Below are positions 1-64,000 of a stretch of 64,000 nt of DNA, piece by piece. The position numbers and the translations under genes were made by a program. Source of the DNA: a virus; the IMG/VR virus record IMGVR_UViG_3300037843_000280, positions 1 to 64,000 of that record. One strand, 5' to 3'. The notes below the pieces were generated by a model that saw nothing but the letters and a program-made list of their open reading frames with translations, was not told the origin of the DNA and did not search any database. Within the stretch, counting starts at the first letter, position 1; every line of letters starts with the position of its first letter.

Positions 1-354
1 ACATGGACGACCTGTATGTCGTGGGAGGCGGCGTTCTCGCTCGGCTTCACGACGCGGGTCTGGACGACGACCGGGGTCACGCTGTCCGCGAACGGGCGCA
101 CGAAGTGCGGACCGGGTGCGAGTTGCCGCACGGGGTCGCCGAAGCGCATCACGACGCCGACAGTGCCGGCCTTGATTTGCGTGAAGGACAGCATGAGGAA
201 GAAGAAGAGCGCCGAGAGCGCGAAGAGCGGGACGCCCCGGAGCGGACGCCACTTAAAACTCAATTCTGAGTCACGGGTTCCTATGTCTACCATCGAGAAG
301 CCGAGACCGCCGAGCAACGAGGCAAGAAAAAACAGAAAGAACAGAAATCCCATT
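1..354 (-). CDS. SPFH/band-7 (HflC/stomatin-like) membrane protein, N-terminal 118 aa; gene runs off the window start
   Basis: Own minus-strand translation from ATG 354..352: MGFLFFLFFLASLLGG (TM) ...IKAGTVGVVMRFGDPVRQLAPGPHFVRPFADSVTPVVVQTRVV matches the SPFH N-domain pattern. AGGAGA lies 5 nt upstream of the ATG. Not in the ORF track because it is partial. Confidence 0.55.
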
Positions 355-370
355 GGGTTCTCCTATAATA

Positions 371-402
371 TGCGCGGGGGGAAGCAGCGCCGCTTCCCCC
401 CA
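371..402 (-). other. Perfect 10-bp GC hairpin (ggggggaagc/gcttcccccc, 6-nt loop) in the leader of the SPFH gene; possible terminator/attenuator or module boundary
   Basis: Inverted repeat seen directly in the sequence between the 547..801 gene and the SPFH RBS. Confidence 0.4.
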
Positions 403-546
403 CATAGCTCAACCAGCGCTCAATCCCTGACCCGCACCGGAGGACTCACGTGACATTCAACCCTGCCGGAATATTGGCGGAATCTATTGGCTGATATTGT
501 TGCCGATCTGATAATACCGCTGGCGGCGGGATTTTGCAAGTGCGGC

Positions 547-801
547 CTATTGCGTGAATGGGACGTCGCAGGCCTCGCCCTCGTCGTACTCGGAGATGAC
601 GCCGTCGCCCAGCACCATGTCAAGATGCCTCGCGCACAGGAATACCTTCTGCCCACTAGGGGCGATGATGTAGTCCACTGCCGGGTCGGGGCAGCGGTCT
701 TTTTCGTCCTGCTTAAATTCCCCGTTGACGCACGTGAACATGTCTTCTACCTCCATGCCGCCCACAGAGATGCTGACAAAGTATAGCTCGCATTGCCTCA
801 T
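547..801 (-). CDS. Small protein, member of a 3-copy paralogue family (EPAVDY ... FLCARHLD motifs)
   Basis: ORF track. It shares PAVDY(I/V)I and (W/F)(L/Y)CxxH(Y/L)D motifs with the proteins at 3812..3979 and 7706..7876. Confidence 0.5.
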   Translation of the reverse strand: MRQCELYFVSISVGGMEVEDMFTCVNGEFKQDEKDRCPDPAVDYIIAPSGQKVFLCARHLDMVLGDGVISEYDEGEACDVPFTQ

Positions 802-806
802 AAGCT

Positions 807-893
807 TGGTACGCGGGGAGGACTTGAACCTCCCCCTGCTTCACCTACCTCACAGCGGGCGAGCAGGTGCTCCTTCTCTGAGCTACCCGCGTA
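807..893 (-). tRNA. tRNA-like gene (87 nt, type-II length) with intact acceptor stem, D-arm, T-arm (GGTTCAAGTCC) and CCA, but no foldable anticodon arm
   Basis: The reverse complement folds with acceptor tacgcgg/ccgcgta, D-stem gctc/gagc and T-stem ggagg/cctcc. No 5-bp/7-nt anticodon stem-loop exists at positions 27-43. Confidence 0.4.
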
Positions 894-967
894 TGGAACC
901 CCGAACGGGACTTTTACCCGCAACCTCTCGGACTAGAGCCGAGCGCTCTGCATTGAGCTACCGGGGT
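894..967 (-). tRNA. Amber suppressor tRNA, anticodon CUA (74 nt)
   Basis: Reverse complement accccggta-gctc-aatgca-gagc-g-ctcgg-ctCTAgt-ccgag-aggtt-gcggg-taaaagt-cccgt-tcggggt-t-cca. Perfect 5-bp anticodon stem, U33, anticodon CUA, G37. D-loop and T-loop are atypical. Confidence 0.65.
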
Positions 968-969
968 GC

Positions 970-1045
970 TGGCAATCCGGGCGGGCATCGAACCCGCATC
1001 TCAGGTTTTAGGGACCCGGCTCTAGCCACGTTGAGCTACCGGACT
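970..1045 (-). tRNA. tRNA, probable anticodon CUA (76 nt)
   Basis: Standard acceptor and D-arm with T-loop ttcgatg. The only foldable anticodon stem (cgggt/acctg, one GU pair) gives loop ccCTAaa, with C33 and the residue at position 26 missing. Confidence 0.45.
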
Positions 1046-1068
1046 GTATTGTGACTGATACTGGAGGC

Positions 1069-1144
1069 TGGTGCGCCCGGTCGGATTCGGACCGACGATC
1101 CCTGATTTAGAGGCAGGAGCTTTAGCCCACTAAGCTACGGGCGC
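1069..1144 (-). tRNA. tRNA, anticodon CUA (76 nt)
   Basis: Perfect acceptor gcgcccg/cgggcgc, D-stem gctt/aagc and T-arm gtcgg-tccgaat-ccgac. Anticodon stem cctgc/tcagg has a C-U mismatch at 31-39. Loop ctCTAaa has U33 and A37. Confidence 0.55.
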
Positions 1145-1165
1145 ATGTCCTTAGTATACAGTCTG

Positions 1166-1849
1166 TCAAACATTTTCGTCCATTTCCTCGAACTGCTTTT
1201 TCAGCTTGAGATACAACTCCTTGTCGCGTTCCGCATTCGCCTTCTTTTTCTTCTTAGCGGCTTCCGCTGCCTTTTCCGCCTTTTCCTTGGCTTCCTTCTG
1301 CTTCGCCTCGAAGTAGCGGTCGAGGCGCTTCTGTACTTCCCTCGCAATCGCATCGTCGAGCGCGTCGTCCTCAAGCCCGAGCAGGTACGACGGGAAGCTT
1401 TGCTCGTATGTCACGTACTCTGGGTGGCAGTGGCAGGCGTCGTTGTACTCGTACGAGAGTGTGAACTGGCTCTCGTCGAACGACTCCAGCTTTTCGAAGC
1501 TCCCGTGCGTTCGGATTCCGGGAAGGTTCGCGATCTTGAGCCGCTGAAGCTCCCTTCCGAGGGCTTGGTTATATTGGTCCGCGACCGCGAACGTCTGCTG
1601 GTGAATCCACTCGTATGTCTCTGCCGCTTCCTTAACGTCCTATGTCATCTCAGTTCTCCTTTGTCTTAGTTTTTGGACTTCCTCGATCAGGCTGCGTATG
1701 AATGAGCACAATTCGGGGTTGTCCGTTCCTCCGTAGTATTCCCCGTCCACGTAGAACTTGTCCTGGTTGCAATGCCCGGAACAATGGCAGGGAACATGCT
1801 CCCAGCCGTACTTGGTGCCGTCAATCTCGATCTCCAGCATTGTCATCAT
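1166..1849 (-). CDS. Amber-interrupted early gene: one frame from about 1849 (or ATG 1840) to TAA at 1166, with a single in-frame TAG at 1640..1642; ~227-aa readthrough product with duplicated CHC motifs
   Basis: ORF-track entries 1640..1849 and 1166..1414 are in the same frame. Own translation of the 75 codons after the TAG (DVKEAAETYEWIHQQTFAVADQYNQALGREL...NDACHCHPEYV) shows no stop and no ATG/GTG/TTG start. Both halves carry CHC motifs. Confidence 0.6.
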
Positions 1850-2114
1850 CCTCGGCGCAGTAGCCGCAGTGCGGGCACGTGACGCCGTATAGAATTCCCC
1901 AACAGAACTGCTTGCCGCACTTTTCGCAGCACAGAACGTGAGAGCCGGGGTTTAAGCTCCCGCAGCAGCAAACTCTTTTCGCGCCGTCCACAAACTCCGC
2001 TTTCGGGCAGCGAGCACAGAATCTCCGGCATTTCCATTCGTCAGTCGCAGGCAGCCAATGGCCCCATTCGTGGAGACCTAACAGGCATTTGACTGCGCTC
2101 ATCAATTCGCTCAT
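1821..2114 (-). CDS. Cys-rich zinc-finger-like small protein (97 aa)
   Basis: ORF track trimmed to internal start MSELMSAVK, which overlaps the upstream stop as ATGA. Contains CxxC and CCC clusters. Confidence 0.5.
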   Translation of the reverse strand: MSELMSAVKCLLGLHEWGHWLPATDEWKCRRFCARCPKAEFVDGAKRVCCCGSLNPGSHVLCCEKCGKQFCWGILYGVTCPHCGYCAEDDDNAGDRD

Positions 2115-2296
2115 GAGACGTCTCCCTCGGGGTCGCCCTTCCTGCGGATGCCCCAGCCGCCGCGCCAATACACATCTAAGGTGTCGTCCCACATCGCCTC
2201 GCGACGGTCGTTCCAACTGGGCCAGACCTCGTATTCCTTCCCGCCGATCCCGAGGAAACCGCCCGTCTTCTCCTTCTTTGGCGGCAGGTCCTTCAC
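2111..2296 (-). CDS. Hypothetical small protein (61 aa), GTG start overlapping upstream TGA
   Basis: ORF track. The in-frame upstream sequence is Arg-rich junk back to a TAA. Confidence 0.4.
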   Translation of the reverse strand: MKDLPPKKEKTGGFLGIGGKEYEVWPSWNDRREAMWDDTLDVYWRGGWGIRRKGDPEGDVS

Positions 2297-2778
2297 TGGG
2301 TCTTGGGGCTGAGGCCGAGCTTCTTGTAGGCGTATTCCGAAGCGCCTTGGCAGGCGTCGCTGTTATCCGGGCGAATCCTATCCGCCTGCTTCTTTACCCA
2401 CTCGTGGAAAGCCCCCATATCGACCCTCAGTTCCACGTCGCGGGCAGCTTGCCGGGTAACATCGTCGGACTTGCGGTAGCAGTCGGCGGTCGCACCGCTG
2501 AAATCCCCGTAGTCAATCTCGGCGTCGGGGTTGTCCCACAGCACATCGGTGATGCTCAGCGGCGAGATCACGACCTTGTGCCCGCTGGAGACATACCTGC
2601 CGCCCACGATGTCGTAATAGGGCTTCTTCGCGGGGTCGCGAATCAGCAGTTGCAGCCGCCCGTCCCAGTACGCAGGCTCGGCCGTCACGGTGAAGATGTC
2701 GATGTTATCGACGCAGACCTCAAGCTCGCCGCTCGGGTCCGCCTCTTGCAATTCTTGGATCAGGTCCTTAGTTTTCAT
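2293..2778 (-). CDS. Hypothetical protein (161 aa)
   Basis: ORF track with ATGA overlap to its neighbour. Confidence 0.55.
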   Translation of the reverse strand: MKTKDLIQELQEADPSGELEVCVDNIDIFTVTAEPAYWDGRLQLLIRDPAKKPYYDIVGGRYVSSGHKVVISPLSITDVLWDNPDAEIDYGDFSGATADCYRKSDDVTRQAARDVELRVDMGAFHEWVKKQADRIRPDNSDACQGASEYAYKKLGLSPKTQ

Positions 2779-3227
2779 TGCACTGCTCCTTCGTATTTAG
2801 ACTTTAGTTCGAGGTAGCGCTGGCGCTCGGCTTCCTCCGCCTCACGCTGCTCCTCGGCTTCCTTTGCTGACACACGCTCAAGGCGCTTGCGCTCGTGCTC
2901 GTCGTACGCCTTTTTCTGCGCTTCGATCCAGTCGTCGATGTTGTCGAGCCAGTCGTAGGGGATGACGATGGATAGGTAGTCGTATTCGCCACCGCCGCAA
3001 TACTTGCGACCCCTGAGAGTGATACTGTTTTCCCCGAACTCGTAGCCGTCGTCGTCGGATGCCCTAAACTCGTAGCCAGTGCGTGGAACCCACTTGGGTT
3101 CGTGGTCTTCGTAGATTTCCTCCCGCAGAAGTCCGGCGTTTTGGGCTTTCGCGAAGGCTTCCCGCATGATCTCGTGGAACTGCCCCTGCAACTGCTGAAG
3201 CTGCTTGCCCATCTCCCTAATCATCAT
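2775..3227 (-). CDS. Hypothetical protein (150 aa), charged C-terminal helix
   Basis: ORF track with ATGATGA overlap to its neighbour. Confidence 0.55.
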   Translation of the reverse strand: MMIREMGKQLQQLQGQFHEIMREAFAKAQNAGLLREEIYEDHEPKWVPRTGYEFRASDDDGYEFGENSITLRGRKYCGGGEYDYLSIVIPYDWLDNIDDWIEAQKKAYDEHERKRLERVSAKEAEEQREAEEAERQRYLELKSKYEGAVQ

Positions 3228-3628
3228 TGTAGCTCTCCTATCAAGACAGAATTTGCTTGCGTTGGCACTACAGGATTTGCTTGCGTTGGCTCAGGTTCCC
3301 GCCAGAGGCGGTAATTCGATAATATTTGACGCTGGTGCTGTTCGAGCGGGACGGTGGCCACGGCGGACAGGCCCATGTTGAAGTCCGGCTCGTAGAACAC
3401 CTGATGACCGATGTCCTTGGAACGGAGCTTCTCGATGGCGCGGAAGAGCGCCTGCTTGTCGGGTACGCCGATGACTATGCACGACGGGATTTCGTCTATG
3501 TCTAGGTCTTGGGGTTGCAAACGGCGGGCAACTTCGAAGGTCGCGTGGTTGGACTGAACGACCTGTTGTGCGAGGGGGATGTCTGTCCTTACGAAAACGT
3601 AAAAATAGGGGTGCTGAACCTATGCCAT
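3224..3628 (-). CDS. Amber-gated early gene: AGGAGG-N9-ATG GCA TAG followed by a 131-codon open frame (TAG at 3620..3622)
   Basis: Own minus-strand translation: ...AGGAGGctcaaaaacc ATG GCA TAG GTT CAG CAC... runs into ORF-track 3224..3520. The track start is a TTG with no RBS. There is no other start between the TAG and that TTG. Confidence 0.55.
3251..3290 (-). repeat. Tandem 16-nt repeat atttgcttgcgttggc x2 (period 24) inside the 3' end of the amber-gated gene; encodes PTQANxV x2
   Basis: Seen directly in the sequence. Confidence 0.6.
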
Positions 3629-3811
3629 GGTTTTTGAGCCTCCTAGCTCAATACTGCTATACGGTCTGAAAGTTCGAAAAGTATGGAGAACAGCCAGTGC
3701 CGATCCCGGCCCGAAGACCAATTGCTCTGTCCTCAGTCCAGTTGGCTTTCACCAACCCCTCCGGCTTGCCCTCCAATATCAAGCATATTGTCTCACGAAA
3801 TTTCCGGCCTG

Positions 3812-3979
3812 TCAAGGTCTATCTTCCGTCAGGGAACGACATAGCACCGCGTCGTAGTGCTCGGTGCAGAGCCACACTTGGTTGAACTTGATGGGGGCGG
3901 GTTCGTCGCAAAAGATCGGGTCGCCGTCTTCGCCCGGCTCCGTGTGGAAGTCCACGATATATTGGCAGCTATGCGCCAT
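3812..3979 (-). CDS. Small protein (55 aa), paralogue family member (DEPAPIKFNQVWLCTEHYD)
   Basis: ORF track trimmed to ATG 3979 (MAHSCQY). Motifs shared with 547..801 and 7706..7876. Confidence 0.45.
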   Translation of the reverse strand: MAHSCQYIVDFHTEPGEDGDPIFCDEPAPIKFNQVWLCTEHYDAVLCRSLTEDRP

Positions 3980-4193
3980 CTTGTTTCTTACACGTCGCAT
4001 CCATAATTTCGGGCGGCAAGTACATTGCACATTTGTGGGTTTCTAGGCAACGCCTGCACGTGTAACGTTTTAGGCCGCAATAGCCCGTTGGGTTGTGGTA
4101 GCAATCCTCAGTGATCCAGTCATGTTTTCGTAGTACAGTCCTGTTCCCGAAACGCCGAACGCCGTGGCGCTTTCCGATGTTGGTTTTAGCCAT
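3969..4193 (-). CDS. Hypothetical basic small protein (74 aa); ends in TAG
   Basis: ORF track. ATG overlaps the upstream TAA. Confidence 0.45.
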   Translation of the reverse strand: MAKTNIGKRHGVRRFGNRTVLRKHDWITEDCYHNPTGYCGLKRYTCRRCLETHKCAMYLPPEIMDATCKKQDGA

Positions 4194-4198
4194 TAAAG

Positions 4199-4606
4199 TT
4201 ATGCCTTAGTAGGCACAGACCATTCCAAGACCACATCGTCCGGTTCGAGCGGCTGCGTCCACCTCCAAGAATTGTCGTTGGTGATAATCCGCTCATAGCC
4301 GTTGATTTCCATGTTGCTGACTAGGATGCGGTCATCCTTCGTGGCTCTTGCCTTCACCTGCTCCAGCGTCTCGACCTTTCCCCCGAGGTAGTACATGGGG
4401 CTTGTCGCCGTCACCTTGGAATCCAAGTCCTCATAGCCCCGCGAGCGCGTCGTGAAGCGGAAGCCGTAGGGTGTAGCGCCGTATCGCTCCGTGATCTCGG
4501 TCGCCATAGCCTTGGCTGCCTCTACGTCCCAGGAGTCAATCGGCTTCGTGGTGTCCTCCGCCACGAACGTGCCCGGACTGAAAAACGTCACGAAATGCTT
4601 TTTCAT
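4199..4606 (-). CDS. Hypothetical protein (135 aa)
   Basis: ORF track. AGGAG 5 nt upstream of the ATG. TAA stop. Confidence 0.6.
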   Translation of the reverse strand: MKKHFVTFFSPGTFVAEDTTKPIDSWDVEAAKAMATEITERYGATPYGFRFTTRSRGYEDLDSKVTATSPMYYLGGKVETLEQVKARATKDDRILVSNMEINGYERIITNDNSWRWTQPLEPDDVVLEWSVPTKA

Positions 4607-4671
4607 ATGTTCTCCTCTGAAACTCTAATACTCGAATACTCGCCGTCCTGCCCGTCGCCGGTTTCCTTATT

Positions 4672-4699
4672 AGAAACAAAAAACCCCGCTTGCGCGGGG
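4672..4699 (-). terminator. Rho-independent terminator on the minus strand (ccccgc-gcaa-gcgggg followed by TTTTTGTTT)
   Basis: Hairpin plus T-tract seen in the sequence, ~70 nt upstream of the 4199..4606 start. Confidence 0.55.
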
Positions 4700-4897
4700 T
4701 CGTCTGTCGTGTTGAGGTTCGTTCCCACGGGGAACGTGCAGGCCGTTTTTCAGGCGGCTGCTGCAAAAGCCATTGCCTTTGGGGCAGTGACGTTTATGGT
4801 TTTGCTCATTTACGGAAGTTTGCTCTCCGGCTCGCGTGCAACTCTCATCGACCAAATGTCGAAACCAGTTCACCCACATGGTTTTGTGGGGAAATGA

Positions 4898-4929
4898 TGG
4901 TGTAGGTGGGGGGATTTGAACCCCCGTCC
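4898..4929 (-). other. Orphan tRNA/tmRNA-like 3' fragment: GGAC-GGGGGTTCAAATCCCCC-CACCTAC-A-CCA, with no 5' acceptor partner
   Basis: T-arm, 3' acceptor strand and CCA seen in the reverse complement. The 3' end resembles tmRNA termini, but a CDS occupies where the tmRNA body would lie. Confidence 0.4.
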
Positions 4930-5021
4930 ATCTGGCGACCTAAGCACCCAACTCCCCTTGCGGGGTTGTTACGAGCGTGTACATATATTACTTGAAAAGC
5001 CAGAAATGTCAAGTGATTGTT

Positions 5022-6392
5022 TCAGGGTTTGCGGCGATAAGCACTTTGGAACTTGCGCTCTTCCTTGATCATGTCCCGCACTTCATCGTAAACCTGGCCC
5101 TTTGGGTCTAGGCCGAGTTCCTCGATCCACGCGGCCAGCTTCTTGCGGCGGTAGGTGTCCGCCCTGGTCGCGGCAGTCGGGCGCAGACCGGGAAACTGCC
5201 TGTGGGGTTCCCAAGGCGGCTCCCCCTTTTCCCGGCGCTGCTGTTCGAACGACTTGTCGCTGAAGAACCCCTCTGGCAGGTCCTCGTCCGTGATCTCGAC
5301 GGGTTTCTCCTCGGCGGTCTTCGAGCCGCCCTCCAGAAGCTCGATCTCGTTCTCAAGCTCAATCCTGCGAAGTTTCGGGTTCTGCCACTCGTTGAGATAA
5401 CCCTCATCTTGTACCAGCGCGAACGCGATCTGCCGCGCCCGCTCGCGGTATATGGGCGGCACCGGGGAACCGTGGGTCACGAGGAATACGATGACGCCGA
5501 GATAGTGCTGGTCGTCATCTGCGCCTGTAGGTTCCATATCAAGCTCATCCAGCAAGGTCTGAAGCTCGCTGTCTGGCACAGGCTCGTCGAAGCCCTCTCC
5601 CTCGTCGCCCTTCGGGCGGTGGCTGTCGAGAATGTCGTGCACTTGGTCGCTGTCGTAGGAGCGGTCGCCCCACTGCCCGGCGAACTTGCCCTGGCTCCGC
5701 GCCGCCCACGCCGACTCCTGCTCGACGCTGGCGACGTACTTCGACGGGTGCAGTTCGCGCTCGCCCTTGACCTGCCTCGGGTCGTGCGTCTCCGCCCACA
5801 TCGCCCACAAGCCCTTCCGCGCCCTGATCTGGTCGGCAAACTCCGCCTTGACGATCTCCTCGGCGACGTGCATCTCCGGCTCGGTCGGAAACTGGAACAC
5901 GGAGAACTCGTCCTCCTCGTAGTGCGTGACGTCGAAGTCCTTCATCCCGGCCTTGGCGAGGTGGAACGCCACGGGACCGGCGGCCTTTGTGGGCACCGTG
6001 AAGCTGAAGCGCGGCGGCTTGCCGGCCAGCTTTTTTGCGGTGCGCCAGCGCCCCACTATACCTATGCCGACAGACCTCAGGAACTCGTCGTCTTTCCTCT
6101 TCGCTTCCTCAGGGCTTAGCTGGGGCGGCTCCTCTTCCTTCGGCTCGACGATGCTCTTCAGGGTCTCGGCGTCGGTCCACTTGGCGCTGCGGGTACCGTC
6201 CTCGGTGACGACCTGGTAGTACGGCTCCTCGGTGTCCCTGTCCACGTCGATCTTGACCTTGACGCCGCTGCGCGGGCTGCGCCACACCTCTTCCGTCGCG
6301 CCGGATGGGTGGAAGCCGTTGGCGTTTAGAATCTCGCGCCAGTCGTCGTCCGGGAACTTGCCCATGTCGCCCTTCTTCAGCAGGTCTGCCAT
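5022..6392 (-). CDS. Hypothetical acidic protein (456 aa)
   Basis: ORF track. GAGGG RBS. TGA stop. No recognisable motif. Confidence 0.6.
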   Translation of the reverse strand: MADLLKKGDMGKFPDDDWREILNANGFHPSGATEEVWRSPRSGVKVKIDVDRDTEEPYYQVVTEDGTRSAKWTDAETLKSIVEPKEEEPPQLSPEEAKRKDDEFLRSVGIGIVGRWRTAKKLAGKPPRFSFTVPTKAAGPVAFHLAKAGMKDFDVTHYEEDEFSVFQFPTEPEMHVAEEIVKAEFADQIRARKGLWAMWAETHDPRQVKGERELHPSKYVASVEQESAWAARSQGKFAGQWGDRSYDSDQVHDILDSHRPKGDEGEGFDEPVPDSELQTLLDELDMEPTGADDDQHYLGVIVFLVTHGSPVPPIYRERARQIAFALVQDEGYLNEWQNPKLRRIELENEIELLEGGSKTAEEKPVEITDEDLPEGFFSDKSFEQQRREKGEPPWEPHRQFPGLRPTAATRADTYRRKKLAAWIEELGLDPKGQVYDEVRDMIKEERKFQSAYRRKP

Positions 6393-6426
6393 AGAACCCT
6401 CACCAAAGGGAGAGGAAAACGACTAT

Positions 6427-6669
6427 TTAATGGGGTTTGCTGAACATCGGGCGTTCCAGTTGGCCCCTGTCGATTTTCTCCTCGATGATGTCGGCGTACT
6501 CGCGGAGAAGCCGGACAAACTCGTGCCCCTTTTCGGTAACATTGCCTATGACGAGGATCGACGGGGGGTCGGCGCTCATCATCACGCCCGCGAAGGCGAA
6601 GCCGTATTTTGAGGCGAGCAGGGTGAAGTTCTGGTACGCGATAAGCAGGTCGTCCGGTTGTTGTGTCAT
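6427..6669 (-). CDS. Hypothetical small protein (80 aa)
   Basis: ORF track. Confidence 0.45.
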   Translation of the reverse strand: MTQQPDDLLIAYQNFTLLASKYGFAFAGVMMSADPPSILVIGNVTEKGHEFVRLLREYADIIEEKIDRGQLERPMFSKPH

Positions 6670-6701
6670 ACTGCTATCTTAGCAAATTTGGCCGGACTAT
6701 A

Positions 6702-7265
6702 TCAACAAGTCTGCGGCGGAATCTTTGGCGGAGTGCCTGAGCCGGGCGTCCCGCCACCGGGATTATTGCCCGAGGGCTGAAACCCGAGAGCCTTGGGACC
6801 GTCCTTGATCACGTTAGGCCAGTTCTTGAAGAGCGGGAACCCGAGGTAGTAGTTTCCCGCGAACGCGATCCAGTACCCGCGCAGCGGGTCGAAGCCCGCG
6901 TCGAGCATGGTCACCCTGCCCGTCGCGATAGGGGGAACCGGGGGCGGGATCGGGAGGCCGGGATACCTGTTGTACAGGGCGGGCGTCGCCGCGTAGGGCG
7001 GGCGGTCAAGCTGCGCGGCGGGGATGGAAGCGCCGAACCACGGCCTGAGGAAAAGCCGGAAGCCGTCCTGCCGCGTGAGTTGGCCGATGTCGTACCAAAT
7101 CATATACAGCGAGTTGCCGAACAGCACGGTGGTCTGGGTTTTCGCCCAGATCGTGGTGACGGACAGCATGGCGCGGAGGCCCGAGTCCCACGGGATGCCC
7201 GAGACCGGGAGCACCTCTTGCGGCTGAGGCTGGCTAAGCTGCAACGCGAATATGTTTTCGCCCAT
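6702..7265 (-). CDS. Hypothetical protein with Pro-rich C-terminus (187 aa; start trimmed to MGENIF)
   Basis: ORF track 6702..7310 trimmed to an ATG that overlaps the ferredoxin stop as TAATG. Confidence 0.5.
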   Translation of the reverse strand: MGENIFALQLSQPQPQEVLPVSGIPWDSGLRAMLSVTTIWAKTQTTVLFGNSLYMIWYDIGQLTRQDGFRLFLRPWFGASIPAAQLDRPPYAATPALYNRYPGLPIPPPVPPIATGRVTMLDAGFDPLRGYWIAFAGNYYLGFPLFKNWPNVIKDGPKALGFQPSGNNPGGGTPGSGTPPKIPPQTC

Positions 7266-7438
7266 TATTGTACCAGGTGGATGGCCTGAGTCTCGCACAC
7301 CGGCTCGCAAGCCCCGCAGTCAATGCAGTCCTCATTGACGCAGAACGATCCATCATCCTTTTTTATGATAGCCGCGACCGGGCAAGCCTCGACGCAGTCG
7401 CCGTCCCTCTTGCATTTCTCTTGGTCGATTTCGTACAT
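7265..7438 (-). CDS. 7Fe-type ferredoxin-like protein (57 aa; CKRDGDCVEACPV ... CIDCGACEPVCE)
   Basis: Own translation MYEIDQEKCKRDGDCVEACPVAAIIKKDDGSFCVNEDCIDCGACEPVCETQAIHLVQ. It closely resembles Azotobacter-type FdI cluster motifs. Not in the ORF track because it is under 60 aa. Confidence 0.65.
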   Translation of the reverse strand: MYEIDQEKCKRDGDCVEACPVAAIIKKDDGSFCVNEDCIDCGACEPVCETQAIHLVQ

Positions 7439-7444
7439 CAGCTT

Positions 7445-7696
7445 TCACTCTTCGTCATAAGCCTTCATCGGACAGTCAAACTTGTGCGGAAACGGCTTCT
7501 CGCGGATCGAGGCTATTCTGCCGCACTTGCCGCACTTGAATGCAAGACCTTCTTCGCCGTCCACCATTTCGTAGGCGAAGCCCATCATTACATCCTGGTC
7601 CCCGCGCTTGATCTCGGCGATCTCTTCCGGGGTAAGCTCGTCGTTTTCGTCGTCGAAGTCGCACTCGTCTTCAAAATCCTCGAAATCGCTTGCCAT
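7445..7696 (-). CDS. Acidic Zn-ribbon small protein (83 aa)
   Basis: ORF track. GAGGG RBS. CGKCG...C...C motif. Confidence 0.55.
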   Translation of the reverse strand: MASDFEDFEDECDFDDENDELTPEEIAEIKRGDQDVMMGFAYEMVDGEEGLAFKCGKCGRIASIREKPFPHKFDCPMKAYDEE

Positions 7697-7705
7697 AGGA
7701 CACCC

Positions 7706-7876
7706 TCAAAAGGAACGTATATCAAAGCGGTCGTAGTGCGCCGCGCAGTACCACAGCCTGCCTTTGTCATCGGCGAGAGGGTGACGGCGGTAGTTTATGA
7801 CGTAGTCCACGGCTGGCTCGCCGCAAGCTTCCCATTCGCCGCCAGGCAACTCTATGCGCCAGACGCACGCTTCCAT
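7706..7876 (-). CDS. Small protein (56 aa), paralogue family member (GEPAVDYVINY...RLWYCAAHYDRF)
   Basis: Own translation. Not in the ORF track because it is under 60 aa. Confidence 0.45.
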   Translation of the reverse strand: MEACVWRIELPGGEWEACGEPAVDYVINYRRHPLADDKGRLWYCAAHYDRFDIRSF

Positions 7877-7879
7877 ATT

Positions 7880-8176
7880 TTACGCCCACCCCGTGCCGCC
7901 GCAAGCTTCGCAGCCCTTGCCGCCGCACTCCTTGCAGCGCAGCATCTTCTCAAGCTCCGGGTGCTTCTCCGCGATCTGGGCGTCCTTCTTGGCGCGGCTT
8001 TCGTAGAACGCCTTGAAGAAAGTCTGGCCAGCAGGCGTCTGCTTGAAGCCCGCCTTGAAGCTGAGCAGAAACGCCGTCCAAAACTTGCTGAGGTACCAGT
8101 CCCAAAGCATCTTGAGCGGAAACACCACGGCCGCGCCGATGCCAGCCCAGACCCAATGTGACCAGTGCCCGCTCAT
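7880..8176 (-). CDS. Small membrane protein with C-terminal Zn-ribbon (98 aa)
   Basis: ORF track. Hydrophobic stretches. CKECGGKGCEACGG. Confidence 0.5.
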   Translation of the reverse strand: MSGHWSHWVWAGIGAAVVFPLKMLWDWYLSKFWTAFLLSFKAGFKQTPAGQTFFKAFYESRAKKDAQIAEKHPELEKMLRCKECGGKGCEACGGTGWA

Positions 8177-8179
8177 ATC

Positions 8180-8785
8180 TCAGAAACTCTCCTTGAATGC
8201 TAGCAACGGAGTAATACTATTAAGAGAGACAGCTAGTTCAACCGCCTCCCAGATTTCGTGTGGAACTGCCACATATTTTCTCTGATTATGCGATTGAACA
8301 GATTTGGTTGCCCATCGGCAATTCTTCGGTTCATAATTTCCATTGACTTGCTTTCTGTCAATAGAAAATGTCTCACCAGGTTTCGGCCCCAAGTCAGCGA
8401 AAAAATTTTGAAAGGAGCCACCTTTCTCTGGATTCCAACGGTCGCAGACTGTGATGCCACGCCCGCCGTAACCCGAATAATGTGAATCGTTGGAATTAAA
8501 GCATCTCTGAAGAAGCCCTTCCCATGCGCGATATTCTGAACTTGGCTTTCCTCCAATTGCGTGCCCATGTTTAAGGTTGGCTTGACCCATTCGTTGACTG
8601 TTTTCACGGAGTAAACATTTGCAACTTAAAGTTCGACCGTCTTTAAGATGACAAGCACTTTTGGTGACTACGTTTCCGCAATCACAAAGACATAACCATA
8701 GTGCATTTCCGTGCTTATCCGAACCTTCTCGATTTTGAACGAGAAGGCGACCGAATCTTTGACCCGTTAAATCTGATGATCGCAT
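8180..8785 (-). CDS. HNH homing endonuclease (201 aa)
   Basis: LTGQRFGRL N-terminal motif, a Cys cluster, and NCRWAT...N, typical of the phage HNH_3 family. Confidence 0.6.
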   Translation of the reverse strand: MRSSDLTGQRFGRLLVQNREGSDKHGNALWLCLCDCGNVVTKSACHLKDGRTLSCKCLLRENSQRMGQANLKHGHAIGGKPSSEYRAWEGLLQRCFNSNDSHYSGYGGRGITVCDRWNPEKGGSFQNFFADLGPKPGETFSIDRKQVNGNYEPKNCRWATKSVQSHNQRKYVAVPHEIWEAVELAVSLNSITPLLAFKESF

Positions 8786-8830
8786 ATACCCTCACTATAT
8801 AATACTTTCAAAGTAGGTATATTGTGAGGG

Positions 8831-9493
8831 TCAGAATGATAAAATCCAAGAAAAAATTATATCAACTCCGGCAGGCAAGATGAGCGGCGGTAAAGTCTTA
8901 TAATTCACTAAGATAACCGAGTCCGCCGGGCCGGGAGGCGTGGCGCTTGGATTGAAGAACGGCGCGGTCACCATGTTCGTCGGCTGCCCGCCAGCGCCGA
9001 CCAGCGTTCCGCCGCCAATCAATCCCATCTCGCGGATGCTCTGAGTGATGTTGTCGGTGGTGGCGTTGACCGTGGTCTGGAAGTCCACCATCGTGCTGAA
9101 CTGATTGACTGGGTTGAAATTGGCGTCCACGAAGTTGATCTGCGAAAGCGGCTTGCGCAAGAACTGAGAGATAAGCGCCGTTTGGACGGGGGAGGGGTCA
9201 GGCTGCGTCTCGGGTGCCCAGCTTGGGGAGCCAGCGCCTAGCGCCAAGCCCCACACGCCGTACAGCGGGTCCGCGCTGACGCCCGCCTGCCCGAGGGTAT
9301 AGGGCACGGCGGGGGAATTCGGCAAAGCGTTCGCACAAAGTCTTGAAAATAAAAATTTCACGACGTTCACGATGATGTTGTGACCCGTCCAGAGCATCTC
9401 GCCGTTGTCCGCCCGCATGACGCGGATGTTGATCCTGGCGGGCTTCATGTCCACGATGTCCGTGCCAAGCTGTATTTTCCTGATTTCATTCAT
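8831..9493 (-). CDS. Virion structural protein (220 aa)
   Basis: ORF track. Last gene of the fibre operon. AGAGG RBS. Confidence 0.5.
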   Translation of the reverse strand: MNEIRKIQLGTDIVDMKPARINIRVMRADNGEMLWTGHNIIVNVVKFLFSRLCANALPNSPAVPYTLGQAGVSADPLYGVWGLALGAGSPSWAPETQPDPSPVQTALISQFLRKPLSQINFVDANFNPVNQFSTMVDFQTTVNATTDNITQSIREMGLIGGGTLVGAGGQPTNMVTAPFFNPSATPPGPADSVILVNYKTLPPLILPAGVDIIFSWILSF

Positions 9494-9504
9494 AAATTCG
9501 CCTC

Positions 9505-10947
9505 TTAAATGGCTCCCTTAGCCTCAATACCAGATTCCACAGGCTTTGCCTCGGTGAAGTCCTTGTCCGTGATGGCGCGGAAGCCGACGCGCTGCACGCG
9601 GCCGTCGCTGCGCAGGTGGTACACCTGCCAGTTGCCGTCGTCCAGCTTGACACCATAGCGGTGGATGAAGTAGTTCGGGATGATGATAACGTTCTTGCCC
9701 TCGAACGTCCCGTAGTAGCCCACGCGGTCGATCACCATCTTGCCCTCGAAGATCGGCTTCCCGGCGAGGCCGTCGCGGATCAGGCGCTTCTGGAGCTTGT
9801 CGAGCGGCACGAGGTCGTCGTATGTCTTCTCCGGCTTCTTGTAGACCATCTTGCCGTCTTCGCTCTTGTGCCAGACCTGGTCCGGTCGGATCGAGTCCTT
9901 GCGCACCTGCGTGTTCGGCTGCGGGGCTTCCGGCTCGGCGGCTTCCTTGACTTCATCCTTCGGAGCCTCCTTCATGTCCTTTGGCTGCTCAAGAATCTCC
10001 TGCGGGATCATCGTCCACTTGAAGCGATTGCGCGGCACGGGGAAGTTCAGCAGCCGCATCTTGCGGAACGTCGGGCGTCCGGGGAAAATCTGCGAGCGCC
10101 CGTCGGGGAACTTGGCGATCCAGTCCTGCGGACCGTGGTACAGCGCCATATCGCCGCCCGCGACCGCCTCGGGCTGGTACGTCATGCCTTCCACGGAAAT
10201 CGCACGCGGGATGCCGTTGAGCGGGGCGGCCTTCATCTCCTGCTCGTTCACGAAACTCACGGGCGCGGTGAAGTCCACGTTGCCCTTCTTGAGCGCCTTG
10301 AGAAGCTGGTTCTTGAACTGTTTTCCCGTGCCTATCGGGATCGTCCCCGTGGCGCGGCCAAGCTGGTCGTACACGATCACGAACATCGGCTTCGGTTGCT
10401 GCCTGAGCGAGCGGTTGCGGTACTGCCTGATCACGCGGGCGGTGTCGCTCGGCTTCGTCTTCTGCTTCGGCGAGTACGTAAGCTCGATGTGGCGGATTTT
10501 TGGCTCGCGCTTGATCTTCTTCGCAGACCCGGTCACCACGTGCTCCTGCGTCGCGTTGATGAAGTCCATCGGAATCTCGAACGTGCCCTCGTAAATTTGA
10601 ACGGTTGGGTCTTGTCCTATGGAGTCCTGCTCCTTCGCCGTGTCCGCCTCGGTACTCATGCCCTTGAACGCGGACAGCACAGTCTGGTACATCTTGACAA
10701 TCACAGGCTCCTCATACTGTTGCGCGAGCATGAACGCGGCGACCTCGTCGCACAGTACGTTGATAGCCTCGGCGATAAGCTCGGACATGGCGCGAGGCCC
10801 GCCCTCGGCGAGCGGCAGGTTCATCGAAAACACAGTAAAATTGGGAATTCCGAGGTCAAGATTTAGAGATACTCTTGGATGTGCGTCTCGGATTATGGCT
10901 ATTTCCAAGATACCGTGTGGCGGTGAGACATAAGAATGTTTTTCCAT
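9505..10947 (-). CDS. Virion structural protein (480 aa)
   Basis: ORF track. Sits in the late operon. Confidence 0.5.
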   Translation of the reverse strand: MEKHSYVSPPHGILEIAIIRDAHPRVSLNLDLGIPNFTVFSMNLPLAEGGPRAMSELIAEAINVLCDEVAAFMLAQQYEEPVIVKMYQTVLSAFKGMSTEADTAKEQDSIGQDPTVQIYEGTFEIPMDFINATQEHVVTGSAKKIKREPKIRHIELTYSPKQKTKPSDTARVIRQYRNRSLRQQPKPMFVIVYDQLGRATGTIPIGTGKQFKNQLLKALKKGNVDFTAPVSFVNEQEMKAAPLNGIPRAISVEGMTYQPEAVAGGDMALYHGPQDWIAKFPDGRSQIFPGRPTFRKMRLLNFPVPRNRFKWTMIPQEILEQPKDMKEAPKDEVKEAAEPEAPQPNTQVRKDSIRPDQVWHKSEDGKMVYKKPEKTYDDLVPLDKLQKRLIRDGLAGKPIFEGKMVIDRVGYYGTFEGKNVIIIPNYFIHRYGVKLDDGNWQVYHLRSDGRVQRVGFRAITDKDFTEAKPVESGIEAKGAI

Positions 10948-10949
10948 AC

Positions 10950-11588
10950 TTACACTTTCAAAAGCTGGCAGAACTCACACTTTGGACTGATGACTGCTCG
11001 ATCTCGATGATAACGGTTATGCCCGCTCAGTCGCCCATAATAACTTGCCATTAGCTTAACTTCTTCAGCGTGATGTTTTCCAAACATAGGATTTTTTGCG
11101 CCCAGCGTTCTAACTGATAATGCTCGGTGCCGATCTTTAGACGAATTAGCCCAAGATTGTTTGCTTCCCTCTCCGACTCTTTGACGATGTTGAGTTGAAA
11201 GCTTTCGACCCGTCATTTTTCTTCGCTGTTTTAGCTTTTGCTCCTCACTAGCACGTACTCCTAATCGACTTCTTGCTCGCGGGCATATGTTGTATCCGAC
11301 TTTTCTATCAAAGGATTTGATTTGATCAAGCCAAACTTGTTCATGAGGTATCAACAAAGCATAATCCGGCACCTTTTCTACTACTTCAAAAGAAAAAGCA
11401 GATTCCCCATATTTATTCCAAGCTCGTTGCAAATAGGGATTTTCATGAACACCTCGCTGAAGAGACGATGAATGATCCTGCCATCGTCTCTTAATGTCCA
11501 CGGCTGAGCCGATGTACACCTTGCCGTTGACGCCATTCTTGATGGCGTAAATGCCGCTGACTCCGTAGTTTAAGTCTAAGTGTCTCAT
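10950..11588 (-). CDS. GIY-YIG homing endonuclease with NUMOD3-like repeats (trimmed start MRHLD)
   Basis: GIYAIKNGVNGKVYIGSAVDIKRRWQDH motif. Free-standing between structural genes. Confidence 0.7.
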   Translation of the reverse strand: MRHLDLNYGVSGIYAIKNGVNGKVYIGSAVDIKRRWQDHSSSLQRGVHENPYLQRAWNKYGESAFSFEVVEKVPDYALLIPHEQVWLDQIKSFDRKVGYNICPRARSRLGVRASEEQKLKQRRKMTGRKLSTQHRQRVGEGSKQSWANSSKDRHRALSVRTLGAKNPMFGKHHAEEVKLMASYYGRLSGHNRYHRDRAVISPKCEFCQLLKV

Positions 11589-11592
11589 GCTA

Positions 11593-14061
11593 TTAGTATA
11601 ACCCAAAAATGAACAACTCGTCGCCGCCCGAGATTTCCCAGCACAAATCCAACCTCGGCGCGACGAGACCGTACAGGTGGTTCGGGTCCACGTTGCCGAC
11701 CTCGCCTGTTGGAGGCGGGGGCGTGCTCCCGGTGCCCATGTTCAAAATCTGCACCCAGCCGGTCGGGGCGCTGAAGGTGTTCTTGCCGATGTTGCGCCAC
11801 ATGACGGTGCCGTCCGTAGTGCCGCCGTTCGCCGACTGGCTCCAAGATGGCGCAGGCGACGCCTGCGACACCCCGGCGTTCAGCGCAAGCTGCTGGTTGC
11901 CGTTCGAGTCAACGACGATCTGGCCTTGGAACACGGTGCCGCCCGGTACCCAGCTTGACCCGATGCCAACACCGGACACTGCGATGGGCGGTTGCCCGAG
12001 GACATACGCGCCATTGCTGAGGTAGTAGGCGGACTGGAGGGTCGGCGAGAGCATGCCAGCGTTCGCTTGGACGCTCGGCGATTGGAGCGCCGCGACGGCG
12101 GCGTTCGCGATCTGGAACGTGGACACCTCGGCTGTGCCGGCCGCCGACACAACATTGATGTTCGGGGAGGTGAAATTCGCCGTGAATGCTATAGGCGTGG
12201 TCGAGAGGACGACCAATGTCTGACCGTTCAGGGATGGGATGCCGGTGTTGGCGAATGTCACCAGCATACCGGGGGCGAAGCTGTTCGGGGAAGTGACGGT
12301 GAGGACGTTCGCGCTGACTTGCAGCGCGAGCACGTTGGCGACAAGGTTGTACACGTCGTGGATCGGGGCGGTGACGTTGAGCGGCGGCGCACTGAACCCT
12401 TGAATAGTGACATATTCGCCCTCGTGGAGGAACTGCGTCGTCGGCACGTAGGTGTACGTGGCGTTCTTCCCGTCCGACATGCCGTTGATGATGTTGACGA
12501 ACACCGTGGGGAGCGCCTGCCACTGCGGGGGCGTAAGCTGCGCGGAGAGCCTCCTGCCGTATGCGGCGACGGTCGTCTTCGGGTTCGCGGGGTCGAGCGG
12601 GATCGGGGTGCCCTTGCTGTCCTTCGCCACGGTGCCGTCCGGGTTGAGCTTGAAGTTGGAGAGCGGCGCGATCCACAGCATCGGATTGAGAAACGGCGGC
12701 GGCTCGATCTGCTTCACGAATATGCGCAGTGTGTCGGTTATGCCCGAGGGCACGGTCTCGCAGGGCACGCAGCAGAGGTTGGTGTAAAGCTGCTGGTACA
12801 GGGCGCTCCACGTGGGATTGAGGGCTTGGAACTGCACGGTCGTGATGTCGGCCGGCAGACCGAACGTCGCCGTTCCTGTGGTTTCTGCCTGCGTCGGGTA
12901 GTTCGAGTGGGCGAAGCTTGCCGTGAATGTGCTGCCGGACACGCTGGTCACCGTGAGGGGCACGCCGTTCAGGAACGTCGATACCCCGAGGTTGACGAGC
13001 TTGACGACCGTGCCTGCCGATAGCGGGACGGCGAAGCTGAGGTTCACCGTGAGAACATTGAACGTTACGGAGGTGCTCACCACTGCCGGGGAGACGCCCG
13101 TCCACGTAATCTGATTGTCGGCTGTGGTCGTGCCGATTAGATTGCCGTGGATGTCCAACGTCGCGCCCACAGTGCTCCAGGTCGGCTGCAAGGCCCCACT
13201 GGTGTTCGGGAACGCGCCTATGCTGGTGGCGATCTGGAAATTCCCGTTGGAGTCGCGGAGCAAGCTGTCCAAAGGAAACATGGTGGTCTTTTGCCAGTAC
13301 TGCGCGGGGTTGATCTCCGTGTACCCCGTGAACTGGAAAAACGCCTGCTCGTCCGTTGGAAGCTGGACGAACTGCTGCTGCGTCACGTTCTGCGGCGCGA
13401 GGATGCACTGCAAGTCCTCGCCCTCGCCGAAGATAGTCGTGAACTCCAGCCCGACGTGCGCTGGCTTGGCGAGCGCGATGGCGTTGTAGAGGCTGTGAAC
13501 GATGGCCTGAAGCTGGAACAGCGAGGTGACCGTGGTCAGGGGGTTCGACCCAGTACCCCCAACCTGCACGGACACGCTGATTGCGTTGCGGTCGGACTGG
13601 TCGTAAACGCCGTTCCCGATCAGTTTGTAAAGCTCGACCACGTTGATGGAGATTCCCGTGTACGCAAAAATAACGTCGTGGATCGCCTTGACGGTCGTCC
13701 CCTCCAGGTACGCGGAGATAAGCTCGACAAGCATTTGCTTATACTGCGTGTCGAACTGCCCCAGCGAGGGCCAGTTCGAGGAGATGTACAGCGGTGCTGC
13801 CCAGCGGCGGCGTATGTCGGGGGGCGTCAGCAGGCTCGGGTCCTTGTTGACGAGGTCGTACGAGTAGTCGTAGTCGAGCTTCGCAAGCTCGATTGCAAGC
13901 GCCCTGACGAAGTTCCCCCAGATTGACTGATCATTCCTGGTTGAATAAAAATCAGCCACAGCTTGCAGTAAAGAATTCAGCCTAGCATCTTCGTATCTCA
14001 ACAAGTCTTCGCGACTGCGGAGATAGAGCAGGTCTGGGTTGTTGTTGAGCGGGTTAGCCAT
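11593..14061 (-). CDS. Large structural/fibre protein (822 aa) with FLNGQ-type repeats; ends with TAA TAG
   Basis: ORF track. Contains repeats STFLNGVPLTVTS...FTASF and PSLNGQTLVVLSTTPIAFTANF. Confidence 0.6.
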   Translation of the reverse strand: MANPLNNNPDLLYLRSREDLLRYEDARLNSLLQAVADFYSTRNDQSIWGNFVRALAIELAKLDYDYSYDLVNKDPSLLTPPDIRRRWAAPLYISSNWPSLGQFDTQYKQMLVELISAYLEGTTVKAIHDVIFAYTGISINVVELYKLIGNGVYDQSDRNAISVSVQVGGTGSNPLTTVTSLFQLQAIVHSLYNAIALAKPAHVGLEFTTIFGEGEDLQCILAPQNVTQQQFVQLPTDEQAFFQFTGYTEINPAQYWQKTTMFPLDSLLRDSNGNFQIATSIGAFPNTSGALQPTWSTVGATLDIHGNLIGTTTADNQITWTGVSPAVVSTSVTFNVLTVNLSFAVPLSAGTVVKLVNLGVSTFLNGVPLTVTSVSGSTFTASFAHSNYPTQAETTGTATFGLPADITTVQFQALNPTWSALYQQLYTNLCCVPCETVPSGITDTLRIFVKQIEPPPFLNPMLWIAPLSNFKLNPDGTVAKDSKGTPIPLDPANPKTTVAAYGRRLSAQLTPPQWQALPTVFVNIINGMSDGKNATYTYVPTTQFLHEGEYVTIQGFSAPPLNVTAPIHDVYNLVANVLALQVSANVLTVTSPNSFAPGMLVTFANTGIPSLNGQTLVVLSTTPIAFTANFTSPNINVVSAAGTAEVSTFQIANAAVAALQSPSVQANAGMLSPTLQSAYYLSNGAYVLGQPPIAVSGVGIGSSWVPGGTVFQGQIVVDSNGNQQLALNAGVSQASPAPSWSQSANGGTTDGTVMWRNIGKNTFSAPTGWVQILNMGTGSTPPPPTGEVGNVDPNHLYGLVAPRLDLCWEISGGDELFIFGLY

Positions 14062-14863
14062 TAGACACCGCCCTTTTTGCTAGTCGGCATTCAACCATAT
14101 GACGGATGTGTTCCGCAGAAACACCACGTTTCTTGGCGGCTTCGCTCATGCGCTTCTTAGTGTCTTCGGTGCGCTTCTTGCCTTTCAAAGCGGCAGAACG
14201 TTTTTGTAGTGTTTCTACAGACGGGTACCTGCCAGTAAGAGCCTCGCTCATTTTTCGACGCGATTCTTCTGTATGTCTCTTACCAAAGAACGGATTTTTG
14301 TCGCCAGAAATAGAGACGCTTACTGACTGGCTAATTTTTTCTTTTGTCTCTTCGGAAAGATGCCTACCGAGCATCCAACGTGGGCTTGCCAAGCTTCTCA
14401 TGCGTCGTTCTTCTTCGGATTGTTTGCGGCCGAGGCAGTTTGTATTCCCAATCATGGCTTTAGATCGTTTAGCGACGTGTTCAGGAGATTGCTTAGTGCC
14501 CAGCTTGGCGGCGCTCATTTTGGCTCTGTCTTCCGAAGAACGTTTTTTACCGCTCCAGTAATCAGCCCCCTCCCCCCCTGAAGTCAAGTTATAGCCGAAT
14601 TGACAATCATTGGCTCTGTGCTTGGCGATATAGTATTTTTCCTGAGTAGAAAGGTCTTCTCTGGAAGTTGCATAACCAGACAACATACAAACTTCAAAAG
14701 CGTCCTTACCGTACATTCGTATGGCGTTGTACAGATATGGGCAGTAGTTTTTGCCCGCAAGGGCGAACTTGAAGTGCTCGTTTTCTCGCAACCCGAAGCG
14801 GCGAAAGCTCTTGCCAACGTAAATCTTACCGTCTAGCTTGTTAATGATGACGTAGATATGCAT
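14054..14863 (-). CDS. GIY-YIG homing endonuclease with three NUMOD3-like repeats (269 aa)
   Basis: IYVIINKLDGKIYVGKS motif. Repeats HSEETKEKISQS, HTEESRRKMSEA and RTEDTKKRMSEA. Confidence 0.7.
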   Translation of the reverse strand: MHIYVIINKLDGKIYVGKSFRRFGLRENEHFKFALAGKNYCPYLYNAIRMYGKDAFEVCMLSGYATSREDLSTQEKYYIAKHRANDCQFGYNLTSGGEGADYWSGKKRSSEDRAKMSAAKLGTKQSPEHVAKRSKAMIGNTNCLGRKQSEEERRMRSLASPRWMLGRHLSEETKEKISQSVSVSISGDKNPFFGKRHTEESRRKMSEALTGRYPSVETLQKRSAALKGKKRTEDTKKRMSEAAKKRGVSAEHIRHMVECRLAKRAVSNG

Positions 14864-14874
14864 ATACTTAGGGA

Positions 14875-17800
14875 TTACGAAGTCGGATTGCTAACATAAT
14901 TGATGGTGATCGTGCCGGGGGCAAGGTACTCGGTCGGCGACACCGTCACGTCCTTTGCTCCGCCCTCGTTGAAGACTTGGTATGTCACAAAAAAGCTTAA
15001 TTGCGCCGGGGTGGGCACGTCGAGGGGAATCGTCAACGCGACCTTCCCGCTGTTGACCGGATCGTCCGTGCCGTAGATGTAGAACGAGCCGGGCGAGGCG
15101 TTCACGACGCCCGGAGCAACCGCAAGATGCGGCACGGCCGGGCTGTTGGTCTGGAAGTCCAACAAGGACGTGGCACGACGGAAGACCTGGCCTTGGTAGA
15201 GCAGGTCAACGATTGCGGTCGGCTCGCCCCCGGTCGGGATGGTGCTGTCGGGCAGCACCGAGTTGGTGCTGATCCACGCGTTGTTCGAGGTATTCGTCTG
15301 CGTCCATACCGTCCCGGTCGGAATGACGATGCCGATGTCATATGAGCCGTTGCTCTTCGCGCACTTGATGAGCGGAAGCTCCACGCTCTGCACGCCCGTG
15401 ATCGCCTGCACTTGGCTCACAAGCTCGGACTGGTACAGCGTCGTCGAAGAGTTGTCGAGCACCACGTTGATCGCGGTGCGGATGACCGGATCGACCGTCG
15501 CGGCGTTGGCGTTTGCGTCGAGCGTGACCGTCATGGTGATGTCAACGTCGTTGGCAATCTCCGCCTTGATAAGCACGTCCGCAGCGGCCGATTTCGTCTG
15601 CGCGATGGTGTTCGCGAGAAGCTCGACGAACGTCGGGTACTGCGTGGAGACCGTGAAGGTCTCGGTCACAAAATACGACACCGACACGGTGCCGCCGTCC
15701 GGGATGCGCCCCGTCAAGATACGTGCAAGCGTGGCGGAGCCGGAGACCGGATCGACCGTCAGCGTGAAGTCGATGTTCTCCTTCATCACGACGTTCGAAA
15801 CGCCGTTGTAGTACACGACCTTGATGTAGCGGCTGGCGTAGGGAATCTGGTTGCCGACGAGACCGCTCGGGTCGAACGTGGCGGAGCCGACCACATCCAG
15901 CCCCCCGTCGTTGCCGAAGTTCCCGTTCCATCCGTCGAGAATAAGCGCCAGAGGATTGAAGCTGAACGGGGGCACGGCAGGAAGATTGCTGGTATTCGCT
16001 TGGCTTGAATTGAAGACTCCGGTGCTGTAGCTTTGCGGCAGCCAGGTGTTCTGCACGAAGCCGTCGTTGTCCAGTGTGGTGGGCAGCGTCCCGCTGAGCA
16101 CCTGCGACTCGCCGGAGACAAAGGACAGCCGCTCGTAGAGAACGTATTCGTTGTAGGAAACGATGACCTGCTGCCCGGCTTGTATCGCGCTCCCGGTGAC
16201 GACGCCCGAAGTCAGCGTCGGGCCGGTGTTCGCAAAGTGGAACGTGGCCGTGAACTGGGTCGGCGAAGCCGTGCCGATCACGACAGTTTGTCCGTTGAGG
16301 ATCGAAGCGAATGTGGGATCGACAATTCCGCTAAGCTGCACAGTTGCACCCACGCCAAAGTCATTGGGCACGGTCACAGTCAGGACATTGTTCACGATCT
16401 GAAGCTGCGTCAGCGTCACGGATGACGTGAGCGGCTGGATGCCATACTCGCGGTACGGGCCGTAGGCGACGATGCTGTAGTCCGTGCCAAACTGGTAGAG
16501 AGTGGACAGGTCGAGGCTTCTCACGCTCAACACGTTCAGCGGAACCCCGTTCGGGCCGAGGGGCTGGTTCATGCCGATGTCGATGAGCGTCGGCGCGGTC
16601 AGCGGGCCGATAGTGACGGTGGACTGGGTCGGTGCGCTGGTCAACAAGACCTGCACGATGTCACCCGCGTCGTTCGACCCCCCGTACAGGAGGAAATCGG
16701 ATGTGTGAATCAGGGTCACGTCGCTGCTGGGCAGGACGCCCGATTCGGTGGCCGACCCCGTGACGGAATAGACCTGAAGCACGGGCTGGAGCGCAGGGAC
16801 ATGCAAGAACGGCGACGCCAGCCTCATGAAGAGCGCAAAAGAATACGTGCCGGTTGAAGCGCCGGACAGCGCGGCAAGGGCAGCTTGGTTGGTCGCCGGA
16901 ACGCCATTGAGCAGGAGGGGGACTTTCGCCTGCGTGACCGAGTTGCCGACATACTGGTAGGCGATGTCCCCGTTATTGAGGATAATCTGTCCCGTCGTGA
17001 CGTTGAACTGGGCGCGGTCGAGGGACAGGTAGAAGCTGTTGGACGAGCGGCTTACGAAAAGTTCCACGCCGTCGTATGGCGGGAAAGCCAAGGTGTTGTA
17101 GTTCGCTATCTGGAACGTGTTGCTGCCGATATATGCCAGCGTTGAGTATGTGTTGGTGGTTCCGTACACGCCGTTGTTGGCGTATGAGAATGGGACGAAT
17201 TCGTCCTGTTGCGAGAAGGTCGTACCCCTCGCGTAAATGTCAACCGCGCCGAATACGTGCTTTAGGCGGGTGGGGTCCCAGTCGCGCAGCATATAAAGGT
17301 CGCCCGCCGCGACAACTTGCGCGGAGATGACGCCGGGCGTGCTGAGGGCGGTGACGAGGTAACCGTTGGCGGAACTGCTGTCATTGCCCGTGAACTTACG
17401 AGCTTGGATGCGGGCGGCGAATGCGGAGTTCGATTCCTGGTCCTGACCAAACTGAGCGCCCACGAGGTTCGTGACGTTGATCCCGGAGGGGACGCCGCTC
17501 ACCGTTTGCCTGATGGTACCTGCGCCGACATTGCCCACGGAGCCGGGCTGCGTGCATTGGGCTGGCACGCTGACGCCCCACCATCCCGCGTTCGAATTGA
17601 AGAACGAAGCGAGGTTGGCGATGTTGATGGTGCCCTGACCTTGCGTGGTGAACACTAGCGCCGACGTTGCGCTGTCGGGAACCGTGGACACTGTCGCGCC
17701 CTCCGGTATCGTGATACTGGACGTCGGCTGCTGGTACGTGTAGAAGGTCAGCACCACTGTCGCCTGCTCCGAGCCGAGGCGGGTCAGCCCCGCGCCCTCG

Positions 17801-19977
17801 CCGAGGAGGTCGAACTGCTCATTGATAAGGTTCTGCGTATTCTGCGGCGACAGACCGTAGGCGCGTGCGATCTGCTGCTTGTACGGGCTGGACTGGAACG
17901 GGTCTGACAGACCGTTACCGCTTGCATTGTCAACCTGCGAGATGGCCGAGATCGAAGTGGACACGCGTGCGAACCATTCTCGAACGGACATGTTCGCGGC
18001 TTCGATGGAAAACGGGTCGATGAAGATGTCGCGAATCTCGGAGCGCGGCGACAGGTCGAGGTTCGGAAGCTGCTTGTTGATCTGCGCGATGAGGCGTCCC
18101 GCGATGTCTTCCTTGCGTTGGAGCACCGGGAAGTCGGTCGGATTTGCAACCTGAAGGTTGACGTAACCACAAAGCAGCGGACCATTCTCGACAGACTCAT
18201 ACACAATGTTTGTAGTCGGGTCTTGGATAACCGTCGAAAACATCGCGTAAAACGTGGTTGCATTGATAGTGGAGAACGGGATGTCTACCGTGCTATAGTT
18301 CGTCAGCATCGAGGTGTTCGCCGTCGATGTCGTGCTGGTCGAGATGACGCTGGTGGCTATGCCATTGTCTCCGATGGAAGCGAACCCGATGTCGCTAGGG
18401 TTGCTGTAGTTCGCGTGTGTGAAAGCTGCCGTGAAGTAGAACGGACTGGCTGTCGCCACGACCAAGACCTGGCCGTTCAGGAAAGGCTCGGCAGTGCCGC
18501 TGATGACGACCTGTTGACCGATGGTATAGCTGTTTGTCGCTGTCACCGTGAGGATGTTACCCGAGACTTGAGTCGCGGTGATCGAGTTACCATAATTTTC
18601 GGCAGTAAACAGCGACGTAAACCCGGACGGGGTCGCTGCCAGGATTGTCAAGCTCTCGCCGTTCAGGAAAGTCGCGTTGACTAGGCTTTCGACATTCACC
18701 ACCATGCCAGGAACGAAGCTATTCCGCGCTGTGATGGTAGCGAGGTTGTTTGCAAGCACAACATTCGAGATGATCGCAGTCGGCACGTTGACCGATGTGT
18801 TCGAGGACGACGTGATGACCGTCTCGGCAGAACTGGAGATCGCGGTCACGAGGTCTCCATACTGCGTGAACGGCGGGTTCACGCCAGCCGAGTCGGTGGA
18901 AATCTGCACCCTGACGCCGATGAAACCTGGATAGTCCGGGGTCACCCATTGCAGAGTGCAGTTACTTTGGTCTTTCAGCGCGGAGATGCCGGACGGCGGT
19001 GCGATGGCGACCGAGAGATTGCTCTGCGCGAACAGCAGAGAGAATCTGATCGTGGGGGTTACCGCCTGCGACCCGATGTTAGCCCACACAAGCTGGTTGT
19101 CCAGCGTGGCCGCCTGCACCGTTCCCGAATCGGAAGCGGCGGCATAGTTCGCCTGGGTGATCGGAGCGGTGAATTCTGTCGGGTCTGCGAAAGACACCGT
19201 GACGACCTGACCGTTCAGGAACGAGGCGTTGACGAAGCCCGTGAGATACACGGACTGTCCCGTGGAAAAACTATTGGCGCAATTTACCGTGAGGAGATTG
19301 CCCGATATGCTGACGCTCGTGCCGACAGTCGGCGACAGCCTGCTCCACCTGGGCTGCGGCACCGCGCTGCCCGTGTCCGCGCTGTTCGTGTAGTTGTTGG
19401 CAACGAGCGTCGCCGTAAAGCCAATTTGGTTCCCGCCTGAGGTGATAAGTGCAGCTACCAGCACAGTCTGACCGTTGAGCGCGGCTTCAGCCGTTCCCGT
19501 AAGGACAACCGGCTGCCCCACGGCAAAAGTGTTGGAGCACGTCACGGTGAGGACGTTGCCGACGACAGACGTGGCTGTGATCACCGACCCCGTCGAAGAG
19601 GACGTCCCAGACCCGGTGGATTGCACCACGACTTCCACGTTGCCGTTCGGGTCGGCGAACCTCTCGCTCATAGAATAGTTGGTGCCCGGCTCCCACATGG
19701 ATGCTGGGTCATAATTGCGTCCGATGATCGTGACATTGGTCTCCAGCACCGAGGGGGCCAGCGGAATGGACTGGGCAAATTGATTGTTGGCTCCGACGAG
19801 CGAGAACGTGTCGATGGCGTAGGAAGTGTTGTAGATTCCCACCTCGACTCGGGTCGTGTTCGTGTCGGCGTTGACCACGAGGGGTAGGACGGACGAGTCA
19901 ATAGAAATCACGCTCGTTCCGGTCGGCAGAACCGGGATCACCAGTTGAAGGGGCGTTAATGTTGACGATGGTGCCAT
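14875..19977 (-). CDS. Giant fibre-like structural protein (1700 aa), S/T/N/V-rich with at least 5 FLNGQ repeats
   Basis: ORF track. Contains repeats LTGTAEAALNGQTVLVA..., FLNGQVVTVS..., FLNGESLTI..., PFLNGQVLVVA... and ILNGQTVVIG... TAATG overlap to its neighbour. Confidence 0.65.
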   Translation of the reverse strand: MAPSSTLTPLQLVIPVLPTGTSVISIDSSVLPLVVNADTNTTRVEVGIYNTSYAIDTFSLVGANNQFAQSIPLAPSVLETNVTIIGRNYDPASMWEPGTNYSMSERFADPNGNVEVVVQSTGSGTSSSTGSVITATSVVGNVLTVTCSNTFAVGQPVVLTGTAEAALNGQTVLVAALITSGGNQIGFTATLVANNYTNSADTGSAVPQPRWSRLSPTVGTSVSISGNLLTVNCANSFSTGQSVYLTGFVNASFLNGQVVTVSFADPTEFTAPITQANYAAASDSGTVQAATLDNQLVWANIGSQAVTPTIRFSLLFAQSNLSVAIAPPSGISALKDQSNCTLQWVTPDYPGFIGVRVQISTDSAGVNPPFTQYGDLVTAISSSAETVITSSSNTSVNVPTAIISNVVLANNLATITARNSFVPGMVVNVESLVNATFLNGESLTILAATPSGFTSLFTAENYGNSITATQVSGNILTVTATNSYTIGQQVVISGTAEPFLNGQVLVVATASPFYFTAAFTHANYSNPSDIGFASIGDNGIATSVISTSTTSTANTSMLTNYSTVDIPFSTINATTFYAMFSTVIQDPTTNIVYESVENGPLLCGYVNLQVANPTDFPVLQRKEDIAGRLIAQINKQLPNLDLSPRSEIRDIFIDPFSIEAANMSVREWFARVSTSISAISQVDNASGNGLSDPFQSSPYKQQIARAYGLSPQNTQNLINEQFDLLGEGAGLTRLGSEQATVVLTFYTYQQPTSSITIPEGATVSTVPDSATSALVFTTQGQGTINIANLASFFNSNAGWWGVSVPAQCTQPGSVGNVGAGTIRQTVSGVPSGINVTNLVGAQFGQDQESNSAFAARIQARKFTGNDSSSANGYLVTALSTPGVISAQVVAAGDLYMLRDWDPTRLKHVFGAVDIYARGTTFSQQDEFVPFSYANNGVYGTTNTYSTLAYIGSNTFQIANYNTLAFPPYDGVELFVSRSSNSFYLSLDRAQFNVTTGQIILNNGDIAYQYVGNSVTQAKVPLLLNGVPATNQAALAALSGASTGTYSFALFMRLASPFLHVPALQPVLQVYSVTGSATESGVLPSSDVTLIHTSDFLLYGGSNDAGDIVQVLLTSAPTQSTVTIGPLTAPTLIDIGMNQPLGPNGVPLNVLSVRSLDLSTLYQFGTDYSIVAYGPYREYGIQPLTSSVTLTQLQIVNNVLTVTVPNDFGVGATVQLSGIVDPTFASILNGQTVVIGTASPTQFTATFHFANTGPTLTSGVVTGSAIQAGQQVIVSYNEYVLYERLSFVSGESQVLSGTLPTTLDNDGFVQNTWLPQSYSTGVFNSSQANTSNLPAVPPFSFNPLALILDGWNGNFGNDGGLDVVGSATFDPSGLVGNQIPYASRYIKVVYYNGVSNVVMKENIDFTLTVDPVSGSATLARILTGRIPDGGTVSVSYFVTETFTVSTQYPTFVELLANTIAQTKSAAADVLIKAEIANDVDITMTVTLDANANAATVDPVIRTAINVVLDNSSTTLYQSELVSQVQAITGVQSVELPLIKCAKSNGSYDIGIVIPTGTVWTQTNTSNNAWISTNSVLPDSTIPTGGEPTAIVDLLYQGQVFRRATSLLDFQTNSPAVPHLAVAPGVVNASPGSFYIYGTDDPVNSGKVALTIPLDVPTPAQLSFFVTYQVFNEGGAKDVTVSPTEYLAPGTITINYVSNPTS

Positions 19978-20771
19978 TAGCCGTTCATCCTAAGAGTAAA
20001 TCCCAAGGGCGCGGACTGCCCGCTGTAGTTGGACACTGTCGCGCTGACCCTCACGACGGTGGGGTCTTGCTGGTCGATCACCGCCGTCACGTTCACGATG
20101 TCCTTGAGAATCTCCTGCGGGTCTAGGTTCTGCACGGTGCTTTGCGCCTGCTGCACTTTCTGCATGTTGGTCAGGGCGTTGACGACCGCCGTCTGTATGT
20201 CCGTGTCTGTGATCTGAATACCGAGTTTGCGACCAATATAGCTCTTTACGGCGCAGACGAAGGTCGGGTAGAACGGGCAGCGGGAGGTGAGAATCCATTT
20301 CAATGCCTTCTGCGCCAGCTTAGTGGTCTGCGTGACCTCCGCGAGCGGGTCGGCTCCGACGCCCAGCTTGACGTCGTTGAGATACCCCGTGGCGCTGCAC
20401 TTCAGGCAGTAGTCCTGCACGGACACGTAGGAGACCTCGATCAGCGGCAGCACCAGCCTCACGGGGTTGTTGAAAACAATTTTATAAAAGATGTTGTCGG
20501 TCGTGAGGTCGATGCGGTCCGGGTCAAGAACCACCTGCCAGCCGTAAACCGGATCGCTCGAATAGACCTGCTCGCCGTGAATCCATATCTGCACCAGGGA
20601 CGCGCCGTTGATCGGGGCACGCTGGTTGATGCTCGGCATGCCTGCGTAGTTGAGGGTGCGGAAGTCGTTCTGGTTGACGACATAGCGCTCGAACCACTGA
20701 TGGTGGTCGCACGCGCCGATGGGAAGTTGACTCATCGGGTCGAACATCAGGATGTTGTAATCGAAGCTCAT
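19977..20771 (-). CDS. Structural protein (264 aa; start trimmed to MSFDYNIL)
   Basis: ORF track 19977..20846. The internal ATG overlaps the upstream TAA as TAATG. Confidence 0.5.
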   Translation of the reverse strand: MSFDYNILMFDPMSQLPIGACDHHQWFERYVVNQNDFRTLNYAGMPSINQRAPINGASLVQIWIHGEQVYSSDPVYGWQVVLDPDRIDLTTDNIFYKIVFNNPVRLVLPLIEVSYVSVQDYCLKCSATGYLNDVKLGVGADPLAEVTQTTKLAQKALKWILTSRCPFYPTFVCAVKSYIGRKLGIQITDTDIQTAVVNALTNMQKVQQAQSTVQNLDPQEILKDIVNVTAVIDQQDPTVVRVSATVSNYSGQSAPLGFTLRMNG

Positions 20772-21859
20772 TAGCTGCTGATTTCCTTCAAATCCACAGA
20801 CCCGCCTGTGCCAGCGGGGGCAGAGGTCATCTGCTCGATCTCCCACTGCGTAGGGATGTCAAGCTGGTGCACGCGAAACCTCGGCTGCGTGGTTCCTGCC
20901 GGGTAGACGTCCGTTTGGTCGTTCACTAGAACAGCTTCGTATTCCGGTTGGCTGAAATAGCCGTTTATGCGGGTGATGAGGCTCTCCACGGTGTTATCTT
21001 TATCGGTGAACTGTGTAGGGTTCATCGCTTGGTATGCCTTTTCCGCCTTATCTTCCGCCTTTTCAATGATGTTGCGGAGATAGTTCATGGCGAACACACC
21101 TTCGTCTTGTCGCTGGAACTGCTCCTTCATGTAGTCCTTGATCTGGTACGTGGCGACCATCGGAAGCTGGTCGTCGCGGTACGGGTAGTTGAAGGCTCCC
21201 TGAGAACCGGGCTTCCACGGCTCCTTCTTGAAAGTTGGAGCTAACGCCTCGTCGTTCAGCGTAGAGTAGAACTGCTCAAGCACGCCGGCCGTCTTGCGGA
21301 GCACGGCGGCACGAATCTGAAAGTGCTGCTGGAGCGCGGGGAAATTATTTTCTCGCGCCCGGACCCACGCGTTGAACGCGTTCTGCTGCGTCTTCGAGAA
21401 GTGCCCCAAAAAGTTAAACGGAGGTCCCGTGTAGCCGTATACGTACCCATTAGGACCCAGAGACGTCTGCGGGTTAGAGATTGGGTTAAACGAAACCGGC
21501 ATCATGGAGTACGCCGAGGAGCTACCGCCCGAACCGGGGGGTAGGTATTGAGCGTAAGCCCCGTTTTTGTAAGTTGACCACGGGGTGAATGAGTACCCCG
21601 CCGCCTTGTATATGGCGTAAGCGGCCTGGGCGTTGGTCAGCGGGTTCATCAACTGCGCCGCCGTGTACTGCGGGTGGGCTACCAGGTTAATTTGCCAGAG
21701 ACCGACCGAACCTCCCGGCGTCAAATTCAAGTCCCCGACAGCCGCAGGGTTGCCGCTGGACTCGGCCTCGGCGATTGCAGCAGCAGTGTTTATATCCGAC
21801 CCTTGGAAGCCCGCTTGCTGGGCGAGTTGTCTTAGACTGTCCTGCGTCAAGTCAATCAT
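20771..21859 (-). CDS. Lytic transglycosylase (SLT) domain protein (362 aa; start trimmed to MIDLTQDS)
   Basis: AIAEAESSGNPAAVG...GLWQIN motif. The first 125 aa of ORF-track 20771..22273 are Arg-rich frame junk. GAGGA RBS before the trimmed ATG. Confidence 0.6.
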   Translation of the reverse strand: MIDLTQDSLRQLAQQAGFQGSDINTAAAIAEAESSGNPAAVGDLNLTPGGSVGLWQINLVAHPQYTAAQLMNPLTNAQAAYAIYKAAGYSFTPWSTYKNGAYAQYLPPGSGGSSSAYSMMPVSFNPISNPQTSLGPNGYVYGYTGPPFNFLGHFSKTQQNAFNAWVRARENNFPALQQHFQIRAAVLRKTAGVLEQFYSTLNDEALAPTFKKEPWKPGSQGAFNYPYRDDQLPMVATYQIKDYMKEQFQRQDEGVFAMNYLRNIIEKAEDKAEKAYQAMNPTQFTDKDNTVESLITRINGYFSQPEYEAVLVNDQTDVYPAGTTQPRFRVHQLDIPTQWEIEQMTSAPAGTGGSVDLKEISS

Positions 21860-21879
21860 AGGGGTTGGTCCTCGACACC

Positions 21880-24747
21880 TTAGGAGACGACGCCTTTCAG
21901 CCTGAAGGCTACCGTGTTTCCAGCGACATCGACGCTGCCAGACCACACCGGGCTGTAGCTCCCGGTTGCGCTCACCACCTGATAAGCCAAGGCGTCCCCT
22001 ATGCCGTCTTCCGCCGACGCTTCGACACCGATCAAGATAAAGCCCGCTGGCGTGGATGGGACGGAAGTCTCTATTCCCATGTTGCTGAAGATCACATCGT
22101 TTGCGTTGCTTGTGGAAATCGTGCCTGAGGAAATCGAAGATTGCCCCCCAGAGAAGGACGTGGAAGCCGAGGCATCCACGACAGCCGGGGATAGCAACCC
22201 GGCCATTTCCGCCGCCACGGCGGCGATGACCGAATTGAAAGATATGCCGGGGAAAGTCATCGTGATCGTGCAACTTCCTCCCGTCGTCACATTGGCGTAA
22301 TAGAAATCGGTGTTCCAGGTAATGCTGTTGGTAGCCCGAGTCACCAAGGTATAGGTGTTCCCCAAGTTATCGTTGATTGTCTGCCCTGACTGGCTGTAAT
22401 CGAATTCGGTGACGCCGAGAATGATGGTGTCCCCGACAGCGATGGGTCTTGGGAAAGAGACAGTGAGGGTGCTCGACGTCCCGTTTGCAACAGCGCCCTT
22501 CGCGACCTGGACAGGGGTCGCGCTGTACGTTGTGACAGTTTGGAACGTGTATGTCGTCGCGCTGAAGTAGGTCGTGCTCAGACCGCTGACTGTGTCCGTT
22601 GCGCTGAAGCCGAGAAGATCGGTGTTGCCTCCGGGCTGATCAGGCGGGACGAACGTTTTAGTGAACGTGCTAAAGTACACGGTCTGTCCGCTGACCGTGC
22701 CCGCAGTCGGCCCGCTTAGCCGCGTGCCCGCCCCGATGAGCACGGCGGGCGACCCGGAAATCGTGTTCTTGTAGTAGAAGTTCATCGTCATCGGGTTGTT
22801 GTCGAATGTGTACGCGGTGCCGGTAAGCGTCACGTTGCTGCCCGTGGTGAGCGATGTCGTGTTCGGGTTGGTCGAGAACGAGTACGCCACCGGGGGCGAG
22901 AATCCCAGCCCGGTTGTCGAAACAGTCTTCGACTGATTGGAGAAGTACGTCACGGGACCGTGGATCGTGAACGCCGTGCCATTCAGGTAGTCCAAGAAGC
23001 CGGTCAGGCTCATCGTCAAGTTGAAGCTGCCGTTGGTTTCGGACACCGGCACGGTGATGGGCACGGTGTACCCCGTGAGAAAGCCAGAAGTATTGAGTTG
23101 CTGCGCGATGCTGCCCGTCGCGATGGTAGTGCCGCCGTTTGAGGTAAACGAAGCGGTCACGTTGTTGTTTGTCTTGCCGCCCGCGCCGATCTGCTGCGGG
23201 GACATCGGCTCGGTCAGCGTGACCGTGAACACGTGTTGGTTGCCGTCAGCGGGCACGCTCGTCGGCGAGACAGTGTATCCGCTGGGGTTGACCATGTAGT
23301 CCACCTCGACGCCAAACGAGATGCCTCCCGGTCCGCCCGGCGACGCCGGGGCGAACGTGTCGTAGTTTTTGTTGACGGAGTCGAACCATGCAATGTCTTC
23401 CGCCGTGACGGTAAGCTGCGTGGACGCCGCGATGCCTGCCGGGAACGGGGTGCCGCTGTACTTAAGGCTGAACTGCCCGTCACTTGCGTCATTGTACACG
23501 ACGTTGAGGAGGCTCTGCGTGTTTCCGCTGAGCTTGAACACCGTAGTCGCCGCAGTCGGCTTGTCCACTGGCTGACCGTTGTAGGTCTGGAAGTTGAAGA
23601 CGTGGGTCGGGTCGTTATAGATGAACAGCTTTCCGGTCGTACCCTCCAGCAGCGGGATGTACTGCTTATTCGGGTACACGATGCCGCTCACGTTGACGTT
23701 CAGAGTCATCTGATTGCCTTGAATCTGCGTGTTTGGCTGCGCGAGGCTCAACTGCAAGTTGCCCGCAGGCGTCGTCGCCGGGGGAGCGGGCTGTAAAGCG
23801 ACCGGCTTGATGACGCCGCCAGACTCGCCGTTGCCGGAAGCGGGAGGGATGGCGCTCGCGCCTGCGGCGTAAGTCCACTGGAAAAACGTCTGGCTGTCAG
23901 CGTTGTTCACGAACCACGCCAGGAACGGATAGATGCCGGGGGCCGGGAAGTTGACGTACACGTAGTCCGTTGGCTGGACTTCCACAGCCGCAGTGTTGCG
24001 CGTGCCCAGCAAAGGCCACGGGCCGACTCCGGCAAGCGAGGTGCCTGTCGTCGCAGCGGAAGCAGTGCTGGGGGAAACCGGGGAACCCGTGGTGAAAGCG
24101 CCGGACACGTAGCTTGCGCCACCGCCGATATAGAGCGCCCAACTATCGTCAACGAGGAAGTAGAACGTTTCGATACCGCTCTGGGCGACTACGATCTGGC
24201 CTTGGAGAAACGTGACGAAAGAGCCGTCGCCCTGTGCGCCTTGCCCCCAGCCTAGCACCGACCCGAGAGAGGTCAGCGCGGTGCCGTCCGACTTGACGTC
24301 GTCCAGGAGCGGCGGGACGTGTTTGTATTGCCCCGAGTTTCCGTCATCTGTGGTAAGCCCGGTGATCGGAACTCCGTTTCCCACAGCGCCGTTTGTGTAG
24401 ACTTGGTTGATGACGACGGTGTTCTTGCCCGTCAGAATGGGGGGAAACGCTGCTCCGACGCCGTGCCATGTGGGGTTCTCGCCGGGGTTCGCGTACCCGG
24501 CGATGGTCACGTTGCTGGCGAGGGACACAGTGCCGTTCGTTGGCTGCCATGCCACGAAGGCGCTGTTCGAGGTGTAGAGGGTGCTGGCAATGGTCGCCGT
24601 CGCGACGAGCGTGTCCTGACCGCTGTTCACGCCTGTGAAGGTGAAGCTGGTCGAGCCACTGCCCGTGGTCGGATCGACATTGACCGAAACCGTCTTGGTC
24701 TGCGGGTTGGCCCCGGTTGTCGTAATCTGTATGGTTTCAGTAGGCAC
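21880..24747 (-). CDS. Large structural/fibre protein (955 aa), GTG start
   Basis: ORF track. T/S/G-rich. Confidence 0.55.
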   Translation of the reverse strand: MPTETIQITTTGANPQTKTVSVNVDPTTGSGSTSFTFTGVNSGQDTLVATATIASTLYTSNSAFVAWQPTNGTVSLASNVTIAGYANPGENPTWHGVGAAFPPILTGKNTVVINQVYTNGAVGNGVPITGLTTDDGNSGQYKHVPPLLDDVKSDGTALTSLGSVLGWGQGAQGDGSFVTFLQGQIVVAQSGIETFYFLVDDSWALYIGGGASYVSGAFTTGSPVSPSTASAATTGTSLAGVGPWPLLGTRNTAAVEVQPTDYVYVNFPAPGIYPFLAWFVNNADSQTFFQWTYAAGASAIPPASGNGESGGVIKPVALQPAPPATTPAGNLQLSLAQPNTQIQGNQMTLNVNVSGIVYPNKQYIPLLEGTTGKLFIYNDPTHVFNFQTYNGQPVDKPTAATTVFKLSGNTQSLLNVVYNDASDGQFSLKYSGTPFPAGIAASTQLTVTAEDIAWFDSVNKNYDTFAPASPGGPGGISFGVEVDYMVNPSGYTVSPTSVPADGNQHVFTVTLTEPMSPQQIGAGGKTNNNVTASFTSNGGTTIATGSIAQQLNTSGFLTGYTVPITVPVSETNGSFNLTMSLTGFLDYLNGTAFTIHGPVTYFSNQSKTVSTTGLGFSPPVAYSFSTNPNTTSLTTGSNVTLTGTAYTFDNNPMTMNFYYKNTISGSPAVLIGAGTRLSGPTAGTVSGQTVYFSTFTKTFVPPDQPGGNTDLLGFSATDTVSGLSTTYFSATTYTFQTVTTYSATPVQVAKGAVANGTSSTLTVSFPRPIAVGDTIILGVTEFDYSQSGQTINDNLGNTYTLVTRATNSITWNTDFYYANVTTGGSCTITMTFPGISFNSVIAAVAAEMAGLLSPAVVDASASTSFSGGQSSISSGTISTSNANDVIFSNMGIETSVPSTPAGFILIGVEASAEDGIGDALAYQVVSATGSYSPVWSGSVDVAGNTVAFRLKGVVS

Positions 24748-25283
24748 TATTCGTTACCCCATCTTTTATTTGCCATGCGACGAGCTTGCTCTCTACCTTC
24801 GGGGGAAGACATCCGAAACTTTGTCTTTTGTTGCACTTTGACTATATGTTCCGCGCCCAACTTGATCCCACGTCTTGGATGCGTTCTGTGCTTTTTCCCG
24901 GCTGTATGCGTATTTCCCATCATGCGCTGCCGTGCAGCCTCTTTCCACTCATCTGTATGTGTGTAACCAACGGCATTCTTGTTACCCGGTGATGCGCCGT
25001 CGCCTCCCAGCGTCATGTTGTAGCCGTACTCTAGTTTATGGGACTGATACAGAATGATGAAGAAAGTTTCCATCGCGTTGAGTTCATCGAAAGATTTCGC
25101 TTCGTGGAGAGTATTAGTCTCGAACGCTTCAGCGCCATGCTTACGAATGGCTCTGTGGAAATAAAGTCTGCTACCCTTGTGTACCGCCCTAAGGTGCTCC
25201 TTCCATCTTGCGGTCAAAGTATTCTCTGTCTTACCGATGTATACCTTACCGTTGATTTTGTTCGTCGCTTTGTAAATAACCAT
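24747..25283 (-). CDS. GIY-YIG homing endonuclease (trimmed start MVIYKAT; TAG stop)
   Basis: IYKATNKINGKVYIGKTENTLTARWKEH motif. Starts 9 nt after the stop of the upstream giant gene. Confidence 0.65.
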   Translation of the reverse strand: MVIYKATNKINGKVYIGKTENTLTARWKEHLRAVHKGSRLYFHRAIRKHGAEAFETNTLHEAKSFDELNAMETFFIILYQSHKLEYGYNMTLGGDGASPGNKNAVGYTHTDEWKEAARQRMMGNTHTAGKKHRTHPRRGIKLGAEHIVKVQQKTKFRMSSPEGREQARRMANKRWGNE

Positions 25284-25291
25284 AATGTCTC

Positions 25292-28200
25292 TTAGCTGAG
25301 CAATTGCGTCGGGAAAGACCCGGAGGATGGCGTCACGATCAAGTTGCCGTCCGTGTAGACCTTCCACTTAAAAACTGCCGTAGCCTGAACACCGGAATCC
25401 GTTACCGACACCACCAAGTCGTTGTCGCCCGGCGACCCGGCGTTGAACGGGCCGAGCAGCGGGATAAGCGCCGTCCTTGTCCCCGTGTTCAACTGGATGG
25501 TGCCCACCGAAAGCGCGGAGTTGCTCAACGAAACCTGAATGGTGCTCGTGGAGGTGCTGACCACGTTCGTGGCGACCACGTAGAAGGACAGGTTGGGAGC
25601 GGGGTTGATCGTCGCCACGTTCCCGGCGTCCACGTAACCAAGGTACGTGGTGCTTGTCCCGTCCTCGAAGTCGATTCCAGTCTGAAGCGCAAGACCGACT
25701 CCCACGGTCACCGTGAACGTCTGGTCAGAATAGGCATTAAGCGTGTCAACCACGCGGAAGAGCACGGACTTGTTGTATCCCGACTGGGTCGTTATGCCGC
25801 TCACCAGACCGCTAGACGAGACCCCGATGCCCACCGGCAGCGAATTCGTGTTGTTCGGCGAAAGCTGGAACGTGTACGGCGTGTTCGCGCTACCCGTCGC
25901 CGTAAGCTGGTAGCTTTCCGATATCCCCGAGACAATCGGGATTGTGAATGGCGAGTTGGTGAAATGCAGACCGGACGGCTGCGACGTGATCGAAAGAGTC
26001 TGGGTCGTGAATGTTGCGGCGACACTGTCCGTCACCGTGAAAGTGAACGTGGCCGGGTTAGGGCTGAAATTGGCCGGAACGGTGCCCGTAATGAGACCGC
26101 TGCTCGCCAGCGACAGGTTCGGAGCCGTTCCGTTCATGGGCGATGGGGTGCTCGTGAATGTGTACGGTGCGACCCCTCCGGTCGCCACAAGCTGCACGCC
26201 CAGAGCGGACGGTCCGTACTGCCCGCCAGCGATGAGTGCGTTGGGCAGCGTATTGCCGATGAACGAGTTGATGACTGTCCCGGACGCGCCGTCCTTCCAC
26301 CCGACAATGGTCAAAGCAGTGTTGGGGACGACAGTCGAGATGCGGTGATACACGTAGGCGTGCTGACCAGTTGTGGATGTGCACGAGAACCAGCAGTCGA
26401 AATAACCCGCTTCGATAGGCGTGCCAGAAATAGTGATGTTGTTGCTGCTGGCCCCGACTGTAAGACCACGAGGCAGCACTCCGTACAACAGAGAGGCGGA
26501 TTGTAGTGAAACTCCCACTGGCGCGGTGAACGCAGTAGCGCCATTGTACGGGGAGCCGACAGGCTGTACGTCAACCACGTTGTCGATAAGCTGGAACGCG
26601 CTTTGGTACAGCGCCCAGTTGATCGTCGCCGTGCCGTGAACATTGCCCCCCGCGTCTATGTATTGGACCACGGTGGGCGTGCTCTGCGTGCCGACCAGCG
26701 TGCCGTAGATCAGGCCCGTGTTAGCGTCGAGCGACAGACCCGGAGGCAGGGTGGACGGAACAACCACCCGCGCTGTCAAGGGCGTGAAGAACGGACTTCC
26801 AGTGCCGCTGAGGGGGCCAAGCTGCGGGGCGTTGTAGTAGGACTTGCGCGGGTTGGTGCCGACCCCGTCGCCCGTTATATATGGATGCGGATACGCAACG
26901 ATGGTTCCGATGTCCCCGGTTGCGATAGCGACTACGGACGATTCCCCAATGGCGTTCGCATTAGCGAGCGTCAATGTGCCCACTGTGGAAGCCGTGCAGA
27001 GAAAATAGCCATTGTTTTGTGTTGGGTTGGTAACAAACCCGGTGACTGAGAACGAATACCCGGCGAAAGCGTTGTTCGCGCCGCCGATGATGTTTCCGGT
27101 GTAGACGGCTGTTGTACCCACCGAAGCCGCCACATGAGTCAGGTTGTAAGTCGCAGGGTCGTTGTGCGCCAGCGACGTGTACTCACGGGAAATGCTTTCG
27201 CTGCCCGACACTGCGGGGATGTAAGTTGTGACGGCGTTCGCGAACGGCTGCGGCGTAATCACGATGGCAGTTCCAGGTTCGGAGGGATTGCTGTAGTCGC
27301 CGATGGAGAACAGCGTCGTGAACGAAGTCGAGGGTCCGGACGGCGGGTTGTCCACGGTAGAGACTTGAAAGAGTCTTTGAGTGTTGATCGTTGCTTCTGC
27401 CGTACCTTGGATGTATACCTGCTCCGCGTTCGTGGGGGGAAATGGGGCAGGGGCAGCAGTAAACGTGTTGAGCGCGTTGACTGAAACGATACCTCCCGTT
27501 GCCGCTGTTGCCGTGATCTGCGAATAGGTCGCCACGCCGCTCGGGTTGTTCAAAGTCAGGGTCGTAGTCGTGGACGCCACGCACATGAACGTGCCGTTGT
27601 TCGCGGGGTTTAGGAATCCGGTGACGGTGAACTGCGCGTTTTGGAAAGCGTTGCTCACCGACTCAGGCTGGGGGGTCGCGTAAGTATAGACGGTGTTGCC
27701 GCCAGAGTTCTGCGCGGCATATGCGAACGCAAGCTGCTGGTTGACCTGCATCAGGACGCGGGTCTGCGCGTTGCCGTAGTACGCATTCGCGATGGCGGCG
27801 TTGTTGCCCGGAGGACCATACCACTCCGAGTCTGGCAACTGCACGACGACCGGGCTTGATAGCGTGGCGGACGTCGGGTCTATCGCCGTTGCGATACCGT
27901 TCCCAAGGAAGACACCCTTGAGAGCCTTGCCCAAAACCTCGGTCGCGGTCGCGGACGGCGGGGAGCCGGTCAGGGTCTCGGCAGCGCCGTATGGGTTAGC
28001 CAGCGTCAGCGTAGTGCCGGTGGACGCCGTGCAAAGGAACGTGCCGTTATTCTGCGGGTTGAGCACGAAGCTTGAGATGACGAAGAACTGCCCGGCATAG
28101 AAGTTCGCGGTCGCATTGAACCCGACCCCAGTGTAGACCGTCGTGCCGGACGATGCGTTGGCGGCTGCGGATAAAGCGAACGCCGATGCTGCCGTCAACA

Positions 28201-30712
28201 CGCCGTTCGGGTTGTTCAGCGTGATTGTGCCGGGGTTGCCTGGCGTGGAGGCGACGTAGTTGAATGTCCCGTTGTTTCCAGAGGCTAGACCGGAAACGAT
28301 GTACACGTCTGACGTCGAATACGGGACCGCCGGGACAACGCCCGTGTACACGGTGTTTCCGCCGGAGGTGCCAGCATTGGAGACGATGTTGATCCTGACG
28401 CCGTTGAGCGAGAACCCGGATAAGGAGCCGGAAATCGCCAGCCCGGAGTGCCCCGCAGTGCCACTTCCGGGCGGAATGTTGTCGAAGGCTTGCGTGGCGT
28501 CGAAGATGCCCCAGCTTCCATCAGTCGGGTGGACTTCGTTCGTCAAGAAACCCGGAACAAGGCGAATGCTGCTCAGTTCCGTCTCCACGTTCACGGTGAC
28601 CTGCGCCGTAGCTGTGTGCGAAGCGCTGTCCGAAATTGTCAGGGAGAACGTGCGGACGCCTGTGGTCGGGAACCCACCCGGTATGGAGGCTGTCGAGCCG
28701 CCTATTGGGATTTCAATCTGACCGTCCACGAGTGCCACGGTGCCGAAATAGGGAGCATCGACCGGATTGGCACCAAATAGCAGTCCGTGGTACGGTGACT
28801 GCCCGCCGAACACCGGGACGACGATCTTGAATTCCTCGAACGTGTAGACCGTGGTCTGGTTGGCGGCGACGTGGTAGCCGAAGCCGAGCGCCGCTGGCTC
28901 CAGAGTCATGGTGTAAGTCTGGGTTGCCTTGGCACCGATGGAGTCCGTGACCTGGATCGTGACGCTGTAGGTCGTCGTGAAATCTGTGGTGGAGTTGTAG
29001 GTCTGCGGCGTGCCTGTGACCAGGCCCGTGTTCTGGTTGATGCTCAGACCGGCGGGGAACGCGCCCGCTGGTGCGCTCCACTGGTACGGTGCCAGGCCGC
29101 CCGGCTGGGTCGAGTTGCCGTTGATGTTGCCGACCTGCATCTGCACGTTGTACACGGTGCCGACCTGCGCCACGCCGAGTGAGGTGCCAGTCGTGACGAG
29201 CGGGTTGCTGTTCGCGTCCGTCTGGTTGGGCGCGATCTGCACCTTCATGTCCGTCTCGACCAGCATATTCAGGGTCGCGTGGGCGATGGACGGCGGAACG
29301 CTGGAGTCGGACACGGAGAAGTTGGCTGCGAAGAGACCGAGCACGAGCGGAGTGCCGTTGATGACGCCCGCAGTATTCATGGTGACGCCGGGCGGAAGCG
29401 GGTCAACGCTCCAGATAAACGGGGGGATGCCTCCCGCTGTTTGCATCTGGAACGTGCCGCCGAGGGCCTGCACGACCGACTTGCCAACGTACAGCGTCGG
29501 AAGGGTGGTCGTGGAGATGCCAACAGGGGTCAATTCCGTAGCAGACGTGGCCGTAAGCTCATAAGGCGGGAAGACAAGTTCCTTGGAGCGTGGGCGGCCC
29601 GAGATCGGAAATACGTCTACGGCCATCGTGCCGAAGAGCGAGCTTGCATTGCCGAAGCGCGTCGATGCGACGAGCAGCTTGAGTTCCTGCGTGACAGTGT
29701 CGCGCACGAGCACGCGTGCGAGGACTTCCCACGGGTTCGGCGACGACGCGCCCGTGGTCGCCGTCGTGATCTCGAAGCCCTGCTGACCGCCGATGCCGAG
29801 GCTCCCCGTCAAGCCCTGCTGGGCGGTCGAGGACGTGGCGGACTGCTGGTTGATGACGAAAATCTGCTGCTGAATCTGGCTGACCTGCGCGGACGGCGGA
29901 TCGTACTGAGCGCCATTGTAGTTCCGGCGTGTCTGGACGGTCACGAGGAACGTGCCCGGCGTCGAGAACGACTTGACCACAACGTTGTTCGCCAGAGGCA
30001 GCCAGCCTGTGGTTGTGTTGTCGGGCCAAAGTATCTGCCACTGATCCGCCCCGATGTACGCCGGGCTGAGCGTGACGGTAAGGGCTTGCCCGAGGAGCAG
30101 GGATGTGCTGCTGAAGACGATATTCGCCGCGACCAGCGGCGTCGGGAAGGGGCGCGATACGAAGGACGCGCCGGTTTCCCAAGGGTCGCTGTCGTAGGCG
30201 GTCGTTGGCGACATGGTCGCCGTGGCGGGGTTCGTCTCTGCTAAAGCTGCTGAGTTCTGCAACGTGAGAGTCGTCGTCGTCGAAGCGATGCAAAGGAACG
30301 TGCCGTTGTTCTGCGCGGCGTGGGTGCTGAACCCCGCCACGACGAAGGTTATGCCCGCGTAGCTGTTGTTGCCCCCGTTGATGGCTCCCGTGTACACGGC
30401 GGTAGTGCCAATAGCGAGCGCGACGCCGGTCAGCGTAAAGCTGTTCACGGCTTTCGCCGTCATCGTCAGCGAGTATGGGGTGGCGGACGGACCGAGAACC
30501 TGCGTGAAGAACAGGCTCGCGCCGCTGTAGGCGATGGGTGACAGGAAAAACTGTGTGGTCGCCGGGCCCCCGGCTTGGTACGTGATGTTCCAGCCCGAGT
30601 ACTGGTCGAAGGACCCATCGGGGCAGACAGGCGGCTGCCAGCTCACCGTCAGAACATTATTCTGGTCGATTGTGGCCATTGCCGGGGCGGATTGTAGTGT
30701 CAAGTTGCTCAT
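25292..30712 (-). CDS. Giant structural protein (1806 aa) with four ~60-aa Cys-containing repeats (VYTG...VTGF.NP.NNGTF.C.AST.TTLTL)
   Basis: ORF track. Repeats read directly from the protein sequence. Confidence 0.65.
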   Translation of the reverse strand: MSNLTLQSAPAMATIDQNNVLTVSWQPPVCPDGSFDQYSGWNITYQAGGPATTQFFLSPIAYSGASLFFTQVLGPSATPYSLTMTAKAVNSFTLTGVALAIGTTAVYTGAINGGNNSYAGITFVVAGFSTHAAQNNGTFLCIASTTTTLTLQNSAALAETNPATATMSPTTAYDSDPWETGASFVSRPFPTPLVAANIVFSSTSLLLGQALTVTLSPAYIGADQWQILWPDNTTTGWLPLANNVVVKSFSTPGTFLVTVQTRRNYNGAQYDPPSAQVSQIQQQIFVINQQSATSSTAQQGLTGSLGIGGQQGFEITTATTGASSPNPWEVLARVLVRDTVTQELKLLVASTRFGNASSLFGTMAVDVFPISGRPRSKELVFPPYELTATSATELTPVGISTTTLPTLYVGKSVVQALGGTFQMQTAGGIPPFIWSVDPLPPGVTMNTAGVINGTPLVLGLFAANFSVSDSSVPPSIAHATLNMLVETDMKVQIAPNQTDANSNPLVTTGTSLGVAQVGTVYNVQMQVGNINGNSTQPGGLAPYQWSAPAGAFPAGLSINQNTGLVTGTPQTYNSTTDFTTTYSVTIQVTDSIGAKATQTYTMTLEPAALGFGYHVAANQTTVYTFEEFKIVVPVFGGQSPYHGLLFGANPVDAPYFGTVALVDGQIEIPIGGSTASIPGGFPTTGVRTFSLTISDSASHTATAQVTVNVETELSSIRLVPGFLTNEVHPTDGSWGIFDATQAFDNIPPGSGTAGHSGLAISGSLSGFSLNGVRINIVSNAGTSGGNTVYTGVVPAVPYSTSDVYIVSGLASGNNGTFNYVASTPGNPGTITLNNPNGVLTAASAFALSAAANASSGTTVYTGVGFNATANFYAGQFFVISSFVLNPQNNGTFLCTASTGTTLTLANPYGAAETLTGSPPSATATEVLGKALKGVFLGNGIATAIDPTSATLSSPVVVQLPDSEWYGPPGNNAAIANAYYGNAQTRVLMQVNQQLAFAYAAQNSGGNTVYTYATPQPESVSNAFQNAQFTVTGFLNPANNGTFMCVASTTTTLTLNNPSGVATYSQITATAATGGIVSVNALNTFTAAPAPFPPTNAEQVYIQGTAEATINTQRLFQVSTVDNPPSGPSTSFTTLFSIGDYSNPSEPGTAIVITPQPFANAVTTYIPAVSGSESISREYTSLAHNDPATYNLTHVAASVGTTAVYTGNIIGGANNAFAGYSFSVTGFVTNPTQNNGYFLCTASTVGTLTLANANAIGESSVVAIATGDIGTIVAYPHPYITGDGVGTNPRKSYYNAPQLGPLSGTGSPFFTPLTARVVVPSTLPPGLSLDANTGLIYGTLVGTQSTPTVVQYIDAGGNVHGTATINWALYQSAFQLIDNVVDVQPVGSPYNGATAFTAPVGVSLQSASLLYGVLPRGLTVGASSNNITISGTPIEAGYFDCWFSCTSTTGQHAYVYHRISTVVPNTALTIVGWKDGASGTVINSFIGNTLPNALIAGGQYGPSALGVQLVATGGVAPYTFTSTPSPMNGTAPNLSLASSGLITGTVPANFSPNPATFTFTVTDSVAATFTTQTLSITSQPSGLHFTNSPFTIPIVSGISESYQLTATGSANTPYTFQLSPNNTNSLPVGIGVSSSGLVSGITTQSGYNKSVLFRVVDTLNAYSDQTFTVTVGVGLALQTGIDFEDGTSTTYLGYVDAGNVATINPAPNLSFYVVATNVVSTSTSTIQVSLSNSALSVGTIQLNTGTRTALIPLLGPFNAGSPGDNDLVVSVTDSGVQATAVFKWKVYTDGNLIVTPSSGSFPTQLLS

Positions 30713-33700
30713 TATCCTACCTGCGTCACTATATTCGAACTCGCGTCAACGGTCACACCACCGAGGAACGGAGTAACGCTCACGGTACGTGAAAGAACAC
30801 TGTTGGCTTGTAATACTGCCGTCCCGCCCGATTGGAAGTCGGTCGTCACCGAAATGCTGGAGTTCAACTGCGCCTCCGCCACGACCTGCGCGGCCGCCAC
30901 ATTCGTCTCGTTGGAAGGCAAGTGCGCCTGCAAATTCAGCGTGCCGTTGCGGCTGACTATGTAGAACGCGCCCGGCTGGTGGAGTGTGCCGCCCGCGTTC
31001 AGGTTCACGTTGGAGGCGGTCACGTTCGTCTGCACGGCGACGATCCCGGTACCGGCGTCCGGCACGTTCAGGAGACCGCCGTCGAGGATCACGGAGTCGC
31101 AGCCCACGAACGACCCCGCCTGCACGTTGTTCACCCACTGGCAGCCGACCATGTCGATGTCGCCGTTGTAGGCGAGGACGGCCGGGTTCAGGAAGCCCTT
31201 GAACTGGATGCCGTTCAGGATCACGCGGCTCGTGTCCATGTAGAAGGCGCACGTCGGGCCGTCGCCGAATCCGGCGAACCCGGTGGCGTCGATGACCACG
31301 GGGTTGGTAGCCCCGGAGGTCTGCGAGATCACGAGGCGTCCCTCGCCCTGGATGACTCGGGACAGGTTGGCGACGCAGTAAATCTTGGTTGAGCGGATGT
31401 CCCCGTCGCCCAACGCGACCGTATTGATGTTCGGGATCGTGGACAGCGAGTAAGGGATGCCGGTGTCCGCGCAGATAACCACGCACGGGAACGTGAGCAC
31501 GGGCGGGAACAGGGCGATTGCAGCCCCGAGGGTCGCCTTCTGCTCGACCAAGGACAAGCCGGAGTTGGCGTCGTTGCCCGTCGAGTTGTTCACGTACAGC
31601 GTGATGGGCGCGACGGTGGTCTGGAGGTTCTGGCCGAGCACGGTGCGCGGCGTCGGCGGGGCGATGGCGAACCCGATGTGCGGGATGGCCTGCCCGAACC
31701 CGCGCTGCGCGGTCTGCGTGAACTGGATCGTCTTGCGGGTGTCCTTGTTCACGGGCGGGATAAAGTCGTTTGTGTGCATCGGCGCGAGGAACGTGTCCTC
31801 GACGTTGTCGAACTGCATCGCGACGTAGTTGCTGTCGAAGAACGAGGCGAGGGGCGTGTTGGCAAGCTGCGCGTCGTTCCAGTTGAGCAGCGCTGGGAGC
31901 ATGGTGATAATCGGAAGCTCGCGGTTGTACGGGTACACGTCAGCTAAACCGACAACGGGAGCCGCGCCCGTGCCGTTCGAGGTGATGAGCGCGTTGTCCT
32001 CGGTGTGAAGGATTTCATACACGCGGTTGATGACGCCCTCACCCTGGTAGGGAACGTACTGCTCGCTGACGATAAGCGTAGAGGTCGGGGTCAGGGACGG
32101 CAGGATCGAGCCTACGAAGAAGAACGGCTGTGCGCCGCTTCCGGTAAGCTGCACGGTGCCCGGCACGACAATCGTGACCGTGCCGTTGATGACATTGGTG
32201 CTCGTCACCTGCATCGCCTGCGCGACGGCCGGGGAGACAGAGGTATTTACCACCCAAATGAAGTGGTTGACGTCGTCGCCTGCGAAACCCTTCGGCACGC
32301 AATTCTTGAAGCCAAGCACGATTGTAGTCGGCGTGCCTGAGCCGCCTACCTGCGACACATTCTCCACGACGACTCGCGGGTCCATCGGGAAGTTCGCGTC
32401 TCCAGCCCAGTTGCCGGACAGCACCGTCTCCTCGATCTCGGTGATGCCCTTGACCGGGGCGTTGTAATTCGCCTGGCACGTGTTGGCGCACAGGAGCGAG
32501 AAGATGACCGTCGAGCTTGACGGCACCGCCGCCTGGATCGTGACCACGGTCTGCGTTTGGATTCCCGCCGTAGTGCCCATGGTGCGCCCAGTGATCGTGT
32601 ACAGCGTTCCGGGTCCAGTCACCGAATCCCAGGCGGCTATGCAGTAAAGAACGCCCAGCGTGCCGCTGACACCGTTCGTCGGAATTGTGAAAGTAGTGAT
32701 CGTCTGCCCGCCGACAGTCGTCTGAACGCCAGCGGAGCCGGGCACGGCGAGCCAGAGCCTTGTGCCGATCACGGTGTCGGAGTACTCGGGGCTGACCGCC
32801 AGCAGGGCGTTGATCGTCGTCGGCTGACCGTTGACCAGAACGGTCGTCGGCAAGGCGACCTGCGACGACTGGACAAGGTACTCAGAAACGCCGTAAACGG
32901 GGTACACGATGCCGCTCGCGATGTCCGTGAGGACGCCACCGTCCACGGAAAACGGAATCACGCGGAGATCGACGCCGGAGCCGGATGGGTAGGTCACGCC
33001 GACCGTGACATAAAGGTTGTTGGTGCCAGGATCGAAGGCAGTGCTCGCGAGGTTGACAACGAACTGCACCGAGACCATCGCGGTGCCAATACCCGAGACT
33101 TCGAACTGCCCCTGAAGCAGGGCCGCCGGAGTTTTCGTGCCCGCCTGGCTGTTGCTGACTAGAGCGGTAACGTCCACGGCGGTAATCTTGCCGCTGGACG
33201 ATGTCGGTAAGTTCACGGCGAACGTGTCGCCGTTGGTCCAAGCCGTGTTGGTATTTCCCGAGGTCTTCTGGGAGATCGGAATCGAGACGGTGGTGAAGTA
33301 GGTGCGCGTGTCGGAACTGAAGCCGTTCTGGAAGCCATCCCACTGACCCACCGTGTTTGTGTTGGCGACGTTCGCCGGGGCGACGGACACGCTGTACTCC
33401 AGCGTGCTGCCGAGCGCCCTCGGGTCGTTGCCCGGAGACAGACCGCGAGAGATGGCCAGCCTGGTGTTGCCGGTCACGAGGTCGCCGAAGCCGAACCGCA
33501 TGTCGGAGTCCAGGTCGTCGCCCTGGAGGCGCACGACCGAGCGCGTGTCAACCGCGTCGCCCGGAAAAACCTGGTCGGCTAGCTCGTTATCAAAGCGTCC
33601 TGAGATGCCTGTCGCGGTGGTGCCGGAGCCGGGAACACTGGGGGAGGCGCAACCGAAAAGGTTCTGAACGACGTCGAAGTTGCCCGTGTTGCGCTGGAAC

Positions 33701-34746
33701 ACGACGGCGAGCGGCATTGCGTAGCTGTAGCCGTCCATGGTGCCGAGCGAGTTGTTCGTATTGCCGTCCCCGGCGACCCAAAGACCCGTGTCACCGTTGA
33801 TCGGGTATGGGTTCCAGTACGCGCTGTTCGTCTGTTTCGTGACCGGATCGACCGGGGGCACGCCAACCGGAACGGTGATATAGGCGATGAAGTACAAGTT
33901 GTTGTAAAACACCGTGCTGCCGTCGAAGTATTGCGTGGCGCTGCTCCAGGCGGGGATCGACGGGCTGCCACCCATGTACGTGAATCGGTAGGGCAGCAAG
34001 CCGTTGAGCGGCGAGAGGGCCGAGACTGGCGAGACATCGGGCAACGACGCCTGCGCGTATATCGCCATAGGCGCGTAGGGGTTCGTGTCGCTCGTATCCG
34101 GATCGAGACCGAACTTGTACTGGCTGAAGTTGTAGTTCAGACCTATGCGCTGCACGTTGATGCGCCATTGAATCTGTGCGCGTTCCGTGGTGAACAACCC
34201 CGCCGTCACGTCGATGGAATCGTCCGGCACGATCTCCGCATTCGATGGGTCGGGTTGGACGCCGCCGTAGGGGTAGAAGTAAAAGAGTTTCGTCATCGGG
34301 TCTTGGTAGTAGCCCTGCCCAGTGACGGGGTTGAGCGACTGGTACCACAGTTCGAGGAACACGACCCATACTCGGGCTGGTTCCTCAAGAGTCCCCGGTG
34401 CCCAAGCCGCAGGCGGGGGAATCTGCACCCGGTTCTGCGTGAGGTCAGCGGACATATTTCCCGCGACGGTGACCACCGTGCCGTTAAAGAGCACGTCGAA
34501 AGTCGGGACGGTGAAGACCAAGGGGTTCTGCGTGTTGAACGCCATCGGCGCGTATGTCAGGCTGCCCGACGAGACCATGTCGTTGAGAACACGCGCCCGC
34601 TTGAGGTCCTGCAAATCCTGGATCAGGTTTATGTCAGCATCGGAGATTTCGTGGTCGTGCAGTGAGACGATTGTACGGAGGGATTTCTGGGAAGGGTCTA
34701 ATGTTCGGCTCACAATCAACGGATATTGGAATGTGTTGTTCCCCAT
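30712..34746 (-). CDS. Giant tailspike-like protein (1344 aa) with a C-terminal parallel beta-helix-like region (putative depolymerase)
   Basis: ORF track. The C-terminal ~300 aa show periodic G/N/V-rich beta-helix-style repeats (GDIDMVGCQWVNNVQAGSFVGCDSVILDGG...). Confidence 0.5.
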   Translation of the reverse strand: MGNNTFQYPLIVSRTLDPSQKSLRTIVSLHDHEISDADINLIQDLQDLKRARVLNDMVSSGSLTYAPMAFNTQNPLVFTVPTFDVLFNGTVVTVAGNMSADLTQNRVQIPPPAAWAPGTLEEPARVWVVFLELWYQSLNPVTGQGYYQDPMTKLFYFYPYGGVQPDPSNAEIVPDDSIDVTAGLFTTERAQIQWRINVQRIGLNYNFSQYKFGLDPDTSDTNPYAPMAIYAQASLPDVSPVSALSPLNGLLPYRFTYMGGSPSIPAWSSATQYFDGSTVFYNNLYFIAYITVPVGVPPVDPVTKQTNSAYWNPYPINGDTGLWVAGDGNTNNSLGTMDGYSYAMPLAVVFQRNTGNFDVVQNLFGCASPSVPGSGTTATGISGRFDNELADQVFPGDAVDTRSVVRLQGDDLDSDMRFGFGDLVTGNTRLAISRGLSPGNDPRALGSTLEYSVSVAPANVANTNTVGQWDGFQNGFSSDTRTYFTTVSIPISQKTSGNTNTAWTNGDTFAVNLPTSSSGKITAVDVTALVSNSQAGTKTPAALLQGQFEVSGIGTAMVSVQFVVNLASTAFDPGTNNLYVTVGVTYPSGSGVDLRVIPFSVDGGVLTDIASGIVYPVYGVSEYLVQSSQVALPTTVLVNGQPTTINALLAVSPEYSDTVIGTRLWLAVPGSAGVQTTVGGQTITTFTIPTNGVSGTLGVLYCIAAWDSVTGPGTLYTITGRTMGTTAGIQTQTVVTIQAAVPSSSTVIFSLLCANTCQANYNAPVKGITEIEETVLSGNWAGDANFPMDPRVVVENVSQVGGSGTPTTIVLGFKNCVPKGFAGDDVNHFIWVVNTSVSPAVAQAMQVTSTNVINGTVTIVVPGTVQLTGSGAQPFFFVGSILPSLTPTSTLIVSEQYVPYQGEGVINRVYEILHTEDNALITSNGTGAAPVVGLADVYPYNRELPIITMLPALLNWNDAQLANTPLASFFDSNYVAMQFDNVEDTFLAPMHTNDFIPPVNKDTRKTIQFTQTAQRGFGQAIPHIGFAIAPPTPRTVLGQNLQTTVAPITLYVNNSTGNDANSGLSLVEQKATLGAAIALFPPVLTFPCVVICADTGIPYSLSTIPNINTVALGDGDIRSTKIYCVANLSRVIQGEGRLVISQTSGATNPVVIDATGFAGFGDGPTCAFYMDTSRVILNGIQFKGFLNPAVLAYNGDIDMVGCQWVNNVQAGSFVGCDSVILDGGLLNVPDAGTGIVAVQTNVTASNVNLNAGGTLHQPGAFYIVSRNGTLNLQAHLPSNETNVAAAQVVAEAQLNSSISVTTDFQSGGTAVLQANSVLSRTVSVTPFLGGVTVDASSNIVTQVG

Positions 34747-35160
34747 TTAAGCCGCGACCTCTCTCATGACAAATACTCCGGGTTCCGTATGACCGCAGGA
34801 TGTTTTCCCGCCCGCCAAAGCCTTGGCGCTAACCTCAACGACGACACCGCAGGTGCATTTACATGCCCAGCAGGAATGAGAGGAATGCCCAACCTTCTGG
34901 GAGCCGACCCTCCAAACAACAAGGAGGCTGCCGAAATGCTGGTTGACAAGATTGAACCTCTTTTCCATCTTTGCTTTGCGCATCTTGACGGAGGCGCATC
35001 CGCAACTTTTCGTACGTTCTGCCAAAAGGTGGTCTTCACGGACGGTGCGCTCTGGGGTGCCGCAGAGACAACGCACCCGCCACGTGGCGCGGGAGCCGAC
35101 AGGTTCGCCCCTGCCGACGACCGACAGAAGCCCGAAACGTTGCCCGGTGAGTTCTCTCAT
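34747..35160 (-). CDS. HNH-family homing-endonuclease-like protein (137 aa), paralogous N-terminus to 8180..8785
   Basis: LTGQRFGLL motif and Cys cluster shared with the other HNH gene. Confidence 0.45.
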   Translation of the reverse strand: MRELTGQRFGLLSVVGRGEPVGSRATWRVRCLCGTPERTVREDHLLAERTKSCGCASVKMRKAKMEKRFNLVNQHFGSLLVVWRVGSQKVGHSSHSCWACKCTCGVVVEVSAKALAGGKTSCGHTEPGVFVMREVAA

Positions 35161-35224
35161 CTATTATGGGAACGATAGTGGGTAATCGTGGAACAACTAG
35201 CGAACGCCTTTGTTAGGGGAAGAG

Positions 35225-36241
35225 ATGCCTTACGATTTCATAAACCAGAACATCGTGGCTTCGTGCCTGATCCAGCCGCACGACGATGATTCTTTTTACA
35301 ACCCTGTCAGGAATTTGCACACGGGGTTCGCTTTCGACGGCAACCATTATACCCTCGGCGTGCAGGACGGTCCAGCGAGCGTGTGGGTCGCGAACGGCGG
35401 GAACCTGCGGGCGACGTGGTGGTCGGAGGCGCAGTCCGGCAACCCTTACCGGGGCGACCAGCAGAACTTCCCCACCTACGGCATCGTCTTGCTTTCCCCC
35501 GTGTCGCTGGCGATCCTAGACCAGTCCACCCCGGTCTCCGTGGCGACGGCGCTACCCCTGTGGATGCAGTTCCTCCTCGGGGACACCAACGCGCTCGCGA
35601 ACGATTTCAACGGGGCGATCCAAGGATTCCTGCCGTCCGGTGTGTGCTACGCCGACGGGATCATCTCCGTGACCTACTCGCCTGACTCGGGTAACCAAGC
35701 CTCCTATACGTACCCCGCGTGGGACGCTGCTACTGCTTACACCCCCGGAACGCCCTTGGGCACGGGTTGGGTCAACGGGAGCATCGTCACGTACAATGGC
35801 GTCCGCTACCAAGCCATCCCATCAGTTCCCTCCCTAGCCAGCCAAGTTGTCGAAGTGAATACAGGCAGCCCGCCCGCCGACGTCGTGACCTTGACGGTGA
35901 GCGCGGGGTCGTGGGCGGTGGGGCAACAGGCTTCGCTCGCGGGCTTGAACGCAGCCACGTGGCTCAACGGTCAGACCGTGGCCCTGATCGCTGGCACAAC
36001 GACCACGTCGCTGGTCTTCGTCGATCCGACCTCGCACGGGGCTTTCGGTCCGGCGGCAGAGACGGCGGGCACCGCGACCGTGGTGAACGTCGGGTTTCCC
36101 CCGGCGTCCAACCTGAGCCTTTGGGTCGTAGAGATAACGAAGCCGTACCCCGCGCCGTACCCGACCATCGGCGCAAACTCCAATATGGTCATCTCGATAG
36201 ACTTCGCACAGGACACTGCCTACTTAGACGTGGCAGTGTGA
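35225..36241 (+). CDS. Fibre-like structural protein (338 aa) with a C-terminal FLNGQ-type repeat, on the opposite strand
   Basis: ORF track trimmed to ATG MPYDF with a GGGGAAGAG RBS. Carries the ATWLNGQTVALIAGTTTTSLVF repeat. Confidence 0.55.
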   Translation: MPYDFINQNIVASCLIQPHDDDSFYNPVRNLHTGFAFDGNHYTLGVQDGPASVWVANGGNLRATWWSEAQSGNPYRGDQQNFPTYGIVLLSPVSLAILDQSTPVSVATALPLWMQFLLGDTNALANDFNGAIQGFLPSGVCYADGIISVTYSPDSGNQASYTYPAWDAATAYTPGTPLGTGWVNGSIVTYNGVRYQAIPSVPSLASQVVEVNTGSPPADVVTLTVSAGSWAVGQQASLAGLNAATWLNGQTVALIAGTTTTSLVFVDPTSHGAFGPAAETAGTATVVNVGFPPASNLSLWVVEITKPYPAPYPTIGANSNMVISIDFAQDTAYLDVAV

Positions 36242-36288
36242 AGCGAGGTGCTGTAGCCTGTTTCCCAAAAACTGCGTATTACACCCTC

Positions 36289-36933
36289 ATGGCATATAAG
36301 TCATTCACATCTACGCAGTTCAAGTCACTGGAACCCGTCATACCTTGGGAGTTCCTCGACGAACTTATTGGCTTCTACTGCGAAAACCCGGCCCCCAAAA
36401 TTCTTGATGCCACAGTGAATAATGGCCGCATTTGGGGCCGTGGCAAGTCTCGCTACAAGTACACGGGCATGGACATCGACCCTTCTGTGAACCCGGACGT
36501 GGTCGGCGACAACACCAATATGCCGTTCGAGAACGAATCTTGGGACATCGTAGTCTATGACCCACCGCACTGCGGCGACCAAGGCAAGTCTGACACCGAA
36601 TTTGCCAAGAAGTACGGTACCGGCATGACGTCCAAAAACCCTGATGGCAAGTGGGGCAGTCTGGCTCACACCTATCCTCCGTTTCTTGCCGAGGCCAAGC
36701 GCGTCCTGCGCCCCAATGGACTCCTGCTTGTGAAACTAATCGACTACACGCACAGTGCCAAATTTCAGTTCGCTACGGCAGAATTCTGGTATGCTGCTAA
36801 AGAATTTGGCTTTGAGCTTCAAGGCTTAAATATCCTGCCACGCAATGGTGTCATCACTGATACCAAGTGGAAGAAAGCATATCATCCTCGGCAGAACCAC
36901 TGCACATGGATGACATTCAAGAAAGGGAAATAG
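36289..36933 (+). CDS. DNA N6-adenine/N4-cytosine methyltransferase (214 aa; TAG stop)
   Basis: DPPH motif (VVYDPPHCGD). The real start MAYKS lies inside ORF-track 35719..36933, whose first 190 aa are frame junk. Confidence 0.55.
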   Translation: MAYKSFTSTQFKSLEPVIPWEFLDELIGFYCENPAPKILDATVNNGRIWGRGKSRYKYTGMDIDPSVNPDVVGDNTNMPFENESWDIVVYDPPHCGDQGKSDTEFAKKYGTGMTSKNPDGKWGSLAHTYPPFLAEAKRVLRPNGLLLVKLIDYTHSAKFQFATAEFWYAAKEFGFELQGLNILPRNGVITDTKWKKAYHPRQNHCTWMTFKKGK

Positions 36934-37089
36934 TGGAAACCAAACTCCCCAAAAAGATGCAGGACAAATTGCGAAAGTTCATGCGGGTAGGCTACCATCC
37001 CGAAGGCATGAAAGTACATGATGGACCTGAGTGAGCACCATGACCATGGTTCTCTATCTTCCCGCCATTTACCACTGCTCTACGCTTAC

Positions 37090-37944
37090 CTAGTTCGTCT
37101 GCGCCGCGACCCGTGCCCGGTAGTTGTTGACCTCATTCAAGGCATCGGAAAGCAGCGTCTCGGCATGGTTAAGCACTGATGTCACCGCTTTTGGACTCCG
37201 TTTCCCCTCATTCATCTCAATGATGGCCGTCTTGAGAATGTGGTTCAGAGAAGTCCGCAACCCGCGCATACGAGCGCCGATCTTAGCATTGTCGTTTTTC
37301 GCCGGATTCTTGCAATCGAAATTGATATTCCGACGCTTGCGGTCCAGCGTGCCTTTGAATTGCTCGGGGTCAAGACCAAATTTCTTGGCCGCTGTCTCCG
37401 GTCCTACGTTGTGCTCGCTCATGTATTCCATGGCACAGGCCTTCTTGATCTTGAGTTCGGTCGCCTGTACGGTGTTGAGCAGCGTCTTTAAGTACGGGGC
37501 GGGGTAAGGGAGCATTTTAATTGCTTCGGCTGGTGGAATATTCAGACGATATAGCAGGTCTTTCAGAATCATCCGCAAATCGGCTTCGGTCGGGGGAAGC
37601 GGAGCCTTTCCGTTAGCTCCTGCGTTTTCCTTGATGCCGAGAGCAATAATCTCGGCTTCTGTCATTTTGGAATCTAGAATCTCAGCAAGAATCTCTTTGT
37701 CACCCAAGTTAAGGGCGACCTGACGACGGTGGTTGCCAGAGACAAGACGGTACGAGCCGTCTTTCAACTTGATGACCTTGACGGGGTCCAACTCGACTCC
37801 AGCAAGACGCAAGTGCGCCAATCTATCGAGATTCGAGGTATCCAGTACGACGCGGAATCCTGTGTCCACACTGATTTTGTTCAGGGCTACTGTTTGCAAG
37901 TCTTTTCCCATGTTCGTCTCCTCCTGTTTAGGTTTAGAACTCAA
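37090..37944 (-). CDS. ParB-like nuclease-domain protein (284 aa)
   Basis: N-terminal ParB-like motif ...KLKDGSYRLVSGNHRRQVA... Confidence 0.55.
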   Translation of the reverse strand: MSSKPKQEETNMGKDLQTVALNKISVDTGFRVVLDTSNLDRLAHLRLAGVELDPVKVIKLKDGSYRLVSGNHRRQVALNLGDKEILAEILDSKMTEAEIIALGIKENAGANGKAPLPPTEADLRMILKDLLYRLNIPPAEAIKMLPYPAPYLKTLLNTVQATELKIKKACAMEYMSEHNVGPETAAKKFGLDPEQFKGTLDRKRRNINFDCKNPAKNDNAKIGARMRGLRTSLNHILKTAIIEMNEGKRSPKAVTSVLNHAETLLSDALNEVNNYRARVAAQTN

Positions 37945-37969
37945 TCAACAATTACATTATACCGCAATT

Positions 37970-38758
37970 TCAGTAATTTGTCCATATGCATTCGTTGCGG
38001 ATAGAACCATCATTGCTCACGACGGATGTCGTTTGCTTTGTATAGATTGGCTCCCCTAAAACCTTGACGTACAATGGGAAGCGATCCCGATATTCAGTCA
38101 GCATCCACTTAAAGCGTGCCTTGGAAAGTAGCTTAACCATGTCCACATAATCCTGCTCGGGAAGCGGATCGTAGCAGCGCACATCGGCATTGTAGTACGG
38201 AGGATCGAGGAAGACGAGGTCGCGATGTCCGAACTTATTCCAAGGCAGATCACGCCACCCGTAAGCGGTAACAATAGGCCTCTTCTCACACATCAGATCA
38301 TGACAAGTCCGCAATGTGGCGGCAAAGGTTTCAGCTTTAGCGTTTCCCGTACTCGCAGGCCCACCACCACTATAGCCACCACCACCGCGACTCACATGGG
38401 GTTCAAGTAGCAAGCTCTCAATCGTATGTGGAAGACCGTCTTTTTTGATGCGGGTAAAAAAATTTTTGTATTGATGACGCATGGCGGGAATCGTGAGAGG
38501 AATCTCAATAGCGGCTCCGTGAGTTTGAATCGCCCGTAAAAAATCAGCCGTATAAAGGTCGTTCATCCACCACTGTTTGTACCCCATCCGACAAGTCATT
38601 GCGGCCCATGTCACGTTACCACGACCAGCGAAAGCATCTACAAACCAATTTCCTACGGGGGGCATCATAGACACGAGCAGCTTCCCCATACGTGCCTTCG
38701 CGCCCGAATACGCGATGGAGGGCAAGCGTCCGGTTGGAATCAAGACAGGTGTAAGCAC
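37970..38758 (-). CDS. Dam-like (D12 class) N6-adenine DNA methyltransferase (262 aa)
   Basis: FVDAFAGRGNV (motif I) and LDPPYY (motif IV). Confidence 0.7.
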   Translation of the reverse strand: MLTPVLIPTGRLPSIAYSGAKARMGKLLVSMMPPVGNWFVDAFAGRGNVTWAAMTCRMGYKQWWMNDLYTADFLRAIQTHGAAIEIPLTIPAMRHQYKNFFTRIKKDGLPHTIESLLLEPHVSRGGGGYSGGGPASTGNAKAETFAATLRTCHDLMCEKRPIVTAYGWRDLPWNKFGHRDLVFLDPPYYNADVRCYDPLPEQDYVDMVKLLSKARFKWMLTEYRDRFPLYVKVLGEPIYTKQTTSVVSNDGSIRNECIWTNY

Positions 38759-38782
38759 GAAGACAGTTTACTAGAATTTTGA

Positions 38783-39448
38783 CTAGCTGTCAAGTACAAG
38801 GTCTTCCGTGGTTTCGTCTTCTGGTGCGCCGTGCATCGTAACCTTGCCGAGTAGGCGGCGGTTGTAGGACAGCTTCGAGAGTTGGTACACGCCTTTGGAC
38901 ACGAGCAAACGTGGATTGAAGAACATGTGAAGGCGGGTATCAATATCGGCGATTAGCGGATCGGGGACGAAGATGTTGATCCAAAAGCCATGGGATTCCT
39001 CACCATCGCTCTTGCCGATTTGCAAGTAAGGGATGAGTTCTGGCGTGCCAGCAGCAGTGAGTTGCTTGATAGCTTGTGCCTCGTAAGATGGGTTGCAGCC
39101 GATTTTCATGGTACCCCTATCGGCGCAGATGGCGTCTAGGGCCTCGACTAATTCGGGTTCGACGGGGAGTATGTCGGCGAAGTCGCCGTCATGAAGCTTG
39201 GGGTCGTAGCGGGAATACTTACTCGCCTCGTAGGCTTCCTCAGTGACGAGTTGACGCTTGATGACACTGAGCGACTTGCCATTCACTGTGATAAAATTCT
39301 TGCTGGTTTCCGGAATGAGCTTCGACTCTTCGCCAAAATTGATGGAAAACAGCCCGGGCTTGGCGCACTGACGCTCAACCGTGCCGATGCCGAATTCGTC
39401 GTGGTCTACAGTATCGCCAACCTTGAGTTTGATCTGATGTCTAACCAT
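38783..39448 (-). CDS. Hypothetical protein (221 aa); TAG stop backed up by TAG and TAA within 5 codons
   Basis: ORF track. Confidence 0.5.
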   Translation of the reverse strand: MVRHQIKLKVGDTVDHDEFGIGTVERQCAKPGLFSINFGEESKLIPETSKNFITVNGKSLSVIKRQLVTEEAYEASKYSRYDPKLHDGDFADILPVEPELVEALDAICADRGTMKIGCNPSYEAQAIKQLTAAGTPELIPYLQIGKSDGEESHGFWINIFVPDPLIADIDTRLHMFFNPRLLVSKGVYQLSKLSYNRRLLGKVTMHGAPEDETTEDLVLDS

Positions 39449-39580
39449 ACCCTAGTATACAGCGGGGGCCTCGCGTTTGTCCACCCGCTTGAAAATATTT
39501 CCCACGACAGATGTACTTTTTACATAACGACAAATAAATAAGTAACTTACGGCAGGAATCATCGACATAGTGATGTGGCT

Positions 39581-40108
39581 CTACAGCCCGCCGTTGTCGG
39601 GGTAGACCAATCCTGCGCGGTGTAACCAGTTCTTCAGGTAAGGGGCGTCTCCGGGGTTGTTCGCGACGACCTCGCGGTCCCAGTTGGCGCGGGCGGTGCG
39701 CAGTTGCGAGGCGAGTGTTGGCTGGTCCGACTTGTCGATCAGGCTCAACGTGGTGGGACCGATCACGCCGTCCGCCGTGACGCCGAGCAACGCTTGGAGC
39801 ACTTTGACCGCACGCGAGCAGCCGGAGTTGATCCCAAAGTCCATCATCACGCTGGCCAGCCCGTCGTCGTTCACGAAGTCCAGGTGGAGCGGGTGCCAGT
39901 ATTCGCTGCCGTAAATTTGCACTGCCTCGGCGAGCGCCGTGGTGGTGTCGCAGGTGTAGAAGTCCGCAGGTATCTCGGGGTGGGCGTTGCTCGCTATCCC
40001 GAAGCGCGTCCTGCCCCCGATGTCGCCGGGCAGGGTCGTGACCTTGCCGGAAAGCGTGGAGTCCTCGAAGCGGATGACCCACTGGATGATGCCGTTCTTG
40101 TTTGCCAT
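39581..40108 (-). CDS. Endolysin: GH108 lysozyme-like domain plus PG_binding_3 (175 aa)
   Basis: GGRTRFGI and ALLGVTADGVIGPTTL motifs. Confidence 0.65.
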   Translation of the reverse strand: MANKNGIIQWVIRFEDSTLSGKVTTLPGDIGGRTRFGIASNAHPEIPADFYTCDTTTALAEAVQIYGSEYWHPLHLDFVNDDGLASVMMDFGINSGCSRAVKVLQALLGVTADGVIGPTTLSLIDKSDQPTLASQLRTARANWDREVVANNPGDAPYLKNWLHRAGLVYPDNGGL

Positions 40109-40143
40109 TTCAAACCCTCGCTAAAGGGCTTGAAATTAGGGTT

Positions 40144-40395
40144 TTATTCCCTGCGCCAGGTCTTCGCGTCGCCTGATGAACTGTAGGCTCCGCAGCACTG
40201 TGGGACGTTGGGGCTGTAACAGTTGGCGCAGACGGTGACGTTCTTGGTGGATGTGCCGCACATATGAGCGCCGTGATGCTTACACCAGATGCGGCGGACG
40301 AAAGCGGTACGCCTCCAGAAGAAGAAGTAGGCGGAAAACCAGACGTCTCGCCAGCGGAGTTCGCGTTCGGGCTTTATGTATTCAAGCTCGCTCAT
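40144..40395 (-). CDS. Small Cys-rich protein (83 aa)
   Basis: ORF track with ATGA overlap to its neighbour. Confidence 0.45.
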   Translation of the reverse strand: MSELEYIKPERELRWRDVWFSAYFFFWRRTAFVRRIWCKHHGAHMCGTSTKNVTVCANCYSPNVPQCCGAYSSSGDAKTWRRE

Positions 40396-40664
40396 CGCTT
40401 GAAATGCCTCGTTTGGAAGAGCGTATCTTTGACTTGCGACTCAGAGGTATACGTCTTGCGAAGTTCGAGCAGGGAGTCGAGCACGGCCGAGATGGTCCCC
40501 TTGCCGAGCTTCGTGTCGTCCGCGATGAGCGCCACGACCGCGCGGCGGTTAAGTCCGCCGTCATAGAGCCTCTTCACCGCGTCGCTGATGGAGACGATGG
40601 CGGTCGCGAGAACTTCCCTCTCGACCGGGGCTTCCTCGTCCTGCACAATTTTCGCCTTTGTCAT
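40392..40664 (-). CDS. Hypothetical small protein (90 aa)
   Basis: ORF track. Confidence 0.45.
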   Translation of the reverse strand: MTKAKIVQDEEAPVEREVLATAIVSISDAVKRLYDGGLNRRAVVALIADDTKLGKGTISAVLDSLLELRKTYTSESQVKDTLFQTRHFKR

Positions 40665-40665
40665 G

Positions 40666-40902
40666 TCAGCGCTCCTGCTCTGGCGCTGAGTCGCCAGCGG
40701 GGGTTTCTGTCAGTGGGCCGCCCCCGGCGACCGCCATCTTGCGGACCTCCGCGTCGTCGATGTGCGTCGCATTCTTGGTGACGGCTTCCCACAGCTTCGA
40801 CAAGGCAAACCCCTCCTCGGGGTGGATGCCCGACTCTGCGTGCTTCTCGACGACATGGACGAGGTAATCGTAAAGGACATCTGGAAGCTGAATCACACGC
40901 AT
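40666..40902 (-). CDS. Hypothetical small protein (78 aa)
   Basis: ORF track. GGAG RBS. Confidence 0.45.
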   Translation of the reverse strand: MRVIQLPDVLYDYLVHVVEKHAESGIHPEEGFALSKLWEAVTKNATHIDDAEVRKMAVAGGGPLTETPAGDSAPEQER

Positions 40903-40974
40903 TGGGTTTTCTCCGAAAGGTTAATACTGAGATGGGTAGCAGTTTGGCGAATCCAAACGATGAACTCAATTCGC

Positions 40975-41505
40975 TTAGTCTTGAGGAGCGGGGGGCGGCA
41001 CTGGGAGCGCCAAGCCGAGGTCCAACGGCGGGAACGCCACGTTCAAGGGCAGTAACGGTTCCGGGGTGTAGAGAAGCTCGCGCAGCCTGACGCTCGCCGG
41101 GACACTGAGTTCCTTGGTCACCATGCCGAGCCACGGACGCCAGTTCCCGGCATAGACGCGGGACGCTTGCGCCAGAGTCATGTCAGGATTGAATCGTCTT
41201 GACCGGCCGTCTACCATCTTGGACAGGTAGTCTTTGAGCGCCGCCCATCCGGCAGCATCGCTCTTGAACACGATGTGACCGCCTTTCCCCAGCGTTTTTT
41301 GACCGGGTAGCGGGTGGTAAATCCGGGCGGACTTGAGGTCGCCGGGATTGTGGTATCTCGTCGGGATCGCATGGCGGACCCCGAAACCTTCGGCATGCGC
41401 CACGGCGGCAGCAAAGGAGTCTAGCTTTTGCGCATCCAAAGTCTGGCTCTGCCCAATAGCTGGGAGCAGGGACAAGCCTAAGGCTAGCAACAGTTTAGCT
41501 TTCAT
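40975..41505 (-). CDS. Secreted protein with signal peptide (176 aa); candidate lysis accessory
   Basis: MKAKLLLALGLSLLPAIGQSQ signal peptide. GGAGGA RBS. A TGGACG-N18-TATACT promoter-like sequence lies upstream. Confidence 0.5.
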   Translation of the reverse strand: MKAKLLLALGLSLLPAIGQSQTLDAQKLDSFAAAVAHAEGFGVRHAIPTRYHNPGDLKSARIYHPLPGQKTLGKGGHIVFKSDAAGWAALKDYLSKMVDGRSRRFNPDMTLAQASRVYAGNWRPWLGMVTKELSVPASVRLRELLYTPEPLLPLNVAFPPLDLGLALPVPPPAPQD

Positions 41506-41597
41506 TGTTCCTCCGTTCAGGAATAGTATACGTTCGCTTTCGTCGTTTCGTCCACCCGTAATATGCAGATTAGGCGGGACTTATTTTATGTTTGCCT

Positions 41598-41645
41598 CCC
41601 AAAAACACGAAAGGGAGCATTTCGGCTCTATAGCTTGGATGCTCC
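41598..41645 (-). terminator. Candidate minus-strand terminator (gggagcat/atgctccc 8-bp stem, then TTTCGTGTTTTT)
   Basis: Hairpin and T-tract seen in the sequence. Confidence 0.35.
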
Positions 41646-41705
41646 CACTAGACACATAATACCCGAAAGTTGGGAAAAGGGCAAGTTTTCAGGATTTCCC
41701 CTTTG

Positions 41706-41767
41706 TTTTCAACAGGTTAAAACCAGACAAAACGGGCTGGCAGCCTGTATACTGTTGGCGGAGGAAG
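41706..41767 (+). promoter_or_regulatory. Copy A of the 62-nt promoter/operator/RBS cassette: -35 CAGACA (41724..41729), near-palindrome GGCTGGCAGCC, -10 TG-TATACT (41748..41753), GGAGGAAG RBS
   Basis: 59 of 62 nt identical to the copy at 57450..57511. Confidence 0.6.
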
Positions 41768-41773
41768 ACAACA

Positions 41774-42145
41774 ATGAAAACTTTTCTGGCAACGCTTGCG
41801 GCAATCCTGTGTTCCGTCGCCGTGCTGATCCTCGCGCAGGTTTTGTACGTCAGATACGTGGACTACACCCAAGCGCAGGAGCATGAACAGTGGTCGCAGC
41901 AGGAATCGGACAAGCTAGACCAGGCCATCAAAAAGAACGTGGTCGAAAACTGGAACTACAAAGCCTGCGCCGAGCTTCTGGGAACGAGGGACAAGGACGG
42001 GCTTGGATACCCCATGGAGGGCGACAACCTTCAATGGTTCCAAGACCACACCCACGAACTGACGCCCGTCACCGGCGTCACCTACTTCGGTGGCGGGATG
42101 AGCGACAGGGACATGGCTGCTTGCCGAGATAGAGCACGAGAGTAA
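41774..42145 (+). CDS. Small single-pass membrane protein (123 aa) driven by cassette A; possible holin/spanin-like or exclusion protein
   Basis: ORF track. N-terminal TM segment TFLATLAAILCSVAVLILAQVLYV. Confidence 0.55.
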   Translation: MKTFLATLAAILCSVAVLILAQVLYVRYVDYTQAQEHEQWSQQESDKLDQAIKKNVVENWNYKACAELLGTRDKDGLGYPMEGDNLQWFQDHTHELTPVTGVTYFGGGMSDRDMAACRDRARE

Positions 42146-42194
42146 GAGAAGCAGGATTGACCGCAAGGCACTAAGCGCGGCAATGCGCAAAAAC

Positions 42195-45100
42195 TTAAAT
42201 CATCGACGAGAAGCGCGTCGGGACATGCGGCTCGTAGACGAACGTCACCGTTTGGGTGATCGCATCGTAAGCAACGACGCGACCGATGCAGATGACCCAG
42301 CCGACTGGGCCGAACGGGGGACTTCCGGTCCCGGTCGTCAGCGAGGTGTAGTCCTGCGTCAGCCTGCCGTCCATGCCGACGTACAGCAAGCCTCCCACCA
42401 TGATCTGGTCGGCGGCGGTGACGGGAGACAGGAAATACTGCTCGCCGTAATACGATGTAACCTTCACCGATTGCCCCTGTGTGCCGGAAGTCAGCATAAC
42501 ACCGTCGGGGTTTGGCGCGAGAACAGCACCGGACGAGTCGATGGCGTAAAGGACGGACGAGGGCGGGACCTCCGCCGTAGGCCCGTAGTTCGCGTGGCCG
42601 GGAAAGCTGAAGGTGACAGAGGTCGGAGTTGCCGCCGTAGTGGTCACGACCTGACCGTTCAGGAACGACGCGTTCTGCAAGCCGGAAAAAGTGACGAGTT
42701 CGCCGCCGCCAGTTTGGAAGTGGTTTAGCGTCGTCGTGATCATGAAATTGCTCGATGCGTCGCTCTGCACGTTACTGATGGTCGGCACGATGGGGTCGAG
42801 CGGCGTGGCGTGTCCGTTGGCGTCGATGCTGACAGCCGTGAGCGCGGGGACGGGCGGGGCGAACCAGAACGGCACGTCCAAATTATAGTTCCTCGTGTTG
42901 CCTTGCGTGATCACCGTGTTGCCGCCGGGCGGGGACGTCACCTGCGACAGGATCATGCTGAACGTGCTACCTGGCTCGATGTCCGCCGTGCCGCCCGCCA
43001 GGTTGGTGGAGGCGAGCACCTCCACTCTGTCGCCCGCGCTGAATAGCTGGTTGAATGTGATGTTGGTCGTGGTCGCCCCGGCAGCCGCAGTGACGCTGGA
43101 CGCGGTCGCGATGGCTGTGCCGTTCTGCGTCACCGTGATCGTGTACGTCCCGGCGGACGGGACGTCCCACGCGAACGTGCCGATGCCGTTGTATGTCCCG
43201 GCAGCCTGGATGGTGAACAGGCCCGGCTGCAATGTGGTGACGTTCCCCGTGTAGTCGAAGTCCTGCGGAAGTTGAAGCACATCGAAGTTGACCTGCGCGT
43301 TGGTGCCGGGTGGCACCGGGGTCAGGGTCGTGTACACCGAGACGTGGAACCCGATCTGCTGCGTGGCTTGGAGCAGGGCGTTCGCGGTTGCCAATCCCTG
43401 CGCGATGGACGCCTGCATATTGCTCTTCCACACGTTGATCCCGGCGTAGCTGAGGTTCGTGCGGAGCATCGCGATCTGGACGGGAATCGGCTGCGCCTGG
43501 ATGTCCGGGCGGGAGAGGAACGCGACCGGGTTGAAGTCCATGTTGTTGATCCAGCCGTTGTCGTTGACGTTGGGGCTGAAGCCGCTGGGCGGGATCGTGA
43601 TCGGCTCCACGGGGATCGTCGGCAACGGCGTGCCGGGCGTCCACGTGCGGCTGCGCGACGCCACATCCAGGAGAAGCGAATTGTACGCGGTCGGGTCTCC
43701 CAAGGGGTTGACCGCGCCGTTGAAAATCTCCGGGTATGTCGCGGCTTGCTGCACGAGGTAAGGGTCTTGCGCAAGAAACACCGATAGGTTCGTCGCAAAG
43801 TCCCTCCAGAACTGGCTGAAGCGGTCAACCTGCGTCGCCTGCGCGAATTGATTGTACGTGAAACGGTTCGCGAGGCGCGGGGACAGGTAGGCAGTGTCGG
43901 CTTGGATGTCTGCCGAAGCAAGCTCGATGACGACGTTCATGGCGTTTTGGAACGACGTCGGGAACGTGATCGGCATGGGGAATTCCGCCGTACCTACGCC
44001 TAGCGTTAAGGTGGTGACCGACGTCGAGATCGCCGTCGATTGGTAGTCGAGGTCTGACCCGGTCGGCCCGGACAGGTACGTGTTGTCCTGGTACGAGTCC
44101 CACTGCGGGTTGCGCGTGTAGCCGAGCAGGGAAGCCTCGACGTAGGAAAGTTGCCACAGCAGGTGGTTAAGCTGGTTCGGTGTGAGGCTGGCGAATGTCT
44201 GGAGCAGCGGAATCTGCGGGACGTTCGAATAGATCGTATTCGCCGGGGCGGTTTCCCACACGGTCGCGTCCGTGCCGGGGACAACGTCCGTGTTAGCGGC
44301 GAGGGCAAGCCAGGTGCCGCCGCTGTACGTAACCACGTCGTTGGCGGCGTAGGTGGTGGTGGTGTTCCACGTACTCATCCATAGGAAATTTGTCAAGCCG
44401 AGGACGTCGTTCCACGGCACCGAAAGGGTCGTTACGGTGCTGACTGAGGGCTGGATGTAGTTTGTGTAAGCCGTCTGGAAATTCGGAATCCACACGCCGC
44501 CTCTGCCTTGGCGGTCGAGATTAAGATAGATCAGCCAAGCAGCGGTGAGCAGCGGGTCGAAGTTGGACGCGGCGATGTTTCCAAGGTTCACGAAGTGGAT
44601 CAGGTCCTTGCGAAGCTGGAGGTCGCGGAGCGCGTAGTTCGGGTTGCTGTAATCCGGGTCGCCGACGAAGACCGTATTGCCGCGCAGCGCCGGGACGATG
44701 CTCACGATGAAGTTGTCGAACACGTTCGCCGAAAGCTGCCAGTTTGAGATGACATAATGCGGGTCGGGCATCGCGCCCCACATGTTTTGGAGCGGGTTGA
44801 ATGCTGGTGTAGCCACCGATGGCGACATAGTCTGAAACACGGGATCGGCCGTGTTTGCCTGCATCGAGGCGATGAAGGCGGCGTTGGTCTGGTCTTGGCT
44901 CGGACTCACTACGCTCCCGCTGAACGGCGGTGTGAAGTAGCTCGCAGAGCCGAATGTCAGACCGCTGTAACTCGTTACGGACAGTGGGTCCGTGGTGAAT
45001 ATGCTCGACGATGACGATGTGCTCGGCGATGTGGGGCCAAGTGAACATTGGCTAAATGTGAAGTTGAAGTTGAATGACGTGTTCGACTTGAGTGCGGAGA

Positions 45101-45650
45101 ACAGTGCCAGCGGCGAGAACTGGAAACCGTTCCAGTTCCAAATCTGGTCAGGGAACAGGTTCGGGATCGAGGGCAGCGCCGGGATGCCCCAGTTGCAGAT
45201 GTTGTTCAGCAGGTTCGCTATCGAGTTCAGCACCGCCTGGACCATCGCGAGCATGGACTGCTCGATGGAGAGAAGCTGGGCGATGTTGCCTTGAATCGCG
45301 CTGACCAGACCGGCGATCTCCTGCTGGAGTTCCTGCGCCGTCTGGAGGATGCTGATCGAGTCGGCGATGTACTTAGGTATCCTTCCCGACTTGCCAAGCT
45401 GCCCGTCCACGGCGAGCGAATTCATGTGCGTGTACGAGGTGATGTACTTCTTGAGAAGCTGCATTTTCTGAAGAAGCAAATTGTTGGCATCGGCGATGCT
45501 CGACTCAAGAAAACGCCCCTGCTCCATCGCGTTGTGGTAGTACTTCTCGATGGTGGGATCGCCCAGCGGCGAGTGGCGGATCACCGCACCTTTGGCCTTA
45601 ATGGGCCAAAGCAACGCTGTCTGTTCCGCTGATGTGAGACTGTCTGCCAT
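42195..45650 (-). CDS. Large baseplate/fibre-associated structural protein (1151 aa) with a C-terminal FLNGQ repeat
   Basis: ORF track. Carries LQNASFLNGQVVTTTAATPTSVTFSF. Confidence 0.6.
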   Translation of the reverse strand: MADSLTSAEQTALLWPIKAKGAVIRHSPLGDPTIEKYYHNAMEQGRFLESSIADANNLLLQKMQLLKKYITSYTHMNSLAVDGQLGKSGRIPKYIADSISILQTAQELQQEIAGLVSAIQGNIAQLLSIEQSMLAMVQAVLNSIANLLNNICNWGIPALPSIPNLFPDQIWNWNGFQFSPLALFSALKSNTSFNFNFTFSQCSLGPTSPSTSSSSSIFTTDPLSVTSYSGLTFGSASYFTPPFSGSVVSPSQDQTNAAFIASMQANTADPVFQTMSPSVATPAFNPLQNMWGAMPDPHYVISNWQLSANVFDNFIVSIVPALRGNTVFVGDPDYSNPNYALRDLQLRKDLIHFVNLGNIAASNFDPLLTAAWLIYLNLDRQGRGGVWIPNFQTAYTNYIQPSVSTVTTLSVPWNDVLGLTNFLWMSTWNTTTTYAANDVVTYSGGTWLALAANTDVVPGTDATVWETAPANTIYSNVPQIPLLQTFASLTPNQLNHLLWQLSYVEASLLGYTRNPQWDSYQDNTYLSGPTGSDLDYQSTAISTSVTTLTLGVGTAEFPMPITFPTSFQNAMNVVIELASADIQADTAYLSPRLANRFTYNQFAQATQVDRFSQFWRDFATNLSVFLAQDPYLVQQAATYPEIFNGAVNPLGDPTAYNSLLLDVASRSRTWTPGTPLPTIPVEPITIPPSGFSPNVNDNGWINNMDFNPVAFLSRPDIQAQPIPVQIAMLRTNLSYAGINVWKSNMQASIAQGLATANALLQATQQIGFHVSVYTTLTPVPPGTNAQVNFDVLQLPQDFDYTGNVTTLQPGLFTIQAAGTYNGIGTFAWDVPSAGTYTITVTQNGTAIATASSVTAAAGATTTNITFNQLFSAGDRVEVLASTNLAGGTADIEPGSTFSMILSQVTSPPGGNTVITQGNTRNYNLDVPFWFAPPVPALTAVSIDANGHATPLDPIVPTISNVQSDASSNFMITTTLNHFQTGGGELVTFSGLQNASFLNGQVVTTTAATPTSVTFSFPGHANYGPTAEVPPSSVLYAIDSSGAVLAPNPDGVMLTSGTQGQSVKVTSYYGEQYFLSPVTAADQIMVGGLLYVGMDGRLTQDYTSLTTGTGSPPFGPVGWVICIGRVVAYDAITQTVTFVYEPHVPTRFSSMI

Positions 45651-48079
45651 TAGCTGTTCTCGTCGGACTGGTACAAGCCTTGGTTGTGAACAATGTCTGG
45701 TGCCTCGGTCGTGTCACGCACGAGGGATGCGCTGATCTTTTTCTGCTGCGTCTCGACGTTGTCCGTCTTAACGATCTGGCGGCGCGTGGTGTACTCAAGC
45801 GTGGCGTCGCCCGAGCAATAGTAGTTCAGGTTTCCGCGCTGGGAAATGTCGATGTCACCGTCGATCATGAGGCGCAGCGCCTTGCCCTGCTTGTTCGCCT
45901 TGATCGTGATCTCGACGCCGCCCTCCAGCGCCGCCGTAATGGAGCGCCCCTGGTTGTCCGTGCCGAGATCGAAGACGAGGCCGCCCGCCGTGTCGATCAG
46001 GATGGACTGGTTGGAGTCCGGGTTCGCGCCGACACGCAACAGGATGTCCCTCACGGCATGTAAGTCTAGGGACTGACCGTGCGAGTCCATCGGCGAGCCG
46101 GGCTGCGACTGGCTCGTGATCGGCGTGCCGGACCAGACATAGGGTGCTTGGAAGATGGACGGCAGGATAGGGGAGCCAGCCTGCGTGAGGTCGTGGAACT
46201 GGTAAACCGAGTCTCCGGCTCCGTAATCCGCCCTGTAGCTCTTCGAGTCCACGCGGGCGGCGTCGTTGATGCCGTAGGGGTGCTTGCCGGGTCCGTCTTG
46301 GTACCCGTTGTACAGGTGGCGACGCTTGGCTGACGGGTCTTTTGCACCGAGGCGGAGCACGGTGCCCCCGTCAAACGCGCCACGGAGCGAGACGCTCTCG
46401 CCCCCGGTCTTCATGGTCAGGCTGCCCGCGTCGCCCGGTTTGAGCGCGACGCCGTTTTGGCCCCAGAATTGGAGCGTGCGGTTGCCGACCAAATCTTTCC
46501 GGCTCCTGATCTGCGTTTGCGTCACGCGGCCGTCATTGCGCTGCGGGTTCGGTACCGACGTATCGTCCGATCCGAGGCGAAGCACGACTTGGCCGAGCGC
46601 CGTGAGGTCGAGTGACTCCTCTTCGTCGCGGTTCTTGCCGAAGACGACTTGCGCCGAGCCAACAATGTTTGCCTCAAGCGAGCGCCCGGCCCCGAACGAG
46701 TATTCGTACCCATTCGTCGGCATGAGCGGGATGTTCTCCTTGGGCAGCGTGGAGCCAATCTCCATCTGCACCAAGCCTTCCTTCGTGACGTTGAGGCGGG
46801 TCGTGTTCTGCTCGTATGGGAAGCGGATCGCGAGGCATGACGCCGCGAGCCTAGCCTCGGCATGGTCTGTCGAATCGACCACGGGGGCGTAGCCGGATTC
46901 CACACTTGCACCAAATTTGCCGAGATAGGGCATATTCGGCGTGCCAACAAAAAGCTGGGGTTTGAGCACCCTGCCGTATGTGCTCGTGTCGAAAAGGTTG
47001 TAGCCCACCAGCGTCCCGGCAGTGCTCTCCATGATGTAGCCCCGGCGCTGCGGCGTGACTCCCTCGTTCAGCAGCGGCCCGACAGCCTTGACGCGGTCGT
47101 CGAATGGGTCGTCCCAGCCTTGATTGATCTCGAACGATTCGCTATCGAACGCGGGAACGGTGCCGTTGGCCGGTGTGACCGTCGTGCGGAGCCATGGGTC
47201 AGCGGTCGTGCCAAGGATGGTATCGAGCAACGGGGTTTGCAACACCTCGTAGGGCACCGGGTAGTCAAGCGAGAACTCCTGCACAAGCTCCGTGTGCTCG
47301 CTGAACGGGATCACGTCGGGCTTCCCGCTGGTGTAGCGGTCGGACGGCTGAGCGCCTGGCTGCAAGTACGCGATGTAGTCGTTGGTGCCGTCCGGCAGTA
47401 GTGTTGGCACGATGCTCGAAGGCGCTGGGACGGGGTTCGCGGGCGTAGGGACGGTCGAGGGCGTCAGGACGGTGTTCGGGCTTGCCGGACGGCTGACGGA
47501 GCCTTGGTACGAGACCCCGGCGTCGCTATACGCCACTCTGCGCCCGGCGATCTGCGTCCACTGGCGTTTGTCGGAGTCCAGCTTGTCGCGGGAGAGGTCT
47601 GCCGTCTGCCTGTCCCACGCGGTGTCGATCCTCTCGGAGAAGCCGCCCGTGTAGGTCGAGGTCTTCGAGCCGGGGTACGCCTTGCGGTACGACAAGCGAG
47701 TGCGGTCAGTATACCCTTGGATGGAATCGCCAGTAATGGGACGGTTGGCAATGGCGTCGATGCCGATGTACACCTGAGACTGAACCCACGCCACGATGAT
47801 TGGAAAACGGAACGTCCCCTCGTAAGCCCAGTTGCACGCCACGCCTATAGCGCCTGGCTCGGGCATATTGATGTCTACGCTCTCAAACGACGCCGTATTG
47901 GCAGGAAAGACCGAGATGTCGCCGTAAATCAGGTTGTCTTTGATGTCACGGACGGTCAGCACCCTGCGCTCGAAGTCCACCGACAGAACCTCAACGAGAA
48001 ATACCTCATTCGCGATCCTAGTGTGTTCGCGCTCGAACGGAACTTTGGGGTAGTACTTTGTGTTTTCTCTGATTGCCAT
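45650..48079 (-). CDS. Baseplate/tail structural protein (809 aa)
   Basis: ORF track. TAATG coupling to its neighbour. Confidence 0.55.
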   Translation of the reverse strand: MAIRENTKYYPKVPFEREHTRIANEVFLVEVLSVDFERRVLTVRDIKDNLIYGDISVFPANTASFESVDINMPEPGAIGVACNWAYEGTFRFPIIVAWVQSQVYIGIDAIANRPITGDSIQGYTDRTRLSYRKAYPGSKTSTYTGGFSERIDTAWDRQTADLSRDKLDSDKRQWTQIAGRRVAYSDAGVSYQGSVSRPASPNTVLTPSTVPTPANPVPAPSSIVPTLLPDGTNDYIAYLQPGAQPSDRYTSGKPDVIPFSEHTELVQEFSLDYPVPYEVLQTPLLDTILGTTADPWLRTTVTPANGTVPAFDSESFEINQGWDDPFDDRVKAVGPLLNEGVTPQRRGYIMESTAGTLVGYNLFDTSTYGRVLKPQLFVGTPNMPYLGKFGASVESGYAPVVDSTDHAEARLAASCLAIRFPYEQNTTRLNVTKEGLVQMEIGSTLPKENIPLMPTNGYEYSFGAGRSLEANIVGSAQVVFGKNRDEEESLDLTALGQVVLRLGSDDTSVPNPQRNDGRVTQTQIRSRKDLVGNRTLQFWGQNGVALKPGDAGSLTMKTGGESVSLRGAFDGGTVLRLGAKDPSAKRRHLYNGYQDGPGKHPYGINDAARVDSKSYRADYGAGDSVYQFHDLTQAGSPILPSIFQAPYVWSGTPITSQSQPGSPMDSHGQSLDLHAVRDILLRVGANPDSNQSILIDTAGGLVFDLGTDNQGRSITAALEGGVEITIKANKQGKALRLMIDGDIDISQRGNLNYYCSGDATLEYTTRRQIVKTDNVETQQKKISASLVRDTTEAPDIVHNQGLYQSDENS

Positions 48080-48081
48080 CT

Positions 48082-50883
48082 TTATTGCCCCGACTTTGGC
48101 GGGTTCACGATCTTCACGATGTTGCCGTTCGGAAGCTGCGTCAGCGTAGCAAGCAGAGCTTCCTGAACAGCAGGCGTCGGCGACACGCTCCCAGAGACTA
48201 ATACGTTGACAAGTTGCTGCTGCGTGTTTTGGGTGTTCGCCAAAAGCTGCTGGGCAAACGCATTCTCAGGCTGCGCGGCGTTAAGCAGGCTGTTGACCCC
48301 GGTCGTCGCGGTCTGCGACGGATCATAGTGAAGGACGATAACCGTAGCATCGGGCTGAAAGTTGAACTTCTGCGCAGCTATTTGTTTCGGGGTTGTTACC
48401 GACCCCGGCATGGTGGTGGGGGGAGCGACGGCAGCGGTGTTACTGCCCCCAACCAAAGCGATCTGCTGGCTGAGCGCTGTCTGAAGAAGCTGTGTGGACG
48501 GGTCGCTCGTGCTTGTAGGGGTGCCTAGCCCAGCGAATATAAATGCGTTGGTGTTTTGCAACGTCTGCAAGTCCTGCAAGCTCTGCGAGTCGTTACCTGC
48601 CAAGTTTTGGTTCTTGACGATCCAGCCCTGCTCCGTGAACTCCTTGAGAGCGTCGGTCAAGTTTTGCCACCTTCCCCATGGGAACGGCGCTATCACCTCG
48701 TAGCCCTTGGTGTCGGTGAACGGCATGACGGAATTGGCGTGTGTGGTCTCATTTCCGCATATCATGTCGATGTACGCCTTATTCGCGTTCAGCCCCGTGT
48801 CCGGGAAGTACGCCTGCTTGGTTGCTGGATTGACCGTGCCTTGTTTGGGGTCTCCGTCGTTTTTTATCACGTAGGTCGCGTAAGGCGTACTGGGCTGGTT
48901 GCCCTGCCTCACTCCCGTTACCTGAGAGCGCAGCGAATCCACCTTCGCTTGCGCAGGCGTCGGGCCGTTTTTTGAGTTGTCCTTGTTTACACCAGGAATG
49001 GGCAAGGTCACGCTAGTACCGACAAGGTTAGTGGGGTTCGATTGGTCGTTGCTCACGCCCCCGCTGGTTCCGGTCGCGATCTGGGAGTAGGTATTGCCCC
49101 AATACTGGGAATTGCTAGGTGCCTGCGACGGGTCGGGCTGCGTCTGCGGCGGCGGATTATTCGTCCATTGGTAGATCAGGTTGGGCGCTGGAGTGAACAC
49201 CTGAAGCTCCGTTTTCTGCGAGTTACCAGTGCCACGAGACTGTGCCGTGCTGACCAAAACCCTACGGCGGATCGAATCGCAGGTTACGCTCATCGTGGCA
49301 GTAGCCCCAACTTGATAGTTGATCGAGATTGACTTAATGTAGGCATACATGTCGCGGTGCGGTATGAACACCGGGAAGCCCAACTTGAGTTCCGGGCGCA
49401 TCTGGGTCGTGAACGTGTAGGTGCGGTAGCCCCGGTTGGCTCGGGCGGTCTCAGCCGCCGCGTGGGCGAATAGCGTGTATTTGTCGGCATAGTCCAGAAA
49501 AGCCGCTTGGTACGAAGGCTCCTCGCGCAAGCCGAACTTCGCCAGCTTTGTGATGTCGATATACTCGCCGATTGCCTTAAGGTCCTCGCGGTACTGGATG
49601 CCGAAGGCACGCATAGCATTGCCCGTCAAGGTGGTGCGAGTTCTGCGGATCGCCGACTGGTCTTCGTTCTCCTGCTCCGTCAAAATCTCTGACAGGTGTA
49701 TGACGAACGGGTTGTTCTCGGGGAAAATGGCTGTAGCCGGGTTTGTCAGGCTGTTGTGCGAGCTACCGTCCAACGTCTGCGTAGCCCCGTACAAGGACAG
49801 CCTCGGCGCGAGGTTGACCACGTCAAGGTTGTAGAGCGGCGGCTTCACGATGATCTTGCCGTCGATGTCTTGGTAAGCCTCGAAGTCTATCTTGCGCACC
49901 ACCTCGCGGATCACGTCGAGGCGGTTGACGATCACGTTGTTGGTTACGTCGAGGGCGGTGATGTTCCTGAACGGAAGGTACTTCGTAATGTTGTTATAAT
50001 ACTCGTTGTACGTCCCCGTATCTGGGTTCGTCTTTTGCGCCTCGCTCTGACTGGAGCGCTTGCTCATGGATGCCGCGCCCTTCATTTTTGCCGGGTCTCC
50101 ATACGAAGGGTCTTTCACCATCGGGAGGGTGTCGCCAAGGTTGTCCTTGTACGGACCATACACGTGGACGTCCTTCACCATGTTCCACAAGATCGCCTGC
50201 CACTTAGCCATGTAGCCCCTGGTGATGGCGTCGTAGAACGGGTTGCCCGCAGTCATCGCCGCAGACTTGAGCGAGCTTATCTGGAACATGTCGGAGCGTA
50301 AGGCATCCAAAAAAACCATGGCGATAATTTCAAAGCAGTCGCCCGACGAATATCGCGACTGGAAGATCGTTGGCTCGGCGGCTGCCTTTTCCATCGCATT
50401 GGTGGAGGGGTGAATGTTCACTTGCATCTTTTCCAGAAGGTGGAGCGAGCCATGGCATTGGATCGTGATGTCCAGAGTTTTGCCGTTGTCCACGTAGCCG
50501 ATGTACGACGTGACGCCCTTGAAGACGCGGCGGTACACCGTGTCGCCGGTAGCGGACATGAAGTACGACTTGGCGTAGACCTGTATCTGCGCCATGGTCT
50601 GAATCAAGTTGTTTCCGCCCGGCATCTGGTAGAGGTACTTCTGGAAGTTCGGGACGACCAGCCCGATGGAACAGTCCGGCACCATTGCATCCGTGTCGTA
50701 GCTGGCGCTGAACGAAACGACATGGTCGTTGAAGTTGACAAGAGTCTTGTTCGCCCCCTTCGGATCGTTCACGAAAAAATTCGTCAAGTAAGGAAGTCCG
50801 TCGATGAACACGACAAGGTCGGGACAAGTTTTGATTATTTCACGTTCTTGGACCGTTTGCGAAACATTTCTAATCGTGTTCAT
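48082..50883 (-). CDS. Large tail/baseplate protein (933 aa)
   Basis: ORF track. ATGA coupling to its neighbour. Confidence 0.55.
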   Translation of the reverse strand: MNTIRNVSQTVQEREIIKTCPDLVVFIDGLPYLTNFFVNDPKGANKTLVNFNDHVVSFSASYDTDAMVPDCSIGLVVPNFQKYLYQMPGGNNLIQTMAQIQVYAKSYFMSATGDTVYRRVFKGVTSYIGYVDNGKTLDITIQCHGSLHLLEKMQVNIHPSTNAMEKAAAEPTIFQSRYSSGDCFEIIAMVFLDALRSDMFQISSLKSAAMTAGNPFYDAITRGYMAKWQAILWNMVKDVHVYGPYKDNLGDTLPMVKDPSYGDPAKMKGAASMSKRSSQSEAQKTNPDTGTYNEYYNNITKYLPFRNITALDVTNNVIVNRLDVIREVVRKIDFEAYQDIDGKIIVKPPLYNLDVVNLAPRLSLYGATQTLDGSSHNSLTNPATAIFPENNPFVIHLSEILTEQENEDQSAIRRTRTTLTGNAMRAFGIQYREDLKAIGEYIDITKLAKFGLREEPSYQAAFLDYADKYTLFAHAAAETARANRGYRTYTFTTQMRPELKLGFPVFIPHRDMYAYIKSISINYQVGATATMSVTCDSIRRRVLVSTAQSRGTGNSQKTELQVFTPAPNLIYQWTNNPPPQTQPDPSQAPSNSQYWGNTYSQIATGTSGGVSNDQSNPTNLVGTSVTLPIPGVNKDNSKNGPTPAQAKVDSLRSQVTGVRQGNQPSTPYATYVIKNDGDPKQGTVNPATKQAYFPDTGLNANKAYIDMICGNETTHANSVMPFTDTKGYEVIAPFPWGRWQNLTDALKEFTEQGWIVKNQNLAGNDSQSLQDLQTLQNTNAFIFAGLGTPTSTSDPSTQLLQTALSQQIALVGGSNTAAVAPPTTMPGSVTTPKQIAAQKFNFQPDATVIVLHYDPSQTATTGVNSLLNAAQPENAFAQQLLANTQNTQQQLVNVLVSGSVSPTPAVQEALLATLTQLPNGNIVKIVNPPKSGQ

Positions 50884-52004
50884 AGCATGGAGTTCCAGAA
50901 ATTGGGGTTGGGCGATAGCACGTTGTCCATCGGCACGGAGTCGTTGGCGTCTGGGCTGACCTGAGGCAAGAGGTAGCTGGCTCGGGCAGAACTCACCGCT
51001 GGGGGCACCGGGGTTGCCGGGGCTGCGGGCGCGACAAACAATTGCGGACTAAATGGGGGCGGAGGAGGGGGCGGCGGCGGCGCGAACGGAAGCGGTGTAA
51101 AAGCGACGGTGTTTGTAAGGCTCAAAGACTGCTGCATCTGCTGCACAGCAAGGGCGGTGGGCTTCCACGCGCCGTAGTCGTGCCCGTGCTTGACGTCGTT
51201 GTGTTTCGTGTCGGGCCACGGCGACCCCTTGCGGAAGCGCTCCTTCCACGCCACGAACGAAATCTGGAAGTTCATAAGAAACGGCGTCTGCGCATCCTGC
51301 GAGACGGTCAGGGAATCGAACATCCCGTACCACATAAAGTTCCCGACGATGAGTTCCACATCGGCGTGCATCTTGATGATGCGGCGGCTGAAGTCCGCAC
51401 CGCCGCCCAGCGGCCCTTCTACAGGCTGCTCACCCTCAAACCAGTAGCCATTGTTCTCAAATACGACCTGAAGCTGCTCAAGGTTGCGGTAGGACTCCGT
51501 GAAGGGCTGGTACCTGTCGGTCAAGCCAAACGCAAAATACTGTCCCGCCGTCTTCCCAGTAAGGTTGATCATCAGCGAATCCTCACCCCACACCCCAATC
51601 TGCCAGCCGGAGCGTGCGAATGACTGAGCGTCAATCGTAGATCGGTTGACCACGACCTGCGACGGATTGATGAGGAAACGATACACTGCTGGCAAACCGT
51701 CGCCTTGCCCGTTGCCGCCGAGACCTCGGTTGTTGAGGCGCACGATAACGTAGTCCACATAAGGCGAGATAGCGGCAGAGATGTCGAAATCTTTGTCCGA
51801 GACGATGGGTGTGTGCGGCGGCGGCTGACCCGACGCAAACCACTGGGTCTCAAACGCCAAGCTGACGTTGGAAGGAGCCACAGGGGACGGGATGATGCGC
51901 TTCTCCCCGCGAATGGGAAGCTGCTGCGGGGACACGGTGCCCTGCGTGCCCGCATCTGGTCTGACGTCGCTGAGGTTGTCGATGCTGTTGTTCTGGGTCG
52001 CCAT
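50880..52004 (-). CDS. Tail structural protein (374 aa), possibly distal tail; poly-Pro segment
   Basis: ORF track. Position just downstream of the tape-measure/SLT pair. Confidence 0.45.
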   Translation of the reverse strand: MATQNNSIDNLSDVRPDAGTQGTVSPQQLPIRGEKRIIPSPVAPSNVSLAFETQWFASGQPPPHTPIVSDKDFDISAAISPYVDYVIVRLNNRGLGGNGQGDGLPAVYRFLINPSQVVVNRSTIDAQSFARSGWQIGVWGEDSLMINLTGKTAGQYFAFGLTDRYQPFTESYRNLEQLQVVFENNGYWFEGEQPVEGPLGGGADFSRRIIKMHADVELIVGNFMWYGMFDSLTVSQDAQTPFLMNFQISFVAWKERFRKGSPWPDTKHNDVKHGHDYGAWKPTALAVQQMQQSLSLTNTVAFTPLPFAPPPPPPPPPFSPQLFVAPAAPATPVPPAVSSARASYLLPQVSPDANDSVPMDNVLSPNPNFWNSML

Positions 52005-52007
52005 GTC

Positions 52008-53600
52008 TTATCCTTCGCTTCCTGTCGGTGGGGGCGGGGGCTGCGGGTTGCCGAAGGTTGCCTTAAGCTGCGCGATATTCTGGTTAATCTGCGTCTGGAC
52101 GTTGGAGTAGTACAGTGCCGTGTATGTCTTCTCCACTTGGAACACGAAGTTGAACTTCCACTGAAACGGAGACTCCGCGTCCTGCGTCCAGCTAAGGCTT
52201 TTGAAATATCCGAGATAGGTGTTGTTCCTGTACCTCATAGCGACATACCCGCGAGTCATGACGTCGTTGTTGCGGGAGTGCTGCTGGAAGCTGGTCGCCC
52301 CGGTCTGCGGTGACCATGCGCTTGCGCTCATCTGCTCGTCGCCCGTCATCACACCATTGTAGTTCTGGTTGTAGTAGTAAACGGTGCCGTTCATTTGAAA
52401 CAGCTTGAGGAACTCGACGAATGCGTCCTGCGCAGCGACGCGGAAAGCCTCAGCCGGATTCGAAAGCTCTTTCCGGGCTACGGCCTGTCCCGCTACGGTG
52501 TTCAGAGCGTCTTGGTCCCCTGTTCTGGCGGTTATGGCTACCTGCCCCGTGGAGGTCTGCGGGTCCGTGTTGAAAGTCGGCAAGAACGTATGCTTGAACC
52601 CCTGCGTCAACAGCTTGGCGACATCGTCATTGACGCCCGCCGTGCTCATGAAATCCGTCAGACCGAACTGGTTCATGAACACGCCCGTCGTCCCCGTGCC
52701 GCTGATCAGGTCCGGCTGCATGCCCCACAGGGTGATATGCATGCCGGTGCGGGACGGCGTGCGGGTGTACACGTGCTTGCTCGTGATCTCGAACGTAGCC
52801 ATGGACGTGTTCAACTGAATTTCGATGGGCTGCTTGACCACCGCTTGGTCGTTCGTCGGCACCGACAAGAACTGGGTGGGGTCGTTTCTGTCGAGGTAGA
52901 CCATGAACGAGACCGGCTGGACGCTCGCACGGATGCGCGGATTTCCCGTGACGAGACCCGTGTCGGCGTACCAAGCCTGCGCCCCCAGCGTGTCGTCTGG
53001 AATCTGAAGCTGGGGCTGCAATGTCTGCCGGAGGGTGTTGAGGTTCTTGTCGGACTCAGCTTGGCTTCTGGCGCTGTCCAAATAGTTGATGCCCTGCGGC
53101 CCGGTGACCGCCGCTGATTGCGGTGCGGAGTCGTCCACTGTAGCCGCATTGCTGAGCGCGTACACTGCGGACACGGAGGGGCTGCCCGCCTGCGCCGCTA
53201 TAGTGGAAACGTTGTACACGAAGTTCTGTACCGGGGCGAGCGGCGGCACGCCGCCCGCAAACTGCACGGTGCCAACTGAGGTAATGTAGGCAGCGATAGA
53301 CAACGGATAGTTGCCCACGAATGCCTGCAAAAGCGAGGCGAAGAAGGCGGCACCGGCTTCTATGTTCTGGTTTTCGTCCGTGGCGTCGAAGCCGAAAGAG
53401 GTGGCCGTCGCCTTGCTGATGCCCATGACGCCCACGCCGAACGGGGTAACCACAAGCGATCCGTCAGAGTAGAATTGCTGCCCGCCCGACGCGATTTGTG
53501 CGATTGCGGATAGAACAAGGCTGTCAACGCTGTACTTGGAAGCGAAGCTGACAATCTGGCTCTGCACGCCCTGCGGCAGTTGGATGGAGTATGCTGGCAT
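52008..53600 (-). CDS. Tail-associated SLT-domain protein (530 aa)
   Basis: N-terminal AIAQIASGGQQFYSDGSLVVTPFGVGVMGIS transglycosylase motif. Confidence 0.55.
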   Translation of the reverse strand: MPAYSIQLPQGVQSQIVSFASKYSVDSLVLSAIAQIASGGQQFYSDGSLVVTPFGVGVMGISKATATSFGFDATDENQNIEAGAAFFASLLQAFVGNYPLSIAAYITSVGTVQFAGGVPPLAPVQNFVYNVSTIAAQAGSPSVSAVYALSNAATVDDSAPQSAAVTGPQGINYLDSARSQAESDKNLNTLRQTLQPQLQIPDDTLGAQAWYADTGLVTGNPRIRASVQPVSFMVYLDRNDPTQFLSVPTNDQAVVKQPIEIQLNTSMATFEITSKHVYTRTPSRTGMHITLWGMQPDLISGTGTTGVFMNQFGLTDFMSTAGVNDDVAKLLTQGFKHTFLPTFNTDPQTSTGQVAITARTGDQDALNTVAGQAVARKELSNPAEAFRVAAQDAFVEFLKLFQMNGTVYYYNQNYNGVMTGDEQMSASAWSPQTGATSFQQHSRNNDVMTRGYVAMRYRNNTYLGYFKSLSWTQDAESPFQWKFNFVFQVEKTYTALYYSNVQTQINQNIAQLKATFGNPQPPPPPTGSEG

Positions 53601-53601
53601 G

Positions 53602-56600
53602 TCACCGTCCCGCCAGCGGCGAATACATATCGCTCAGGGGACTCTCACTCGCGGTCTTTCCGACAGTATTAGGCGTCTGGAAGTTTTGTTTGACATCGCC
53701 TTGAATGTACTGCGTGTTACTGTTGTCGATAGTGGTAGGACCCTGCCCCTGCCGAAGATATGGGCTATTTCCGATGTCGATGCTGGTCATGGGCGGAAGT
53801 GTTCCTGCTAAATCAGTAAAGGCTTTGGAAAGCTCCTTCGTCGCTTTCATGGCCTCGTCCATCTCGTCCTGCGATTCAAATTGCCCCCGCCCCAATTCTG
53901 GAGCCATAATTTCTTGGACATGCTTCAAATGCCCAGCGATGTCGTCAAGCTTCTTGTATTGCTCTTGGTCTACATCAGACCACTGAGTCATGGGGACATT
54001 TTTGTTCTTTTGCTCAAGCTTAATCTGTTCCTCTGAAATCTCGGCCATTTTGTCGGGGATAGCTCCAACGCCAAAGCCGAAATCCTTGGACATCTTGTCG
54101 AAACTATCCTGCCGTTCGGCTGTTTCCTCCTTCATGGTTTTCACGCCGGGGATTTTGCTGTACACCTTCTCGAAAACACCGGCGATGTATTCCAACCACG
54201 AGATGATCTTAGTGAGCCACTTCGAGAACACCGCACCGACAGCGTCCGCCACGCTCTGGGTCTGCCTGCCGATCTTGCGTGCCTTGTCGAGTTCCAGCGC
54301 AAGCTCCGTATCGGAGACACTAAATTGGTCGGCGGCATGAGTGACAACTTGGGTCAGAAGACCGTTCGTATCCTCAAGCTCCCCCGCCATCTTGGGTGTA
54401 TGCCTAAGAAAATCAGCAACTTTTTCAGTATCATCACCCAAAGCGTCAAGCTGGCTGACCTGCGTGATGCCATTCTCTCTGAGCCACTTGTAGTTGGGCA
54501 CTGCCCCCTTTGCCTTCCACTTGGTGAACACTTCCTTGGTGAGCGCTTGGGCATCCAGCCGGGCTTGGTCGTCGCCGCCCGCCATCAGGTTTGTCGTCCT
54601 TTCGGTCATGGTCTCGGCGAACCTGCGACGCGTCTCGGCCGGGTCCATGTGGTAGATTTCGCTAAGCTGCTTCAGGAAACCAATAGCAGCGGTACTGCTC
54701 GCGCCCGGCCCGAAAGCTCCAGTTCCAGAAACAAGATCACTTACATTGATACCCCATTGCTGTGCCGCTGACCGCACCTTGGTGAGGTTTAGGGCTGCGG
54801 TACCAGCGGGGGTCACGATACCCGCCGCCCTGCCAGCAGCTTGCCCGTAAGCGTCGGAACGGGCGTTCCCTGCTGCGGTTATACTTTCACGCAAACTTTG
54901 CACCGATTGGTCAATCATTTGCGCTTGAGCTTTCGAGATTTTTCCACCGATAAGTGCGGTCTTGGTGTCCAATTCCAGCTTATCGACCTGCGTCACCGCC
55001 TTGGCGAAATCCGCCGCGCCGCCCTCGCCCAAGTTAATCGTCGGTATTTCTATGCCCGTGCCGCCTTTAGTTTTCCTGTTTATGTCCGCAACTTGACCAC
55101 GGACGGCGTCAAGCTGCTTGTCCACGCCAGCATCCGTGGCCTTAATCACAGCCTTTCTGTTTTCCGTGGTTTCCTGCGTCAGCGCGTAAATGTCCTCGGA
55201 AATGCCCCCCACGTCCGGCTTGGTCTCGGTGGTGAGGAATTCCATCATGTCCTTGAGAATCTCGCTACTTACCGCGCCGGAGCGGCCAAGCTCGCGCATG
55301 ATGCCCAAGGTCTGGTTGATTTCCTTGTTCATCTTATTGAAATGACCGCTCACCTCGTCGATGATCTTGAGGTACTTGGTCGTGGAGATTCCGGCAGCGT
55401 CGGTGTCCTTCTCGATCTGCGCAAGAAACTTTTCCGTGCTGTCCAAGGTCTGGGAGTATTGTTCCAGCATCTTCAAGACTTCCTGCACTCCCTCGACGTC
55501 CGTCATCCCGAGAACCCTGCCGATCCCGGTGACTATCCTCTGCACCTGACCGAACCCACCGCCAGCGAAGCCGGAGGTCAAGGCACTGACCCCCGTGGTG
55601 ATCGGGCGGGCGTCCGCCAAACGTTCCTCCCCGAGCATGCTTTTGATCCCGTAGCCTCCCTCTGTCAAAGCTGCGGCGATGTCGAGGTTGCGCTGCCACG
55701 TAATACCAAGCTCGTTGAGACCGAGACCGCTAGGAGTCAAGGCGCGTCGCGTCCTCGCGAACGCATCCTCGCCGCCCAGAGTCGTGCCACCGAGGCGGTC
55801 AAGCATGGCGCTTCCGGTGAACAGCCCGCCCTTGGCGAGCTTAGCCTCCATATCCTTGTTCTGCTTGACATACTTGTCAAACACCGCGATCAACGCTTCG
55901 ACCGCGATTGCAAGCCACCCCAACGGCCCGCTCAGTGCTTCCATGCCCACTTCCAACGCACCGACGCCACCTTCGATTGCGTCCACCACTCCGTCCATTA
56001 CTTTGTCCATCACTCCGCCTGCCGCGCCCCCCTCAGTCGCAGCCATGCGGGCGAGGCGGGGGGCTTGGTAAGCCTCCTTCATGGCTCCCCACTGCTCCCT
56101 CAGTTCCGGCACGTACCCTTTCCTGCGCGTCGTCGTAGCGCCGCGAATGAAATCCCCAAGCTTACCGATCTCGGACTTCTTTATGGACGAGGAAAAATCC
56201 TTCCCGGCCTTAGCGGTGCGCTCAGCAAGATTGGTCAGGTCCCTCATCTCGCCTGTGGTGAGGTCCCTAGCTTCGTCACCAAACTTCGAAAGGGCCTTTT
56301 CCCAATCACCAATTTGCCTGCGAATCGCAGCAGCACCAACAGAAAAAGATTTCTGGGAGGCAAGGGCGTCTTTCATGGCTTTCACCATGTCCTCAATCTG
56401 CTCCTTGGCTTCCTTGGTGTCCTTGATGTTGCGGATTTCGTGAACGAACTTCTTAGTGAACCTGTTGATCTCGGCGAGCTTGTTTTCGACTTTGTCGAAA
56501 AGCCCAACGATGAAAGAAAGCTTTTCCTTGTCAAGATTTTTGGTGACATTCTTGGCGTGCTCGGCCATAGCTTTGAGGTGCTCCTCCGACAACCCCGCCA

Positions 56601-56718
56601 CCCTGTTCGCCTCGCGCAGCGCCTCCATCATCCCCTCCATTTGGTTCGCTGTGCCGGGATCGAGGCCAGACGGGGGACCGCCCGCGCCTGTCGGATTCGG
56701 AGTTGTCGGGTCAGCCAT
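53602..56718 (-). CDS. Tape-measure-like protein (1038 aa, alpha-helical with hydrophobic mid-segments)
   Basis: Composition and hydrophobic segment GWLAIAVEALIAVF. AGGAG RBS. Lies downstream of the chaperone-like gene. Confidence 0.5.
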   Translation of the reverse strand: MADPTTPNPTGAGGPPSGLDPGTANQMEGMMEALREANRVAGLSEEHLKAMAEHAKNVTKNLDKEKLSFIVGLFDKVENKLAEINRFTKKFVHEIRNIKDTKEAKEQIEDMVKAMKDALASQKSFSVGAAAIRRQIGDWEKALSKFGDEARDLTTGEMRDLTNLAERTAKAGKDFSSSIKKSEIGKLGDFIRGATTTRRKGYVPELREQWGAMKEAYQAPRLARMAATEGGAAGGVMDKVMDGVVDAIEGGVGALEVGMEALSGPLGWLAIAVEALIAVFDKYVKQNKDMEAKLAKGGLFTGSAMLDRLGGTTLGGEDAFARTRRALTPSGLGLNELGITWQRNLDIAAALTEGGYGIKSMLGEERLADARPITTGVSALTSGFAGGGFGQVQRIVTGIGRVLGMTDVEGVQEVLKMLEQYSQTLDSTEKFLAQIEKDTDAAGISTTKYLKIIDEVSGHFNKMNKEINQTLGIMRELGRSGAVSSEILKDMMEFLTTETKPDVGGISEDIYALTQETTENRKAVIKATDAGVDKQLDAVRGQVADINRKTKGGTGIEIPTINLGEGGAADFAKAVTQVDKLELDTKTALIGGKISKAQAQMIDQSVQSLRESITAAGNARSDAYGQAAGRAAGIVTPAGTAALNLTKVRSAAQQWGINVSDLVSGTGAFGPGASSTAAIGFLKQLSEIYHMDPAETRRRFAETMTERTTNLMAGGDDQARLDAQALTKEVFTKWKAKGAVPNYKWLRENGITQVSQLDALGDDTEKVADFLRHTPKMAGELEDTNGLLTQVVTHAADQFSVSDTELALELDKARKIGRQTQSVADAVGAVFSKWLTKIISWLEYIAGVFEKVYSKIPGVKTMKEETAERQDSFDKMSKDFGFGVGAIPDKMAEISEEQIKLEQKNKNVPMTQWSDVDQEQYKKLDDIAGHLKHVQEIMAPELGRGQFESQDEMDEAMKATKELSKAFTDLAGTLPPMTSIDIGNSPYLRQGQGPTTIDNSNTQYIQGDVKQNFQTPNTVGKTASESPLSDMYSPLAGR

Positions 56719-56722
56719 TTAG

Positions 56723-57400
56723 TTACTCCTTGTTTTCCTTTTCAGACTCCGTGTCGTACCGCGCCGACACTTGCTCTTCGAGGATTGCCTTGTTCGCCTC
56801 GTCGATCTGCTTGCGTGCCCGCTCGAAAAGCCTGCGTTCGACTTCCGTGAGCGTGGCGCTGTCAGGGAACTGTTCCTTCAGGCGGTCTTCGATGTTCTGC
56901 GAGTGCGTCATCAACACCTTCCACAGAACCTCGACAAGCTCCTGACCCCAGCCCATGATTACATTGCGCAGCACGACCTGGCAGTCGCGCAGGGGCTTAT
57001 CCTTGTCAGTGATGTCCGGCAGGAAGCGCCTCTCCGGAGGCAGCCCGCGAAGGTCGATGCCCTCGATCCAAGAGATGGCGCGGGACAGAAGCTCGACCTT
57101 GACGCGCTTCGTCCAAAGATAGCCCTTGAACTCGTCCGCCGCCTGCACCGAAAGCATCTCGTCCGATGTCGGAATATTCGCGATCTTCACGCGCAAGTCT
57201 CTGTTCTTACATTTGATTGTCAGGATTTCCTCGAATTCCTCGATGCCGAACCCCTTCAGCCCGGAGATCACCTCTTCGAGCGACTTGGGAGGCTCCGGCT
57301 GCGGATCGGGCGGGGCGACCACTTTTAACTCATCCTGTGCTTTTTCAACGCTATCCATAGTGAATGTTCCTTCTTCTGTAAAGTAGATTTGCAAACCCAA
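56723..57400 (-). CDS. Putative tail assembly chaperone (225 aa)
   Basis: Position immediately upstream of the tape-measure-like gene. Acidic helical protein. Confidence 0.35.
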   Translation of the reverse strand: MGLQIYFTEEGTFTMDSVEKAQDELKVVAPPDPQPEPPKSLEEVISGLKGFGIEEFEEILTIKCKNRDLRVKIANIPTSDEMLSVQAADEFKGYLWTKRVKVELLSRAISWIEGIDLRGLPPERRFLPDITDKDKPLRDCQVVLRNVIMGWGQELVEVLWKVLMTHSQNIEDRLKEQFPDSATLTEVERRLFERARKQIDEANKAILEEQVSARYDTESEKENKE

Positions 57401-57449
57401 AAAGATGAAATCGCTGTTCTCTAATACTCGGGCACGGCATCTGCCTGTA

Positions 57450-57511
57450 TTTTCAATAGGTTAAAACCAGACAAAACGGGCTGGCAGCCTGTATACTGTT
57501 AGTGGAGGAAG
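57450..57511 (+). promoter_or_regulatory. Copy B of the 62-nt promoter/operator/RBS cassette (-35 57468..57473, -10 57492..57497)
   Basis: 59 of 62 nt identical to copy A. Confidence 0.6.
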
Positions 57512-57516
57512 CTCCT

Positions 57517-58080
57517 ATGGAATGGCTCATCAGGTTCATCGGAAAAGTGATAAGCAACATCATAGCATTCGTGGTGATTTGCATTGTCATCCTCTCTGCG
57601 CCGCTGGCCTCAATCGCGGTGGTGGTCCTGCTGGAAATCGACCCCATCTCCCGCTCTTGGGGGGACTCTAACCCCATAGGTTGGTTTGTATTCTGCCCGT
57701 TCTTCGTAGGCGTCTGGTATATGTTCATCGCGTCCATGACGCACCGTGCCAGAGCGAAGCATCTCGGCTTGACCCCCCACACTGGCATCCTTCGGTCTGC
57801 CGGACGCCACATCGGCGGGACGCTCCTGTCTTTCGCCGCTGTCCTAACCGCTATCTTCGCAGGGGAAGCCGTCCTCGGTCCGTATGCAGGAATGAGCGAG
57901 ACGGCGATTGCACTATCCATCCGAGAGCTTGCCCCCGTGCTTCTGCTTGCCGCATGGAGTCCGGTGCTGATCAACCTGACGCGACACTTCATGCGACGCT
58001 ACCCAAGCAAGCGGGAAATCTCTTCCGTACTTGATGGAATCAGCGGTACTTCCGAATCTTCTCCAGTTGCCGGTCGATAG
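57517..58080 (+). CDS. Polytopic (~4 TM) membrane protein (187 aa) driven by cassette B
   Basis: ORF-track 57502 GTG start lies inside the RBS. ATG at 57517 used instead. Confidence 0.55.
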   Translation: MEWLIRFIGKVISNIIAFVVICIVILSAPLASIAVVVLLEIDPISRSWGDSNPIGWFVFCPFFVGVWYMFIASMTHRARAKHLGLTPHTGILRSAGRHIGGTLLSFAAVLTAIFAGEAVLGPYAGMSETAIALSIRELAPVLLLAAWSPVLINLTRHFMRRYPSKREISSVLDGISGTSESSPVAGR

Positions 58081-59131
58081 GCGACTGCTCAAAGTCTTGA
58101 CGGCGCGGCACAACACCGGGCTTCTGCCCTCTCCGTAACGCTTCCTGCCGTTCCCTAACCTCAGCCTCGGTAAGGACTACGGTCGTTTCCGCCGTGATGC
58201 CGGGGGCTTGCACGCCTCTCTTCATCCTTGACTCCGCGACCGCCTTCTGCTTGGCTTCCGCCTCGGCCTGCATCTGCCCTGCCCACGTTTCCATCAGGCG
58301 TTCGTGCTTGTCGCCCTCGATCATGCCTTTCAATTCGCGCTGAAGGTCTTCCAGAGAGTCGCCGGGGTGCCCCCACCCGTCATTCACGTCCGCCTTCGGC
58401 TTAACCCTGACAAGCCGCGACCAAGGCTCTAAGGAGTCGGTCTCAAGCTGACGCCCCACCCTGCGGAGGTCGCCAGCGATGGGGTCGGCGCTCTTGCCCG
58501 CCCAGGGACGCACAATAAACAAGGCATTCATGTTTTCTTCCAAGCGTTTCTTGGCCTGTTCCCTGTACGTGCATAGGCTCGCCCATACCTTCGCGTGGGT
58601 GGGGGGAGCCATGATCTTGATCTCCTTGCCATCCGGCATGCCAACAACCTTCGTGTCGAACGACGCAAGCCTTTCGCCCTTGCTGTACCACAGCGACTCC
58701 GAGGACTGCGTCGTGACGTAGGCCGGAAGGAATGGGAAGAGCGAAATGTCGTACTCGCTCATTCTGCGCGTGACTTCGACCAGACTGCGGACCTCGAACG
58801 GTTGCAGCTTTTCTATCTCGTTCGCCGTTAGGGATGTGGCATGCTGAAGAAGAAGCGCGATGTAGTCGTTGGGTTCGCGCACCCAGCGCTTGAGCATCTT
58901 GCGCTCCTGCGGATGTAGTCCTCGCACCCAGCCAACTTGCACGCCTTCAATCAGCAACGGGCGTATGCGAGCGCCGATCTCGATCAGTTCCTCGCAGTTT
59001 TCGCTGATCTCCTGCCTAATCTTTTCCAGTTCTGCGGAAGTTGGGGCGTCCTTGATCCGGCCATCGTTAAGCTGGCGCATGATGTCCATACCGAGGGACG
59101 CCTCGCGTCCTCTAGTAAACCTAGTTGACAT
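58040..59131 (-). CDS. Hypothetical protein (363 aa; start trimmed to MSTRF)
   Basis: ORF track 58040..59191 trimmed to an ATG that overlaps the upstream TAG stop. Confidence 0.45.
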   Translation of the reverse strand: MSTRFTRGREASLGMDIMRQLNDGRIKDAPTSAELEKIRQEISENCEELIEIGARIRPLLIEGVQVGWVRGLHPQERKMLKRWVREPNDYIALLLQHATSLTANEIEKLQPFEVRSLVEVTRRMSEYDISLFPFLPAYVTTQSSESLWYSKGERLASFDTKVVGMPDGKEIKIMAPPTHAKVWASLCTYREQAKKRLEENMNALFIVRPWAGKSADPIAGDLRRVGRQLETDSLEPWSRLVRVKPKADVNDGWGHPGDSLEDLQRELKGMIEGDKHERLMETWAGQMQAEAEAKQKAVAESRMKRGVQAPGITAETTVVLTEAEVRERQEALRRGQKPGVVPRRQDFEQSPIDRQLEKIRKYR

Positions 59132-59657
59132 TCTTCTTTTTGCTCCCGATGACTCCCCCGACAGGTGGCGTGGCTCCGAACTTGTTTTCATCTGGCGTCG
59201 CTTTGGTTAGCCCGCGCATCTTGGAGTTTCTCAACATCTGGCGCTCGACTTCTTTCGTTTCCTCAAGTTCCTTGCTCCCGAATTTCTGCCTCATTTCCTC
59301 TTCGACCTTGTCCATGGTCTGGTCGCGCTTCTCCTCCTCTTCCTCAAAGAGCCTCGACACGTGATTAGGCTCTGGTGCCTTAAAAAGCCCTGTGGTGGTG
59401 AAGATTCGCGGCGGCGGGAACGAACCGCGATACACAATGAAAACGCGGTGGATGACAGATTCAGGCAGCGTCTTCATGACCTTGAGCGCGTCCTCCGGTG
59501 ATGTAACTTTTAGCCCGGAAACATCCGCGAGGGCATGCGCTAAAAGGGTGCAACGGCGGTCTTCCTTCTCGGGGAACTTGAGGGAAAGTTCCTCCCGCCA
59601 AGAAAGCTGGCGGAAGCGGAGAGTGTATTTGAGCAATTTGACTTCGACGGTTTCCAT
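59121..59657 (-). CDS. Hypothetical protein (178 aa); TAG stop with a second TAG 3 codons later
   Basis: ORF track. Confidence 0.5.
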   Translation of the reverse strand: METVEVKLLKYTLRFRQLSWREELSLKFPEKEDRRCTLLAHALADVSGLKVTSPEDALKVMKTLPESVIHRVFIVYRGSFPPPRIFTTTGLFKAPEPNHVSRLFEEEEEKRDQTMDKVEEEMRQKFGSKELEETKEVERQMLRNSKMRGLTKATPDENKFGATPPVGGVIGSKKKNVN

Positions 59658-59728
59658 GTCACTGAGAGGTTGCGTAGCCTATTCAAGAGGAAATACCGTC
59701 AAGTTGCCGCCAAGGGCGGTATTATTGG

Positions 59729-62719
59729 TTGTTCACCGTCTCCGGTCATTCCGGGCAGACGTTTCAGGACGGGGCGCGGACCTCTAGCCGCGCTCCCTGT
59801 CCACTAGAGGAAACTTTGATCCCTTCCGACAACTTGCAAGCTATAGAGATTCACAGCCATCTTTCCCGTCTTTTCAAGCTAGACGAATTGGTCGAATACC
59901 GCGCCCTGCTCTGGGGCGGGGGTGGACGGGGGCTTTACTTCACAGACTTGGAGCGCTTAGCGGTAGTCGTCGCCATGCTCGACCAAGACCCCCGAGTCCA
60001 GTCCAGTTATGTTGTCATTAACCCGTTGAAGGGACGCCTCATCCGCGAGCGCAAGCTAATAGTGAACCCGACCGATGAGCAGGTAGAGCAGGTCATCTCC
60101 GGTCCTGGCGGGCAGACTGCGCGTGACGAAGACATTGACATGCTGCGGTGGATGTTTGTTGACGTCGATACTATCCGCGTTCCGCACCTCAAGGAAACCG
60201 ACAAGGGGGAATTCGACCGCCTCCAGCACGAGTGCTCTACTAACGAGGAAAAGGCGAGAGCCAGGGTAGTGGCCCAGAAAGTGCTGAAGTTCCTCGAAGA
60301 AAAAGGATGGCCGCAGCCGATTCTTTGCGATTCGGGCAACGGATTCCACATCCTGTTCCGGGTAAATCTTCAGAACAACCCGACCAACGTCCACCACATC
60401 GCGGACTGCCTCAAGGCCTTGAAGGCGGAATTTGCAAGCGAACCTGACGCGGATATTGATGCCTCCGTGTACAATCCTGCCCGCCTCACTCGTGCCTACG
60501 GTTCTACCACGCGTAAGGGCACCGATATGCCCGAACGGCCGTACCGCCGAAACCGCATCTTCGAGATGAAACAGCCTGTCGGCGATGTCACACTTGACAT
60601 GATCTTGTTCCTCGCCACGGCATCCCCCGGCTACAGCAAGCACAATGACGGCGACCTGCCGGAGCTTGACCCGAGTTTCGACCCCAACGACTGGATCGAG
60701 CATTTCGTGAGACAACACGCTTTCTCCATCGAGGGTGAGAAGGAGTGGCAGGGCAACCCGATCTTGGCAACAGACTTCTGCCTTTTTGCCGGGCGTAAGC
60801 ACTCAGGCGACGAATATAAGTCCGGGTTTATCATCGGTGACACTTTCGGCTACAAGTGCTTTTCCGACGACTGCGAAGGCAAGACGATCAAGGACATTTA
60901 CAAATGGCTGCGGGAGGCCGTGAACGACGACGGCTCGCCGAGATTCATCCCCTATGACAAGCCAATCTACAAGACCGAGACCGTTGAAGAACTTCTCGAA
61001 ACTTTCGGGGCCGAGGACATAAGCCTCACTGACAAAGTTGAACCCACGCCCATTGATCCCTTAGAGCCGGAACCTATGGAACCCGATAAGGCTGATGGTA
61101 AAAAGAAGCGGCTTAAAATCGGAAGGATCAAGGATTTAGTAGGGTGGATGATAGGTGCCATCCTGCGCGACCCGGTGGGTGTACTCTCCAAATTCAGGCT
61201 GCTAAAATCGCATATTGATTTTTCGCTCAAAGAATTCGTTGAAATAGAAAACAGGCAGATATGGCTGATAGACAGCCCGATGCGGCAAGCGCTGACGTGC
61301 GTTCTCGCGTACTTCGAGGAACTGAACCTGCTGCCCAACAAGGGCGAGCTTTTGAACTGGATGGACGAATCCTCCTATGTCATAGCTCGAAAGGTGCGCA
61401 AGCTGGACGACTTTAGCGACATCCGGGCCTATATCACCGACCTCCAGGACGACCCTACCAAGGAGTTCGCTCCCATGGCGGCGGAGCTTGATCGTGCCAT
61501 AGAGCTTGTCTCGCAAAGACTCGTCACGAAGAGAGACCATGACAAATACTTGAAGACAGGGAGCGAGGAGGATGCACAGGCATTCAGGATCGCCCAGCGC
61601 AAGCACGCGCAGAAAAAGCTCTACAGCAGCGGTGACATCCTTCCCGGCCCCATCCAATTGATGACCGACAAACTCGACGAGGAGTTCCGCAAGTACTTTG
61701 ACGGCGCGAACGACGCCGAAAAATTCGAAACCGGATTCGCGGCAATCGACAACAACTCCCTGATCGGCCTCGGCCCGGGGCGCGAGCGGTTGATCTACAT
61801 ATACGGCGGCAACAGTAACTTCAAGACAACCATGCTGGTGACCATCGCTATTAACGCGGCTAAGAGGGGCAAGAACGGCCTCATCCTCATAGGCGAACAC
61901 GAAGCCCTGTCGATGATGCAGACACTTATTCTGATGCTCGGGCATTACGTGAAGGACAACCCTGAAATTGGTCAGCTTCCTTCCCGCACAGACTTGGAGA
62001 ACCGCAGGGTGACCGAGGAAGATTGGCGGCGCATCCGCAGGCTGCTCGACAAGGTCCACGACTACGAAATCTTGCCGGGGCACCTCGGCGTGCAAAACAT
62101 CAATGCCATCGCGCAGAACAACGAAGACAGGCTCGGCACGGTGGTGGACTACATCCACACGTTCAACGCAGACTATCCCTTGGATTTCGTCGTAATCGAC
62201 CCGCTCAGCCAACTCATGCCCCTCGGTGCCATGGGCAAAAAAGAGGGGTGGGGGTACGGCACTGAGTTGCTTATGGCTGTTCGAACCCTTAGCCACGAGT
62301 TCGAGGGGCGTGGTCAAGGTCTTATGGTCTTGATGGCAGCGCAGTTCGGGGTGGAGTACCAGCGCGAAGTCGAAAAGATGCAGGCAAAGAACGCAGCGGG
62401 AATGGATCAGCACGACGACAAGCTTATCGAGCTATTGTCGCAGCCCAGCAGGGTCGAGTTTTTCACCACAATATCCCACTTCTTCGATTTGGGGATCGGG
62501 ATCGTCACACGCGTCAAGAACGGCAGGGACGGGTACCTCGTGAAGGGCCGCGCCCGCTTCCTCAACACCTTTCAAAGCGTGTCCTTCACGGCCGACCCCG
62601 TGTCGAATGTCATCGTTGAGGGCAAGTATCCCACGGTTTCCGTGGGGGGGTCGTCCGCCCCGCCCGGCTCCAATCCCGGTAGACCGGAAGCCACCATGGG
62701 GGCTATCGACGAGCTATGA
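59729..62719 (+). CDS. Replicative primase-helicase: AEP-type primase-polymerase fused to a DnaB-like SF4 helicase (996 aa, TTG start)
   Basis: DIDMLRWMFVDVD and CDSGNGFHILFRV (prim-pol). GGNSNFKTT Walker A-like motif and VVIDPLSQLMP (DnaB H3-like). Confidence 0.65.
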   Translation: MFTVSGHSGQTFQDGARTSSRAPCPLEETLIPSDNLQAIEIHSHLSRLFKLDELVEYRALLWGGGGRGLYFTDLERLAVVVAMLDQDPRVQSSYVVINPLKGRLIRERKLIVNPTDEQVEQVISGPGGQTARDEDIDMLRWMFVDVDTIRVPHLKETDKGEFDRLQHECSTNEEKARARVVAQKVLKFLEEKGWPQPILCDSGNGFHILFRVNLQNNPTNVHHIADCLKALKAEFASEPDADIDASVYNPARLTRAYGSTTRKGTDMPERPYRRNRIFEMKQPVGDVTLDMILFLATASPGYSKHNDGDLPELDPSFDPNDWIEHFVRQHAFSIEGEKEWQGNPILATDFCLFAGRKHSGDEYKSGFIIGDTFGYKCFSDDCEGKTIKDIYKWLREAVNDDGSPRFIPYDKPIYKTETVEELLETFGAEDISLTDKVEPTPIDPLEPEPMEPDKADGKKKRLKIGRIKDLVGWMIGAILRDPVGVLSKFRLLKSHIDFSLKEFVEIENRQIWLIDSPMRQALTCVLAYFEELNLLPNKGELLNWMDESSYVIARKVRKLDDFSDIRAYITDLQDDPTKEFAPMAAELDRAIELVSQRLVTKRDHDKYLKTGSEEDAQAFRIAQRKHAQKKLYSSGDILPGPIQLMTDKLDEEFRKYFDGANDAEKFETGFAAIDNNSLIGLGPGRERLIYIYGGNSNFKTTMLVTIAINAAKRGKNGLILIGEHEALSMMQTLILMLGHYVKDNPEIGQLPSRTDLENRRVTEEDWRRIRRLLDKVHDYEILPGHLGVQNINAIAQNNEDRLGTVVDYIHTFNADYPLDFVVIDPLSQLMPLGAMGKKEGWGYGTELLMAVRTLSHEFEGRGQGLMVLMAAQFGVEYQREVEKMQAKNAAGMDQHDDKLIELLSQPSRVEFFTTISHFFDLGIGIVTRVKNGRDGYLVKGRARFLNTFQSVSFTADPVSNVIVEGKYPTVSVGGSSAPPGSNPGRPEATMGAIDEL

Positions 62720-63642
62720 GTCCAACCAAGCACAGGTCGGAGATCGAAAAGTTTAAGATGACAGGGTGGCATTGGTTCCCGTTCGATGTGGTGGACTGGC
62801 TGACCTGCGACGATATCATGAAGATGACATCGGCCGAGGAGGGCATCTACATCCGCCTTCTTTGTGTACAATGGCGGGATGGTTTCATCGCATCTCGTCC
62901 TGAACTCGCGGCGAAACAGTGCGGAAAGCGTCCTGAAATGCTCCGCAGATGGTTCGCAAAGTGGTCGCATCTCTTCCCTATCTCTTCCACAAACGCTGCA
63001 CATTTGGTGAACCCAAAACTTAATGAAATCGCATTAAAGAAGGGAAATCCTAAGGCTCAGGAGGGCACAGAGAAGAGAAGAGAAGAGAACAGGAAAGAAG
63101 AGGAAACAACAAGTAGCGCTGCTGCGCAGCGCGTGGGCGTCAAGGAGGAGGACGAGGCCGAAATTACTGCCCATACGACTGTAGTAAACAGCCCCAAGGT
63201 TAACATAGAAAAACCGTATGCCCAAGATGCTGATGACATCGACGCGAGCGCTGTCAGCCATGCGTTCATGGACGCTTTCGATTTGAAGATGCGCCCCGGA
63301 AAGCTCGGGTACAATTACGACGCCTGCAACATCGCCTTCGCGGAGTTTCTCAAGAGGCACGACCAAGGCGAAGCGCTCAAAGTCATCAAGGCATCCGGGC
63401 AGAACCCGCAGTACAGGCGCGGGGCGAAAAGCCTCAACCCGAGCAACCAACTTCCGTGGGACTGGTTCATCGAGAAGTACGAGGACATGAAGATCAAGAT
63501 GGAGGCCGACGAGGAATTCACGCAGAACGTGGCGAAGAAGGCTAAGGCGGCTGTGGGGGGGCATGCAGCCGTCAATCCAGAGCTTCACACCGGGCTTGAC
63601 GCACAGGGTAACAGTTGGGTGGAGGATAAAACCAAGCTATGA
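62716..63642 (+). CDS. DUF1376 (YdaU-like) replication-associated protein (308 aa)
   Basis: WFPFDVVDWLTCDDIMKMTSAEEGIYIRLLCVQW N-terminal motif. ATGA coupling to the primase-helicase gene. Confidence 0.5.
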   Translation: MSPTKHRSEIEKFKMTGWHWFPFDVVDWLTCDDIMKMTSAEEGIYIRLLCVQWRDGFIASRPELAAKQCGKRPEMLRRWFAKWSHLFPISSTNAAHLVNPKLNEIALKKGNPKAQEGTEKRREENRKEEETTSSAAAQRVGVKEEDEAEITAHTTVVNSPKVNIEKPYAQDADDIDASAVSHAFMDAFDLKMRPGKLGYNYDACNIAFAEFLKRHDQGEALKVIKASGQNPQYRRGAKSLNPSNQLPWDWFIEKYEDMKIKMEADEEFTQNVAKKAKAAVGGHAAVNPELHTGLDAQGNSWVEDKTKL

Positions 63643-64000
63643 CGAAAGAACAGTTTCTCGCAGAGCGTGTCGAACAGCAAAAACCGAAGTGTGTAATGTG
63701 TCACGGGTCGGGAACGGTGGATCACAACGCGTTCGGTGATACCAACATCAAGATAGCGTGCAGCCAATGTGCCGACTTCGAGTTTAGGCTCGATCTGTTC
63801 TGTCGGGGGTTCTTTAACCCGAAGTATGTGATGCCCCGCTACTGGGACGCGGTGTATCTCAACAGGTTACAGCCCAGCGAGAAGTCAAAGCTTGAACCTA
63901 AGAGTGGGTTGACCGGGTTAGAACGACAAGCGAGGCTCATCAACAAAATCGTATCGAACCCGGACCAAGGATTCGCGCTCTTTGGTCCACCGCAGATTGG
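63639..64000 (+). CDS. Partial DnaC-like AAA+ helicase loader with N-terminal Zn-ribbon; runs off the window end
   Basis: Own translation MTKEQFLAERV...CVMCHGSG...CSQC...FALFGPPQI (start of Walker A). ATGA overlap with its upstream neighbour. Confidence 0.45.
   Translation, partial: MTKEQFLAERVEQQKPKCVMCHGSGTVDHNAFGDTNIKIACSQCADFEFRLDLFCRGFFNPKYVMPRYWDAVYLNRLQPSEKSKLEPKSGLTGLERQARLINKIVSNPDQGFALFGPPQI

Follow-up and report, generated by a model that had tools for sequence, protein, structure and literature searches.

A short bacterial-type seven-cysteine ferredoxin gene in a structural gene block of a large soil-type phage lineage

The stretch of DNA analysed here (64 kb, hereafter the window) carries a gene for a 57-aa ferredoxin between two conserved phage genes (Table 1). 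Its ORF translation reads MYEIDQEKCKRDGDCVEACPVAAIIKKDDGSFCVNEDCIDCGACEPVCETQAIHLVQ. A preliminary description of this DNA had reported the gene; its coordinates are right and both of the peptides that it quoted are found in the product, and the strand, which it left unstated, is minus. The TAATG overlap and 6-nt coupling that it described can both be read directly from the sequence. The ferredoxin stop codon (TAA, 7265–7267) overlaps the ATG of the downstream gene (7263–7265), and the upstream gene ends at 7445, ahead of the ferredoxin ATG at 7438. The downstream 187-aa gene has no Pfam or PHROG match. It was considered as a candidate enzyme and dropped, because it matches no family and is a conserved protein of the phage clade; it is of use for synteny, not for function.

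Table 1 Features at the ferredoxin locus, with positions in the window
Feature	Position	Strand	Basis and remarks
Ferredoxin gene	7265..7438	minus	ATG start, 57 codons and TAA stop; ORF listing
Cluster motif I, C9-K-R-D12-G-D-C15-V-E-A-C19-P20	7379..7414	minus	Alignment of homologues and register with the C. acidurici ferredoxin
Cluster motif II, C38-I-D-C41-G-A-C44-E-P-V-C48-E49	7292..7327	minus	Alignment of homologues
Cys33 codon (extra cysteine)	7340..7342	minus	Alignment column is N/K/S/E in homologues
TAATG stop/start overlap, ferredoxin to downstream 187-aa gene	7263..7267	minus	Direct sequence reading
6-nt spacer, stop of 83-aa gene to ferredoxin ATG	7439..7444	minus	Direct sequence reading
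Upstream flank, conserved 83-aa phage gene	7445..7696	minus	Acidic N-terminus, CxxC...C; homologues of 83–92 aa in L181–L185
Downstream flank, conserved 187-aa phage gene	6702..7265	minus	81 homologues

On sequence grounds, the 57-aa product is a ferredoxin of the Fer4 superfamily. The preliminary description had proposed a comparison with Fer4 profiles, and the Pfam Fer4 match is significant (E = 1.5e-12, 47.2 bits against a gathering cut-off of 21.1), which confirms the ferredoxin observation. Other Pfam models also scored above their cut-offs, namely Fer4_6 (40.4 versus 25), Fer4_7 (32.6 versus 27), Fer4_10 (31.1 versus 25.5), Fer4_9 (29.7 versus 27) and Fer4_2. A search of 5.8 billion proteins recovered 17 homologues with E values from 1e-13 to 1e-31, 13 of them 56–57 aa long. 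An AF2 model of the protein had a mean pLDDT of 80, and its top Foldseek matches in the PDB were all ferredoxins (probability 0.97–1.00, TM about 0.57–0.63), including Av FdI, PFOR delta and a clostridial ferredoxin. In a sequence search of the PDB, polyferredoxins ranked above single-module ferredoxins, and the best of the latter were the 7Fe proteins 1bc6, 1h98 and 2v2k together with clostridial 1fdn. Ferredoxin families in PHROGs were matched weakly. A fold search of BFVD gave no match (best E above 1), which is weak evidence for a query that is a 57-aa apo model. We rejected a chance ORF on the basis of the Fer4 score, the 17 homologues, the presence of the identical gene on six contigs and the low dN/dS. 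TAG recoding was likewise rejected as a confounder of the ORF call, since no large gene is broken by TAG and the ferredoxin stop is TAA.

The window is phage DNA, as the preliminary description held. It encodes a 1700-aa Baseplate_J/baseplate-wedge protein (phrog_6), lysis domains (SLT, GH108 and PG-binding) and homing endonucleases of the HNH and GIY-YIG types. The acidobacterial jumbo phage Tunturi_5 provides the sole DNA match to the window among isolated phages; a 220-aa window protein is 48% identical to its virion protein gp222, and a 480-aa protein is 34% identical to the C-terminal part of its portal. Several homologues of the 187-aa gene lie on contigs of 263–458 kb. The window is syntenic with these 263–458 kb phage contigs, and bacterial contamination was considered and rejected. 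As expected of a phage-borne auxiliary metabolic gene (AMG), the ferredoxin is flanked by phage genes on both sides and lies away from the contig edge. Six independent metagenome contigs from different samples are 99.9–100% identical to the window, and each carries the identical ferredoxin gene; the sampled phage copies show no variation and are essentially clonal. In tblastn searches, Tunturi_5 had no ferredoxin gene, and the isolated phages as a whole yielded one weak match (32% identity, in a gut phage).

Comparison with related phages shows how the gene came to lie where it does. Homologues of the 83-aa and 187-aa genes adjoin directly, with no ferredoxin between them, in all five relatives (L181–L185), and tblastn for the ferredoxin in L181 and L182 found nothing; the gene is thus a lineage-specific insertion of ~180 nt into a conserved structural block. 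At the corresponding junction the closest relative reads ...GAGGAATAATGGGCGAAAAC, with TAATG as in the window; the 92-aa gene of the ferredoxin-free relative L182 is linked to its 187-aa gene by the same TAATG. The tight coupling was therefore inherited from the insertion site and is no evidence for a ferredoxin operon. The preliminary description had placed the gene in an operon of small early genes, a view that finds no support: the TAATG is older than the ferredoxin, and the conserved, co-directional block around the gene also holds genes for baseplate, portal-like and virion proteins, which lie upstream of it on the same strand. The promoter-like sequences that are nearest on the upstream side, on the coding strand, lie at ~8.3 and ~8.8 kb in the window, and no terminator-like site separates the ferredoxin from its neighbours; both statements concern consensus matches only. 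From gene order, the ferredoxin probably shares a transcript with its neighbours and is translationally coupled to them, which would place its synthesis together with, or close to, that of the late gene products.

This position raises the question of whether the product, as an Fe-S protein, acts in virion assembly, in the virion structure or in sensing instead of carrying electrons. The ferredoxin gene is embedded among structural genes of the same orientation, and its translation is coupled to that of the 187-aa product, a conserved phage protein. Some phage tail proteins hold Fe-S clusters, lambda gpL for example, which also counts for such a role. We consider it very improbable all the same, given that the relatives that share this block manage assembly without the ferredoxin, that the protein has no extra domain for docking into a virion, and that it shares 61–79% full-length identity with free-standing bacterial ferredoxins in non-phage contexts.

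Those bacterial ferredoxins, the closest cellular homologues, are solitary genes in Acidobacteriota/Terriglobia metagenome-assembled genomes (MAGs) and on bacterial-looking contigs. Their flanks are ordinary chromosomal genes, including biotin and pyrimidine synthesis, a Crp regulator, cytochromes and helicases. When one genome per species was scanned, almost all of the best 14 matches were Acidobacteriota/Terriglobia MAGs. Close cellular homologues are thus found in a plausible host lineage, a second expectation for a phage AMG. The comparison indicates capture from an Acidobacteriota/Terriglobia-type bacterium, probably of the host lineage, with a ~180-nt cassette landing in the structural block, between two conserved genes, in one lineage of a huge-phage clade. 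Between phage and bacterial copies dN/dS is 0.03–0.09, with synonymous sites saturated (pS 0.68–0.84), which points to a capture some time ago or to a donor missing from the sampled genomes. The protein has been constrained along the combined phage and bacterial path; because the phage copies are clonal, selection in the phage lineage is inseparable from that in the bacterial lineage.

A captured gene need not benefit its carrier, and the ferredoxin could be a neutral passenger, a host fragment brought by illegitimate recombination into an insertion-prone stretch. Its absence from five of five related phages would fit, as would the gain of an HNH endonuclease and a 56-aa gene in the same stretch relative to L182, the lack of a partner nearby in the window scan, and the clonality of the sampled phage population, in which variation gives no support for retention over time. 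Against this stand several features that are unlike decay, namely saturated synonymous sites combined with the low dN/dS and the intact state of the seven ligand Cys, P20 and G42-A43. The insertion is also precise, with its own ATG and with the pre-existing TAATG junction kept, and the GC3 of the gene (0.72) is similar to that of its homologues. We regard a neutral passenger as unlikely.

The cysteine pattern bears on what that product would hold. Exactly seven Cys (C9, C15, C19, C38, C41, C44 and C48) are invariant in the alignment of 17 homologues, as are G42 and A43, and P20 is nearly so. Position 12, where canonical motifs have their second Cys, holds Asp in the phage protein and D/A/V/N/Y/I across the 17-homologue family. 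The residue after C48 is Glu in the phage protein, E, D or N in the 57-aa family, and T as well in the genome set of 57–59 aa. Two positions are peculiar to the phage copy in the alignment: Cys33, which occurs in no homologue and is not a conserved ligand, and Ile in place of the near-invariant Glu25. The second Cys is absent from 14 of 14 Acidobacteriota-clade genome copies (57–59 aa), which are of the same short seven-Cys type.

The 55-aa 2[4Fe-4S] ferredoxin of C. acidurici aligns without gaps over residues 6–52 (40% identity), in a register that agrees with the PDB match coordinates. C9, D12, C15, C19, C38, C41, C44 and C48 fall on the eight C. acidurici ligand Cys, with D12 on Cys11, so the phage protein amounts to the clostridial-size scaffold minus ligand 2. 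Both Cys motifs are in register with the (beta-alpha-beta)2 scaffold by this alignment, the AF2 model and Foldseek. Position 12 tolerates Ala, Val and Ile, and a ligand there therefore cannot be required; such a dispensable position argues for a three-Cys [3Fe-4S] site and a four-Cys [4Fe-4S] site. Taken from the sequence pattern, the seven invariant Cys and the variable eighth ligand position argue for a 7Fe, [3Fe-4S][4Fe-4S] protein, which is the best reading and the one offered in the preliminary description. By analogy with solved dicluster ferredoxins, the [3Fe-4S] cluster would be held by C9, C15 and, as third ligand, C48, and the [4Fe-4S] cluster by C38, C41 and C44 together with C19. 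By the motifs, Asp12 would lie where the first site lacks its fourth ligand, so that the 3Fe cluster could bind a fourth metal, as in D. africanus ferredoxin III (FdIII).

Structures and biochemistry of other ferredoxins provide precedents for this site. FdIII, a 7Fe protein, has a reactive 3Fe cluster that accepts a fourth metal (PMC13111528), and Asp14 is given as its relevant residue (PMC5715301, ref. 43). In the crystal structure of the Sulfolobus 7Fe ferredoxin, C45-x2-D48-x2-C51 holds [3Fe-4S] by three Cys; in P. furiosus ferredoxin the corresponding Asp is a ligand of a labile [4Fe-4S] cluster (PMC2946596). The phage protein might accordingly be an 8Fe ferredoxin in vivo, in which Asp12 completes the ligand set of a second [4Fe-4S] cluster and the 3Fe form arises only on oxidation. 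Asp occupies the Cys-II position in the phage protein, in its six closest 57-aa homologues and in ten of ten acidobacterial copies of 54–59 aa (L017–L026), and Asp-ligated [4Fe-4S] clusters are documented for P. furiosus ferredoxin and the 8Fe form of FdIII (PMC5715301, PMC2946596). On the other side, position 12 is A/V/N/Y/I, with no carboxylate, in ten close homologues of 57 to 85 aa that keep the rest (P0008–P0017), and the equivalent Asp is unbound in the Sulfolobus structure (PMC2946596). The relatives, moreover, come from MAGs of Terriglobia and related Acidobacteriota. Most Terriglobia are aerobes, and 3Fe forms are favoured in the presence of oxygen, which also counts against an 8Fe protein. 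We judge it a fairly unlikely alternative to the 7Fe form.

The preliminary description took the ferredoxin as a hint of redox-dependent functions nearby and proposed a look for a partner reductase or oxidoreductase; none is recognisable within the 64 kb. Among the window ORFs scanned, there was no oxidoreductase, radical-SAM, flavodoxin or other flavoprotein, or reductase family. Essentially every credible ORF was compared with Pfam and PHROG, and only structural, lysis, methyltransferase-like and homing-endonuclease families were returned. Extension from the right end of the window gained about 2 kb with no annotated function. Neighbours at 16 bacterial loci (111 ORFs, 119 families) were scattered, with no family common to more than three loci and with Usp and c-type cytochromes the commonest. 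This scatter fits a solitary general-purpose carrier, and the lack of a recurrent neighbour at the bacterial loci makes the proposed electron-transfer role a generic one.

Taking these lines together, we propose with a probability of roughly 0.6 that the gene, captured from Acidobacteriota/Terriglobia and inserted in a structural block, codes for a small, soluble dicluster ferredoxin of bacterial type that serves as an electron carrier. Its clusters would be loaded by the ISC/SUF machinery of the host. Electrons would pass from host ferredoxin-reducing enzymes to the ferredoxin, and from there to ferredoxin-dependent enzymes encoded by the host or in the part of the phage genome that lies outside the sequenced stretch. 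By analogy with other phage ferredoxins, the protein may keep up low-potential electron flow during infection as an extra or more robust carrier.

More specific roles can be imagined. The ferredoxin might be the dedicated reductant of a phage-encoded ferredoxin-dependent enzyme, for example a radical-SAM nucleotide- or DNA-modification enzyme, encoded in the unsequenced part of a genome that is likely >250 kb. Alternatively, it might be an iron/oxygen sensor with a convertible, Asp-flanked 3Fe/4Fe site, which would tie late gene expression or assembly to the redox state of the host. The change of Glu25, a surface position, to Ile and the extra Cys33 would then represent retargeting to a new partner. 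Even jointly, these two roles seem to us improbable, and a general electron carrier remains the preferred reading.

The gene offers a host-linkage clue, to Acidobacteriota/Terriglobia, for an uncultivated huge phage, and a dated case in which a moron entered a conserved structural block. It also points to a family of 57–59-aa, seven-Cys ferredoxins in Acidobacteriota that is uncharacterised and lies outside every curated NCBIfam model. An active protein would extend phage control of low-potential electron flow from cyanobacteria and Nitrospirota to soil/peat Acidobacteria. Current understanding is not overturned, and the physiological meaning is generic without a partner; we see here a real and fairly ordinary case of a host metabolic gene carried by a phage, in a large soil-type phage lineage.

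Among characterized ferredoxins, the preliminary description singled out Azotobacter FdI as very close, which is true in part. The seven ligand Cys and their cross-wise cluster assignment are shared with A. vinelandii FdI and other FdxA-type proteins (also 1bc6, 1h98 and 2v2k), and FdI and the phage protein probably have the same cluster complement. Spacing, length and motif ends differ. FdI has C-x7-C-x3-CP with a displaced extra Cys, and C-x7-C-x3-CP is also the pattern of the other classical 7Fe ferredoxins of known structure, whereas the phage protein has C9-x5-C15-x3-C19-P, and HMMER alignments to 1bc6, 1h98 and 2v2k begin at phage residue 10–11, with the first Cys out of register. FdxA-type proteins are 77–107 aa long and have a C-terminal helical extension; the phage protein has 57 aa and stops nine residues past the last Cys. 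Its second motif ends in CE, in contrast to CP in FdI. NCBIfam scores fall below the cut-offs for FdxA_Protbact (27.9 versus 135), FdxA_Actino (36.2 versus 125) and FdxA_fam (35.1 versus 65). With neither the C-x7-C motif nor the C-terminal extension nor a passing NCBIfam score, the phage protein lies outside the FdxA family. The clostridial 2[4Fe-4S] ferredoxin (C. acidurici, 1fdn) is of the same size class and colinear, with eight ligand positions in register, but has Cys at ligand 2 where the phage protein has Asp, and Pro after ligand 8 where it has Glu.

FdIII presumably has Glu rather than Pro after its last Cys, as the phage protein does. With FdIII and the cluster-I site of Sulfolobus/Acidianus ferredoxins the phage protein shares C-x2-D-x2-C-x3-CP followed by a complete C-x2-C-x2-C-x3-C. 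By motif and published description, FdIII is alike in its length of ~60 aa, its lack of an extension and the expected [3Fe-4S] and [4Fe-4S] clusters (PMC13111528, PMC5715301, PMC2946596). The differences are that Asp is not conserved across the phage protein's family (D/A/V/N/Y/I), that Sulfolobus ferredoxins have an N-terminal zinc domain which the phage protein lacks, and that the sources are a sulfate reducer and an archaeon rather than a phage with Acidobacteriota relatives. By this analogy, the phage protein would work like an FdIII-type 7Fe ferredoxin.

Ferredoxins are common on viral contigs. A scan of IMG/VR found 99 ferredoxin relatives; among the 80 kept, 79 are of the long C-x7-C, FdxA-type 7Fe form and none is of the 57-aa C-x5-C type. 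Some IMG/VR ferredoxins may sit on prophage flanks. A Lake Baikal Nitrospirota virus encodes a 4Fe-4S ferredoxin that is 86% identical to the protein of its putative host, an identity that was read as capture, as here (PMC7678222). That virus (VP_1723) has an accompanying oxidoreductase, whereas none is visible in the present window. The [2Fe-2S] ferredoxin of cyanophage P-SSM2, which differs from the 57-aa protein in cluster type and scaffold, feeds electrons to the host sulfite reductase (bioRxiv 10.1101/2020.02.07.937771). All of these viral ferredoxins, the IMG/VR FdxA-type proteins included, are likewise host-like ferredoxins on phage genomes. The phage gene described here therefore belongs to a known kind, the host-derived phage ferredoxin, and what is new is that it represents a distinct, uncharacterised subfamily of short, seven-Cys proteins.

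The structural block of the window recurs on contigs of 263-458 kb at 57-83% protein identity, comprising L181 (458 kb), L184 (263 kb) and L185 (448 kb) as well as P0070 (332 kb) and P0094 (454 kb). Because such large contigs have this block in common, the window probably derives from a huge phage with a genome several times the 64 kb seen. Composition is uneven along the window, with a GC content of 0.52-0.54 at 36000-41500 versus about 0.58-0.62 elsewhere, and this segment, where methyltransferase-like matches were weak and below Pfam cut-offs, may have been acquired separately.

Three tandem tRNA genes, identified with ARAGORN and Rfam, differ from one another, yet all encode the CUA anticodon of amber suppressors as well as the CCA end. 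TAG serves as the stop codon in only 3 of 37 confident genes, all located within the 36000-41500 segment, and no TAG was seen visibly interrupting a large gene in the window. The tRNAs could possibly serve TAG recoding elsewhere in the phage genome, or something else. A permuted tmRNA gene was also found (Rfam RF04321, 91.5 bits where 47 is the cut-off), for which ARAGORN gives the tag peptide VTAPKAMAFAAAA; consensus matches predict that a promoter-like site lies at 5012-4985 and that positions 4701-4682 form a terminator-like hairpin.

Features of the window, with coordinates and basis of assignment.
Feature	Position	Strand	Basis or remark
84-aa small paralogous protein	547-801	minus	
tRNA, anticodon CUA	894-967	minus	ARAGORN, Rfam
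tRNA, anticodon CUA	970-1045	minus	ARAGORN, Rfam
tRNA, anticodon CUA	1069-1144	minus	ARAGORN, Rfam
72-aa small paralogous protein	3812-4030	minus	
Permuted tmRNA	4659-4990 (Rfam core 4750-4952)	minus	Rfam RF04321, ARAGORN
56-aa small paralogous protein	7706-7876	minus	
98-aa protein	7880-8176	minus	DnaJ-type motif, hydrophobic N-terminal segment
Homing endonuclease genes (one HNH, three GIY-YIG-type)	8180-8785, 10950-11606, 14054-14863, 24747-25367	minus	
480-aa ORF	9505-10947	minus	N-terminal 218 aa resemble Tunturi_5 portal
822-aa ORF	11593-14061	minus	Upstream of 480-aa ORF

Four homing endonuclease genes lie scattered between the structural genes. L182, the closest relative, has neither the HNH gene nor GIY-YIG genes one and two in the part of its block that was compared, and other relatives carry a GIY-YIG gene, differently placed. 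One GIY-YIG gene lies between the 480-aa and 822-aa ORFs. The N-terminal part of the former shares 34% identity with the C-terminal part of the portal protein of Tunturi_5, an acidobacterial jumbo phage; in relatives, too, there are two distinct ORFs, one of about 816 aa and one of 365-493 aa, and the pair may represent either a split portal or two genes.

At the ferredoxin insertion point, the C-terminus of a 92-aa L182 protein (...SDEIDEE, then stop; L182 9960-10001) resembles the ferredoxin N-terminus (MYEIDQE; window 7415-7460), the corresponding DNA being GACGAGATCGACGAGGAA in L182 and TACGAAATCGACCAAGAG in the window. This likeness could be microhomology or chance. Three small paralogues, possibly metal-binding, have in common the motif C-x-(E/D)-P-A-x-(D-Y/-)-(I/V)...(W/F)-x-C-x-x-H-(Y/L)-D; one of them, which L182 lacks, is the second gene upstream of the ferredoxin. 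The 98-aa protein, kept in relatives, has a DnaJ-type double CxxCxGxG zinc-finger motif (CKECGGKGCEACGGTG) in its C-terminal part.

Among the 80 ferredoxin relatives kept from the IMG/VR scan, 79 are 7Fe ferredoxins of the C-x7-C FdxA type, measure 66-120 aa (some ORF calls being longer) and fall into several recurrent sequence groups. This suggests that the long FdxA-type ferredoxin is widespread phage or prophage cargo, and some of these genes may represent host flanks. A second seven-cysteine ferredoxin of 83-85 aa (MAYVITDTCTKDELCVEACPVDCIHP...) occurs in Acidobacteriota genomes (L028, L033, L035 and similar loci). It is intermediate between the two 7Fe types, because it combines the C-x5-C spacing of the short type with an FdxA-like C-terminal extension.

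Follow-up and report, generated by a model that had tools for sequence, protein, structure and literature searches.

The 64,000-nt window analysed here, taken from the DNA of an uncultured peat-bog phage, contains a direct repeat of 68 nt (family D5), the copies of which (41700-41767 and 57444-57511) are identical at 63 of 68 positions (93%) and precede two plus-strand genes, termed A and B. The preliminary description had counted 59/62 identical positions between 41706-41767 and 57450-57511, which alignment reproduced, the real repeat being longer. Both copies have an exact 42-nt core in common (41715-41756 = 57459-57500), found twice in the window even if 3 mismatches are allowed, and never in 100 shuffles. 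The search for further copies proposed in the preliminary description returned the cassette twice only in the window, a count that covers one 64.8-kb contig, which may be part of a larger genome (the contigs of relatives measure 83-463 kb); viral and genome collections yielded no exact copies elsewhere. Since both cassette contexts are seen again in independent ENA, JGI and Logan assemblies, an assembly artefact as the source of the repeat is ruled out. The features of the locus are:

41700..41767, plus strand: cassette copy A, read as the derived copy; A/T-rich block, -35, dyad-bearing spacer, -10, 6 nt, Shine-Dalgarno sequence
57444..57511, plus strand: cassette copy B, read as the ancestral copy; divergent intergenic region between a 211-aa gene and gene B
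41707..41719 and 57451-57463, plus strand: upstream block TTTCAA-N4-TTA, partly kept in relatives
41724..41753, plus strand: predicted core promoter A; -35 CAGACA (41724-41729), 18-nt spacer, -10 TATACT (41748-41753)
57468..57497, plus strand: predicted core promoter B; -35 CAGACA (57468-57473), 18-nt spacer, -10 TATACT (57492-57497)
41735..41745 (copy A) and 57479..57489 (copy B), no strand assigned: spacer dyad GGCTGGCAGCC, GGCTG-G-CAGCC, an exact match
41760..41767, plus strand: Shine-Dalgarno sequence GGAGGAAG of gene A, 6 nt past the -10
57504..57511, plus strand: Shine-Dalgarno sequence GGAGGAAG of gene B, 6 nt past the -10
41774..42145, plus strand: gene A, a 123-aa orphan with an N-terminal TM/signal-anchor helix and a C-terminal domain of ~90 aa
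57517..58080, plus strand: gene B, coding for a membrane protein of 187 aa (four long helices, basic C-terminal tail)
41716..42193, no strand assigned: 478-bp block comprising copy A from GTTAAAACC on, gene A and a 49-nt 3' flank, with TTAAA at both junctions
41600..41684, minus strand: conserved unit between cassette A and the gene of a 176-aa protein

An independent promoter scan called both core promoters with the hexamers and the 18-nt spacer that had been described before, scoring each at 9/12 against TTGACA/TATAAT, a yardstick from which the preferences of the host may deviate; the spacer length falls in the range of 16-18 nt characteristic of sigma-70-type promoters. The -35 hexamer is weak (4/6). 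The TG described in front of TATACT is indeed there, directly abutting the hexamer, but not in the register of a canonical extended -10 element (TGnTATAAT), which has its TG one base upstream; at both copies the scan returned 'TG_before_second: no'. The ATG starts of genes A (41774) and B (57517) lie 5-6 nt 3' of the Shine-Dalgarno sequences. The TTTCAA-N4-TTA block has three matches in the window, two of them in the cassettes, and is kept in the relatives L017, L018, L020 and L038 and also at locus A of L028, a relative without gene A; speculatively, it might serve as an UP-like or architectural-protein site.

Genes A and B are the sole credible membrane proteins in the window, and no known protein family was matched by either of them, including zero matches to known defence-system models (PADLOC). 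For gene A (GC3 0.73), one N-terminal hydrophobic helix (TM at 1-30) was found, as expected from its earlier classification as single-pass. All contigs of this phage species that extend to the site carry the gene; among 5.8e9 proteins it matched only itself, and among 1.84e9 representatives only spurious, repeat-driven matches were obtained. Our best guess is a membrane-anchored, periplasm-facing accessory protein. Gene B, previously assigned about 4 TM segments, shows 3-4 hydrophobic segments, and an AF2 model gives it four long helices. Its homologues are 38-66% identical, positional orthologues being linked by profile comparison (E 9e-5), and no match was found in Pfam, PHROG, PADLOC, NCBIfam or PDB. 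Judged by these comparisons, gene B is a fast-evolving four-helix membrane protein that occupies the same position throughout the clade, with copy B as the ancestral cassette. A possible role, put forward tentatively, is that of an early inner-membrane exclusion or immunity-type protein. It is less probable that gene B is the missing holin: it has the anatomy of a holin (small membrane protein, TM domains, basic charged tail RHFMRRYPSKRE), but matches none of the described holin families in Pfam, PHROG or NCBIfam, and the endolysin (39581-40108) is 17 kb off. Both proteins would be accessory proteins acting at the envelope.

Each cassette lies directly upstream of a plus-strand gene that converges on minus-strand genes, in agreement with the preliminary description. 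Genes A and B are, however, not situated inside the late operons, as stated there, but at boundaries between minus-strand transcription units. Gene A ends 49 nt before the stop of the tail-fibre gene, and gene B shares 41 nt with the 3' end of 58040-59089. The conserved minus-strand unit next to cassette A consists of TTGCCC-N17-TATTAT (41684-41656), a hairpin GGGAGCAT..ATGCTCCC (41646-41613) and a T-run (41612-41600). The hairpin stem is conserved in four lineages, with one compensatory pair, and the unit could serve to terminate the tail-fibre operon or else be a small RNA/attenuator.

To what extent the cassette is conserved was derived from the orthologous gene-B promoters of nine lineages (this phage plus L017, L018, L020, L021, L023, L025, L038 and L039). 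TATACT is invariant in 9/9 promoters (2.0 bits per column), followed by the Shine-Dalgarno sequence (1.37 bits per column) and the -35 (0.93 bits per column), whereas the columns of the spacer (0.65 bits) and flanks (0.35-0.45 bits) are drifting. The spacing between -35 and -10 is constant at 18 nt, and GGAGG (GAGGA in one case) is located exactly 6 nt past TATACT in eight of the nine lineages. What is conserved are thus the hexamers and their distance, and not the spacer sequence, as is typical of a sigma-70-type promoter. In the ~12-kb loci of the relatives, the gene-B promoter is the sole match to the promoter pattern (6 matches versus 0.25 expected). The constancy of TATACT, with its C at position 5, is stricter than that of typical housekeeping promoters.

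The pattern GAC[AG]-N18-TATACT occurs at six sites in the window versus 0.05 expected, four of which, besides the cassettes, were found with a pattern that already requires TATACT:

41525..41554, minus strand: TGGACG-N18-TATACT before the gene of the 176-aa secreted protein (40975-41505)
39454..39483, minus strand: TGGACA-N18-TATACT, 5 nt before the ATG of a 221-aa gene (38783-39448)
11595..11624, minus strand: weak -35 GCGACG, 6 nt before the ATG of a GIY-YIG/NUMOD3 homing endonuclease (10950-11588)
1153..1182, minus strand: TGGACG-N18-TATACT, 8 nt before the first tRNA of an array (894-1144)

At all six sites, an ATG (leaderless in two cases), a Shine-Dalgarno sequence or the 5' end of a mature tRNA follows after 5-10 nt. 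The TATACT noticed earlier upstream of 40975-41505 is the first of these four (minus strand, 41530-41525), and the secreted-protein gene heads a cluster that includes the GH108 endolysin. For the 221-aa gene, a leaderless mRNA is predicted; the tRNA array consists of three tRNAs with a CTA anticodon (suppressor tRNAs). The promoter class, with the consensus T[A/G]GAC[A/G]-N18-TATACT, is phage-wide. The idea of a dedicated regulon of small membrane proteins is supported in part only: the same promoter type is used more widely, namely before the lysis-side cluster, the 221-aa gene, the endonuclease and the suppressor tRNAs. The interpretation of the repeat as a promoter plus ribosome binding site, in turn, gains from this six-site family and from the hexamers, spacing and Shine-Dalgarno distance kept in eight diverged relatives.

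Orthologous gene-B promoters are 43-68% identical to copy B, versus 93% for copy A. In a global alignment, L028 lacks the 478-bp block: window positions 41692-41715 are followed directly by 42194-42307 (81% identity), without a gap at the junction on the L028 side. In L030, L031 and L032/33, inspected by eye, the intergenic region runs straight into the 3' end of the tail-fibre gene, their alignments being too diverged to define the indel, and tblastx detected no gene-A-like coding sequence there. Since the closest relatives are devoid of the block, copy A is, as far as alignments can tell, a recent duplicate, or gene-conversion product, of the regulatory region of B that became fused to an orphan gene, and the promoter duplication is tied to gene capture. 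A less probable alternative is that the block was lost from several relatives instead of gained in this lineage. A recent duplication carrying both genes, named in the preliminary description as a finding that would speak against its proposal, is ruled out because the A and B proteins are not homologous.

We consider it highly probable that the locus harbours one sigma-70-type promoter with its Shine-Dalgarno sequence in two copies, B being the ancestral one and A a recent duplicate with a captured orphan gene. According to this proposal, host RNA polymerase would start ~7 nt past TATACT, at the first G of GGAGG, and would produce very short-leadered mRNAs for the two plus-strand genes, without depending on the minus-strand units on either side. 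With a leader as short as predicted, the Shine-Dalgarno sequence would come to lie at the 5' end of the mRNA, an unusual arrangement. The same promoter class would also drive the tRNA array, the homing endonuclease, the leaderless gene and the secreted-protein/lysis cluster. The 478-bp block lies between the stop codon of the tail-fibre gene and a TTTGTTTTCAACAG motif that was already in place and is similar to the left edge of copy B, and this short homology may have guided the duplication event. As a net result, the newly acquired gene A would be wired for co-expression with gene B.

The invariance of TATACT makes it possible that this promoter class is read by a specialised holoenzyme, with a host stress-type sigma or a phage-encoded or modified factor, and defines a temporal class; we regard this as a minor possibility. 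TATACT is found in all nine orthologous promoters and in the four other family sites (where the pattern required it), and an unrelated peat contig of 436 kb carries this pattern in front of a DNA ligase gene. The hexamer is identical to the sequence initially put forward as the -10 consensus of E. coli sigma-S promoters (with CCGACA as the proposed -35), including the C at position 5, the -10 element of this type being given as TATACT, CTATACT or KCTAYRCTTAA (PMC5650638). The sigma-S hallmark C at -13 is, however, a G in the present promoters, TTAA is missing downstream, and the conserved -35-like element at fixed spacing fits a group-1 sigma. Moreover, no sigma-like protein was seen among the window proteins scanned, a set of incomplete coverage.

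The duplicated promoter could also be a portable cassette of the kind of the promoter-early stem-loop (PeSL) mobile regulatory cassettes of T4-type phages (Arbiol et al. 2010, PMC2839356; Comeau et al. 2014, PMC4122927), its stem-loop attenuating or terminating opposing minus-strand transcription and its copies acting as homology patches for the capture and shuffling of orphan genes. This would extend the promoter-duplication explanation rather than exclude it. The anatomy fits the published description (PMC2839356), gene A is exactly an ORFan indel, and in L020 another gene is inserted adjoining the cassette. On the minus strand, TTTTGTCTGGTTTT comes after the spacer hairpin; the A-run that follows the -35 is conserved and reads as a U-run behind the hairpin on the opposite strand. 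Dyads of at least 4 bp are present in 5/9 orthologous spacers as opposed to 13% of random 18-mers (binomial p ~0.003, a statistic that varies with the chosen parameters), and such recurrence above chance points to a possible structural role of the spacer, outside the promoter-duplication model. Still, we find the portable-cassette function unlikely: the window has two copies in 64 kb and not dozens, the minus-strand hairpin is weak (4 bp, mismatch, 2 bp), uncalled by a terminator scan and missing from the minimum-energy fold of copy A, and a recombination event between the direct copies would remove 15.7 kb of structural genes.

The near-palindrome reported for the spacer is present in each copy as a perfect 5+1+5 dyad between -35 and -10, the classic position of a repressor site. 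It had been suggested to be operator-like, and GGCTGGCAGCC could then be bound by a dimeric phage or host repressor co-regulating exactly these two membrane-protein genes. A dyad of at least 5 bp is rare by chance (2.6% of random 18-mers), and exact copies of GGCTGGCAGCC are confined to the two cassettes in the window. None of the eight orthologous gene-B promoters and none of the four other family promoters contains the sequence, however, which argues against a conserved operator; matches with one mismatch all fall inside coding regions, and no candidate repressor emerged. The identity of the two copies is uninformative on constraint, as the duplication is recent. An operator-controlled mini-regulon is therefore very unlikely. 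The chance that the 68 nt act as RNA (leader, riboswitch, small RNA or translational operator) and not as a promoter is close to negligible, for although the spacer dyad can form a 7-bp hairpin as RNA, CAACAG/CTGTTG pairing is possible and folding is somewhat better for copy A than for shuffled sequences (z = -2.3), it is no better for copy B (z = -0.7), the two copies fold differently, no Rfam family matched, the relatives keep two hexamers at fixed spacing plus the Shine-Dalgarno sequence and not paired columns, and leaderless ATGs and a tRNA follow the same hexamer pair at a distance of 5-8 nt.

Among known systems, T4 Imm and Sp are small early membrane proteins of a lytic phage that block superinfection. 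Genes A and B resemble them as small, putative inner-membrane proteins with predicted host-type promoters apart from the late genes, and as fast-evolving, lineage-specific proteins, whereas neither sequence nor structural similarity was detected.

A second system are the morons, genes with their own promoter and terminator between conserved genes of lambdoid and other temperate phages (PMC2839356). Gene A is likewise a single extra gene with its own predicted promoter, absent from relatives and located between the tail fibre and the lysis-side cluster, which is a classic moron location; its transcription is predicted to be independent of the flanking operon. In contrast to morons, no terminator-like site follows gene A on the plus strand (42146-42194 or nearby), its promoter was apparently copied from a resident phage promoter and not imported, and no temperate life of the phage is indicated (the proteins scanned gave no integrase match, and a set of 185,579 species genomes gave no prophage relatives). 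The designation moron-type, proposed before, fits the anatomy of gene A except for the terminator.

PeSL cassettes, finally, consist of an AT-rich block, sigma-70-like hexamers, a stem-loop mostly between -35 and -10, and a 3' Shine-Dalgarno sequence, and precede indel ORFans (PMC2839356). The present repeat shares the format of a repeated intergenic motif of ~60-100 nt with these same elements, the position upstream of ORFans, the ORFan insertions and deletions between close relatives and the crossovers within the cassette. It differs in copy number (two in 64 kb, versus ~50 per PeSL genome with tens clustered in hyperplastic regions), in that the cassettes do not flank the ORFan on both sides and point against the adjoining structural genes, and in a stem-loop without a T-run on the promoter strand. 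Also, the phage is not demonstrably T4-like, having in common only a Baseplate_J domain, GIY-YIG endonucleases and tRNAs. By analogy, the PeSL cassettes of T4-like phages and the morons are the nearest known counterparts of the locus; the copying of a promoter in front of an orphan gene is a known route of gene gain in phages, and the present result is solid, if unsurprising.

Positions 41706-41767 and 57450-57511 agree, without gaps, at 59 of 62 nucleotides, as the preliminary description had it, and the full two-copy regulatory repeat extends over 68 nt (copy A, 41700-41767; copy B, 57444-57511; 93% identity), with a 42-nt core that is identical in both copies. Matches to this core with up to three mismatches were found at two sites in the window, compared with none in 100 dinucleotide shuffles. 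The elements claimed for both copies are all present, namely CAGACA, an 18-nt spacer with GGCTGGCAGCC, TATACT and GGAGGAAG, followed by the ATG codons of gene A (41774) and gene B (57517). An independent consensus scan classified both copies as sigma-70-like (9/12), in line with the promoter and ribosome binding site reading; in the same scan, the TG before TATACT turned out to lie out of register for an extended -10 element. The surroundings of copy A and of copy B both reappear in separate assemblies of peat samples from ENA, JGI and Logan, so that the repeat is not an assembly artefact. Four public contigs (L006, L010, L045 and L049) end within cassette A or B, at about 41727, 41743 and 57462, which is consistent with short-read assemblers breaking at a 42-68-nt repeat.

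Part of the argument for a genuine promoter comes from relatives of this phage, which were found via neighbouring genes (45-80% protein identity). In eight diverged lineages (L017, L018, L020, L021, L023, L025, L038 and L039), the position upstream of the gene-B orthologue has a -35 element T[A/G]G[A/C]C[A/G], a spacer of exactly 18 nt and an invariant TATACT, followed after 6 nt (8 nt in L038) by GGAGG or a close variant. Across the relatives' loci of about 12 kb each, the pattern matched at the gene-B promoter and nowhere else (6 matches, 0.25 expected). The hexamer pair is enriched, correctly placed, conserved and at a fixed distance to the Shine-Dalgarno (SD) sequence, which supports the promoter and ribosome binding site reading.

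Column information at the gene-B promoter in nine lineages (the window phage and its eight relatives), in bits per column
-10 element: 2.0
SD: 1.37
-35 element: 0.93
Upstream A/T block: 0.81
Spacer: 0.65
Flanks: 0.35-0.45

The palindrome in the spacer had been described as operator-like, but its sequence is conserved nowhere among the orthologous promoters, and the operator reading is not supported. Dyads of at least 4 bp occur in five of the nine spacers, compared with 13% of random 18-mers, a suggestive excess that varies with the parameters chosen.

The pattern GAC[AG]-N18-TATACT occurs at six sites in the window, compared with 0.05 expected from Markov shuffles, the six including both cassettes, which share one origin. 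The other four sites (position of the first G, strand, and what follows) are:
41552, minus strand; 10 nt to the SD of the 176-aa gene
39481, minus strand; -10 element, then 5 nt to the ATG of the 221-aa gene
11622, minus strand; -10 element, then 6 nt to the ATG of a GIY-YIG/NUMOD3 endonuclease gene
1180, minus strand; -10 element, then 8 nt to the first of three tRNAs

Since the same promoter class precedes tRNAs, a homing endonuclease gene and the 221-aa gene, the proposal of a dedicated regulon of membrane proteins is not supported. The placement at all six sites agrees with that expected of a genuine -10 element, from which transcription would start about 7 nt downstream. Host RNA polymerase would initiate some 7 nt after TATACT, with the mRNAs of genes A and B beginning at the SD and the two genes presumably being co-expressed. 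The 221-aa gene (38783-39448, minus strand, downstream of the endolysin gene; no family match for its protein) has TATACT 5 nt before its ATG without an SD, and its mRNA is predicted to be leaderless, as is that of the first GIY-YIG endonuclease gene (10950-11588), with its ATG 6 nt after the -10 element. Taken together, T[A/G]GAC[A/G]-N18-TATACT with an SD 6 nt downstream defines a promoter class of a poorly known clade of peat phages, which should aid the annotation of transcription units and of leaderless and accessory genes in related metagenomic contigs.

The exact 30-nt cassette is absent from the viral and genome collections, and a degenerate cassette pattern gave no match in viral contigs and a single one in metagenome contigs, before a ligase gene on an unrelated 436-kb peat contig; this match is informative on the promoter type only. 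The contig (L040, Ga0326728_10000058) is phage-like and reads CAGACAAAAC-N12-TGTATACT-N6-GGAGG at 332-372, before a gene for an ATP-dependent DNA ligase. The same promoter-SD architecture is therefore not confined to a single phage; a host in common may be the reason.

The window covers nearly the whole of a 64.8-kb contig of an uncultured phage with 58% G+C, for which a near-identity search with 40000-60000 against 50,697 phage records gave no match. Its minus strand carries long structural genes, including those for a 1700-aa protein containing Baseplate_J, Ig-domain proteins, tail-fibre-like proteins and a 530-aa SLT-domain protein; the plus-strand replication genes begin at 59729. Further features are:
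894-1144, minus strand; three tandem tRNAs, all with anticodon CTA and encoded CCA ends, mutually diverged (74% mean column identity)
4750-4952, minus strand; predicted permuted (two-piece) tmRNA (strong match to RF04321, 91.5 bits vs a gathering score of 47 bits)
10950-11588, 14054-14863 and 24747-25367, minus strand; GIY-YIG homing endonuclease genes, two with NUMOD3, scattered among the structural genes
39581-40108; GH108 endolysin gene
41600-41684, minus strand; conserved unit between cassette A and the 176-aa gene

Gene A and the gene of a 176-aa secreted protein (40975-41505, minus strand), which heads the endolysin-containing cluster, diverge from the gap in which copy A is located, and gene A converges on a tail-fibre gene (42195-45650). 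Copy B occupies the divergent gap between gene B and a 211-aa gene (56723-57358) that is the first of the long structural block on the minus strand; the last 41 nt of gene B are shared with the 3' end of 58040-59089. Given these divergent and convergent positions, the two genes are located at borders between minus-strand units and not, as first described, inside the late operons. Upstream of the 211-aa gene, at 57361-57430 (minus strand), inspection by eye revealed the motif GAGTATTA(G/A) and some 50 nt of leader sequence (..GATTTC..TTGCAAATC.ACTTTACAGGAAGG), each conserved in several relatives. They may represent the promoter of the late operon and its leader, directed away from cassette B. 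A search of 185,579 species genomes for the host recovered no relative of the 211-aa neighbour.

The likely origin of the second copy is suggested by locus A, the site of copy A and gene A. Identity is 93% between copies A and B, but no more than 43-68% between B and the promoters of its orthologues. The closest relative at locus A (L028/L029, 76% identity in the 176-aa protein) is collinear with the window but for one clean gap, window positions 41692-41715 running directly into 42194-42307 in the L028 alignment. The intervening 478-bp block (41716-42193), confined to the window lineage in this comparison, consists of the promoter (starting at GTTAAAACC), gene A and a 3' flank of 49 nt; it is a lineage-specific block with copy A and an orphan gene. 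In L030, L031 and L032/33 the intergenic region, judged by eye, leads straight into the 3' end of the tail-fibre gene, with divergence too great to define an indel, and tblastx found no gene-A-like coding sequence there. The left junction lies within TTTGTTTTCAACAG, a motif similar to the left edge of copy B and already present at locus A of L028, and TTAAA is present at both junctions. Gene A is found in all contigs of this phage species that reach the site. It has only a self-match among 5.8 billion proteins, and exhaustive HMMER searches of 1.84 billion representatives gave only spurious, repeat-driven hits; assignments to WD40, Myb, fn3 or repeat proteins were rejected, these weak hits being mutually inconsistent. 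The gene A body of the block resembles neither the relatives nor the rest of the window on either strand.

A duplication that carried both genes along, the alternative named in the preliminary description, does not account for the repeat: A and B are not homologous, so only the regulatory region was duplicated, up to a point between the SD and the ATG. The most likely source of the repeat is the recent duplication of a promoter already resident in the phage, tied to the capture of an orphan gene. Copy A would have arisen from copy B through duplication or gene conversion, with the short upstream motif common to both loci as a guide. In L020, the gene-B promoter is separated from the 211-aa orthologue by an inserted extra gene (5341-5976) for a Cys-rich protein of 211 aa, with an HNH-like motif by eye and no Pfam hit, making the cassette-bearing intergenic region a recurrent insertion site.

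The three amber-suppressor tRNAs immediately follow a family promoter. About 28% of the long ORFs terminate in TAG, and translation with the standard code leaves the long genes uninterrupted; there is no sign of TAG recoding in the window, and read-through of phage or host genes is possible. For gene B, which ends in TAG, amber read-through was rejected, as its orthologues use TAG and TAA alike and the long genes show no sign of recoding. The permuted tmRNA, also detected by ARAGORN with the tag peptide VTAPKAMAFAAAA, may hint at the host lineage. The minus-strand unit next to cassette A recurs in L028, L030 and L031 at about 5812-5935 and consists of a good sigma-70-like promoter (TTGCCC/TTGACT-N17-TATTAT), about 10 nt, a hairpin (GGGAGCAT..ATGCTCCC, conserved, one of its pairs being compensatory) and a T-run. 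Candidate roles for the unit are those of an attenuator, of the terminator of the tail-fibre operon or of a small RNA some 55 nt long.

Neither protein has a match in Pfam, PHROGs, PADLOC, NCBIfam or PDB. Gene A (123 aa) encodes a transmembrane or signal-anchor helix at the N-terminus and, at the C-terminus, a domain of about 90 aa that was poorly predicted (low-confidence AF2 model, pLDDT 61). Gene B (187 aa) encodes a basic C-terminal tail, and AF2 gave four long helices for it at low confidence (pLDDT 60), for which Foldseek found nothing with E <= 0.001 in the PDB; gene B has a handful of uncharacterised homologues and is linked to its positional orthologues by profile comparison (E 9e-5). 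A 63%-identical homologue on L037 (82-612) adjoins a resolvase gene in another neighbourhood, with no TATACT promoter within the 81 nt available upstream, and the gene-B family itself may move between elements. Gene B may be a holin, since the window has no credible membrane protein other than A and B, and no transmembrane segment occurs in the small genes beside the endolysin gene. On the other hand, gene B is 17 kb away from the endolysin gene and is oriented like the replication genes; its promoter class is also that of the tRNAs and of a homing endonuclease gene, and this rather suggests an early accessory role, e.g. in exclusion. As a conserved and lineage-specific membrane protein with four predicted helices, B is flagged as a target for work on exclusion or lysis control.

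A bolder reading is that the cassette is a portable, bifunctional module of a phage lineage outside the T4-likes, combining promoter and SD on one strand with a terminator or insulator (spacer dyad and conserved A-run) on the other, its copies serving as homology patches that capture and at once wire orphans such as gene A into the programme of gene B. The terminator or insulator would then end opposing structural-gene transcripts at operon borders, and A and B might act together, e.g. as a lysis-timing or exclusion pair; we consider this proposal unlikely. The upstream block TTTCAA-N4-TTA is a weak lead as an IHF site. The IHF consensus is WATCAANNNNTTR, of which the block has 8 of 9 specified positions; strict matches to the consensus are absent from the window, and the variant shows no significant enrichment in it beyond the two copies. 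An RNA-level function of the 68 nt was dismissed, with folds differing between copies A and B and no Rfam match at either cassette.

Rather than a new kind of regulatory system, the repeat reveals a known kind of phage genome plasticity: a clean, junction-resolved example of probable orphan-gene gain by an uncultured environmental phage, in which the acquisition would have re-used a resident promoter-RBS unit with the junction at short pre-existing homology. The closest described system is that of the PeSL cassettes of T4-type phages. Such cassettes recur between genes and combine an AT-rich block with sigma-70-like hexamers, an SD and a stem-loop that is usually situated between the hexamers; they precede ORFans and, through recombination, bring about ORFan indels (PMC2839356; PMC4122927). 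Anatomy and ORFan association are alike, whereas parallels in PeSL copy number, two-sided ORFan flanking, terminator activity and T4 affiliation are lacking or at most conjectural. TATACT equals the early sigma-S -10 consensus (PMC5650638), but the -13 C hallmark is absent from the cassettes. Like a moron, gene A is an extra gene with its promoter between conserved genes; it differs in being without a terminator and in a phage with no evidence of lysogeny.
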